Below, piece by piece: positions 1-64,000 of a DNA stretch of 64,000 nucleotides (position 1 is the first letter of the stretch; every line of letters starts with the position of its first letter). The position numbers were made by a program, and so were the translations under genes. The notes under the pieces were generated by a model that did not search any database, was not told the DNA's origin, and saw nothing but the letters and a program-made list of their open reading frames with translations. The stretch is taken from contig OZ210885.1 of assembly GCA_964658305.1 (NCBI GenBank), forward strand, positions 7,936,001-8,000,000. Direction: 5' to 3'. This DNA comes from Leptogorgia sarmentosa (taxonomy: Eukaryota).

Positions 1-294
1 ACAGAACTTTCAGCATTCAGTAAGTTGTTGCTGGGTCTTCCAGCAACACAAAATAGATAGTACTGTTAGTGTCTTTCCCGTATAGATGACAAATTGCATG
101 GTGGGGATTTTAGTAATGGGGGTATTTTACGATCGGGTTAATCTGCTTCCAGATTATCTAACTACATACAATACAAATGAACTGAGTTGTATTTAAAATA
201 CTCAGAATTGTGGCAATTGAAATACCAGGCGGGAATCTTAATCTGAATATGAATATTAGTGCCCAGCAAGCGATTTTTAATGCATACATATTAA

Positions 295-663
295 AACCAT
301 CCAGTTTTATATAAAATTTATTGCTAACGTTTCGTTGCTACATCGCAACATCATCAGAGCTATAATGATAATGTAATAGTTGGTGTATCTATATATACAT
401 GATTATATGAGTTTTATATTACAAACGGTTAAAATTCAAATACAAAAGAACGAATAAGAAAAGATTTAGAAAAACTATATGTCAAAAGCAGGAATAAGTT
501 CATTAGTTGTTACAGAGAATTAAGTGATCAGGTCAAGTTCGAGTGGGATTAGTGATTAAAAAGATACAGAGGTGTAGAAGAAATATTATTATTGAGGACA
601 GGTTTGAATTTAGAGATGAGGAGACTTTCACGTATTTCGAGATCAAACTTAGAGTTAAAATAC
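295..663 (-). mobile_element. Penelope-like element 3' fragment (GIY-YIG C-terminus plus 3' region)
   Basis: The minus strand reads FNSKFDLEIRESLLISKFKPVLNNNISSTPLYLFNH*, matching the typical PLE endonuclease tail (ESLLI..KP.LN...S.PL.LF). It is followed by a hammerhead motif and AATAAA. Confidence 0.72.
318..365 (-). ncRNA. Minimal type I hammerhead ribozyme (Penelope-associated)
   Basis: Minus strand: TTATAGCT-CTGATGA-T-GTTGC(gatgta)GCAAC-GAAAC-GTT-AGCAATAA. Conserved core boxes, 5-bp stem II, 7/8-bp stem I and a palindromic AACGTT at stem III. Confidence 0.72.
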
Positions 664-775
664 TCAGTTGTGTTGGTAGTGGCTTTATTAACAGGCAGCA
701 AAGAGTCTACTCTCTACCTAAATAATATAAACAGATTTTACGTTTCGAGCAGAGGCCCTTCGCTGGGATCGAATA

Positions 776-1531
776 TTGTGTTTTATTTTTTTGCAAATCA
801 GCAGCGGGCGGAATCCAAGCGTTTTCTGCAATCTGATTGGCTGCAGCAGCGGGCGGAATTTTACGATATCTTGACCACGGTCCGGAATCCTGAATACATA
901 ATGGCCGAAGCAAATAAAAAATCTTTTGTATGTTTGTTTTAATGGCAAAAAAATGCAATATATATCGAAAATCTGCAGTTTATCCTGACTTAAATTCATC
1001 CTTTTTAATAAAATACTATAACCAGTTCATTTACTTAAGATTAAAGTTAATTTCTCTTATATATTTTTAGAAATAATTTTTAGTACGAAGAAACATTTTC
1101 GGCGAAATATTTCGGTGTCATATTAAAGCATATTTTAACCGTGTTTTTATCATGAAATGTAAAAGAAGATAAATAATTTCAATAAATTTACCTTTTTTGA
1201 TTGTCATGTTGAGTGAAAAGGCAGCAATTGTACTAAAACTGAAGGGTTTTTTTTCACTTCGCCTTGGCTGTTTGGCAGCCATACTTGCGATGGAGTAACA
1301 AAGTAAACAAACACAACTGATCTCAAATCTAGTTCGCTACACTGGAATTTCTTATGAATTTGATCATAGCATTGCGTAGCAAAAAAATAAATCCGTTATT
1401 TACCGTTTAGGTCGGTCCGGATAGAAAAATATTTTGTCTCGGTCTCAAAAACGTCCCTCGGCCTCGGGCCATTTTTGAGACCTCGACAAAATATTTTTCT
1501 ATCCGGACCTCCCAGCCGGTAAATAACATAT
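776..1531. mobile_element. Putative non-autonomous DNA element with a hairpin near its right end
   Basis: Internal inverted repeat gtccggatagaaaaatattttgtc...gacaaaatatttttctatccggac at about 1415-1508; no coding capacity; similar layout to the insertion at 57441-57876. Boundaries approximate. Confidence 0.4.
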
Positions 1532-1740
1532 ATACACTAATTCCCGACGAGGGCCTTTTGCGGGATACGTCAAATCCGTTTGTATCGCTTATAGGTATTG
1601 AGTAGACCTTTATTTGTTGTTGATGTTGCCATCTGCTACCTACACTGGTCACATATTCATACTTCAATTATTATCTATCATGGGTTATGAGTACGTTGAC
1701 CTGAAACCGTCATCATACAGGTCTGAATGAAGTTGATGTA

Positions 1741-1962
1741 CAGTACTGTGCAAAAGTTATAGGCATCTCGTGAAAAAGCATTTGGCGCCATCTTATTGTA
1801 AACTTATCGTATAAGTTTACAATAAGTTTACAATAAGTTTACAATAAGATGGCGTCAGATGTTTTTTCACGAGGTGCCTATAACTTTTGCATCGTATAAG
1901 TTTACAATAAGATGGCGCCAAATGCTTTTTGACGAGGTGCCTATAACTTTTGCACAATACTG
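1741..1962. mobile_element. Tc1/mariner-type MITE
   Basis: TIR CAGTACTGTGCAAAAGTTATAGGCA.../...TGCCTATAACTTTTGCACAATACTG, flanked by TA on both sides. Confidence 0.8.
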
Positions 1963-2282
1963 TATAGTTTGTCTTAAATCTTGCATGAGAATCCATTCCA
2001 TAACACATGGTAAATTAGTAACTTACTGAATCTGTCGAAATTTAAAGCTGTTTATGAAATTGAAAGGCAATGCTTCAATGCTCGTACTCAAAAACTCTTT
2101 TATTCCGTCCTCTGTTGAACGTTTCAATAACTTTTAGTACTAACGCTTTCAACAGTTTTTTTAGAATTTTTAGTTTTTAACATTTTTACCATATACTCCG
2201 ATATTTTATATGTAATAGGTAACCATGCTGTTATGCCTATGGATGTATTTCAATCTTTAAGATTGCAAAATCCAAGGTCACT

Positions 2283-2906
2283 AAATAATAATGAAAACTT
2301 TATTAATAGAACATTTATAGATATATACAATTGTAAATCTCACTTCTTGAGGTAACCTACAATTGACTACTTGAATCACTTATACATGCATGGTTATAAT
2401 CTTATATATACAAAAATTGTTAATTATTTATAGAAATAGTTACTTTAAATGTTCATTAGTTCGGGATTTGTCCATTCTTTGTTTCTACAGCAAAATATGT
2501 AGTACGTTGATCGGATGGCAATAGATATGATTCTTCTGATACAATATTGTTGGTGTGGTTTATCCAGTCCTAACTCATTTAGCATTTTTACGAATGTATG
2601 ACATTCTTTGTCAAACACCCCTAGCGAACTGACAGAAAGATTTATGAACTTAACAGATGTAAAGTTTTGATCCAGTTCTGTAATTAGGTTTTTATATTTA
2701 GCTTTCTTGCGGTTAACATTGTTTGTGAGGTTTGATTCAAAGCCTACGGTAAGTTCAACAACGTAGAGGTGTTTGTCCGAAGTGGAGACAAGCAAATCAG
2801 GACGGTATTCATTTCCCGTAATAGTCGAGGGGCTTTCGAATCCAGGAAGATCAACATTTAATTTGCATTCGTTTAAACTTTGAAAAGTTTTTGCAAGAAA
2901 GTTTAA
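2283..2906 (-). mobile_element. 5'-truncated non-LTR retrotransposon with a restriction-like endonuclease (RLE) C-terminus
   Basis: LNFLAKT...SPSTITGNEYRPDLLV...VVELTVGFE...RKKAKY...YIFCCRNKEW gives the RPD..E..KY pattern of RLE LINEs. The 3' UTR ends with AATAAA and a short (TTA)n tail. Confidence 0.8.
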
Positions 2907-3288
2907 GCCAGAGTTTCCAGTCCATGCCTGCGATTTTTAGGGTCTGATACAAACCTTCTTTAATTTTAAAAACACATCTGATATCATATAGCATCAGAAA
3001 ATCAAAGTTATAGACTTATAGTTTATGCCAGTCAACCGAAATCTGCGTATTACATATACTGACACTTGCACGCTGATGATTTCCTCTTTGTTTTCTTCAT
3101 GAATTATTAATGCGTTTCACAAGTAGCTATATGTACCCATGTTTTGTAAAAATTGTATACATTCCTAATAATGAATACGCCGAGTCGAAACGTGGAACAA
3201 ACAATTCAAAAAATTTCTTGTGTTTTGATGTTTCTATTGTTTTGTATTTTTATATGCACAGTATGACTAGTAGCCTTGTGTACCATAC

Positions 3289-3398
3289 CTTTATCGAGGA
3301 CTTCGTCGAGAACCCGGAGATATTCCCATCCTTTGACAGCGACACGACATATTGATCATCAGCAGAGACTGCAACATCTTTTGCGCATTCAAGGTCAC
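3289..3398 (-). CDS. Gene A WD40 exon (not in ORF track)
   Basis: caatag|GTGACC; reads GDLECAKDVAVSADDQYVVSLSKDGNISGFSTKSSIK; donor AAG|gtatgg; entry phase matches the previous exon. Confidence 0.8.
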
Positions 3399-6300
3399 CT
3401 ATTGATCAGGAAGGAAAAAAAAACAATTCAGAAATTGAAGTAAACATTAAAAGGATATTTTCTGTAAGAGTCACAAATAGGTTGTGCATGATCAAGTTGG
3501 ACGCGTTATTAAAATTAATGTAAAAATCTTTGCAATTTAAGGATTTATATACAATGAAAAGAAAAATCTTGAGTAGTGGATTCACTTGATAGTAAGTTCT
3601 ACTCACCAACTGAACGATATAGGCAGTGAATTTGTTTTCTAACGTTTAGGTAGTAAGTAGAACTTTTGTCTACCAGAATTCGATATTGCCATTTTTTTAT
3701 CATAGAAGATATTTTCATCATCACAAATGGAGATGTATTTTTTACTTGTAAAAAAATGCACACATTGAGCTATCGCAAGCACCTCCATTCATATGACGTT
3801 GCATTGATAAATAACTTTGTAGCAATAAATTACGATGAACTACTAGACTACCATCCTTTATATATTTATAGGAATTGTGAGAAAGTACATTAGAATGTGA
3901 TACGATTTAGCGTATTGTGAAAGTTAAGATGCAAATTTAAATTGTAATGTAATATATAATATTGTTCCCACATGCTGGATCATTTGTCAATATTTTAAAT
4001 ATAGCTATATAAATTTCATAAAAAAATCTGGTTTGTATTTATTTCCAAAGAAGTTAATCAATGCAAAACACGATATAGGAATATTCGCGCCCTCTCACCC
4101 ATTTAGCCACACCAAAATTGTGCAAATTTACACTTATTTAGTGTCCGCTGAACACTTCGGAATTTATATTAGGAGTGTGATCGCATATTGAACCTTATTC
4201 TAATGGACTAGACCATAGACTATCAAAAGAATGGACTGGAAAGTGGAAACGCACGCTGAAACTGCACAACAACCGTGATACGCTTGATGTGGAACCCTGT
4301 AACTTCACATTAAATCTATTCCAGGACTTCGTATTGACATATTTCAAACCAGAAGAGAAATGAGTTTGCATCTATCCACTGTTCAAGGCAAAAAATCACC
4401 GTTGCAATAAGTGGTGAGAAATTTTATATCTTGATATTTTGCTTACGTTGTGTTTGTCATTGTTGTCTGTCAGTATCAAATATTCCGTATCTCTACAGTC
4501 TTCTTTATACTCCTGTAATAAACAAATAACTTCACAGTTGCTCGTTTGTACCGTTATTATTTACTCGTTAAGATCGCTAAGCTCACGATCGTATGAGCTA
4601 AGATCGTATTTAGCGATCCATCACAATTGGTAAATAAAAATTGTATACACTCACCCGTTAAACAAAGACCTCAACGGGTAGTACCCGATATTTCTCAATT
4701 GAGAACATGGGTAATGCCCACGCTGGACTATCGTCTAAGTAGCCTGACCAGGTAAGTTGTGAACAGTGATTGCCCGGGTCTATAATCATATGCATTTATC
4801 CAGGCCAGAGTGTTGAGCAGCGAGCTCGATTTAGCTCAAGTGGTAAGGCACGCGGTGCGTGCGTTGCAGTTCTATAGTTCAAACCCCAGTACGACACATT
4901 TTTTCAGCGTTGGTGATTAAAACTTTTTTTTCTCAATATTTTTATGACCACAATGGTCAGGGTTAGGATTCTAGGGTTTGGGTTGGGATTAAGGAAATTC
5001 TTAGTATATAGAAAAATGGTTTATATCTTACACTATATAACTATATCAAGAGTAATACTGAAACGCCGATCAGCAATCTTAGGCGATAGTCCAGCGTGGG
5101 CATTACCCGTGTTCTCAATTGAGAAATATTGGGTACTACCCGTTGAGGTCTTTGTTCAACGGCTGATACACTCGCCAACCGTGAAGTAGCAAATCTCTAT
5201 GTATCTCTTAGAGAGTCCCCAAATCTCATAAAACATTTCCCTTTCGTCAATGATGTAAATAGAGATGTGTACGATTTGTAAATAATAAAATTCGAACAAA
5301 CGAGCCAACTACGCATGAAGTAATTTGTTTATTATATGAATACAAGGAAGAGTGTAGAAATACGGAATATTTGATACACACAGACGACAATGACAAACAC
5401 AACACGAGCGAAACATCAAAATATAAAATATCTTAGTTTATTGTTTTGTTTTCAAGGAGGTTTATATCGTCATTCTGCATGAAACTAGTTGAAATTTTGT
5501 AATTACGATTGGTTATAAGAATTAGTTTTAGAATTTGGCCAAAGTAATTCTTTTCTTTACATGTAATTATCTTAGGCATACAAATCAAAAGGCAATTAAC
5601 GTAGGCCTAATTAATCTACGAAAGCCTGCTATCCATTCAACTGTATTTAACCACCGGTTTTCTGTCTTGATATCAGTGCAGAGCGTTGCAGATAAGAACG
5701 TTTCTCATTAACTATCCCGATTTGCTTATTATACACGAGTATCTACAAGATTTTAATTTCCAGGTAAATTTGTTCTACGTAAAAATAGTAGTTTTTGAAC
5801 ATATTGTGCAGTACTTGAAGCACAAAAATTAACAAGGTTGAGATTTAGTAAAATGAAAATGAATTTAGTGAAATGAAATGAAAACGAGATCGTCCGCAAC
5901 CTATTTATAAGAAAGCTAGCCCAAATAGACAATTTGAACTATACCTGTGACAGAAGAGCACTGTGTGTGAAGATTCCAAACTTTGAAAGTACCATCTGTA
6001 GATGTGGAAACCCATCTAGACTCATCACGAGACATTTTAATATCTGTGACGTCATTTGAATGATCAGAGAAACTGTTTTGTTCCATGTACGCAGCAGTTC
6101 CCAGGTTCCAAACCCTGATACTTCCATCCCTTGACGCTGTCAATACCTTCTTTGCATTGGGAATTATTGCAACACCGCTGAAATATTACAAGTTGATTGT
6201 TTATTTCTAATAATAATTTTTTCTACCGAAAAAAGGCAAAGACGATCTCTGTCAGACTATTGATTGTTTAACAAACCAATATTATCAAAATATGCTGTAT

Positions 6301-9300
6301 AATTTATTCACAAATGATCAGGGAAATATGTCGTATTCATCGAATGTTAGTGCAAATGAAAACTACATCTATGGTCACTTTATCTTTAGCAAAAATCGTT
6401 CTATTACAATGTCGACAACAATTAAGAAGATAGATAGATAAAACAATTAATTACGCAGGGTAGTCCCGTCAGTAATAAAAATTGCTGTTATCAATGGGAG
6501 CCCTATATAGACATATTGTGGAGTTCAGTACTGTTGATATCGACGAAAGCAACAATACAAGATAGAGTCATGATAGATGTACAACAGGTAAAATTATGTT
6601 GCATCTGATGTCAACAAAATCTTTCACCAATTAGTAATACTGCAAAATTCAATCGCAAAAGGTTGCAAAGTACGGAAAATACAGTCCTTTAAAGTTGACA
6701 AATTTGTATACTTTTTGTATTTGCGTGAATTTTATATAGTAGCTAATTTAATTATAATTTTCAGCGCCCGTGATACAAATGGATACCAATCTGCAACTTC
6801 GCACGGCTATATTTTCCGTATTTAGCATTTTCCGCATTCAACACCCACGAAGCGGGCGAGTGGGCCGGGCAGGCTACTGCACCCCGTCCCACCCCCTCCA
6901 ATAACTTGCCAGAATTCTGGTAACGATCTTTTTGGAAAATGAAATATATGAAGGAATCTAGACTTCAACAAGATTTAATAGGTCTCTCCCCAAACCCGCC
7001 TAGAGCGTAATCACTAATATGCATTTTCAAGCGCCCAATCGTGAGTTCTTTTTGATGGGCATTGTATTATCCAACATTTCACAACCAAACATTTAGTTTT
7101 TCTAATTTTGATAACGTCACAAAATGTCCTTCGTTTATCCCTCATTAAAATCTTTCTAAGGCGCAAGTCGTCCATTGCAAATAAGCTTAATGTATGTAGC
7201 ACGACTATAGCCGGGAGCCGCCAATTAGTATAATGGTGTAATAAATAGAAATTCTTATGACTGAAAATTAATTTCATGGAGTTCATGCTCGCTATCTTTT
7301 CAAGTAATCAAAAACCGATTTCAAGAAGCAGTACGTCTTAGTCTGACTGCGAAATATTGTATTAAATGTATACAATGGATAAGACAGAATATGGGGCGCC
7401 TTAAGCTTAATGTTATATATATTGGCTCTTCGTTGTTGCCTTGCCATATAACGATGCTTTCGAGAAAATAGCGGTAAATTAAATAGTTCCTAGAGTGAAC
7501 CCACCTGATCTCCATGGTATGACCTTCATAACAGGAAAGGGACTTTCCAGTGTGGAAATACAACAACCTCACACTTCCTTCATCGTCTCCAGAGATAATA
7601 TACTTTTTATCATCGCTCACAGCAATACTGATAACATGAAATTGATGGACGTAAAGGGTACGAATTTCCTGATACGTTTTTAAATCCCAAATTTTTATTG
7701 TCCAATCGTATGAACCAGACACAAGCATTGGATTGTTTTTTCCTGAATCTAAAAGAGAAACTTCGCACTTTAGTCGAACTAGCACAAAAAAAAACAAGGG
7801 AAAGCAAAGTACATGATATCCTAAATATATTCAATAACTCGATCGTTGACAGGAGAGATTTTCATACAATGCACTCTGCAAGTCCAGGCAATGGATTTTG
7901 CAGTAGTCCATATACAGAAAGTTGATTTTGTTAATACCGTTAGGATATTGAAGACAAATTGACGCAAAAAAGTAATTCCAGTGTGTCAGGATAAGCTTGA
8001 AATACTCAAAATATGGCCGGTTCGGCTGGCACGTACAATAGTCATGATCATGAATGAATTGTGCAAAGTATATTGGGTAATCAGTTGAAATATGCACACA
8101 AGCAAATTGTCTCAAATATTTTTAAAAAGCTAGCATAGATATATCTAATAGCCATTTTAAAATACTCTTAGCATATACGAATACAACCAGAGCCTAAAAA
8201 TTGGAAAGAAATCAGAAAGTCCTAAAATAGTGCTTGTACATGAAAGCACTGGCTACCACCATACTAACAATTAAGGAAAGACTTTGCTTTCTTTCTAGGC
8301 ATAATTTTTAATTACAATATTAGAATGCTGTAGCATGCAAGTATTTTTGTGCAGTAATTGGGAAAATTTATTCCAAGACATGATATTCCCCTCCAATCCT
8401 TGCTTTATTGAACAATTGTGTTTTTAAAGGAAGTTTATAATAAAGAATATGTTTTACCCGAAAGAAACAGCACAAATATAATTTTGAAGAGACTCTATTG
8501 AAGTAAGATCTTCAAAATGTTATGAAATATTAACTCATACAGTATTGCATACCTGTTGCGACAACACATGTCACCCAACGTGTATGGCCAACCAAACTGG
8601 CCTCAAAATTTAGTGTATCGGCTTTCCACAACTTGATAGCCTCGTCTTCAAATCCAACAGTAGCAATGAACTGTCCATCTTTGGTCGTACACAGCGACCA
8701 GACTACCTCAGGAATACTTGTTGAGAGGTTTTCTCCGGTAGATACACAATACACTTTCAGCCCTACAACGCATGATGGATACTCGTCAGACTGATGTTTC
8801 AATAATGTCTAACCCTAGACGATTTTGTGAAATCTTGTTTTTAATTGTGTCCCTCTCCGGCGCTGAACATGCTCTGGCTGTTGCTGGCTTATGTTTTTAC
8901 ACTGCGTTTCACGGCGCTCTACACGACGTTAACAGTTAACCGCTGGTTTGAAGATACGCAGTCGCTGGAATCCTCAAACCAGCTGTTGCAATTATTGTTT
9001 GAATATGAACAATTTCTACTTTTGGCGAAGATTGAGAGGTGCTTCTCAAACAGACGTATCTGGTTTTCCCAGGAAATCATTTTACTACAGCTGCGTTGAA
9101 AACTGCTTATCCTGGCATCAAACACAAAACGAATTAGTGAATATGGTCCAATCACACGATACCATGCCGTTTGTAAATTTCATAAACACACCCTCCACCA
9201 TGGCTACATTGTTGTCAAATTGTGTGCATTGTACAGGGCATCCATACCAGTGGTACTGTTGGTAAAACTTGGCTACAGATCGTGAAATTTACAACCGTGA

Positions 9301-12300
9301 AACAAGGGCCATGTATGGCAGTTGGGCTTCGTTCAAAATAATGAAAATATACTTTGTTTTCAAATGTAGTCGATTATGTACAACAGGTTACAGGTACGAA
9401 TTCAGATAAAATGGTTGAAATGTACGACGGATTAAGAACGAGCTCTCTTTCTCTCCAACCCGTTTCCGAAAGTTGAAATACAAATTTTTAATTCTTTTTT
9501 TTTCACTGAGTATATACCTCATTGAAATCCTAATAAAATGATCTTTCGAACGGTGGGTCGCATGTTAGTTAAAACACAACACACAAAAAAAATAAAGATT
9601 GATCGTCGGAAACGTAAGGCATTAGCATCTAACTGAGAAAAACAGTCCAATATGTTGAAATCCATGTCCTTATTTCTCGGTGAAGCAGCATATTCATGAA
9701 ACCTGTTTTATGTTCGTGTTATTTGCACATATAATAACATTTCTACAAGCTTTTTTGCAATTGTCAAAAATTTCCGCACGCGCACGGCATTTACTGAAAC
9801 AGGATAAATCAGGTTGCGCAATAGTCTGAAACATGTGGAAAACATGCCTTTGATTACGTAGAGTGCGTATTCGTATGTTTTGCAGTCTTGGATAAACTCA
9901 CTTCTGATTTATTCGCACACGACATAAAAAACACGACAGGTGTCCCAGGAATTTCACCCCCCCTCCCCCCAGCCAATTATAGTCATAGGGCGAAATCGAC
10001 CTAAATTAATATGGTGTTGGCAGGGCCGTAGTGAGGGGGGGGGGGTATTGGGGGGGGGTGGCTAACCCCCCCCCCCCCCCCCCCCCCCCCCCAACTTTTT
10101 TAGAATTAACATATTCGGAAAATCCGGTTGGCCATTCGGAAAATTACTGAAATAAAAGTATAACGAAATCTTAATTTTTAAACAGAGAAAATATTACAGA
10201 AAGAGTCAGTATGAACTGATTTACGAAATCATGGCATTTACATGGATAACAATCAGGGGCGTAGCGAGCGGGGGGGTAAATGAATTGCGGTCGGTTTTGA
10301 AGCCAAAGCAGTCGGTAAATTTTCAATTTATGTCATTAAATCACAGAGAGAGCAGAAAAGTAAAATATGTAAAAGTATATGTCTGTTGTCATTGTCCGTG
10401 TGCGATTAGTTCTCAAGCTGTGGTTGTACAACATCTAAGACCTCTAGACTCTATTCTGAGTGTTAAGGCTTTGGTTAACACTCTGAAATGGCTGTGTCCG
10501 GCGATCTAGAGGCTCAAAATTCACAAAATTTTCTCGCTCGACGCAAACCATGGTGGCGTCTCGTGAGACTCGCCCCCCTCACCAAAACGTACCTACGTGC
10601 CCGAACCTATTTAGGTCGGTAAAATATTTTGCATTAAACCCCCCCTCCCCCCCTATCGGAATGGCTTCGCTAAGCCACTGATGACAATTTAAAAATCGTA
10701 AATCGGTAAATCCGGTTTTTCGGTTTGTTACCTCTGTAATATGTCTATGCGTAAGATATGCGTATTTTATTTTTATTGTTTGTATTTGGTCAATAATTGA
10801 CTTAATTCTCTCAAAAAACCCTTAGAAACTTTAAATCTGGTAATTTTTATCTGTGTGGATAATAACGTAAATTGTAGCATTTAACCAGCGAAAAAGATAT
10901 TACTGACAGTGTGGACATAGACATGCTAGTTGATAAATGGTTTATGAAAACTAACCGAAGAATAAATTTGTGACATTTGTCATGTCTGCATGAATGGCGT
11001 TTTCATTACGTGGCGGCTAATAAAAAACGGCTTTCATTAATATCTATATAATTTATTGCTTCGTCCGGATAGTAAACACATTCGTGGCTTCGGTATGCCA
11101 TGAAATATTCGGAAAATTTTTTTGTCATTCGGAAATTTTTGGCCTACACCGCCCCAACCATAAATATTTAGCTACGGCCCTGGGTGTTGGAGAGAAAGAG
11201 TACTTTTCGTAAGTAATACATTTTTCTAAAATGTATTAACGATTATGCTGCACGAAACTGACGAAATGTTTCTGAATTTCACATATTCGCTACGAAGCAC
11301 AAGTTGAATAAATACAGTGAATATTTAACTCACTGTGATGACTGCGTCGCTATTTAGAGTGTACTCCCACTCAAATATGGAACGTTACGTGAAACCCAAG
11401 AACTGAAACGATATGCATCAATCCGCCTCATAAACGTTCTTGTATTAAAATGTGAAGCCAATTTTTTTAGTAAATAGCGATGTACACAGTGGCGTAACTA
11501 CTAGGGGCCGAACCTGGCCGGGGGCCCTGGGAAGAGGTTTCTTCAGGGCCGTGGCTAATATGAAATTCAAATAATTTTTATTGAAACTAAAAAGGAAAAA
11601 AAGTTCGAAGTTAACAAAATGTTTGATATCATTCAGTAGCTAGCAAGGGCGTCAATCCGTTGCAAAAAGTGGGGGGGGGGGACCATAAGCTTACGGGCTA
11701 AAGTTTTTCAGGGAGAGGACAGAAAGATCTTTGCCCGAATTTGAGGGTAGCGCCACCATGTCGAATGTCACGAGGCGCCACCATGGTTGGCGCCGAGCGA
11801 GAAATTTTTGAACTTTTACAACCTCTGGATTTCCGTAAACGGCGATTTCAGAGTCCTAACTACACTTTCTTGGTACGCTCGTTCAGGTGAACGACTGGAG
11901 GATTGTTGACATTATTTTAATTTTTTGGGGGGCAGGTGCCCCCCTTGTCCCTCCGCCTCGTACGCCTATTTGGGGGGGGGGGGCAAAAATCTGTCTGTTG
12001 TAAAATAGTAATGAAACGTGCCCCTTTCTAGAAGGGTCTGGGGGCAATCTTCCCCAAAAAATTTTGAAATTTGAAACATCATGCACAAATACCATTTTCA
12101 GCGATCTGGGAACGATTTTTACTAAAATAATTCCGCCGAATTTCTTGCCTAAATTATATGAGAATTTTTTGTCGATGTCGAATGTGTATTATTCGAATAC
12201 GTATTATTTTAATAAAACAATAAAGATTTGAATCGCAAATGAAATGATTTGATCATTGTACATACAATGATCAATAAAAACAAAAGCAAATTTGAACGTG

Positions 12301-15300
12301 TGTACGTGGCTGAGGTCCGTTTATTGCTTTTCCAATTAGAATTTCATTCGCAGAACTATTCGAAGGCTCCGAATAGTTCTCTTCTGATCTCAGATTGTTG
12401 ATTGTACTTCACAATTCACGATATATAGCATACAGGCATGGGGTTTTAAGATTACCAAAAACATTTTTTTAAACATGATAAAAAGTGGGTGGGGACAACT
12501 TGATATTCGTCCGCCCACCCCCACCCCCCCCCCCCCAGGATTGACGCCCTTGGTAGCTAGCTGAAACAATTTTGTTGGCTTTTAAATTGTGCTTGGATGT
12601 TGACAGTATATTAATTGTTATAAATATTACAGTCAAACTTTTACTGTTGTCATTGTTTCTGCTTTATAGGAACTTATTTCAGTGTGCTTCTTTTTAACGA
12701 ACTTTTTTGCCTTTTGGGTATAATTGAAGCAGAAGAGATGTTAATTAAATGGCTATAATATGTTCGATATGAAATACCAGAATTAAAATGCATATCATAT
12801 GCAGAATTCAGGAGAATATTTCGTAGAGTTAGCATAGTAAAAATGTGAAGCTAAGAGGTATAATTAAGAGGCCATCCACAACAGTTCAACCGAGGGCCGA
12901 CACTGGAGATTTACGCCGCTGAATTTGCAACGTAAAACAAACATTTTGTAATCGTACTTTCAAGTATTTTTATTTGAAGAAAATATAATTATTTTAATTT
13001 AATTAATAAAAGTATTCTAATATTCAATTTGGTACCGGCGGGGTAACATATTTCCGAAAGTATCATCATTTGCGGAGTTATTTGACAAACATAATATGAA
13101 AAGGATTTAATTTTTTCTCCAATGGCATCGTTGCTGGCGTTCCTTCAGAACCGTTAAATCCGTACACGTAGGCAAAATCTTATTTCTTATCGAAACTCGC
13201 GCACTTTAATACTAACCTTTAAGCAGAGCGGAAGTCGAGAAAACGTTTATGGAAATTTTCGTTTACCTATTCTGAACAACATTTTGATATCATTGTTTGA
13301 CTTTTGTTTAAGATGCTTACCATGGTATGTTCCAATAAACACTCGCTGATCATCTGCACTGAAATCCAGAGCATTAACTAAAATATCCCCTTGGAACACA
13401 AAAAGCTGTTCATAATTCTCCATTCTCCAAAGGATTGTACTTCCGTCCCACGACCCCGACGCTAGTATTGTTCCACTTTGTGACACAGCCACACAACTAA
13501 CTCTCTTAGAATGTCCCAGTAGTTGTTGAACTTCTCTACCTGTTTATAAAATAAGATAGTACGTACATAAAAGGTGTAATAGGTAATTTTCACTCACATC
13601 GTTACTACATTGGGAGTATTTTTCAAAACATTGCGGCGATAAAATAAATGATTGAGATAAGTAAGTACATTAACTAACCCATCAGCTACACTCTGTTTAC
13701 ACCGCTAACTTCCATTTATACTATTACGTCCCTATAGCAACTTAAACAGCAATGTAAGCGATAGACAAACACCGAAACGATCTTTAATACTAAAAACAAA
13801 ATAACTGTAATTTTGCGGAATTCACTGTGGCGTGTTTTACAGGCGTGTGTTTTCATTCGTTACTTCTTGGGATTTCATAAAAGTATGCCCTCATTTTGTT
13901 GTGCAAGTCCATAGATATAGGTATCGAGCCAACTTGAACGCTTGGGTAAGACTCGCCACCAGTCTCGGTTAACTTTGGCTCGATAACTAAAGTGGTAGAG
14001 TAACGGTCAAGTAACCTATACACGTTGTCTGTTGCTGTTTTGATGTAACAAATTCGATGTTTTATTAAATCGTAAATTTCACCAACCACATACTATACAA
14101 ATATGGGTTTAATTGTAAAACATCCACATGCACATATGGCTGTTTTCCAAAGCCGAACAGTTTACTGAAATTTATAATATATTTACTACTGTTTAGATAA
14201 AATTTAGTGGCTGACCGGTGTTGCTGGTAGAACAGAAAGTAGATAATTGGAAAGCATGCATGAGGCCATAAACAGGAAATGTTCAATACAGTGAATACCA
14301 ATGATTGCACAGGAATGTTGTCCTACTTGTATTTGTAATTACTGAAATTTCACATTTTAAAATTGGTAGACATCATTTATGCACACGATTTCTTAATAAT
14401 TGTATGTTTTATTGTTTAGAAGAAATAATATGTCACTCTGCCCGAATTGATTTTTATACTTTGATTAATATGTTGCAGACACAAGCATTCCCTCCAGCCA
14501 TTTGTGAGATTTTTTTATTTTTTACCCAGTAAACATTGATCCTGTTCAAGAAATGACTGAATTAATTTTTATCCCAGCGTAAATCTGGATGAACATGTCT
14601 CTTCAAGTATCTAATCCAAATTTCAAATATCATCATATGGCGACGACTACCGAACATGATTGGCTAATTTTCTAGTGAATTCACTTTGAGTGTAAACCTT
14701 TGTTCCCTCACCCATATCAACTGCATATTAACTATATTCTCATTTCAATGAATAACCAAGGTCAAAGCTTTTGTTTAGCTACAAAGGCATGTATGAATAT
14801 GTTTAATATATAGTCATAATATATACGCTATAATTCAATTTGTCTTCTTCTAAAACTGAAACTTTTTTCAAAAACCGGGGCAGTGGGCTACAGGTCATAA
14901 AAATTTGGATAATTATCCGTGTAACGAAATGAGATTCGGATGGCGTAATATTAGTAATACTTACTTATTTGCGCGAAATATGACGTGTGTATACAGTGGT
15001 TTATTTTACACTGCACCAATATAGTTTTTTTGTAATTTTATCAAACTGTAGCTATTACAAGATTTTTCTGTCATTCTTAATAGAAAGACAACTGCATTGT
15101 GGATAAGTTCAAAAATGGTGTCATAGCAATTTTGTAGCAGAGGATTAGGGACCTTAAGATCTACAACGTGACCAACTCGACGACGAGCTTTTCGAACAAA
15201 CAAATTTTTATGCTGAACAAAAACCAAGTATAAATTGTGGTATCAACGGCTTTTTTGTTATCAACGCAACATAAGCTAAGCATTATAACGTCTTCAAAGC

Positions 15301-18300
15301 AACGTGAAGATTGATTACAACGTGAGAGCTGTAACTTCAAGTTGACAACACAGCAACGGTCGCATTGCTTTAATTGAACCTGTGTAGCTGTTTCTTGAAA
15401 AAATTCCAACATCTATTTAAAGCATAAAAAGGTCAGCACTCATTTTCAAGCTGAAATTTAGACCCCCAGCCGTTGAACAAAGACCTCAACGGGTAGTACC
15501 CAATATTTCTCAATTGAGAACACGGGTAATGCCCACGCTGGACTATCGCCTAAGCTTGCTGGTCGGCGTTTCAGTATTACTCTTGATATGGTTATATTAG
15601 TGTTAGATATAAACCATTTTTCTATATATTAAGAATTTCCTTAATCCCAACCCAAACCCTAGAATCCTAACCCTGACCATCGTGGTCAGATAAATATTGA
15701 GGAAAAAAAAGTTTTCATCACTAACGCTAAAAAATGTTTTCGAACTGGGGCTTGAACTATAGAACTGTAACGTACGCACCGCGCGCCTTGCCACTTGAGC
15801 TACATCGAGCTCGCTGCTCACCACTCTGGCCTGGCTAAATGCATATGATTATAGACCCGGGCAATTACTGTTCATAATTTACCAGGCCAGGCTATTTAGA
15901 CGATAGTCCAGCGTGGGCATTACCCATGTTCTCAATTGAGAAATATCGGGTACTACCCGTTGAGGTCTTTGTTTAACGGGTGAGACCCCGTCGTCGAGTT
16001 TGTGGCGTTTTAGATCTTAAGGTCCCTACTATCAATTATTGGACGACGTCGCACGAAATACCGCGAGTTATCGTTGGCGAGCGGATCAATTATTTGACGA
16101 TTCCGAGAAGCAGGTAAGTAATCTGAGAACAACCGATATATAACTGAAGCAAAGCATAGCCACATTACCTAGAGTGATGCGAAGCATAATAGGACGAGCC
16201 CTGAGGCCAGTGGCCAGTGAGCTCCATGAGATTATAGCGCCGTGAAATTTCCGATGTAATCAACTACTGCACATGTGACAGCAGGTAAGTCAAACATGTA
16301 CTTTATTAAACATTTTTATCTATATTTAGTTCATTATCAGCGCTAACAAAAAGAATTGAAGCTGAAGGCTAGTACAACGTTTCTTGACAAGGGGTGATTT
16401 TGCACTGCAAAGTTTTGTTAATTAATAACGTCACCCGAGTGGCTTTGCGAAATTGAGAGCGATTTCAAATTTGCTCAGTTTTTTATACACGTATATATCG
16501 CGCAGCCGCTCAACTTGCATAACTCAGAACTGATAATTCTTTCAAATGTGAGTGAGGATATGGTTGCAGAGGCGGCATTGAATCTGTGTTTTAGTTTTCC
16601 AGACCGACGATCGGTCAAAAAAAAAACTATTGAAAACCCCGAACCTCGCCATTAGTTTATCCATAGTACGTTACCACATGGTTACCTACCTGTGTCAAGA
16701 TCAAAGATTGTGATTGAACCATTCCCTAAACCACAAATGACAAGGGTAGCGGATGAGGTATTGGACGTCGCTAATGACCATACTTCTAAATCAAACGTTT
16801 TTCGAAAGATCTCTGGGCCTCCAAGATCTAAACATGAGAATTCCGGTATAAGACGGCAAGTCTCCGTGCATGTTGCACGGAGTTGCTCTAATAGCGTCTT
16901 TATCCCCGGAAACTCTTCATAAGATAGCAGTCTGCCTGGAAAAGAAAAATACACAGCAGTATTAGCGCACGTAACAAATTCAGAAAATTTAAAATAGCGT
17001 TTAAAGATGAAGACAAATATTGACCAGGAAAATATTAAAACTGAACAACTAACGGGCCTATCTGATTATACTATATATATCTGTTTCTTGATTATTAAAA
17101 CAATAGGTTCATCATATGAGTTCTTTTCTTATTTCTAAAGGAAGTTTTTCATTATTTTAACAAAATGTTCGTTCCCCTTCAGTGACATTCATATAAAGGG
17201 GACATAAAGTAATATCAAAGTTTGAAACTGTTTTGTTTTGTTTGGGGGGGTGTAAATCATAATGTAGACCGATTCGATCTGGGGGCATGCCCCCCCGGGA
17301 AAATTTTGAAATTTTGGTCTCGGAAATGGCATTTCCAGCGTTTTGAGAGCATGTTATCTGTTAGAAGGAAGGTGTTAGAACGCCTGTCCGCACAACACCA
17401 TTAGAGACCTTAAGATTACACGACGGCGACTTCAACGGCAACAGCAACGTTGAATGAGCTGGGCCGAATTTGAGGGTAGCGAATGTCACGAGGCGCCACC
17501 ATGGTTGGCGCCGAGGGAGAAATTTTTGAACTTTTACAACCGCTGGATTGCCGGAAACGACGATTTCAGAGTTCTAACTCCACTTTTTTGGTACGCTCGT
17601 TCAGGTGAACGACTGGAGGATTGTTGACATTACCTTATTCCTCAGATTTTTGCCCGAATTATGCCCAAAATCAGTGCCCGAATTTTCCAATTTGAAATTA
17701 CTGCAAAGTCAGCAAAAACTAGTTCACCCGTTACTTCCGGTTGGTGTTGCCGTCACAGTTTTCTCGCAATCTTAAAGTCCCAAATGACGCCTGTCCGCAT
17801 AACACCATTCGTAAACTGCATAATCACTTTACTTTTTATAATTTATTGTTATGAATGCAGCCGGTCTCGAGATAATATGTCGGTCTTCGCTCAGCAACGC
17901 ATTTAATCCTTCTATTGCGTAATTTTGTATTTTGAGACCTGTTGTACGTATTTTGAGACCGACTGGCCAGTGACTTTGGGGGGGTGGACCACCCCCCCAC
18001 ACACTCCCATATTTACGCCCCTGGGTATCAATTCTGTGTGCGTAATACAAAAATATACCAATTTTGAAAACTTCACAGGGGTATATTTCTCGCATTTTAC
18101 ATCATTTCGCAACCAAACTCTGCAATTGTACTAACTTTGGAATGCTCTTTAACGCTGTTATTTTGAATTGTATATTATTTCGAGGTTTTTGAAAATTTTC
18201 TCTATTATGTAAGCGGTCAATTCACGCCCTTTTTACAATGCCAGAAAGCATAAAACATCGCTTCGCAAAACAAAAGTAGAAAGACTGTTAAAGTTCTGTG

Positions 18301-21300
18301 AATTCGCAAAGCACCGATCTCATGCTTAACACCAAAAAATACTTTATTCCAATACAACAGAACGTTACTTCCTACAGTTTTGTAAATTCTTAATATTATT
18401 GATTATTTAATGTCTAACTGAATTTGATTCCAATCTCCAATAATATATGGTGTGGGTGAATGACAGTGACTGTTAAAATCGACCAATCGCATGCATACTT
18501 TGTGTGAATCATGGGCGTGTATTACCCACGGAGACGCATCATATGTAAGAACCGCGTATATATACGAACTAGCTGGTTAACAACAGAGAATCTTTGTTTT
18601 CGGATAGCATGCCTAATGGAGTATTTATAAAGATAGGTATAACATTCATGAAGTAATACTTCGCGTTATATAGTGTGGTAACGACCCAAAACAATTGCCA
18701 TTCATCTACATGCAAGCGTACTTGGGCAGTGGTGGTAGCCGTTTCGACGTATCGAGCAAAGACCCTTAGTCGTTAATTAGTAGTTGGGTCGGGGGAAAAC
18801 ACAAGGGTTTTTATATTAGTGAATATAATGGAAACCAAGTAAAAAGCAATCGGAAGGATTTGATACACCAGCTTTCAAAAGCCTTTTGTAGAAATGTGGA
18901 ATCTTATTATATCGTATTATTTAGGTAGTGAAACAAAATTTAGCAAAAAAAAATAAAGTAATTACCTAACAGCTGTGGACCAATAGAATGCAAATTCTTC
19001 TCGATAACCGTCGAAGACAGCATCAACGACGTCTTGAGCAGTTCGATTTCTTTCGAGGGAGGGTCCAGAAAACGAAAATCTGATATTAAGGAGGGGAGAT
19101 CGAATTGATTCACCTTTTCATAAAGCCAGTTAAAATTGAAGAACAGTTTATGTAGTTCATCAAATTGCTCGGAGGAATGGAGGTGATAGGTCAGGTACTT
19201 GAAATAATAATCCTTGTTGCCTTCAAATTTTCCCCAATCTCCGTTCTCGGAATGACCACGAAGTGCCTCCACGAACAAACACTGGACAGAACTTAGTTTG
19301 CCTCCCAGTTTTGCACGTGCAAAACCCAAAAGGAGATCGTGGAGACGGTAGGTCTTCTTTCCATGTAAATCAGATCCTGAAAATTAGCGTCATAAGGCGA
19401 ATTTCAATTATTAAGTGTAAAATTTTGGTTCGTGATCGCTTTCTTTTGAAATGCTTGCAATTTAATGTTAATGAGAATCGTTGACTGTTTGTATTTCAAA
19501 ATAAAGCGTTCGCTAAAAGTCGATCGCGCGCCATTTCGCACTGAATTAAATTCTGCCGTTAGAGAACATAGTCACATATGGTGATTCGAAACGTTTTTGT
19601 ACAGGACACTAGAGCAGTCTGGGACTGCAGTCAGGCTATAGTACAGTAATTTTTCAGATTTAGTATACTCCAGGGCGATGGAAGTATTTTCCATTCAATT
19701 CCATTCGTTACTCATCTAGCAATGCCAGAGGAAAACACGGAAAATATTGGGCAAATGAACGGGCAAATTTGGCTTGCCCACATATGAGTCAACATATGAT
19801 TAAAGCTGAAAATTAATTTCCTTAGGCTTGTTTGCAATTGACGTTGGTTTGATTAAATGTTCAGCCTAACAACGTGTTGACAGTTAATATACAGCTTTCG
19901 CAAAAGGAGCTGTAGTTAAAAAATATTTCAGAAACTTCTCGTCGTAAGCGTGAATTTCATTTCATTATGGTGCATGAAGCAACAGACAAATTTAGCGATC
20001 GCAAAAGTTTAAAAATAAGACAACAAGCACAAAACTAACATCATAGTTGGAAACAGCGTGCTGAAATTAGTATGAAAGCAAAGTTTGAAGAATAGAAATG
20101 ATAAAATGGGGAAATTGTGCCCATGCAAATTTAGCACAATTTACATACTATTTATGACGCAGAAGTAAGTTAATACACATTATCGTCTGAAATGGATATA
20201 ATTTACTTTGTGCTGATAAAATAGTACACAAAATGAATGTGTCTGGCAATGATATTCCCATTTTATGACATTTCTTCTTTAAACTTTGCAATTATGGTAA
20301 TTTTTGCACGCTGTTTCCAACTGTGGCGATAGATTTTTGTCTATTATCATGTACCCTGTCTTCATTTACCTTGTTGAATCATCGACTTCTTTTCGAGCTC
20401 ATCAAGTATACGTCTTCCTTCACGACGGCTGCACGAAGTTCTTCCGGCTACTTTGGAAGACCAAAACAGCTCAAGAATGTCTAATGGTACATCCGTATCT
20501 TCTGGAAATAAAGCGAAATCTAGAAACTTTTCTCGTATTTCTTCGTCCAAATGTTGAAAGCTGGCGTTAATGGCTGTTAAGACGTTATCGTAAGGATAAG
20601 CTTCGGCGGGATATATTGAACGTAATTTTACCAAGTCTGCTTTTTTGAGGTCATTTAAAACGTCTTCCCAGTCTTGTTCGTCGCGAGTGTCGGCTAAACT
20701 TGAACCCACAAGGGACAGAGCTAGCGGTAGATCGCCACAATGGTTTAACATTTCCTCTATAATTCGCCGCATGTTTGAGCTAAACTCGGACTGCTCGTCC
20801 TCGGTGACTTGGGCGCTTTGATACAAGAGCTTGTAAGATCCAGTCCGTTTTAAAAAATTGAGTTTATACAAAGCAGAACCTCGTAAACCGCGAACAACTT
20901 CAGAATTCCTTGTAGTTATTAATAATTGGCAATTTCCAGAGAGATGATCAAATACAGAAGCGTGGTTTACACTCCAAACATCATCAAGAATCACCAAGCA
21001 ATCTTTGTCACTCTGCAATACATAGAAAACTGCTTTATATACTGTCGCTGTGCTGGTGCTTTTCGAGTTTCTTGGGTAAAATTAACTGGGTCGAAGCAGA
21101 AGCAACGTTGCCACTGCTTCAGAATTATCAATAGATGGGTAGCCAAATCGATAATTGGAGAAGGCACATTCATATATCCGCGTTTACAAAGTTCAAAGAC
21201 ACTAGATTTCGAAAAAGTCATTAAGAATACGATTATACATGAATATGATCCCCGCGCATTATCGGGCTATGTATGGTACTGATTAAAAGGGCGACCCTCA

Positions 21301-24300
21301 CCTAGTGTATCCTCGTCTTTGTCATAGGCATACTGTAAGTGGTGAAAAGCTTACATGTGTGTTCGTTACTTTGCAACGAAAAAACCTGATATCCATCTCA
21401 TCACGCTAATCACTTTCTCGGTTTTCCTCTTATGGCGGAATCAGTGGGAGTTTACATAACGCGCTATTTGCATCACCAGTAACGTAACAATGATTTTGTG
21501 TAATAACGCATCATGAGTATTACAAAAAGTTAAAATAATACACACATACCGTGTTTGCTGTGACCCAGGATTGCGCTGCCCGGATGTCAGTGAACGAGGC
21601 TTCGCCACCAAGAACTTTTATGAGCAGGTTAATGAGTGATAAGCAGTCAGGAGTTTCCCCAACATCAAGCCATATTACCTGACGAGATTCTTTGGCAGAC
21701 CAAGCGACAGCCAGAGCTAAGATGGTCTTACCCAGACCCCCCATACCACGGATACCAACGACGTCACCGCTACGATTCCCGACCACACCAACTCGATTAT
21801 TTCCTTCTGTTAATAGTTTCAATATGTCGTTCACTTCTGACGGTCTTTCCACCATGTCACGAGGTAGACTGCGTAATCCATACGCAACTACAATATAAAA
21901 TAAACGGAATATGCTGGATGAATACAACTAAACAGGGATGGATCTACAATTCCCGTGCAAAATGAGACTTTAGCTACTTCAAACATTTTTCTCATATTCA
22001 CACATGAATTTATCCAGATCTTCTTCAATTTGTTTTAATATTTCCCCCCTTCCCCGTTAACAATTCTGCCTGGATCTTTTTGAGCAAACCAGATGGCGTG
22101 AGATCGTTGTTACAAGATTGTTTCAGGGGGAAATGGGGGACAAGTAGTTAGTCTGAACAATTTTTGTTTATTGATGTAGTTATCCGTTATACCTAAACTG
22201 TAGCCAGATGTTGAAGCATGTTATCATGAATTTATTAAACTTGTTGTCACAAACTATTCCAGAGGGGGAGAAGAAATATGAACTGCACGGTCCGCAGGGT
22301 TTGCCCGTAGAAAGTAGCCATTGAATATAGAATAAAATACTTGCATGCTACAAAGATATAGATGGAAATTAACATAAGAGTGCAATAGAATAAAACGTAA
22401 GATACAATTACGCTCTTCCTGTTCTATTAACCTTTCGCAGATTGGAACTTGTACAAAAAAATCTTGTACAACACTTATCCGGAACTATACACAACAACAT
22501 TCGATCCCGATTTACCCTGTACTTATTAATATATTCTTTAGATAGGACGTCTACTTGTCATTCCTAATTTTATCTATTTAAATGCTTGTATAAAAATATT
22601 ATAATAGTTACCCTAGTAGTTTGTATATTTTTAGTCAGGCTGACACCGTGCATTGGATCCAGTCCCGTTCTCGTGTATTTAGTATGTTTGTTACTGAATT
22701 AAAGTCAATATCATAAATCAAAATGACAATAAGGCACTTATGGACATAAATCAAAAGATGAAGCATTTAACCACTATCAGCAACGTTTAGGCATTCTTGT
22801 CGCAATTGAGCTGCGTCAACGTTTCACGAGTGTTTTTTATTTGGTTGTGACCTACGCAGTTAACCCGCCCAACATTAAAATTCATTTTTAGTGATGATGA
22901 GTGCGACAGCGCGTACTGCACTGCCAATGCTTTCGGATTCCCACTAAATCTGGGAAGTGTTAGAAGACATGTTGCATTCCTGTTGCCGTTTACTCTAACG
23001 AGATATTTTCCTACAAGAAATTCTTAGAAACAGAACGTTAAAGACCGGCAAGGTTCGTGGGGCACATAAATTTTGAAAATTGAATGGCTGCCTGATACTC
23101 TGCAAATTTTCCTGCATATCATATTCTGCATAAATAGTTTCCCATCTTTCCTAGTTAATTGAAACACCACCTTTTTTATCTGCAAAATCTGAATGCTCCG
23201 TCCTCGGCTTTTTCTGACGACATTCGATTTCATCTGTTTTCTCCGCCAGACGTTTAAGCTCCCTTGAATGATGTTCAAATTTCTCAGCTGCAGACCTTTC
23301 AATCTCTTTCATTTTGGATTGTATGTTATCGAGTTTCTCCATCACTGGATTTATCTGAATAGATAAAATTGATTTAGTAAATTCAATTTACGGGCTGAAA
23401 CAAATTTGAAATCACTCTCAACTTCACAAAGCGGGTTAAGGTGTGTGATGTAATAATAGTTATAATCTAACGTTATTAGTATAGGTAATTGTATGGTTTC
23501 GAGTGCAATTTGGAAATAACATGCACGAGCGAGTTTTTCTAGGACATTCTCGTTTTGTTCGACCGCTAATATACGAAATTGTTTCCAGGGCCGGATTAAC
23601 ATCGCGCGGGGCCTGTGGCAGATGTTCAGCGCGAGGCCTCTCACACATATTTGTTGAATTATATTTGTCTGGGCATATCACAGCATTACCGCAATTTCTG
23701 GGTTGTAGGAACGTTTTGGAATTTGGGCGCGCCGAGTTTCACGAGACGCCACCATGGTTGGCGTGGAGCGAGAAAATTTTGAGAATGTAGAGCCTCTAGA
23801 TCGCCGGAAACGGCCATTTCAGAGAGTTGTTTCACCGCGAAGGCCACAAAATAATTTTTAATACGCGAACAGTGAGTATTAAATTAAGTTTAAATGCGCG
23901 ACGTACAAGGGCCCCAAATTGACACGCAAACCAGGGAGCCCCAAATTGACACGCAAACCAGGGCCCCCAAATTGACACGCAAACCAGGGGGCCCCAAATT
24001 GACACGCAAACCAGGGGGCCCCAAATTGACAAGAAAACCACGGGGTCCCAAGTTGATGTGCAAACGGAGGGCCCCAAATTAAATTGTTATGCGAAACACG
24101 GCAGGAATCGACATACTTGGGGGGCAAATACGCAAATCACGAAGGGCCCCAAATTTGAACCACAAACCACAATGGGCGTATCATTTTCCAGAAAAGGGCG
24201 TGGCCTATCGAAGAGCGGGGCCCCTGTAAGCGCGGGGCCCGCGGCATATGCCGCATGCCATCTGCCACGTGGGTAATCCGGGACTGGTTGTTTCGCTTGT

Positions 24301-27300
24301 CCACCGAGCACTTGCTTGAACGAAGAGAAATCTCTGTCTCGTATTATAAAAAAGTTGTCATCATCGACTGCTGTTAATATCACTTTTAAGCTGTCAGCTT
24401 CATATTCATCGCCGTTTCTTTTTTTAATTCGTAGTTTTCGTTCAGCATAAAAACAATCGAGCAAAATATCTAATCTAACACCTCTTGCGGAATATTTTGT
24501 ATCTCGCGCTGTATTTCCTTTTCAATGCGCCATTTTCTCCGCACAATCAACCAAAAGACTAGATATCTTTGGTGGTATTTTCATTTTTCGAACTATTTTT
24601 AAGCCCCTCTATCATTTGTCTGTTCCTAAAAGAATCTACCCAAAGAGGCAGCCATTTTTTCATCCTCGAATAATTTCATATTTTGTTATTGTTCGCCAGA
24701 AATGGCTTAATCTGATTGGCTAGCTTTGTAATCTCAGCCAATCAGAAGGCATAAACATCTGAAGAAATTTGCACTAAATTTCTTTTTTTTGCACTGAATT
24801 TCCTTTTTGCCACTGTATTTCCTTAATATTGCACTGCTCTTAGCAATTCAGAATCGTGAAATTTTTTCATGTATATTATTAGATTAGAGATTAAGATGAG
24901 TATGTAAATTAATGAGACAATATATATGAGGCAAGGACAGAGTTCGTGGTTGTGTGGACGACAAGACAAGTAAAGAGGGCAGGGTCACAAGGATTCGAGA
25001 AGAATTAGTTGGAATTGAAAGCGTGTATCGAGGTGACTGAAAACAATCTTAGGCGAGAAGAGTAAAGTAAAATTGTTAGTTCCTGAATGAAAAAAAAGGT
25101 GACGAAGCGTAACTAGCGTGGCCTGCGTGGGGTGAACTAAGTTCCAACACTGAAAAGAATCAACTACGGTCTGATATCCTGAACTTTAAAGACAGTCGTT
25201 CTATACTTGGAGTGCTTTGGCAAACTGAAAATAAAACTCTTAGTCGATAAACGATAGAGTTATATCCACCTCTCGCCCAGCAACGCCGAGAAACCGAAGC
25301 CAGTCGCTTATACAGTTAATTCCCAAAATTTAATTCCCAAAATTCCTAAATAGAATTACTGAAGGAAAACTTGAAGGCAATTACCGAGCAAGTCCAGAAT
25401 CCTCGGGACAGAAACTACGCATTGTGGCTAGCTGAAGACAGATGACGGAAACTCTGTGGACTTGTTTTGTTTGAACTGCGACGCAAAATTGCTTCGCTGA
25501 TCTTTTACGGGATACCCACATGTGAGTTGTGCGTACCTATTATTTCCTCTCTTATAAATTGGCCCTTTTTTCTCAAAATTTTCGAATTGCAATCGAATAA
25601 TTTTTACGTCCTGTGAGGACGAAATATTTCAATGCTTGGTCGACACAGATGTAAAGTCGAATACGAGCTAAAATTTTTGTGACGACATTATACATAAGGT
25701 CTATTGAAATTTGATATGCAAGTTTCCTAGTTTGTTAACTTTTCAGAAATTTGTAGTTCAACGTTTGAACCTCAATAGCAATTTTGCAAGCAAAATAATT
25801 GTTATCTATCAAAATTTAGGTTTATCTCTTGCCTATGAGAATGGCTAAATTGTTTTGCTTAATGGGATGTCCCAGCCCCTTGGGGTAGTTTTTTCCCCCT
25901 GAAACAGTATTTTATTTATCAGTAATTGATATGTAGTGTGTTTTATTTATCAGTACACGCTTCGTTCTAAGTATTCTATTGCAAACGTGTCCCCAAAAAG
26001 TATGCACATGTTTGACTTGTAACGTTTAACGGGTAAAGCAAAACTCATAAAAACAGCATTATCGAAAAAAAGCACAGATTGCGTTCCCACGCTGAAAATT
26101 TGCACTCGCTCGCATTTGAAACATGTCTTATATTAATTTGAACAGCGTCTTCCTACTTATTCAACGACTGTTAAATGAAACATCAAAAGTTCCTCAAACC
26201 TTTGTGGCGTCCAAATCGTAGTTTTTGATACAACGGCAAAGTTCAGCTACACTTTCTGCAATTAGTTTTGCGTGACGACCGTCAACAAGAATGTCTGGAA
26301 ATAATGAAGAAAATTTATCTTGAGTATCACAAACACTATAAATATATCGCTGCTAATGCGCGTAGCACGAAGGATACATGGAAAAGCATGCCTTTCTGTC
26401 CATACAAACTATTTGATAAGCATGGTCTGTCGTCGTTATTAGCAAACTTCAATATGCGGCCAGAGTAGTGGATAGGGGATAACAACATCAGCAAGCAGCA
26501 CATGTCATACCCACTACCTAAACAATGCAAATAGGTTGGACGTTTTGAGTAAAGTAGATTTTTTGCATGATAGACATACAAAAATTTCAAAATCGTACAA
26601 TCCAGAGCAACAGCGTTAAAGAGTATCACAAAGTTAGTAAAACTGTAAAGTCTGGTTGAGAAATGTTTTAAAATGCGAAAAATATGACCCTGTAAAGTTT
26701 TCAAATTTTGTATATTTTAGTATTACCCATGCATTTATATCCTTATCGAGAAAAGTCTATCAATTTTGCGTGCCTAATGCTAAAATGAAAAAATTGGCAA
26801 AATTGTGTTAAACATTCCCGACTTTTGAATGATTGAAGTTTTGAACACAAATGTCCAACTGGAATTAGTACGATTTACGATGTCTAATTCATGTGAAAAT
26901 TTTGATTTTATGCATATGTCAGCATATATTAGTTGTACTACACTGTATATCATGTTGTTTACAGTATTAAAGGCATTTAACTTCTGCACTTATATGAAGG
27001 TCTAAAAATAAATCACTGTCACCAATTCAACACTAGATTTCTATGTAAAGTTTCAAAGTATAGCTACACTATTGGAGAATTTAATTTTTTTTATCTGTTC
27101 GACCCCATATAATTTCTACGATTGATCGTATTGAGAATCGCATTGAATTGTATATATGGTAATATATGAATAAAATTGGATGATAATAATAATAATAAAT
27201 GAATAATAAGAGAAATTCTTTCAACACATGGGGGTTTTCTTACCGGAGATAAAAAATGATCTGCGCAAAACATATTTAAAGGCATGATGAAATTCCGGCA

Positions 27301-27914
27301 ATAATGCTAATAATACAGTACCTGTTTTATTCCAGAAATCTAGTTCATCACAAATTATTTTTTCGTCAGCTATTGGTAAATTTAACATTTTGACCAAAGA
27401 TTCCAATGCTTGGAACGAGTCATTGAACATATGTAGTGTCCATTCAGAGATGTTACAATGAGCCCATGGGTTTCTGATGTCCGACCGAACTCTGTTTGCT
27501 TCAGCTGCAGCGCCAGAAGATACAAAAGGAGCTGCCTTGCCGATAATAGTCAAAAGTGCTGACATATCCATGGTTTCATCAAATCCAGTGAAATGTGCCA
27601 TAAAGTCCGTGACGAATAGTTTCGCCAACGAGACAGGATCTTTAACAGCATAATCATAAGCTGCTTTAGTACGCTTGTGGATAATGTTATTGTTAATGTT
27701 TTGATATTGTAGGTTATGGGTGGAAGGGGGTAATTTCTTAATTTTGTATGCTGCGAAATCTTGCTTGTGAATTTCATCAGGTGGTTGGCATAAAGAATGA
27801 TACCATTTCCCAAGTTCAGTGTCGACAACTTTCCTCAATGCAGGTGCAAGAACTTTGGTAAAGGCAATGCCAACTAAAACCCAATGTTGTTCTTCCTCTG
27901 ATATCATTATCGTT
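3289..27914 (-). CDS. Gene A (whole span): spliced HEPN - coiled coil - NB-ARC - helical - WD40 protein (APAF1-like STAND NTPase), 3' end unresolved
   Basis: 12 exons with AG/GT boundaries and matching intron phases: 27914-27322, 26294-26200, 23354-23171, 21887-21550, 21012-20370, 19376-18966, 16935-16690, 13539-13321, 8762-8553, 7748-7505, 6177-5945, 3398-3289. From ATG 27907 these join to 3519 nt (1173 codons) without a stop. The first 7 exons are mirrored in paralog B. Confidence 0.88.
4421..5429. mobile_element. Old foldback/MITE with diverged arms of about 130 bp, interrupted by a younger MITE
   Basis: 4421-4548 is an imperfect reverse complement of 5297-5429. Confidence 0.65.
4652..5165. 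mobile_element. MITE (514 bp), TIR about 85 bp, 7-bp TSD ATACACT
   Basis: Termini CACCCGTTAAACAAAGACC...GGTCTTTGTTCAACGGCTG; second copy at 15467-15982 in the opposite orientation. Confidence 0.9.
5945..6177 (-). CDS. Gene A WD40 exon
   Basis: tttcag|C GGT GTT (phase 2 fits the previous exon); reads VLTASRDGSIRVWNL...WVSTSTDGTFKVWNL; donor G|gtatag. Confidence 0.88.
7505..7748 (-). CDS. Gene A WD40 exon
   Basis: DSGKNNPMLVSGSYDWTIKIWDLKT...IISGDDEGSVRL...YEGHTMEI; ttttag acceptor and AG|gtgggt donor (phase 2). Confidence 0.88.
8553..8762 (-). CDS. Gene A WD40 exon
   Basis: GLKVYC...VWSLCTTKDGQFIATVGFEDEAIKLWKADT...LVGHTRWVTCVVAT; ttgtag acceptor and G|gtatgc donor. Confidence 0.88.
10021..11182. 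mobile_element. hAT-type non-autonomous element, 8-bp TSD GGTGTTGG
   Basis: CAGGGCCGTAG...CTACGGCCCTG termini with a perfect 8-bp duplication. Confidence 0.88.
10254..10680. mobile_element. Nested hAT-type MITE
   Basis: CAGGGGCGTAGC...GCTAAGCCACTG termini; flanks ATAACAAT/ATGACAAT (7/8 match). Confidence 0.75.
11487..12921. mobile_element. Older hAT-like element (TSD not preserved)
   Basis: CAGTGGCGTAA...TTACGCCGCTG termini; hosts the element at 11644-12552. Confidence 0.55.
11644..12552. mobile_element. Nested hAT-type element, 8-bp TSD GTAGCTAG
   Basis: CAAGGGCGTCAATCC...GGATTGACGCCCTTG perfect TIR and TSD. Confidence 0.88.
13321..13539 (-). CDS. Gene A WD40 exon
   Basis: GREVQQLLGHSKRVSCVAVSQSGTILASGSWDGSTILW...; aaacag acceptor and G|gtaagc donor. 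Confidence 0.9.
15148..16026. mobile_element. PIF/Harbinger-like MITE hosting a nested MITE
   Basis: GGGACCTTAAGATCTA...TAGATCTTAAGGTCCC TIR with TA-containing flanks; related termini at about 17404-17781. Confidence 0.7.
15467..15982. mobile_element. MITE (516 bp), 7-bp TSD AGACCCC, same family as 4652-5165
   Basis: CAGCCGTTGAAC...GTTTAACGGGTG termini; full-length inverted match to 4652-5165. Confidence 0.9.
16690..16935 (-). CDS. Gene A exon: helical domain end and first WD40 repeat
   Basis: ttccag|GCAGACTG; reads GRLLSYEEFPGIKTLL...VWSLATS...GSITIFDLDT; donor G|gtaggt. Confidence 0.88.
18966..19376 (-). CDS. Gene A exon: MHD-equivalent (LHD) and APAF-1-type helical domain
   Basis: tttcag|GATCTGAT; reads GSDLHGKKTYRLHDLLLGFA...YYFKYLTYHLHSS...FNWLYEKV...LISDF...GPQLL; donor G|gtaatt. 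Confidence 0.9.
20370..21012 (-). CDS. Gene A NB-ARC exon 2 (Walker B, sensor I, GLPL-like, winged helix)
   Basis: CLVILDDVW, LLITTR, CGDLPLALSLVG, FLDFALFPED; ttgcag acceptor and G|gtaaat donor. Confidence 0.93.
21550..21887 (-). CDS. Gene A NB-ARC exon 1 (Walker A)
   Basis: VVGIRGMGGLGKTILA P-loop; ttgtag acceptor and ACG|gtatgt donor. Confidence 0.92.
23171..23354 (-). CDS. Gene A short coiled-coil exon
   Basis: attcag|ATAAATCCAGTG; reads INPVMEKLDNIQSKMKEIERSAAEKFEHHSRELKRLAEK...DKK; donor G|gtggtg; homologous to the B exon at 53410-54442. Confidence 0.78.
23474..24880 (-). mobile_element. Degenerate Crypton/DUF3504-like (tyrosine recombinase-derived) element
   Basis: The minus strand at about 24290-24464 reads LDCFYAE...KKRNGDEYEADSLKVILTAV...IIRDRDFSSFKQVL, resembling the FY.E.RK..G.EY.P.SL motif of Crypton/ZMYM/KCTD1-type proteins. 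Interrupted by a MITE; boundaries approximate. Confidence 0.55.
23586..24286. mobile_element. hAT-type MITE with internal tandem repeats of about 30 bp
   Basis: CAGGGCCGGATTA...TAATCCGGGACTG termini; flanks ATTGTTTC/GTTGTTTC; GGGCCCCAAATTGACACGCAAACCAG repeated at about 23908-24075. Confidence 0.8.
26200..26294 (-). CDS. Gene A small linker exon (DILVDGRHAKLIAESVAELCRCIKNYDLDATK)
   Basis: Not in the ORF track. Polypyrimidine ttccag acceptor and AAG|gtttga donor; phase 1 to 0 bridges the flanking exons; the paralog copy differs by an in-frame 3-nt indel. Confidence 0.8.
27322..27914 (-). CDS. Gene A exon: N-terminal HEPN-like (DZIP3/hRUL138-type) domain
   Basis: ttcatag|AACGATAATG acceptor; reads MISEEEQHWVLVGIAFTKVLAPALR...RSDIRNPWAHCN...FWNKT; donor G|gtactg. 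R-x4-H motif present; all-helical character. Confidence 0.82.
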
Positions 27915-29189
27915 CTATGAAGTAAACATAAAATAATGGTGTTACAATTTTAGCTACCAAAGCACAAAGCTTTTGTAAACAGTACAGACATAATTACTTT
28001 TTGACATTTTAATGTTTTACAAATATGTGAAAGTAGAAGTTTCTTTGAAAAGACTGGTATGTCCTTTGAAAATACTGTATGAGTAACCCAGTTTTGAAAA
28101 ATCAGACAAGCCAGATTTATTCAATTTGTAAGGCGAGTGGAAAGTATTGACCACCTAACGCTGTCTGCAAATATTCGGCTTCGTTGCTTCGCAGTGTGTT
28201 CCGTATTTCGAGCATATTATGGATAGTTGTAAACTGACGACGATCAAATATATTTCTTTCGTTATTTGTGTCATTCAAGCTGTGCCACTCTAAATAATAT
28301 AATAATCGCTTTAAAGTCACTTAGATCATAGACAAATCAGTGGCGTAACCGAGGGGTGTCAGGGTGTCCAGTGACAGGGGGGCCCACGAACGTTAGGGCC
28401 CCCCGACAAAATGAACATAAAAAATTGATAGCACATTTCTGGGGAATTCAAATACGAAAAACAGACAGATAGGTAGGTGCGGGTGGAGTTGCCTATTAAT
28501 TGGGACTTATGGTGTATCCTTTACCTGTTCGTTGGAAGAGAGAAGCGAAATTCATTAAATTCAAATTCGGGTTCGAGTCTATTCTGTAACAAAGTGAGGT
28601 TTGCCGTTGTGACAATCGTCTATGCTCAGATTTAAGTAAGACATTGTATTTTTTACACATAATGTCCATCCGGAAATATGCATATGTATATCTATACATA
28701 GCCTACAGATATAGGGAATAATGAATTTATTAATAAACGTCGCACCTTCGCAACTACAGTGCGGCGGTTAATCGAGGATAAAAGAGAACTCACGCAGGGA
28801 CGTTTTTAACAACACGGTTGTCAAGGTGACGATGATGTGACGGAAATTGATATTCTATTCTGAACAGTTTTTGTTCATTCGTTAGGTTGTTAGGCAATAA
28901 AAATTACGAGCATTTACGGTACCTCCATGCTATCAGTCAAATATTTTTAATCTTCCAATAATTAAAAATGAAAGTTTTATGTTATGAGATGTATCCATGA
29001 CCTTTTACTGATAGAAATGTTGCTGAAGATATAATATAGTTTTTAATGAAATTTGTAAACAAAATTGCGCGAGGGTACACACTACCAGTATTGAAGTTTG
29101 CTTTCCTATGAATTTAAAGGCCTCGTCGAAATCCAATCATAATTAAGAGCAGGAAATTTGCGATACAGACTGTAAGTTGTCAAATTACA

Positions 29190-32100
29190 ATGCAATTAAG
29201 GTCCGTCTGCGTGTTGTTTGGCTCTCTGGTCATTGCATGTTCAAGTCTGAATAAGCTCAGTTCAATTTAGGATTTTCAGTAAATCGTGCCACGTAGCGCT
29301 GTATGTCTAATGCATGACATGCCAATGACTGAACATTCGCCGGAGTCATACGTCTCCATGATATAATAACCCCAAGAATACACTGCAGATAGTCATGAAA
29401 AGCTTTTTATAGCATTCAATAAATATAATTAATGATTCATGATCCCGACCTTTTCAGATCAAAACGTTTGAAATGATATCTAGTTTTAGTCTGAAAAATT
29501 TACGTCTACAACACTACAACATACAAACAAACGCTTTTGCATGACGAACGAGGTGTTTATGTGTTCACGAAATCACAGATAAAGCAAGAGAAAACATACT
29601 CCAAGTGCACGTTTGTTTGGCATTTTGTTGCAGACGCATGATATCGTGCTTTGAAAGGAATTTGCAATGAGACATTTTACAACGTTACTCTGCAAACTGG
29701 AAACAATTTCGAAACATTTTCGTAGAGTCACCGAGTGTTAAAATGACTTTTGAAAGAAAAAGCGATTCTGTATTCATTTTGTGTCACATAACTCAACGCC
29801 GTCATATCTCGCGAACGTTCGAGCAATTCTGTTTGCGGGTTTCACTTGAATGGTGCTGGGTCGAAGAACAATATAACTGACATAACTCAGCAAGACACTC
29901 ATAATGTGACATTTTACGTGGGAACAGAAAGCCGCAATGATTAGATTAGGGTCAGCAATAAAGATTATAAATATAACTAAAAAATAAATAAAATAATTAT
30001 AAAATTCGAATTTTCGAACAAAGGTTCTTAGTCGAACTTTTGCTAAAATACAACCTTGGTGAGTGGATTTTCCGCTGCTCTTGATGCTATTATTCGTCAG
30101 ATTATACCTAAATTGACGATGAACTTCGACAAAAGGCATTCGCTACAAATATTGAAACTTATTAATTGCATGGTTTAGGTAGTGAGCAAAACCCTTTCTG
30201 GTTTGCTGTTGTGATCCGCTACCTGCACTGGCGCGCCGCATATTGAATATTTCCTTACACACTACTCGGTAAAAATAATTCAGTGACAATAAATTTGATG
30301 AATTCTACTCACCACAAGACATTCTGTGTATAAACTACATGAAGCTGAAGCAAGTTGCTGTTTAAGCTTCGGGAATATTGTTGCGAAGTGCAAAGTAATG
30401 CATGTTGGGTTTCATGCAACAAAACAGTACATTGAAATGATTTCTGTCACAATAATAAGACATCTGAACGACCAATACAAGCTTACCCTATGACGTAAAA
30501 TACCAAAACCTGAAAGCGATAAAGGTCCACCTGTTGTTTAGTCCCTGGTTATTGCATGCTCAAGTCTGTATTGAATAAGCCCGAAGTGAGGATGGAGGCT
30601 GCTTTGTTTGGCAATGCTCAATTCAATTTAGGATTTCAACAAATCGTGCAAAGTAGCGCTGTTTGCATGACATGTCAGCGATTGAACACGCACCAGTCAC
30701 ATGTATGTTCACCATGATATAACCACCCAAGAATCAGTACAGATAGTAACGAAAAGCTTTAAAGCATTTAATAAATAATGATTCATGACCTCAGCTTTTA
30801 CAAAGGGATCCAAATCTTGTCTAGTTTTATCAGTATCTTGTCTGAATAATTTAAGTTTAATTTACAAACAAGCGCTCTTGCATTACAAATATCTTAGATA
30901 AACTAAGTGGTGATATGAGGAGTTTATGTGCAATACAAGGCTCACGAGATCACAGATAATTAAAAGTAAGAGCGACATAGAACACCCTCATATAACCTGA
31001 AACGATATTACACGTATTCAACTTGTCGTCACATATCGAGAACGTTCCAGCAATTGTGTTTGCGGGTTTCACTTGAATAATGCTGGGTCGAAAAACAATA
31101 TAACAGGAAGACACTCATGACACAAGTTGCGTGGGAGCAAAGAGCAGCAATGATTTGTTCAGGTTGAACAGAATTAGATTTAGAGATTATTCAATTGTAT
31201 AATATTAGCTGGATTTAATATTTAGCTCTTATTCAAAAGCGATGTCTGAACGACCAATAGAAACTTGCCGTATGAAGTAAAATACCAAAATATGGTTCGT
31301 TTTTGATGAGTTCGTAGCTGTACAGAAACGCACAATACGACACAACTTGTGTTGTCACTTTTAATCCGTCATGAATTTAAAATCATCGGGTGGTATTGTC
31401 CCTCTTCTTGGGAAATATAATTATCATATGAATGTAAAATTAAAGCCAGTTCGCATATGAAATTTCGCAAAGATTTTGACAGTTCAATACCATGGATCAC
31501 AGTGAAGTAGATGTTACCGTGATTTTCAAGCATAAGTCGTGTGTTACAGAGGGAAAGAGTTTTGTAGATATACGCGTGAGAATATTAGAACGAAAGCACA
31601 TATCCTACATTCCTTTGAAGAACCCCACAGTTTGTTTTTTGAAATATTTTTAATATCTCCACTGCACGACAAGTTGCTTTGGGTTCATTTCAATGCATTG
31701 AATTTTGTCATCCCGTGGTATTGAGATTCTGCCAAGGCCATTTACACGATAAGATTTGTATTATAGCGTTTGGAATGCATGCAGTAAACATGCGTGAATA
31801 CAATGAAATGCCGTCGTAACGTAATCAACAGGGAATGAGACATCACCACTCATTTCCATAAGTCAGAATACGAATCGTATAAGATATTCGCATCGTGTGG
31901 ATGGGCCTTTATATAGGTTTACTTTAGTGTACTAACTAAAATTTTATAGCATGATATTGAGATTGCATATGTGTTATCTGTCTTGGGACATTCGGTCCAT
32001 ATTGCACTATATTAGACAAACAATACGCATATATAGTACACTGAAAGGCATAATAGACAATCACAAAAACGTCCGCTATAATACAATTTACTTGCACGCT

Positions 32101-32980
32101 GTCAGTCAATTTAATCTCAGTCTTGCATTAATTAACAATGAATGTTTTATGCTAGACGCAATCTATCAATCTATCGCTGAAAACCTGAAAGCTATAAAGG
32201 TCCACCTGTTGTTTGGTCCCTGGTTATTGCATGCTCAAGTCTGTATTGAATAAGACCGAAGTGAGGATGGAGGCTGCTTTGTTTGGCAATGCTCAATTCA
32301 ATTTAGGATTTTCAACAAATCGTGCCAAGTAGCGCTGTATGCATGACATGTCAGCGATTGAACACGCACCAGTCATATGTATGTTCACCATGATATAACC
32401 ACCCAAGAATCAGTACAGATAGTAATGAAAAGCTTTAAAGCATTTAATAAATAATGATTCATGACCTCAGCTTTTATAAAAAGATCAAAATCTTGTCTAG
32501 TTTTATCAGTATCTTGTCTGAATAAATTATGTTTAATTTACAAACAAGCGCTCTTGCATGACAAATACCTTAGATAAACTAAGTGGTGATATGAGGAGTA
32601 TATGTGCAATACAAGGCTCACGAGATCACAGATAAAAGTAAGAGCGACATAGAACACCCTCACATAACCTGAGACGATATTACACGAATGGTAGAAGCGT
32701 AAAGGCATGTTTGTTTGTCATTGTGTTGCAACGTCATCAGATGGATATTGTGCTTTGAAAAGAAATTTGTAATATTGCATTTATTGTGCAAAGTTATTAG
32801 TACTCACCGAATGTTGAATTCGCAATGATGTTAAAAGGGCAAACGCTTCTGTTTTCAACCTCTACGACGTAAATAAATGTCGTCACATATTGCGAACGTT
32901 CTAACAATTGTGTTTGCTTGTTTCAGTTGAATGGTGCTGGGTCGAAGAACAATATAACAGTAAGACACTCATGTACGTGT
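29190..32980 (+). repeat. Three diverged direct copies of a non-coding unit of about 0.7-0.8 kb (about 29190-29940, 30505-31160, 32180-32980)
   Basis: Shared blocks such as aaggtccacctgttgttt..ggttattgcatgctcaagtctg and gctgggtcgaagaacaatataac; copies 2 and 3 are nearly identical over about 500 bp. Confidence 0.8.
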
Positions 32981-34286
32981 GGCAACAGCATGTAAGTTTA
33001 CATATTGATCGGCTGTTTCTCTAGGTTGCAGTGAAACTAGACACTGAATGAAGTACCACTCCTAAAATTCTCAGGACAGGCGGCACAGCATATATATAAT
33101 AATAAAGTCGAAATGTATATGTCTTGTACAAAGCAGTATATGCTATTGTACATGCAAGCTGTATCATATTAATCTTTTTCTCATTCTTACATAAAATAAG
33201 GATAAGGATAGAATTCCGTATCAATGTATATTTTTTTATGGAAGAAGAAGGTATATTTTGCGGCTCGCGTTAGATAGGTCTGTTTACAAATAGTGTGACT
33301 GCTTTCCGATCTTTGATTTATTAATTGCACATCATACATTCATACCATGCAATGGTAATAATGCAATAGTAATAATGGACACAATTATACGATGTTTGCT
33401 TCTAATACCATGGCTCAAGGTCTTAAATATGATACCGGGATCTCACAAATCACGACTGAATCATGAAGGAATCTCGACATGATCTCGTAGGATCAACCGT
33501 GTCTGGGGTTGTCGAAGCGAGGAGTTGAAATAGTTCATGAATTACGGACGATGAATGAGGTCAACCAACACTACATAATTTTGCTATAGGTTACGCCAAC
33601 ACATCAAAAACTAAAATACCAACAATGTCCGTTTTGCAGAGGTACTAGATTGGTAGATTATAAATTACATACTAACACACTTACCTACCAGTCCCTGTTG
33701 ATTTCCACAAGAGGCGACCGGAGTAAAGATTGTTCCTAGACAAATCAGAAATATATTATGAAATCAAAAATCGTGGGAATCAAATGATGTGATATATATC
33801 AATACGCGATTCATATGTATTCCTACGAGGAATCGTATTGTCTGTGACGTATGCTAGCAGGACATTTGCTGTCCTTTGATGTTGTTATTCACAACCTGGC
33901 CACGTATTGAAATTTTCCACTTTTCTAATCAGCATAGACTTTTCCCATGCTTGTTTTTGCCAACAACAACATGTGATGATCCAGAAATATTATGACAAGA
34001 TCTCGAACGTCAAAGAAGAGCTGATAACAACATAAACACACAGCAAAGAAAGGTTCTACTTGAACGACACATTTCACGTTTCGAGTAATGGCCCACCTTC
34101 CGGCGGCAATTTGTAATTAAGTAACTCCCAACGAAGGGCCTTCGCTCAAAACTTCAACTCAAGTCTTCTACTGATCACACATGGTGAGATGTCATGAAGT
34201 GGGATCATATAAGCCGGCCCTTCAAGTAACATTGTGTCATGTAGTAATTCTACCTATATCGGGGACGCAAATTTCTAATCTGCCGA

Positions 34287-34525
34287 CAGTCGAGCACCTC
34301 AATAATAGTCGAACACCTCATTCACTCGTATTCAGCAACTCAACAGCGCTTAACACTAACCCAAACCGGGCAAACCCTATTCCTAACCCTAACTTTAAAC
34401 ATTGACAAAATAAAATGCGTATTTTGAAAAAAATAGTTGAAAAATTATTATTATGCTTATTTCTAATGCCACTGCTGTTCATGTAATACAGTGAGGTGTC
34501 CGACCATCTTGGAGGTGTCCGACGG
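34287..34525. mobile_element. Degenerate MITE
   Basis: Imperfect inverted termini cagtcgagcacctc..gtcgaacacctca / tgaggtgtccgac..gaggtgtccgacgg with an internal TAACCC-like tract. Confidence 0.5.
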
Positions 34526-37500
34526 AATCGAAATAAGCATCGGGGACTATTATAAGTATGTCATAAACGTTTAAATATGTTAATTTGTATGCACTTTAGC
34601 TTTAATTTTCTCAGTTTAGATGAAGTTATAATTTTGAAAATTTAACTCATAAACATGGCTCCCTTTGTAAGCCATTTCAACCTCTTGTAGTTGAGTTTTA
34701 TCAGATCCCCTCCTACGTTTGCTTTATATAAAATAACTGATACTTGAATATTTGTGCATGATGTCCTCGCAGAGTGCGACAAATATATGTAAATGATAAC
34801 AAATAAGAATAAAACATGATATTGTCAGTTTGAAAAACAAACTAAAGCAATAACATGATAAATAATCACCTTTGTCGACGCTCAATTCAATTTGGTGAAT
34901 CTTGACGATATTTTAAAATACAACCATCAATTCACACAACAATATTGCGCTTCGTTCCCTCATCTGCAAGACAGGAAAATTCTATTGAAACGAAGCTAAT
35001 TAATCATCTTTATTTTTCTATACATAATATACCTTGAATAACAAGATTGTTCTAGATTTAAGTGATTTAAAATGACCAACAGTGTTTCAATACACCATGC
35101 AGGGAAGGCTTTTGTTGTGTTTCCGCCACTTTTATAACTATTTTAATTATGTCAAGTTCATTAATAATCCCCTACCGTTAAAAGGTTGATACAAATATGA
35201 TTAAGTCTAACATTGTTCATGTACTTTTGTATAGAACATGCATATACCCATTATATTGCCATAGAGCGAAAGTATAGAATAGAATTCAGTCTGTGGTCGC
35301 ACATCCATAGGACAATGTGCTGAATCTTGGATCTTATTTAGTACTCTTCACATGCAGTTTAGCTTGAGTTATGGAAGGAATACAGTAAACCACAGAACAA
35401 TAAATGAATGAAATTCACCAAAATGGTATTTCCGCGGCTGAACTTTTCACATTCGAGTTAATTAACTCTTCAATTCGCAGTATACCATATATTTTTATGT
35501 TTTTTTATGTAAACTATTTGTTGATCGTGATTTCATCAGATTTAGTTATCGCGTAATTCAAATAATAATACCCAGACACAAAGCGACGTTTGATTATGCT
35601 TTCACGTTTCAGAAATCTCATTTTTATTGCATCCGACAGAACAGGATAAGGTTCGAGCTTGGGTTGGCTAGGGTTAGGACTAGGGAGAGGCTCTCATTAG
35701 GTTGAAACGACAACCACGGCTATGCTGAAATATGATCACAAAGATGGCGCACCATTGCTTGAATAATTAGATCACACAATCCAAAGAATTCTCTTGAAAA
35801 AACTCTGTGAGTAAGACACCTTGTCGCCTCAATAAATACTCTTTTGAAACCAGAGCAAGATATATTGCGGGTATGGCCAGATGCATGATGTTTTAATTTG
35901 CAAAAACAAACTGATATGCATGAATTGATTTACCTTTCAAATGGCTTGCTTCAACTCCGTCAATCCAAACAACAAAATACAGTCAAATGTAATAGGGAGA
36001 TGTTATATTGTCGTCTGCAATTAAGACACAACAATTTCATTGAAACCCAAAATTCACATGCAGCATTGATTTTGTATACTAAACCCAACACACAAGTTGT
36101 ATGCTAATTTTGAATAGGCCAATAAATTCATAATTTGTAGCTACGTTTTTGGTTTAAGCACATTAATAATGACCTAATTATTTCAACATGCGCTTCTACC
36201 GTGCCGAACTAAATTTGTGACTTGTTGAATTCGACTATGAAGGGACCATTAGTAATTAAAACTACATTTCCATATGAAACATGGATATGGCCATACAGCC
36301 GTAGAGCGAAAGTAGAGCTTATACACATAGCTAACACACTGTGCTGCATGAATCTTAGATCTTGTTATTCTGGATCAATGGCGCTATAGAACAACACACA
36401 TTTAATTGATTAAATTTAGGTTCAATTTTTGACAACATTAATATGCGAATGTCTTGAAACATTTGCTGATTTAAATTTAAATGTAATTTGGGATAAACGT
36501 CTTTGTTAACTAGCTACTTCTGATCACAATTGTGTAGCATTCATAGTTCAGATTGAATTATTAATACATGCATGAAACTACAATACTTACTATCTACACG
36601 TAATTAATACTGTAAATATATTATTGTAATGACAACTTACATTGCCTTTTATTGTATCTTTTCACTACTTCATGTTAATAGTTCTAATATATTGTACGTA
36701 CGCTGTTATATATTTGTTTTAGCAATTACGATAGTGTAAATAATTTTGCATTTTTATCACTTTGTGGGCAAATAAAACTTCAAAATACACTAAAATTGTG
36801 TCACGCCTCAACATTCAATTTATCTAATGAGTTGTCATTGTTTTCCCGCATCCTCAAATTCCATTTTTGGCTATTGCATCAGTTAGATCGGAATTAGGAA
36901 CAGGTTCTAATCAGATTTAAACCGGAACATTTACCACAGTTATATTGAAATGTCAATTGGAATATGATTGAGAAAAATTATGGAGTATTTCTTTAGTACA
37001 GCATTTTCCAAGCATGCCTACGTATTTGTAAAATGTTCACAGTGTGCGGTAAAGCTGAAGCTAAATCACTGTGAATCAAAGGATATGAAAACTTTGAATT
37101 GGGCAACTAATTTATAAATATACTCTTAAAAAAGGGAAGATCTTACAAACTCGGATCACAAATTGTATATATACAAATAAGACTGCATGTACATCGATAT
37201 TTAATAACATACAGACATTATCATATTATGATATTGTCATATTCCAATTGCGAATATTTTACCTTTTAAATCGCTTGCTTCAATTCCGTTAATCTAAACC
37301 AAAAGAGCTTTAATATCAAGGAACACTCCGTGTTAATACTTCGGTTTTATACTCGATCAACATAGAGACAAAAATATATCTCACTGGCATCAAACTGTCT
37401 GATGTTCACAGGGTTCTGTGATAATTTAAATATATAATTTGCTTTGCAATAACAAAATATATTGGCCCGGTGTGATTGAATGATCATGAATAATAGCATA

Positions 37501-37996
37501 CCATGTATCATGCAGTGAGTCTGTTTTTTACCCCGCAATTTCTTTAGATATCCCCTACAGATATACGTAGGTCGGTACAAGCCATGGAGCGCGATTGTGG
37601 CTTCATATACTGGAATCTTCCGAGTAATTCTGAACTGAACATTTATCTTGTCTTACTATTCGCTCAACACCAGAATTCTTAACCATGCGGCCTGAAATGA
37701 TCAATCCCCCCTCTGGGCGCTCAATTCAAAGTATGTAACATTTATCATGGATTGAAAGGTTTGGAAGTATACTATTTTATCTTTTTTTCAGTATTTTTAC
37801 ACCAAAAATTGATCAAGGTAAACCTTGGTTATAAGCATATTAGACATGGGAGCAAAAAAATTACGTCAGAATAAATAAAATTGATATGTATCACATCTGA
37901 CGCTCTTTACATTTGATATTCTGTAATACTCGCAAAATGCGCTGCGTTCTAAATTATCTGTAAAACCAGGAACGGGGAATCGGGGAACGGAACGAG

Positions 37997-38226
37997 AAAA
38001 CCCGGAACATGAAAAGCGGGAATCTGTAAAACCCGGAACATGAAAAGCGGGAATCTGTAAAACCCGGAACATGAAAAGCCGGAATCTGTAAATCCCGGAA
38101 CATGAAAAGCCGGAATCTGTAAAACCCGGAACATGAAAAGCCGGAATCTGTAAAACCCGGAACATGAAAAGCCGGAATCTGTAAAACCCGGAACATGAAA
38201 AGCCGGAATCTGTAAAACCCGGAACG
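37997..38226. repeat. 31-bp minisatellite, about 7 copies
   Basis: GTAAAACCCGGAACATGAAAAGC(C/G)GGAATCT in tandem. Confidence 0.95.
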
Positions 38227-38641
38227 AGGTTTTACGGCAAAATGAGCATGTTTATGTTACACAGTCTCTCATGTAATAATAATGTAAAATGTACTTTTGA
38301 CTGAACTTGTTATGCAATCTACCATGCAGATACAGATAGATAAAAAATTGAAACATTTTCGCAACGTTCGCAACGAAACCAGGGCAAGCACTTAGGATTA
38401 ATTTTCTTTCATTTATGACGAGTGCACTTTAGCAAAAACTTTTAATTTATCCGGTTTTCGTGCTCTATGATATTTTACACACTGCAATAAAAATCTGTCG
38501 GACTTGCCGGACGAGCCGTAGACCTTCGATTTAGGTACAAACGATAATACTATGAATCATATATGACCCTAACATATACTCACATAGTCAGAGAGATAGA
38601 AGGGAAAGGAAAACGCAGCGTAAGATGGAAAGAAAGGTCGA

Positions 38642-41600
38642 AAGGTCTTGATCCTGATTTATAGATTCATAGATTTAGTATACACAGAGTTATAGTAAAT
38701 GTACATATAGATAATGTTTCTGCCAGACCAGGTCACTGAACTTGAGCAGCATGCTATATTTTTACGGTTTCGAAGTTACCATCTCAAGAAGGAACGAAGT
38801 GGGCTGTGTACTAAGACGGCCGAGTGTATCAAATTTTAGAAAATTGGATTATATTTTATAGTGAAGTTGGTTCGAATGATGAATTAAATTACTGAGAAAT
38901 GCCTGTAAATTTGATAAATTAATATATGCACAACGCAGACGTATATCAGTGTTTGAAAAGCTGCGATACATAAACACGAAGCTTTATGGACTTATGGAGG
39001 TCGAGGTAGGCTTAGGAAATGAGCCAGACTAGAAGATTTAGCACTTCAAATTATAAATGAATAACGTGATTGATAGAGACGACATTGAATGAGTGGTTAT
39101 TTTCCATCCCTAAGTGCAGCTATTGGAGTGAGCATTCATGTCGCCTTGCATGAAGACGTTTTATGCGCTTCATGCAATTGAAAACATTTCGGTTGCTAGC
39201 TCGCTGTGTCAGTCTAGCACATTATAAACACAATTCGTATCAAATATCATTATTTCATTTCATATGTGTCGCGGCTTCAAAGAAATGTTCCCAATGCGAA
39301 TTTTCCATAACAACTACGGCCTCATTCTTTTGGACACCACTACATTTATTACAATCACCAAAACATTTATTACATCGTTTTTCTGTTTTGCTTTATCTCA
39401 CATCACTGAAAAGATCGTAGCTACAATAATATCCAACATACTTGACCTTCAAAATCCCAACGCATCTGAGCCCATGACCTAGAGTGGGCTGTAGCTTCCT
39501 CAATTTTTTGCTTGGTTATAATATGCTATTTATACTGGATAGACTCTTGTTAATCAAGTGCTTGCATTAAGGTTAGCTCAGGAGTTAAGATTGCGCCATT
39601 AGTTATTGGTTGATTGAGAAGGCTGTATCAGGTCATATTGCAGTTTAATGCTCTAACTGAGCATTCTGGATGACTTTTTTTGCTAACTCGTTAAAAACAC
39701 AGTGGTTTTCCCTTGTCGAGGGAAATATGAATTGTCTGGCATTACAATGTGTCCAAAGATACTTGATAAGCATCGCTTTCTTTTTGGTCACTTCGTAATA
39801 TCATCTGACATCAGAGTAAAATAATAAAGTACATGATGGATTGGAGTTAATGATTTCAAGCATTGACAATCAAGGTTATCTGCTTCAGTACCAATAAACA
39901 TTTCCATCATGCACTAATGTAACCCAGCGGTATTCACGAGAGGCGTTGAGAGTTTGCCGATGTATTCTGGTTCACTATTTTATAGCTAGATTTCCACACC
40001 TATTTTTATTCCGAGTTAATCTATGACACTATATGGTATCTATTACTAATTTTAAATGTTTTTTAAGTCATAAGTTTACAGTCACACCAACTATAAATTA
40101 TAACAGGCAGCCAAAATGATGTGCAATGCAATTTATAATTAACACAAGTCGTACGTAGTAGAAAGAGGCCATAGTCAACTGTGAGGAAATTAAACTGCGT
40201 ATTTTAACCCCTTTTCGATACTCTTGATTGAAGTTTTATTTGTTTCCCAAGCAACATGCCATGTATTTTCAACGTGTCAGGTTTCAATATTTTCTCGCAT
40301 TGCTCTTGGCATACGTGCAGCCTAATGCTTTATTTCCGCTTTCATTTTGAAACTAAAAGAAGATTATCTATTTGGGATCAGAAGTCTTTACACTTTTATG
40401 TTTAGTACTTTGAACGTAAAGACCGTACGATATAGCACAAGAAAAGATTTATTCAAAATGTTGCGATAGACATACTCAAATAAAGGTAAGAAACATCATA
40501 TTTCTAGTGTCAATTAGCCAACGCGATTATTGTGGAATGCAGACTGTGTACAACACTCGCAAATGCCTTTGGAATGTGGCGCAAAATGATCTTAAAATAT
40601 GCTATACAATACGAGAAATGTGAATTATTCTAAGATGGATAAATGTATGGATTCGAATTGAATATTTTCCCGTTTCAGCGTGTTATATAATGCTATACCT
40701 ACACATGTTATTGTTATAGCTTGCATAACCATAAGACAAGGCAAAAGCACAGACAAGGTCTACTCATATTTATTGAAATATGCAATACGAGACATGACTA
40801 AGAATGATTTGGAAGTATTTGCAAAAATATTGTAGGTTTTAAAACTGAAAAGGTTAACCTAACATAATTTTTACATATTGCTCATACATAATGCACTGAT
40901 ATAATGACTGATTATTAGTGTGAAATTTCATAATATGCGCTGAAATATTCTCACTGTTATGATGTGAGATATCTGGTGATTCACCTACAAGTATCAGTTG
41001 CCTTTGTTCGTTGAAATCACCGCAAGGTCTTGATCCTGATTTATAGATTCATAGATTTACTATACACAGATTTATAGTAAATGTACATACAGATAATGTT
41101 TCTGCCAGACCAGGTCACTGAACTTGAGCAGCATACTATATTTTTACTATTTCGAAGTTACCATCTCAAGAAGGAACGAAGTGGGCTGTGTGCTAAGACA
41201 CCCGCGAGAGTATTTAATGTGGAAATTGTAAGTTGGTTCGAATGATGAATTGGAATCACTGAGAAATGACTTTAAATTTGATAAATTTATATAATATGCA
41301 CAACGCAGACGTAAATCAGGGTTTAATCAGCTGCGATACAAAAATGCGGAACTTTATGGACTTATGAACCTCGAGGTAGGCTAAGTCGGACTAGAAGATT
41401 TAGCAGTTCCACTTATAAATGAATAACGTGATTGATAGAGACGACATTGAATGAGTGGTTATTTTCCATCCCTAAGTGCAGCTATTGGAGTGAGCATTCA
41501 TGTTGCCTTAAAGACGTTTTATGCGCTTCATGCAATTCAAAACATTTCGGTTGCTAGCTCGCTGTGTCAGTCTAGCACATTGTAAACACAATTCGTATCA

Positions 41601-41812
41601 AATATCATTATTTCATTTCATATGAGTCGCGGCTTTAAAGAAATGTTCCCAATGCGAATTTTCCATAACACCTACGGCCACATTCTTTTGGACACCACTA
41701 CATTTATTTCAATCACCAAAACATTTATTACATCGTTTTTCTGTTTTGCTTTATCTCACATCACTGAAAAGATCGTAGCTACAATAATATCAAACATACT
41801 TGACCTTCAAAG
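38642..41812 (+). repeat. Direct duplication of about 0.8 kb (38642-39452 and 41024-41812)
   Basis: Both copies start aaggtcttgatcctgatttatagattc and end catacttgaccttcaaa; high identity by eye. Confidence 0.88.
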
Positions 41813-44800
41813 CCATTGAGATTAGCTATGGTGCGCAAAGACGCGTTGAGACAGATATTTGCCAGATGTAATGCTTTAGCTTGCCACTCAAGTGATATGC
41901 ATGTAATGAGGATTTTAACTTGAAAAATACGTCGATCAAGATCTGCGTATGAAATTTGTTCCACATTAAGTTAGGATGAGTAAACAAGAAAGTGGTTTCC
42001 ATTTGACAAATAAACTTGTATGGCATCAGAAAATGTGAATAATAATTAATATGACCTACAGGATCAAGATGGATTGCAATTTAGTGTGTTTACTCATGGG
42101 TTCACCACGCGTTCTTCTTCTCAATTAAATTCATAGAAGATCATTGTTATGGAACAAAAATCTTTACGCTTTTATGTTTCGTACTTTTCCACGGTAAAGA
42201 CTCTACGTTATGATATAAAACGATATTTGCTGTATTAAAAATATTTCGATCGAAATGTAACATTCCTAGCTTGACTCGGCCAATGCGATTACTGCGGAAT
42301 GCAGACTGCGTGACTCGCGGATATTTTCCTATGCCTTTGCAATGTAGAGTAGAATACAAAGTTTTTAAAAATATCATACGAGAAATTCGAACTATTTTCT
42401 ACAAGCGCAGCAGAGCCCATGGCCTGGAGTGGGCTGTAGCTTCCTCAATTTTTTGCTGGGTTATAATATGCTAACAAGAATATGGGAAGACTGTATAATC
42501 CACGCTTACAAATCGAAGGGATTACCGATCAAGAATGCCACACAAAATTGTTTATGCTGAGCAGGTTTCGCGTTATATTTTGCACGATACTATCTATACT
42601 GATCCGCAGTGAATGTGCAGAAATTAAAAATCATATTCTGGTATATCAGATGACGTTTAAGTTGCATGTTGCAGACAGCTGTAGTTAGGATAAAAATTTA
42701 GAGATACTAATGGGGGTAGTATCGCATAGCACTTGGCTACGTAGACTGTGATTAATCTCCACTGTCATTTAGAGCCTCCAAGATTATATTTTAGAGCAGA
42801 AGTCTTAGTGAAATGTGGGCAACTGTGATGTATTTAGTGAAATAAAGGCAGCAAAAGTCATAACTCTACCTGAATTTCACAAACGACATTTTAAGCCTTA
42901 GATAGATGTGTTACCGTTATTTTCTCTTTGTATACAATATGGTTATAAAATATGTTTGACTTTCACGTCTGATGGTAGCACGATAGAGAAATCGAAGTGA
43001 CATATTCATAGAAACTAAAGGAAAATTCAAGGAATTTTAAAACTATTTTCCAAGGCATTCTCAAGTTCTCGCAGGCTGAATTTTAATCTGCCGGAAATTG
43101 AAAGGGATTTCCCCTTTTCTCAAGCCATGTTCTGATTACACTCAGAGTTTTAATATTTTAGCCAGTCTGTGGTTTATTGTAGCAGTGAGTTTCATGTATT
43201 TCGTTCTCTGTCAACATAATCGCAATCATACTACATTGACGAGTAATTGAAAGCGGGACAGGGAATAAGAAACGAGGTGAGTTTGATTTAAATGTCTAGT
43301 AAACCAAAGAAATTCCCGTAGGATTTCCCGTCACAGAGATGCGAAGATGCCGTGTGTTAGGAAAGCAATATTCCCGTTGAAAGGAAAATACGTTAGACAT
43401 GAACGACACAAATGACGGAACAAATATATTCAACCGTAATAAGGTTACAAATAGGTATAATATGCTCGAAATAATGAACGAACTGCGAGAGACCAAAGCC
43501 GGAAGCTAAATCTTCATGCTGTACCTACGTTTATATTTTGCCATACATGATTGTGTTGATCGCCATTTCAAGCGAATTTATATCCCTATCAGAATTTATT
43601 TGCTGAAAACTCCACCAAAACCTAAAAGTTTTCGCTCTGTTAACACGGAATTTTCAATACTGATATTACTAATGCTAATAGAAATTGCTCACGAGAGGAA
43701 TATGGCTTACTAAGCAAGATTTGCTTACAAATATTTATAGCTGCATTTCATATGACAAGGTTACAATCATGATTTAATGTTAGTGAAATAATATCAGCAG
43801 TCAGTAGGCTGATAGAAGTCTATCAAAATTCACCTTCTCATACTGTACACTTTGGTGAATTCAGTGGCTAATTTTGTCCCCTTCATTAATGATTTTTCCT
43901 ACAGCTTCTCTAAGGCATTCCAACCCATTCCATACAAATTTCTTGGCAGTGACTAAGCCAAGCTGTGTTCAGACATACATTAATAAATGATATAGAAACT
44001 CTAACCCTATCATCATTGACTTTATACTGTAGTACAGCATGCATCAAGTTGTATATTGCATCAGTAGTTTGTGACCTAGCTGGTGATTCCTAGCATGGCA
44101 CATAAGTCCAGAGCATTCCCTGTTACACAGGGCCTTCACTTGCTCTAAAAACACCACCAAAACCTCAAGCTTTTGCTCTGCAAACCCACATTCTTTCAGT
44201 ACAATTATATTATGCTTAATATAAATTTATTAAATAGTGAAGACAATTCTATTATTTGCCCACAGCAAACAAGTTTTGTGTTACATATTTATAGCTGTTT
44301 TATACCACAAGAATTCAATCATGTTTTGATGTTACAAGGATGTCAATCTCCATCAAAAAGTAAAAACTACACAACCAGAAATTTGACAAAAAGACATTTT
44401 GGAGCATTTTAATACATTGCAGCAACTGTCCCAGCATGTGTATAATTTTTACTCAATATTAAGACACATTAACTCCCCTCAAAAATTTTCACATTGAATG
44501 AAGTTCTATAAAACCATATTGATTTACATACTGATGTTATATTTCACTGCAAATTTCAAGTGTCACAATTGAATTTAGAGTGTTTTTACCTCAGATTTAG
44601 ATCAGATCTACATATTTCATTTGTGTTTTGAAATCATAAGGCTAATAAGGGATTGGATTAGATTTGACTACATCATTCTGGATTGAGTCAAATTTGATTT
44701 TGATTTCAATCTGGATGGATTGAATTGCTGATTGAAAATAATGCATTGAATGTGAAATCCAAATTTTATTGCAGAAAGAATATGACTGGGCCTGAAACTG

Positions 44801-46154
44801 CAAAACAAATCATGCATGTTTTTTGCCCACATGTTTTTCATTCCTTAAATTCCATTTTGCATGTACATAAACTGTCAAGCTAGACATGAGTTTCTTTCTG
44901 CCACTTACTGGAAAAATCCCCCTGCCTCGATCTCGCACATTTTACTTTAATTTTCATTGTTAGCTTATCACATTTTAGCTTATGATAAGTTTTATAAACT
45001 GTTTGAATCTATAAAACCTGATTGTCAGGAATTGTGACCGTGAGATTCCAGACCAGCATTCTGACCGACCGAGCTGTAGAAGTCACTTGTTGAGTAATAA
45101 CTTTAAGTTCATGTAGATTTATCTTGTATTTGTGCAGATGGTTGGTTGTTATTGCTCAGTTGTTATATAATACTGTCCAAACAAAATCAAACTGCCACAG
45201 ATACTGCCAAAGAACATTAAGTGTTTTACTTCCCATCCCTGGTCATGATCAGGTCTAAAACATGGTAGCTACAGTATATATAATCCTCACATTGATTACG
45301 TCATTTATTATATATTCCTGTACTTTGCCGATATCTTGGAGTATAGATGGGGGGTGGGGGAGAACAAGGGGAGGGGGCACTGCTTTTTTAGTTTGAGCCA
45401 TGTTATAATAAAGTAGACCACAACATTTAGTTGGTCTATTAAACATCAATGAAATTGTTGATTTCTTGTCAAAATTAACACTGGCTCTGCCCCATTTTCT
45501 TATCTCCTTATAGAAATGTGATTGGTTCAGCTGTTGACATCATCCAACAACAATACATAGTGTGAAAAACTTGATTTTCAACCTGAATCAAGGCTTCCAA
45601 ATTAGAACATTTAGTTTCCTGAGATTATAAAATAAATTAAGGTAAGTTAATTGTCCAGTAACAAACTTCAGAATGTGGTCAGTATTACCAGCGGATAACA
45701 GAATCGACAAGCATGAGGTGCTCCTTGATCGAGAATCAGTGTTGATAGTTAAGGAAAAGTGCACATATTATTTTTATGAGGGTGAACATATTAACATCTT
45801 TGTTGTCAATGGTTTTCCAATATGGTTTTTATTTTAGTCACCTACATATAGATTACTTAATGCAATTGTATATAACACCATGTGTCTCTCATCTCCCACA
45901 ATATTTCCTGACAAAGGGCCCAGTTGTTCAAAATGTCAAACCTTATTGTGGCATCATTTAATGTGTATAGATAGGGGGGGGGGGGGGTTGCTGGTTATCG
46001 ATAAGTTATTACATCGCACTCAGACATTAACCCAATTTCAACATCATGTTAAAATTAGAACTTCATTTTTTGTGGGTAGTTTAATTCTCTCCTTTTGTAT
46101 CTTTATCTCCTTTTGTATCTTTATCTCCTTTTGTATCTGTATTTCTAAATCTTC

Positions 46155-46495
46155 ATGATGTTGAACATCATAAATTGAATTGAGCATTGCCAAACAAAGC
46201 AGCCTCCATCCTCACTTCGGGCTTATTCAATACAGACTTGAGCATGCAATAATCAGGGACCAAACAACAGGTGGACCTTTATTGCTTTCAGGTTTTCAGC
46301 GATATAACTGCAACTTAGCAACGCTCAGTCTGTAGCGCTGTTAGCATTCTGTTCTTGACTAATTAGGTTGTTGCGAAGTCTTCAAATTCATAGGAAAGCA
46401 AACTTCAATAATAGCAGTATATAACCTCACGCAAGTTTGTTTACAAGTTTCATTAAAAACTATAGTATATATGATTGGCAACATTTCAGTCTAAA
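46155..46495 (-). repeat. Inverted partial copies of sequence upstream of gene A (about 32175-32315 and 29000-29145)
   Basis: gagcattgccaaacaaagcagcctccatcctcacttcgg and aaattcataggaaagcaaacttcaata are reverse complements of those blocks. Confidence 0.8.
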
Positions 46496-46591
46496 AGTTG
46501 ATAGATTCCGTCCGTATTATAGCGGACGATTTTGTGGTTGCATGTTTATTATGCCCTGGCCTTCATTGTACTATATATGCGTATTTCAGGA

Positions 46592-48042
46592 CAGGGGCGG
46601 ATCCAGGATTTTTCGTACGTTAGTCAAAAATTTTGTTGCTAATTATCGGCGGGGGGGGGGGGGGGGGAGGACGTTGGAGGGTGTTAACTTTTGTTGAGAT
46701 GGAGGGAGGTGGCATAAAATATGCTTGAAATGACTGCTTCGCACAACGTAAGCATGACTAAGGAACATAACATTATAAAGTATATTCCAGCATGGACTGG
46801 TTTTTAAAGGCGCTCGCACGCCCGTTTAATTGAAATTCCCAGAACTATGTCAGCAATTTTCGGTAACAGGTTCAATAGTATATGTAATCTATACCAGCAA
46901 ATAACAAAATATAGTTATTTCTACACTTTTATTCATGGTATAAACATGTTAATATTGACAATAGCAACCTGATCCATTTTACTCGCGCTGCATACTTGTT
47001 GCATAGAGATCGTATGACATGACTCACACGATGACACAAAGCCATGCCACATTGTTTATATGTGAATGTGCTTTTAGTTCATACCGGCAGCATAATTTAG
47101 AAGTAATTACTGATTAATACACATATAAGTCCACATTTTACAAGAGGAATAAACAAAGTATTAACAAACTAAAACTGTCTGCCCTGTATTAAGAAGCCGC
47201 AGTATATTGTAATATTGAATTATTATGTTAATTATGTTTGTTATTGTATACGTGTAGTCGCTAAATTTATCTCGATCGCGCCGTAAACCGTGATAATCCA
47301 TAGAGTTTCATGCCTGCCGCGTTGTCCGTGCAAGACAAGAATGTAATATTCAATGCCAAATTTTCAGCGTTGAATAACTGTTAAATATTCGACATTAGAT
47401 ACACAGTCTATGTGTTCGCTCCTTGGTCCTTAGATCAGCTTCATTACTGTACCTTAAGATACTGTCAGTCGTATTTCTTTAAAGCTGCCTTTACAATAGC
47501 TCAAAATTGATAAATTGTCCAATTCAATGGCTTCGAATACTTCCAACTTTACTGTATTTAAACCTTTCGTCAAGTAGCGATCAGAAGGTGCAAAAACTTC
47601 GTACTCAATGCTGCAAAACATTGGCCTGAGCCCTCATTGCTGAACGCTTGTGAACGCTCTGATCGATCAAAAACACTCAGCCAATGGCAAGGCAGAATTT
47701 TTTTGAATAAGCCAATTGAATAGCCTGTATTCGAGCCCCTGATCGCTTCAGCGATCAGAACTCCCCACAGATCGCGCAAAATTCGAGGATAGCCAATCAG
47801 ATGGCTAGAATCGGCCCAAATCGCGCAAAACTCATGCGTAAGACCGCTTTTCTGCGCGTTCATGTTCGAAGGCCGAGCAACAGCAACTGGATGATATTTA
47901 AGAACTGGACTGTCAACTTTCAATGCAATACACTGCGTGAAGTGCAACAACTGGATTGCTATTGTGAATTGTGATTGCACAATTTTTACCAATTTTCACC
48001 TTAGTCGCATGATCGCTCTGATCACCCCTAGATCCGCCCCTG
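46592..48042. mobile_element. hAT-type non-autonomous element (1451 bp), 8-bp TSD TTTCAGGA
   Basis: CAGGGGCGGATC...GATCCGCCCCTG termini with a perfect TSD. Confidence 0.9.
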
Positions 48043-49851
48043 TTTCAGGAGGGAAATTATGAATTGTGCCGAACAATGTTTTACGTAAAGTGAAGCGTAT
48101 TTTCGAGCGATTATTGCATTAGAATGGCATGGCATGAATGACACACATAACGAAACAAATACAGTGTATTTAATGGCAGTAAATTTACAAATACCATTAA
48201 CATAACGAAGCGCGAAGCACGAATCCGGATGTTTACAGACAATGTCGGATGGTCAATCTTTTCTACTCGCATGGCTTTTTTAATGCTATGGACTGGTGGG
48301 CATTTTCCCCACTGGCCTTTCCTCTGCCCAACCACTGAAGAAAAAATTGGCCAGTTGCCCCAAAGCCAGAACCCTAGGACCTGTATTGAGTAAAAAATGA
48401 GCTTAACATTGAAAAGAAGTTTAAAACTATATTTTTTTATCGTTCTATACTAATAGTATACTAACATAAAACAAAAAATTATTTTGTTGCCGATTGGTGT
48501 AGCAGGAAATCATACCCGTACCTTGACAACCACTCAGAAATTCTCAGAAATAATTTTTGGTAACTGCGTATGCGCTTCACCCATTTTTTACTTGCGGCAT
48601 GGTTGTGTTTGAATGCTTAGCGTGCAATTTATTGCAAATTTCTCTATCAAAGCTTTGTTATGGGGAAGCTGAGATTTTTTGAAAAATCTTTTTTGATTTG
48701 CCCTTTGGCAGTTTTTGCCCACTAATGAAAATTCCTTAAAAATGCACTGTCCAGTCGTACTCATCTGGCTTGTCGGATTTTTAAAAACAATCAACATTGC
48801 CACCTAAAACATTCGAGTTGATAGGTCGTTGTTTCAGTATGTCACAATTTGGACAGAATTCCTATCAAAATGTCACTATTCCATTTGTTATACCTGATTG
48901 TGTTGTCGCCATTGCAAGGCAATTTTCCCTATCAGAATTAAGGCTTACGCGTACACACGTAAAGGTCTAAATCTCTCTATATTTCATTTTAAAAACACAT
49001 ACTACATCATTCAAAGTATGAGATGCTTTACATTTATTCATGTGATTGTATAGAAAGCAATGTTAAAACACGAAAATTTATGTTCTTCGTTTTTAGTGCA
49101 TTGTGATGAGGGGCGAAATTCACATCAGTTATTCATTCATCCAGTCATAGTGTCAACTCTGGGGGGCCCTTCCCAAATTCTCCCGATGTGCGAAACTCAA
49201 TATAGTTGCCTTATATCCTTTCAATGTGCGTTGAGACAAATATTATCCAATTGTAACGTTGTACTATAATTGTTCCGATCATTATTTGCAGTTATTCTTA
49301 TGGATAAGAAAGTTAGCTAGACAAGTAATGTAATCTAAGATGCCTCAAGTTATAGTACACAATGCCACATAGCCCCTCCGGAATTTAGATTTTTGCGAAA
49401 AGTACAACTCAGCTCGTGTTCGGGGGATGAAATATTTGTGCACACAATACGGCGGACGCTAAAGACTAGGACATTGAATCAGTCATTATAACGTTGCCAA
49501 GTTTCAACAATGTGTGAATATGTTGCGAACGTGGTTAAAACGTTATTTGAATATCTGCCATAAAGATATGGTGCCGTGGATATTATAGCTACATAAATGT
49601 GCAAAAATGTTTTAGTTTGAGACAACGGCCTTTGGTCCGAACGTCGAATCTTATTGTATCATTTAGCTCCGGTGGTAAGTAGAACTTTTCCTGCCTGATA
49701 ATATTGTTTTTCACCACCCACCCAGACTTCCTGCACTAAGTGAATGAACATGTCTGGTGCTTCCAGCCATAGTCGTTTTTCTGTGCTTCTCGATCAACGT
49801 TAATCCAGCATTTATTATCGTTTCAGGTTTCTGTGGAGGCGTCACTATAGA

Positions 49852-49856
49852 ATGAG
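49852..49856 (+). CDS. Candidate start-codon exon for gene B (exon 49827-49856 ending ATG AG|gt)
   Basis: Gene B has Lys where gene A has Met, so it needs an upstream start. tttcag|GTTT...ATGAG|gtaaaa gives phase 2, joining to A TCG GCA... as MRSAHSLPSSSEKISEEE. Phase fit is the only evidence. Confidence 0.35.
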
Positions 49857-50618
49857 GTAAAAACCATGGGGAATCGAATCCAAAGGTTTGAACTATCAAT
49901 CTTAATTTAGGCCTCTTTACACATTTCACTCGGGCATACACTGGGATTTACAATTTCATGCCTATGATGCAAGGCATGGTATGAGACCGTTATATATATA
50001 TTTCACAATAAATGGCAGCTTCTGATGTGCGAAACGTTGTAGTTGACTGATATCCTTACAATCATTAAACAAAAGTTGTCTGATTGTAGCAATATTCTGT
50101 TGTTCACTATTGAAGAAGTCCATAAGTTACCACGAACACCGACGGAGAGTGCGTCCAGAAGTTCAAATTTGGCGACAATTTTTGAATTTCTGTGTATGCA
50201 CAATATAGCCGACGCTAAGAGGGGGGCCGTGAATCAGTAATTGCGGCCAACAATGTCTGATTGTTGTGTTGCTAAAGCTGATGTTACACAAAACGATTTT
50301 TAACGACAATGAAATCAATCAAATCTAACCAATCAAATCTCGCGCAACTTCATTGGCATTTCGAATCGTCGTTGAAAATCGTCCCGTGTAACATCTGGCT
50401 AAAGCAGTTAAAATGTATTTGTGATAAATGTAGTCATGTAAGGTTACCGAATTATTTTAATGTTCCAAGCCAGTTGTTACCAAATGAATCCACACCAGAA
50501 AATTTCACTTTTAGATAATTTTAAAGCCTCTCTGAGGATAATCTCGCCTGTACTGATTACACAATTATGCTTTCGCTGCTAGAATTCTAAACCCTCATTT
50601 TTTATATCAAATTGATAG

Positions 50619-51229
50619 ATCGGCACATTCTCTACCGAGTAGCAGCGAAAAGATATCGGAGGAAGAACAACATTGGGTTTTAGTTGGCATTGCCTTTACC
50701 AAAGTTCTTGCACCTGCATTGAGGAAAGTTGTCGCCACTGAACTTGGGAAATGGTATCATTCTTTATGCCAACCACCTGATGAAATTCAAAAGCAAGATT
50801 TTACAAAGCACAAGAAGAAATTACCTCCTTCCAAACAGAGGCTGGAGTACAGGAACATCAACAACAACCGTATCCATAACCGAGCTTCCGCCTATGATTA
50901 TGCTGTTAAAGATCCTCTGTCGCTGGCGAAACTATTCCTCAAGGAGTTTATGGCACATTGCACTGGATTTGACGAGACCATGGATATGTCAGCACTTTTA
51001 ACTATTATGGGTGAGGCAGCTCCTTTTGTATCTTCTGGCGCTGCAGCTGAAGCAAAGAAAATACGGTCGGACATCAGAAACCCATGGGCTCATTGTAACA
51101 TCTCTGAATGGACAGTACATATGTTTAATGCCTCGTTTCAAGGAATGGAATCTTTGGTCAAATTGGTTAATTTACCAACAGCTGACAAAACAAAAATTTG
51201 TGATGAACTAGATTTCTGGAATAAAACAG
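50619..51229 (+). CDS. Gene B exon: HEPN-like domain
   Basis: tgatag|ATCGGCA; reads ...KISEEEQHWVLVGIAFTKVLAPALR...RSDIRNPWAHCN...FWNKT; donor G|gtactg. Confidence 0.82.
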
Positions 51230-54200
51230 GTACTGTATTATTAGCATTATTGCCGGATGCTCATCATGCCTTTAAATATGTTTCGCGCAGATCATTTTTG
51301 ATCTCCTGTAAGAAAACCCCCATGTGTGGAAAAAAATTCTCTTATTATTCATTTATTATTATTATTATCCAATTTGATCCATATACTACAACACAATTCA
51401 ATGCAATTCTAAATATGATCTTTGGAATTACATGGGGTCGTATCGCATGGGGCCTTGCATCATAGTGTACTTTGAAGCTTTACAAAGAAATCTAGTGTTT
51501 AATTGAAGACAGTGATTTATTTTTAGACCTTCATATAAGTGCAGAAATTAAATGCCTTGACAAATGCCTTTAAATTTTAATACCGTATTCAACATAATAT
51601 ACAGTATTGTACAACTAATATATGCTATCATATGCACAATATCAAGATTATTTACTTGAATTAGACTTCCAGTTCGAAATTTGTATTCAAAAATTCAATC
51701 ATTCAAAGGTCGAATAAAAGCGAATGTTTAACGCAATATTGCCAATTTTTTTGTCTTAGGCACGCAAAACTGATTGCCTTTCTCGATAGGGATATCAATC
51801 TTTCATGGGTAATACTAAAATATGTACATAATTTGAAAACTTTACAGGGTCATATTTTGTCGCAATTGACAACATTTCTCAACCAAACTTTACAGTTTTA
51901 CTAACTTTGGGATGCTCTTTAACGCTGTTGCTCTGAAATTCTTAAAAATTGTCTATTATGGAATTGGCCCATTCCCGATGAAAAAATCTACTTTACACAA
52001 AACGTCCAACCTGTTTGCATTGTTTAGGTAGTGGGTTTATGACATGTGCTGCTTGCTGATGTTGTTATCCCCTATCTACTACACTGGCCGCATATTGAAG
52101 TTTGGTAATAACGACGGCAGACCATGCTTATCAAATAATTTGTATGGACAGCAGGGCATGCTTTTTCATGTATCCTTCGTGCCAGGCGCATTAGGTGCGG
52201 TAAATTTATAGTGTTTGTGATACTCAAGATAAATTTTCTTCATTATTTCCAGACATTCTTGTTGATGGTCGTGACGCAAAACTAATTGCAGAAAGTATAG
52301 CTGAACTTTGCCGTTGTATCAAAAACTTAAATTTGAACGCCGACACAAAGGTTTGAGGAACTTTTGATGTTGCATTTAACAGCCATTGAATAAGTAGGAA
52401 GACGCTGTTAAAATTAATATGAGACATGTTTCAAATGCGAGCGAATGCAAATTCTCTTTTAGGAAAAAACTAGCCCTAGGACACCCCATTAAGCAAAACA
52501 ATTGGTAGATAACAATAACTTTTCCTTGCAAAATTTATTTCCTCTATTGATGTTTCAACGTTGAACTACAATTTTCTAAAAACTAGCAGACCTGCATGTC
52601 AAATTTCAATAGACCTTATGTATAATGACGAAAGGTTGTCGTGCACGGTTCTGGTTCTGGTGGTCGGGACGGAAACGTTCATTTGTTTTCATAGATTCCT
52701 GCTTTTACTACTAAAACCAGAATTGTCTGTATGCATCACACCTTGTGACGTGTTTATGGATAAGGTCATGTAGTTTATTTGTTGAAATGCCATGCAGTAT
52801 TTTACAAGCTACTGCTTTATAACTACAGGAACATTGTTTTATTCAATACAAATCCAAACTGAGCATATTCTTTGTTCTTTTGTGGAATGAGACCTAGAAA
52901 TGAAGTAAAACGAAACTTGAATTATGCCTTTTCAAAGAGAAATTTGAAATTATTTTTTTATGCTAACGCTTTGGCTATAATACTTCCGCGAAGATGATTG
53001 TAAATTTTTTTCGAAATAAATTTATATTTATATTTATCCCGTAACTTTTGAATTTGCTTTATAATCGATCAATAAGTCCCAAGAGCATGTAAGTTTTTTA
53101 ATTATACAACTTTCTGCTTCTCTTCTATGGCAATTTAAGATGTGATAGCTAAATATATCGCTTACTCAGCATTTTTGGAGCACATTGTGGGATAATGGGG
53201 CAATATTTCTAAAAAGAATATTACATGATGCTTCGAAATATAATTCCATTTCTAATGCTGACCAGAAAATTTCGCACATTCATACATGTATTGTTCTCTG
53301 AATAAAGAATTATTTGTATCTCTGTTGATATTTTAATCTTTAATGTTTATTCATATGAATATTTAATATAAATTGAAATATTTATAGCTCTTTATTTGTA
53401 TCTCTGCAGATGAATGCCGTGGTAGAGAAACTTGACAACATCCATTCAAAACTGGTCTGCAGAATTGAAAAACTTGAAAAATGTGTCGCGAAAAACTCGG
53501 AACAACTTGTCCATCAGTCGAAGGAACTTGGAGAACACTCAAAGGAACTTGAACAACACTCAGCAAAATTTGATCATCAGTCAAAGGAACTTGAACAACA
53601 CTCGGCAAAATTTGTCCATCAGTCGAAGGAACTTGGAGAACACTCAAAGGAACTGGAACAACACTCGGCAAAATTTGATCATCACTCAAAGGAACTTGGA
53701 GAACACTCAAAGGAACTTGAACAACAATCGGCAAAATTTGATCATCAGTCAAAGGAACTTGGAGAACACTCAAAGGAACTGGAACAACACTCGGCAAAGT
53801 TTGATCATCAGTCGAAGGAACTTGGAGAACACTCAAAGGAACTTGAACAACACTCGACAAAATTTGATCAACAGTCAACGGAACTTGGAGAACACTCAAA
53901 GCAGCTTGGAGAACACTCAAAGGAACTGGACCATCAGTCGAAGGAACTTGAACAACACTCGACAAAATTTGATCATCAGTCAAAGGAACTTGGAGAACAT
54001 TCAAAGGAACTGGACCATCAGTCGAAGGAACTTGAACAACACTCGAAGGAACTGGACCATCAGTCGAAGGAACTTGGAGAACACTCAAAGGAACTTGAAC
54101 AACATTCGGCAAAATTTGATCATCAGTCAAAGGAACTTGGAGAACATTCAAAGCAGCTTGGAGAACACTCAAAGGAACTGGAACAACACTCGGCAAAATT

Positions 54201-57200
54201 TGATCATCAGTCAAAGGAACTTGGAGAACACTCAGCAAAATTTGATCATCAGTCGAAGGAACTTGGAGAACATTCAAAGCAACTTGGAGAACACTCAGCA
54301 AAATTTGAAAATCATTCCAAGGAGCTTCAAAGCCATGCGGACAAAATTGAGAGCACTTTCAATGAGATTAAATGCTTACAGGAAAATGTCAACAAGACGG
54401 ACAGTCATCATGAGAAACAAAGAAATTATTCGCCACAAAAAGGTATCAATGTTAGAATGTGATTACGCGCCACAAATTAGCTAGCGAGAGTAATTGTAGG
54501 AGTATATTCGGATCTGTTGAGAAGCCACTTAATTTTATGTATGAATTAAGCAGTTACGTAGGTATATCAGTTAGACGTTTAGTATTTTAGCATTCAGTCA
54601 ATATTTGGTCCATCAGTAAGATAGTTGCGTAATATTCTCCAGTTTAACGTTTCTAAATTGGCACAGGTGTACAACGCAAAAAGTTGGGAAAGTGGCGTGT
54701 ATGCAATCAAAGAGACTTCGCGTGCAGTGTTTTGGCACAGGCAGATAACAGAATTTTCTTTAATATTTATTAAACTATTTTAATTTGACGATTTCACACA
54801 CGACAAATAATGCGAGGAAGCCATACGTGAAAAATTCTGAAGATTTAGCCAATCAGGGTGAAGTAATTTTGCCCTGAATGAGGAAATGTCCTCTTCATTA
54901 GTCATTCATCAGGTTTTATTAAATTTACCCTCTATATGATTATGGGAAAAAGTAGCCAGTTTGAGACAATAACAGAGAATGTGCATTTTTAAACGCAACG
55001 CCTTTTAAATACATACAGCCCCCCTCCTGATAAAACGCCACCATTGAAAATAATCTATAACAACAATTTCGATAGCTATTAAGAAATTTTTAACAATTTG
55101 TACACCCTTGGGTTAAACTTATAGTACAAGGCACGGAGGCATTGTAATTCTAACAATAGATTGTTTTCAATGGTAGCGTTTTCAATTGTTTGGGACGCCC
55201 AGTAGATTGACACGATACAGCGTTAGCAAATGGGTGTGCCAGCTATATATGTAATTAATTGTCCATTCGTTACGCACACAAAAGTGGGTCTACTAATACA
55301 GCATCAATTCTTATTTTATATGTTAGTTGCCCATGGTTTGCGCAGTCTACCTCGTGACATGGTGGAGAGACCGTCAGAAGTGAACGAGATATTAAGGTTA
55401 CTTGCGGATGGAAATAATAGAGTTGGTGTGGTTGGGAATCGTGGGGGCGACGTCGTTGGTATCCGTGGTATGGGGGGTCTGGGTAAGACCATCTTAGCTC
55501 TGGCAGTTGCTTGGGCTGCCAAAGAATCTCGTCAAGTAATATGGCTTGACATTGGAGAAACTCCAGACTGTCTAGCGCTGATTAACCTCTTCATAAAAGA
55601 CATTGGTGGAGAAATGACATTCCCTGATATCCGTGCCGCGCAAGGCTGGATAAAAGCAAATACGGTATGTGCGCATTTCCCAGGGTTTATACAATACTGG
55701 TTGCCACGATGTAACAAGAAAACCGTTCTCAAAAGATACCCATAGGGCTAATTTACTTTATCCCCGTAAACGGCAGCGTAGCGGAGTATGTAGGGCTCAG
55801 ATTCGGCGCCGCCGTTTTGGGCTATCGTGAATGGTCATCACTGATCTCAAAAATATGGCGGACAATCATGAAGAGCCGAAGCTTTTTAAAGCCTTTGGAA
55901 AGGCGAAAACAAAGACAAGATCTGCGCTGTAAGATTTAAGGTCGCCGTAGCCGCATTTAATCCACTCACGATTTTATTCCAGAGTATAAGTTCATGTTTT
56001 TAAAAGCAAAACTTCACAAAATATTTACAAATTTTATCCCAAAAGAACACGAGCGAACACTGGCTGGAAATTGTTTGATATCAAAGACTGACTTGAATAT
56101 TTAAATGGAAAATTTCATGCAAATAAATGCAGTATTTCGCAGCAAATTCAAGTTTATATTAGTCCTAATATCGTACGGATAGCAATTAATGATTCTCCAA
56201 ATTAAAAAAAGCGCCAATAAAACAAAGATATAAAAGCTAATATTTTGACTGTTTTCAAAAAAATACAGAAATATGAATTGCGGATCGCGTTGCCATAAAA
56301 CAACCTCAGGCGGCTCTGTCGTACTTCATGTTCCAAATATATAGTTGCATTTTTTTGCAACTTCTAAAAAAAGGCGAGGGGTTGCTGCATATACGTATTT
56401 CTATTTTCCAGCATAAACTTTCATTGATCCCGATTCTTTTACCACGTTTCTGTCATGAAAGTTGGTGAGGGTCGTCCTTCTGATTCAGAAGCCACGTTTA
56501 CTCTGCTCCTGCTTTGCCGTAATTAATTTTACCCTTTCAGTAAACAACTCGAAAAGTATCAACTGATGCGACGATAACGTAGATTTCTATGTATTGCAGA
56601 GTGACAAAGATTGCTTGGTGATTCTTGATGATGTTTGGAATGTAAACCACGCTTCTGTGTTTGATCATCTCTCTGGAAAATGCCAATTATTAATAACTAC
56701 CAGAGATTCGGAAGTTGTGCGCGGTTTACAAGGTTCTGCTTTGTACACACTCAAATTTTTAAAACGGGATGATTCTTACAAGCTCTTGTATCAAACTGCC
56801 CGAGTCACCGGGGACGAGCAGTCTAAGTTTAGTTCAAACATGCGGCAAATTATAGAGGAACTGTTAAACCATTGTGGCGATCTACCGCTAGCTCTGTCCC
56901 TAGTGGGTTCAAGTTTAGCTGACACTCGCGATGAACAAGACTGGGAGGACGTTTTAAATGACCTAAAAACAGCAGACTTGGTAAAATTACGTTCAATATA
57001 TCCTGCCAACGCTTATCCTTACGATAACGTCTTAACAGCCATTAACGCCAGCTTTCAACATTTGGACGAAGAAATACGAGAAAAGTTTCTAGATTTCGCT
57101 TTATTTCAAGAAGATACGGATGTACCATCAGACATTCTTGAGCTGTTTTGGTCTTCCAAAGTAGCCGGGAGAACTTCTTGTAAAGATCGTGAAGCAAGGG

Positions 57201-60200
57201 GTATACTTGATGAGCTTGAAAAGAAGTCGATGATTCAAAAAGGTAAATGAAGGCAGGGTGCATAATAATAGACAAAAATATATCGCTACAGTTGGAAACA
57301 GCGTGTAAAAATTACTATAACTGCAAAGTAGAAGAAATATCATAAAATGGGAATATCATTGCCAGACACAGTTCGCTCATTGTGTGTACATTGTATCAGT
57401 GCGAACAAAATTATATCCATTTCAGACGATAATGGGTATTGTTATATAGTGGTGTCAAAAGTTCCTGTTTGCTGATTGGACAAAACCGTATCACGTGCCG
57501 GTCCACATAACGTCATGTTCGCAACCGGTCAAAAATCAAAAAATTATTGACCGGGCAACAATTAAATGGGCATAATGCACATGCGCGTCAACCGTGAAGT
57601 CCAAAGTTCATTCAATCGTACGATGTTTTTAAATTTATTGAACATGTACGGCGTAAGGCGTCCCATTTAATGTCTGTTTTTTGGTTTCAAAGTTAACTCC
57701 AGTATTAAACCGGTGAATTCATTCATATTTTGACAATAAACTATACAACAAAACACTTATTTACTGAAAGCTCGAGAAAAAATTGTGATTTGTGGCCCCT
57801 CGACCGCCATTGTTGCCGGCAGTCTCGGGGCCACAAAACACAATGTTTCCCTCGGTCTCAGTAAATAAGTGATAATTAAATCACTTCTGCGTTATAAATA
57901 GTATGTAAATTGTGCCAAATTTGAATGGGCACAATTTCCCCATTTTATGATTTTTATTCTTCAAACTTTGCTTTCATACTATTTTCAGCATGTTGTTTCC
58001 AACTGTGATGTTAGTTTTGTGCTTGTTGTCTTATTTGTAGACTTTTGCGATCGCTAAATTTGTCTGTTGCTTCCTGCACCATAATCAAATGAAATTCACG
58101 AAAACGACGGTTTTTTTACTACAGCTCCTTTGCCAAAACTTTATATTAACTGTGAACAAGTTGTTAGGCTGAACATTTCATCGAACCAATGTCAAATAGA
58201 AAAATAAATTTTCGTATGTGGGCAAGCCAAATTTGCCCGTTCATTTGCCCAATATTTTCAGTGTTTTCCGCTGACATTCCTAGATGAGCAACTAATCGAC
58301 TTGAAGGGAAAATACTTCCATCTCCCTGGGGTATGCTAAATCCGAAAAATTGTTGTACTATAGCCTGCCTGCGGCCCCAGATTGCTGTACTGTCCTGCAA
58401 CAAAGAATACTCAAAGTGAATGGTCTAAATATAATTTTCAGGATCTGGTATCCATGGAAAGAAGAGCTATCGTCTCCACGATCTCCTTTTGGGTTTTGCA
58501 CGTGCAAAACTAGGAGAAAAACTAAGTTATGTCCAGTGTTTGTTCGTGGAGGCACTTCGTGGTCATTGCGAGAACGGTGATTGGGGGAAATTTGAAGGCA
58601 ACAAGGATTATTATTTCAAGTATCTGACCTATCACCTCCACTCCTCGAAGCAATTTGATGAACTACATAAACTGTTCTTCAATTTTATCTGGCTTCATGA
58701 AAAGGTGAATCAATTCGATCTCCCCTCCTTAATATCAGATTTTCGTTTTCTGGGCCCTCCTTCGATAGAAATCGAACTGCTCAAGACGTCGTTGATGCTG
58801 TCTTCGACGGTTATCGAGAAGAATTTGCATTCTATTGGTCCACAGCTGTTAGGTAATTACTTTTTTTCTTTGCTAAATTTTGTTTCACTGCCTACACGAT
58901 ACGATAAGATTCCACATTTTTTCCAAGGCTTTCGAAAACTGGTGTATCAAATCCATCCGATTGGTTTTTACTTGGTATCCATATATTCACTAATATAAAA
59001 ACCCTTGTGTTTTCCCCCGACCCAACTACTAATTAACGACTAAGGGTCTTTGCTCGATACGTCGAAACGGCTACCAGCACTACCCAAGTACGGTTGCATG
59101 TAGATGAATGGCAATTGTTTTGGATTGTTACCACACTATATAACGCGAAGTATTACTTCATGAATGTTATGCCTATCTTTATAAATACTCCATTAGGCAT
59201 GCTATCCGAAAAGAAAGATTCTCTATTGTTAACCAGCTAGTTCGTATGTATACGCGGTTCTTACATATGATGCGTCTCCATGGGTAATACACGCCCATGA
59301 TCACTGTCATTCACCCACACCATATATTATTGGAGATTGGAATCAAATTCAGTTAGACATTAAATAATCAATAATATTAAGAATTTACAAAACTGTAGGA
59401 AGTAACGCTCTGTTCCATTGGAGTAAAGTATTTTTTGGTGTTAAGCATGAGATCGGTGCTTTGCAAATTCACAGAACTTTAACAGTCTTTCTACTTTTGT
59501 TTTGCGAAGCGATGTTTTATGCTTTCTGGCATTGTAAAAAGGGCGTCAATGGACCGCTTACATAATAGAGAAAATTTTCAAAAACCTCGAAATAATATGC
59601 AATTCAAAATAACAGCGTTAAAGAGCATTCCAAAGTTAGTAAGATTGCGGAGTTTGGTTGCGAAATGGTATTAAATGCGAGGAATATACCCCTGTGAAGT
59701 TTTAAGTATTACGCAGACAAAATCAGCTAAAATTGATACCCTTTTCACGACAAGGGTATAAATTTGCCGCACAGAATGGTTGAAACTCTCAATCCCAGGA
59801 AAATACATTTTGTAGCATGTAATAAAATGGATTTATGCGTTTATTAAGCGCGAGACAAAACAAACGAAATCATATATAGTTTCAAGTATTCTGTTTTGAA
59901 CCTACACACATACCGATCATACACTATAGCGTCCAGGCAAATGCTGCATGAATGGACAGAACATAGTGTATATAAATATATTATTAAAATATGGTTTTGA
60001 AAAGAGTAAATTTGGTTTTTAGAAAGCCACATGTTTCACAAACAATCGCAAAGCGCTGTCTCTATTTTAAAGACCCAATGACATGCGATATCATATGTCG
60101 TCAAGTTTCAACTCCTTATGCAATTTGATATGATCGCGCGAATTCCGGAATGCGAGATAGTCATGAAAGCTTATATGAAGTATTGAATAACGTTTTAACC

Positions 60201-62935
60201 ACGCCCAACCTCACGTCTTAAAATGTATTAGTATTTGCAACATTATCAATTTCAGAATGCTATCAGTAAAATTTCAGAACCAGCTCAATTTTTCGTTCGT
60301 ACCAGTGAATTATTTAAAAACGAAAGAATACAAGTAATGGACAGTTATGTATCAAATCAAGTGGATAATAATGAAGAGGAGTGGTCGGAAATTACTTCCA
60401 TGGATGGAATGAACACTTCAGAAAATGTGAACGCTCACGGTCAAGAAGTAGTTGAGAAAATGACTTGATTGATGATGATACAGATGATGAGTGGTGTGCA
60501 GCGACTGAACGGTCATCAGGTCTTATGGATACATTATTACAAGAAACCGACATTATCCAAGATGGTGACAGAATAATAAGGTTTGCACCAAGAGAAGGAA
60601 AGCCTGTTCATTATAGCACTATATGTAAATGGGAATTGCGAAGCAGAGATAGAAGACTCGCGCAGTCTGTCCCAAACATTTTTAACGAACTAAAGAAATT
60701 TCAGATCAGGCAATTTCAAGGAAGTGCAAGTTATCATTGCGTAACTGTAAAACTAAAGTTAAAATTTTAAAATCAGAAATTTGTGTCAACAAGTTAATAA
60801 ATTTGGCTGAAGGATTTGGAGTTTTAAGAAATTTACGCGGATCACCTCCATACTTTGAAAGGTGTGAAAAAGATCTATTTGCCATGATTCGTCTGCTTGG
60901 TAATGCTATACGTGGTTCTGTTCATTTTCAGCAGCTGAAACACAGTGGATTCATTTGACTGAAATTCTTGGTCGTCTTATAGACAATAAAGATTCTACTA
61001 ACGACGAAATTAAACAACTGACATCCAGGTGATCTCGTATTCGTGTTTCAGCCAATCAGCGCTCAGAAAGGGTTGCCCGAATAGAAATCCATTTTGCTAT
61101 ATTCACACGATTATATCTTTCGTTATTCTGTACGAAACTACTTGAAATTTTGTAATTATGTTTGGTTATGAGAACCATAGCTCTGACAAAAATATCGAAT
61201 CGAAATAAAGTATATTATGAGAGATATTCAGTTGTTTCAGTCAAAAAATGGATTTCTATTTGACATCTAGTCCCAGTCCTTTTCCGTGTATCGAGATCAC
61301 CTGGATGGCAGAAGAAATCTGAACTGATACAGAAAGATCCAGTCACATGTGCAATTATTCATTCACAACTTTATTAAAAGCTCAAGTCATCCAGTTGGAG
61401 AAGTTGTTGACTTCTTCTATCGCGTTGAATTTCCGCCCGGCAAAGAGGTTCTCCACATATCCACGGCTTATTCTGGATAAAAAATGTTCCTGAGTATGGT
61501 AAAGATAGTGATGAAGATGTTGCTGAGTTTGTCGATAGTTATGTTTCATGTAAAGTTGACTCAGATGATTTAACTGATATCGTAAATTTACAAAGGCATA
61601 AACACTCTAAAACGTGTAAGAAGAGAGGTCAGGCTGTTTACAGATTTAATTTTCCGTTACCACCAATGCCAAAAACCATGATTTTAGAGCCTTCATCTGA
61701 GACTGATCTTGACGAAAATGTCGCAGCCATATTAAGGAAAGCTTTAGAACGAATACCTGCCTTATATAGACTCCATCAAGGCAGATGAAACCATGACATC
61801 AATTTTGTTGAATTTTGTCAAAGCTAAGTCTATCAGAACAGCAGTATATAAAAGCTATAAGGCTACCTGTTATGCAGTATTTCATCTGTAAATTCAACTA
61901 TCAACTGTCAGCCACCGATGATCAGATAAGAGAACTATAGCACGATCGTAAATATCTCTGTGATCTCAACTTCCCGAAAATGACTATATACAATGAAAAC
62001 TTCCAAGATTTTTTGAAGACACGACCGAAGAAGGATTATTCTTCCCAGAGCTGAAGTCGATATTTATGGACTTTATGCATAATAGCACATGTTGCATATC
62101 CTTCCCGTCGTAAAGAACAATGCTAACTTAACCAAGAAGACATGCATACTATACTCTGTTAATCGTTGGTTCTGATGACAATAATTGTAACTAGCAATTA
62201 ACTAAGCATGACAACTGCTGTATATAGCAGAATTAAGCCTTAATTATCAGTGTAACATTTGCGGAACTAAATCATTTCATAAATACTCGTTCCATTATCA
62301 TAAAATAAATTACTCATCTTTTTACTGTCACAATATAAAACAGAATACAACATCATTTCAACAATTGCAAAGCTTTCAAAAACGTTTTTTTCAGTGTCTC
62401 ATTTTCAAACTTTGATATTACTTTATGTCCCCTTTATATGAAAGTCACTGAAGGGGAACGAACATTTTGTTAAAACAATCAAAAACTTCCATTAGAAATT
62501 AGAAAAGAACTCATATGATGAATTTTAAGAACCTATTACGTTAATAATCAAGAAACCGATATATGCATAGTATAATCAGATAGGCCCCTAATTTTTTCCC
62601 GGTCAAAAATTGTCTTCGTCTTTAAATGCTTTTTAAATTTTCTGAATTTGTTACGTGCGCTAATACTGTTGTGTACTTTTGTTTTCCAGGTAGGCTGCTA
62701 TCTTATGAAGAGTATCCGGGCATAAAGACGCTATTAGAGCATCTCCGTGCAACATGCACGGAGACTTGCCGTCTTATACCGGAATTCTCATGTTTAGATC
62801 TTGGAGGCCCTGAGATCTTTCGAAAAACGTTTGATTCAAGGGTATGGTCATTAGCGACGTCCAATACTACATCCGCTACTCTTGTCATTTGTGGTTTAGA
62901 GAATGGTTCAATCACAATCTTTGATCTTGACACAG
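50619..62935 (+). CDS. Gene B (partial span): paralogous HEPN - long coiled coil - NB-ARC - helical - WD40 protein, continues beyond the window
   Basis: Exons 50619-51229, 52253-52350, 53410-54442, 55327-55664, 56600-57242, 58442-58852, 62690-62935. Intron phases are the same as in gene A, and the last four exons have identical lengths (338, 643, 411, 246 nt). Confidence 0.88.
52253..52350 (+). CDS. Gene B small linker exon (DILVDGRDAKLIAESIAELCRCIKNLNLNADTK)
   Basis: ttccag acceptor, AAG|gtttga donor, phase 1 to 0; homologous to A 26294-26200. Confidence 0.8.
53410..54442 (+). CDS. Gene B expanded coiled-coil exon with about 40 heptad repeats
   Basis: ctgcag|ATGAATGCC; reads MNAVVEKLDNIHSK...([H/Q]SKELGE / HSKELEQ / HSAKFDH)n...SPQK; donor G|gtatca; 1033 nt versus 184 nt in gene A, same phases. 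Confidence 0.85.
53515..54354 (+). repeat. Coding minisatellite, 21-nt unit (higher-order 63-nt unit), about 40 copies
   Basis: Units such as cactcaaaggaacttggagaa, cactcaaaggaacttgaacaa and cactcggcaaaatttgatcat repeat with no frameshift. Confidence 0.95.
55327..55664 (+). CDS. Gene B NB-ARC exon 1 (Walker A)
   Basis: GIRGMGGLGKT; tgttag acceptor and ACG|gtatgt donor. Confidence 0.92.
56600..57242 (+). CDS. Gene B NB-ARC exon 2
   Basis: LVILDDVW, LLITTR, CGDLPLAL; ttgcag acceptor and G|gtaaat donor. Confidence 0.93.
57441..57876. mobile_element. Insertion of about 435 bp specific to a gene B intron, with a subterminal hairpin
   Basis: Absent from the homologous A intron (about 20165-20185); contains the inverted repeat cacttatttactga...tcagtaaataagtg. 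Confidence 0.7.
58442..58852 (+). CDS. Gene B exon: LHD motif and APAF-1-type helical domain
   Basis: GSGIHGKKSYRLHDLLLGFA...GPQLL; tttcag acceptor and G|gtaatt donor. Confidence 0.9.
60170..61870 (+). mobile_element. Degenerate Helitron Rep-domain fragment
   Basis: Frameshifted peptides HYSTICKWELRSRDRR, LRNLRGSPPYFERCEKDLFAMIR, WFCSFSAAE, FFYRVEF..RGSPHIHGLFWI (HUH motif) and QRHKHSKTCKK. Absent from the paralogous A intron. Confidence 0.85.
61025..61304. mobile_element. 280-bp MITE inserted in the Helitron ORF, 2-bp AT TSD
   Basis: CCAGGTGATCTCG...CGAGATCACCTGG TIR; removing it and one AT restores CAA CTG ACA TGG CAG AAG (QLTWQK). Confidence 0.85.
62690..62935 (+). CDS. Gene B exon: helical domain end and first WD40 repeat
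   Basis: GRLLSYEEYPGIKTLL...ENGSITIFDLDT; ttccag acceptor and G|gtaggt donor. Confidence 0.88.
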
Positions 62936-63408
62936 GTAGGTAACCGTGTAGTAAGGTATACTATGGATAAACTAATGGCAAGGTTTGGGGTTTTCAATAG
63001 TTTTTTTTCTTTTGACCGATCGCCAGTCCGGAAAAGGGATAAAATACAGATTCAATGCCGCCTCTGCTTGTAATTGTAATTATATGTGCAACCATATCCT
63101 CACTCTTGAGCGGCTGCGCGATATACGTGTATAAAAAACTGAGCAAATTTGAAATCGCTCTCAATTTTGCAAAGCCACTCGGGTGACGTAATTAATTAAC
63201 AAAACTTTGCAGTGCAAAATCACCCCTTGTCAAGAAACGTTGTACGAGCCTTCTGCTTCAATTCTTTTTGTTAGCGCTGATAATGAATTAACTAGATAAA
63301 AAGTTTAATAAAATACATGTTTAACTTACCAGCTGTCACATGTACAGTAGTTGATTACATCGAAAATTTCCGGCGCTATAATCTCATGGAGCTCACTGGC
63401 CACTGGCC

Positions 63409-63582
63409 CAGGGCCGTCGCTAGAACGTTAATTGGGGGGGGTGCATATTCATATTTTGGCGTTCTGCCGACTGATTTCTTTTGAAATCAGTTGTTTATGA
63501 ATTAATTTCTAAAGAAATCAGTCGGCAGAACGCCAAAATATGAATATGCACCCCCCCAATTAACGTTCTAGCGACGGCCCTG
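63409..63582. mobile_element. Young palindromic hAT-type MITE (174 bp), TSD CACTGGCC
   Basis: Near-perfect arms of about 70 bp; perfect 8-bp TSD; empty site present in paralog A at about 16201-16225. Confidence 0.93.
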
Positions 63583-63608
63583 CACTGGCCTCAGGGCTCG
63601 TCCCATTA

Positions 63609-64000
63609 CACTGCAAAAAATCCCTGAGTATTTTGACTCAAATTTCTGAGTAAAACGATGCACCCACAGTGATCCAAATTGTTGAGCAAAATTTACTCAA
63701 AATAAGAGTACTTGTACTCAAAATGTTGAGTAAAATTGACTCAAGTAAGATGCACCCACAGTGACTTAACATCTTGAGTAAAACTACAATTTACTCAAAC
63801 TTATGAGTAATTCTGACTCAAAATGTTGAGTAAAATTGACTCACGCAAAATGCACCCACAGTGACTCAACATCTTGAGTAAAACTACAATTTACTCAAAC
63901 TTAAGAGTAATTTGACTCAAAATGTTGAGAAAAATTGACTCAAGTAAGATGCACCCACAGTGACTCAACATCTTGAGTAAAACTACAATTTACTCAAACT
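63609..64000 (+). mobile_element. Left end of a CACTG-terminated (EnSpm/CACTA-like) element with internal tandem repeats
   Basis: ta|CACTGCAAAAAA terminus at the point where similarity to paralog A stops; repeated tgcacccacagtgactcaacatcttgagtaaaactacaatttactcaaact with a period of about 100 bp; truncated by the window edge. Confidence 0.65.

Follow-up and report, generated by a model that had tools for sequence, protein, structure and literature searches.

The window analysed here, a stretch of 64,000 nucleotides, is AT-rich, intron-rich animal DNA that contains two related genes, referred to below as genes A and B. The sequence RSDIRNPWAHCN occurs twice in its six-frame translation, at 27487 on the minus strand and at 51064 on the plus strand, and a GMGGLGKT Walker A motif follows each copy.

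Gene A lies on the minus strand and was modelled as 12 exons running from an ATG at 27907 to 3289, encoding 1173 aa with zero stops. All donors are GT, all internal acceptors are AG, and the exon joins are phase-consistent. The product consists of a 195-aa all-helical N-terminus, a helical linker, an NB-ARC domain, an APAF1 helical domain and WD40 repeats. This agrees with the architecture proposed in an earlier sequence-only reading of the locus (N-terminal domain, coiled coil, intact NB-ARC, helical domain, WD40). The features of gene A are as follows.

27322-27907, minus strand: exon 1 (exon from 27914, ATG at 27907), the whole HEPN-like domain, aa 1-195, with a phase-1 donor at its end
27458-27475, minus strand: RNPWAH motif within exon 1, R145-N146-x3-H150
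26200-26294, minus strand: exon 2, helical linker, aa 196-227, 62% in tblastn with P0001
23171-23354, minus strand: exon 3, aa 228-288, a predicted coiled coil, followed by a phase-1 intron at the N-terminal switch point of the relatives
21550-21887, minus strand: exon 4, NB-ARC with Walker A
20370-21012, minus strand: exon 5, NB-ARC with Walker B, sensor-1, GxP and winged helix
18966-19376, minus strand: exon 6, LHD motif and APAF1 helical domain (APAF1_C, E 2.4e-11)
16690-16935, minus strand: exon 7, end of the helical domain and WD40 blade 1; the loose end at 16686 fits exon 8
13321-13539, minus strand: exon 8, WD40; the loose end at 13320 fits exon 9
8553-8762, minus strand: exon 9, WD40
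7505-7748, minus strand: exon 10, WD40; joint 6177/7505 in run X5
5945-6177, minus strand: exon 11, WD40; joint 3396/5943 in runs X4 and X5
3289-3398, minus strand: exon 12, WD40, with a donor at its end

Splicing was assessed with contigs from two sequencing runs (X4 and X5) of the five that cover the stretch, none of which is recorded as RNA. These contigs are enriched on exons, and contain at least three joints with the CT..AC ends of a GT-AG intron (21887/23171, found in both X4 and X5, 6177/7505 and 3396/5943). Joints 2-3, 4-5, 5-6 and 6-7 were not among the X4/X5 matches listed. Five loose ends were counted as next-exon matches (16686, 13320, 8553, 7750 and 27322); because the sequence beyond 27322, read by eye, is only ~70% like exon 2, this end was ascribed to a paralog. 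The joint of exons 10 and 11 occurs with several different sequences, which indicates further paralogs or alleles.

The claim that the HEPN exon is fused to the NB-ARC exons was borne out in two relatives that carry HEPN-like domain, linker, NB-ARC and WD40 within one ORF. These are P0001 (1205 aa, contig of 4084 nt, 71% identical to gene A in the HEPN-like domain) and P0008 (1709 aa, contig of 5604 nt, 57% identical). Both contigs are barely longer than their ORFs, and both N-termini begin no more than 10 aa from the HEPN domain.

The two limits of the gene A model, 27914 and 3289, are splice points, with an AG acceptor ahead of 27914 and a GT donor past 3289. No 5' exon was identified ahead of 27914, and the X4/X5 contigs exit the window match at 27915 into unplaced sequence. 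A search of 1-3288 found no further exon downstream of exon 12, and four longer relatives extend ~510-540 aa beyond it. Since exon 12 ends on a donor, its relatives are longer and 1-3288 holds no continuation, gene A probably either continues past the window or has been cut short.

Gene B (50560-62935, plus strand) is an intact head-to-head paralog of gene A, ~22.7 kb away. It has 7 exons within the window, which encode 1115 residues with zero stops, and exits at the right end.

50653-51229, plus strand: HEPN exon, with RSDIRNPWAHCN as in gene A, 82% identical
52253-52350, plus strand: exon 2
53410-54442, plus strand: exon 3, linker, 344 aa of heptad-type repeats
55327-55664, 56600-57242 and 58442-58852, plus strand: exons 4-6, NB-ARC and APAF1 helical domain, with the motifs all intact
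62690-62935, plus strand: exon 7; the gene continues past the window

Self-comparison of the window showed the inverted duplication directly (26094-27908 versus 52456-50649, 84%), with 83-92% between the NB-ARC and helical-domain exons of the two genes. Flanking non-coding inverted copies are also present (28133-29252 and 30505-30641 versus 46159-48270). No ATG precedes the HEPN domain in the first exon of gene B (50610-50660). This segment resembles the Met-initiated start of P0001, yet begins after an AG, so gene B either starts in an exon that was not located or has a damaged start. In gene A the linker exon encodes 61 aa, versus 344 aa in gene B, where 39 heptad-type units were counted. 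The gene B repeats of 42, 63 and 105 nt are multiples of seven codons, and P0001 shows an intermediate expansion.

Several other elements were observed in the window. A 163-aa frame at 2448-2936 on the minus strand has no Pfam match; by its RPDL motif it resembles the restriction-like endonuclease found at the C-terminus of non-LTR retrotransposons. Broken frames inside a gene B intron (60232-61785, plus strand), likewise with no Pfam match, include one with RQRGSPHIHGLFW, presumably a Helitron Rep-like motif. A 520-bp pair (4650-5165 and 15467-15984, 94% identical, with ~90-bp terminal inverted repeats) is MITE-like. Two direct duplications lie between genes A and B, at 38639-39453/41021-41811 (821 bp, 90%) and at 30505-31017/32180-32689 (514 bp, 95%).

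The NTPase of gene A has intact Walker A (GMGGLGKT, 336), Walker B (LVILDDVW, 407), sensor-1 (TTR), GxP, GDLPLAL and LHD (627) motifs. Pfam assigned NB-ARC to exons 4-5 (E 1.8e-18) and APAF1_C to exon 6 at the E-value given above. APAF1 structures align to P0001 across residues 392-778; with exon 5 by itself, plant ADR1 (2e-13) comes slightly ahead of APAF1 (1e-11). At least nine WD40 repeats had been claimed for gene A. A self-built repeat HMM scored 7, and the region aligns to 9 repeats of the relative P0167, giving 7 to 9 blades within the window, so that the count of nine stands by alignment and falls short by the HMM.

To characterize the N-terminal domain, it was modelled with AlphaFold2, giving an all-helical structure (pLDDT 97) with RNPWAH at the end of helix 133-149. 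The HEPN-type pair is R145 and H150 in this motif, with the preceding R141 as an additional conserved basic residue. Both members of the pair are present in 141 of the 152 relatives whose rows cover the motif and in 116 of 119 closer relatives, in which N146, D114 and S116 are invariant. The R-x4-H motif noticed in the sequence-only reading is thus conserved across the family, and its conservation agrees with the HEPN consensus R[D/N/H]xxxH (10.64898/2026.05.28.728550).

A Pfam search returned zero matches on the exon 1 domain itself. At E ≤ 0.1, among 63 aligned rows (62 relatives and the window domain, itself without a match), 30 match HEPN_Swt1 and 21 match DUF4559. Four relatives that are 45-54% identical match DUF4559 over positions ~1-187 with E ~1e-5, at 24-26 bits versus a 27-bit cut-off, and P0152 exceeds this cut-off (29.4 versus 27 bits). 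HEPN_Swt1, DUF4559, HEPN_DZIP3 and DUF4145 all recur in the relatives, covering either the entire domain or the half with the motif. The nearest ESM Atlas clusters (score 0.97) carry HEPN_DZIP3 or DUF4559 on 11% of their members. Fold searches with the domain gave no significant match to any solved HEPN structure, and such searches are by themselves no proof of a HEPN domain. The sequence links are consistent with the HEPN membership proposed earlier, and strongly suggest that exon 1 encodes a HEPN domain.

An assignment to the DZIP3-type HEPNs did not hold. The window protein has no match to PF18738 (DZIP3/hRUL138-like HEPN), and 5 of the 63 rows do. The single strong match lies in P0019, in a second domain (248-308) distinct from the one considered here, and the other four have E 0.02-0.04. 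By sequence, the domain is nearest to the DUF4559/CXorf38 and Swt1-like HEPN group, not to DZIP3. DUF4559 is the CXorf38 motif (PMC4554924), and the CXorf38 HEPN has an inserted zinc ribbon (PMC3710099, Table 1). The ribbon is absent here, the domain having three cysteines (40, 151 and 186) and no CxxC pair.

To examine the range of proteins that carry the HEPN-like domain, 50 long relatives were scanned. Carriers comprised NB-ARC-WD40 (P0001, P0008), NB-ARC-TPR, NACHT-LRR, nSTAND3-ankyrin, AIG1, Roc-COR (ROCO) and DEATH domain proteins, and in P0127 the domain is joined to a kinase plus an RNase L-type nuclease. The occurrence on many unrelated immune NTPases fits a swappable effector. In genes A and B the whole domain is a single exon with a phase-1 end. 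Most of the 119 close relatives are short single-frame calls, and the 119 end a median of 12 residues past the domain, which fits a putative one-exon module. P0019 has the HEPN-like domain and a DZIP3-type HEPN in tandem, and P0020 has two copies of the domain, one with a degenerate motif.

We next asked what occupies this position in the nearest NTPase relatives. A search with the STAND part of P0001 returned 68 proteins, among which only P0001 and P0008 have the HEPN domain. Identity to gene A is 53-65% in its nearest STAND relatives, among which are proteins of Dendronephthya and Xenia; those with a named source are octocoral, which makes an octocoral host likely. These relatives carry DED in P0167, P0168 and P0169 (P0166 by likeness) and paired DEATH domains in P0170 (P0171 by likeness). 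The N-termini switch at one common point, just before (Y/F/H)GL(R/Q)xLP, where gene A has a phase-1 intron. As the sequence-only reading had stated, no CARD or death fold is evident in gene A: Pfam gave no CARD or death-fold match on exon 1, and tblastn of the window with five DED, DEATH or TIR queries from relatives (no CARD query) gave nothing below E 0.78; an upstream coding exon may exist. The same reading placed the HEPN domain in the position of the CARD, and this has to be revised, because the nearest NB-ARC relatives carry DED or DEATH at the same junction and the HEPN domain therefore alternates with these.

In a 17-row tree the four HEPN rows cluster (87/82), nested in a DED/DEATH clade (97/97), and a 39-row quick tree agrees. 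An AU test did not reject a single DED/DEATH clade (p 0.089). None of the 68 hits was labelled as a CARD-bearing animal APAF1, which is therefore missing from the trees. The topology and the common junction suggest that an ancestral DED pair probably gave way to the HEPN exon via exon shuffling at the phase-1 intron, with this direction likely. The next-best STAND hits (P0176-P0183 and below) are mostly bacterial APAF1-like NB-ARC-WD40 proteins, cyanobacteria included, at ≤33% identity; bacterial APAF1-like proteins occupy their own side of the STAND tree.

In STAND proteins such as APAF1, binding of ligand to the repeat sensor opens an ADP-bound NTPase, and the resulting oligomer clusters the N-terminal effector. 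The same scheme applies to Avs7, and fused enzymes triggered by STAND oligomerisation are established in bacterial Avs (PMC13581612, in part). HEPN catalysis requires two juxtaposed motifs (10.64898/2026.05.28.728550). On balance we favour the view that gene A encodes a ligand-gated octocoral intracellular immune receptor, of HEPN-like/linker/NB-ARC/WD40 architecture, in which pairs of HEPN domains would cut RNA independently of caspases. The WD40 propeller would bind a ligand and release the ADP-locked NB-ARC, and a predicted NB-ARC ring would then pair the HEPN domains via the helical linker. The paired RNxxxH motifs would likely cut RNA, so that the cell would be arrested or killed without a caspase. 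RNase activity, oligomer-driven activation, the ligand and the outcome are all predicted by analogy.

More tentatively, we suggest that an apoptosome scaffold was rewired by an exon swap at one intron, from caspase recruitment to RNA cleavage (an 'RNase-osome'). The linker length (61 to 344 residues) may set HEPN pairing above the ring, and the effector would belong to a large, Pfam-missed HEPN subfamily that serves STAND, AIG1 and ROCO receptors in corals and molluscs in common.

The HEPN domain could instead mainly bind RNA or dimerise, acting as a sensor or modulator in mixed rings with caspase-recruiting DED/DEATH paralogs. Such rings are conceivable given the identity of the DED/DEATH sisters in the STAND part; the DED paralogs would, however, have to occur in the genome of gene A too. 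Some Swt1-type HEPNs are inactive, and the activity of CXorf38 is predicted only (PMC3710099, 10.64898/2026.05.28.728550). Inactive HEPNs are those that have lost the motif (PMC3710099), whereas here R, N and H are each found in >90% of relatives and on many carriers, and we consider a non-catalytic role unlikely. Less probable again is a non-lethal RNase acting on viral or transposon RNA delivered by the WD40 part, for which a ring would be unnecessary. Such RNAs have been proposed as targets of animal HEPNs (PMC3710099 and PMC9646362, in part), but the protein is without an RNA-binding domain, and its fully intact NB-ARC switch motifs suit regulated assembly.

There is a slight chance that gene A is a truncated or decaying, functionless copy among many recent duplicates. 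The missing 3' exon, the HEPN exon of gene B without an ATG, and dS between genes A and B that is mosaic-like in ranging from 0.05 to 0.99 across segments would fit decay. However, the two genes have 1173 and 1115 codons without a stop or frameshift, dN/dS between them is below 0.4 in both main parts (HEPN 0.38 over 192 codons, STAND part 0.28 over 546 codons), and spliced contigs reach exon 12. Introns in gene A are as long as 4.6 kb, so the next exon could plausibly lie past the edge of the window. Finally, an unrelated helical adaptor with a coincidental RNxxxH, for which the domain's missing Pfam and solved-structure matches would speak, is very improbable, as four HEPN-related Pfam models recur among its relatives and the polar R/N/H/D conservation is enzyme-like.

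If the favoured reading of gene A as an RNA-cleaving receptor is correct, the apoptosome frame in animals also supports single-protein suicide RNases comparable to Avs. A large number of invertebrate HEPN-STAND genes are taken to encode self-sufficient immune receptors with RNase activity, and gene A is a good test case because its NTPase is of the well-understood APAF1 type, its LHD is mutable, and its DED/DEATH sisters provide natural effector-swap controls. Surveys of coral receptors based on Pfam count too few HEPN effectors, as most members of the subfamily fall below its cut-offs.

A full-text literature search, with most subscription journals outside it, found no APAF1-type NB-ARC/WD40 protein described with a HEPN (examples may sit in supplements), and no assay of activity for any animal HEPN-STAND fusion. 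The novelty is smaller than the sequence-only reading implied, since animal HEPN-STAND fusions had already been proposed as defensive RNases (PMC3710099) and HEPN-NACHT-WD40 proteins are listed in a supplement (PMC10236652, in part). Cnidarian fusions of CXorf38- and DZIP3-type HEPNs to NACHT and DEATH are known, with an RNase L-like or antiviral action proposed (Anantharaman 2013, PMC3710099). In several cnidarians no domain is paired with NACHT more often than DZIP3-HEPN, of which D. gigantea has 83 copies (PMC8260672, in part), and >50 have been reported in pearl oyster (PMC9646362, in part). Oyster HEPN-WD40 architectures have also been described (PMC8195603, in part). A coral genome paper contains HEPN-NACHT-WD40 and HEPN-NB-ARC-TPR proteins (PMC10236652, in part). 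In its file 6, 18 of the first 29 of 200 WD40 rows are DZIP3-like_HEPN + NACHT + WD40, one of which scored NB-ARC too; all 7 APAF-1 rows have CARD/DEATH (5) or DUF4062 (2) at the N-terminus, and WD40 occurs in 0 of 23 DUF4559 rows (23 of the 27 listed).

Comparison with APAF1 itself (CARD-NB-ARC-WD40) shows that gene A shares the intact NB-ARC and helical domain, but has no N-terminal CARD match. APAF1 has two WD40 propellers, against the 7 to 9 blades of gene A within the window. RNase L and Ire1 (KEN-type HEPN) are animal HEPN RNases activated by ligand-induced dimerisation; unlike gene A, they have a kinase-like scaffold and a C-terminal RNase, and no STAND or WD40. Invertebrate APAF1/CED-4 paralogs with DED, DEATH or TIR instead of CARD (Zmasek 2007, PMC2246300, in part) resemble gene A in their NB-ARC, helical domain, WD40 sensor and exchanged N-terminus; the N-termini given in that study are all protein-interaction adaptors, whereas that of gene A is a predicted enzyme. 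Bacterial Apaf-1 orthologues include forms with a fused protease (PMC13581612, in part); in contrast to these and to Avs, gene A is animal and intron-rich, its effector is a predicted RNase, and the bacterial STAND parts are ≤33% identical. It differs from the CXorf38 family in that its HEPN subfamily is missed by Pfam and is without a zinc ribbon. The animal HEPN-STAND fusions (PMC3710099; PMC10236652, PMC8260672 and PMC9646362, in part) are alike in the N-terminal Rx4H HEPN on a STAND, the C-terminal repeats, the lineage-specific expansion and the proposed RNase defence. Gene A is distinguished from them by an APAF1-type NB-ARC with APAF1_C, and is apparently an unreported APAF1-type member of this previously predicted class.
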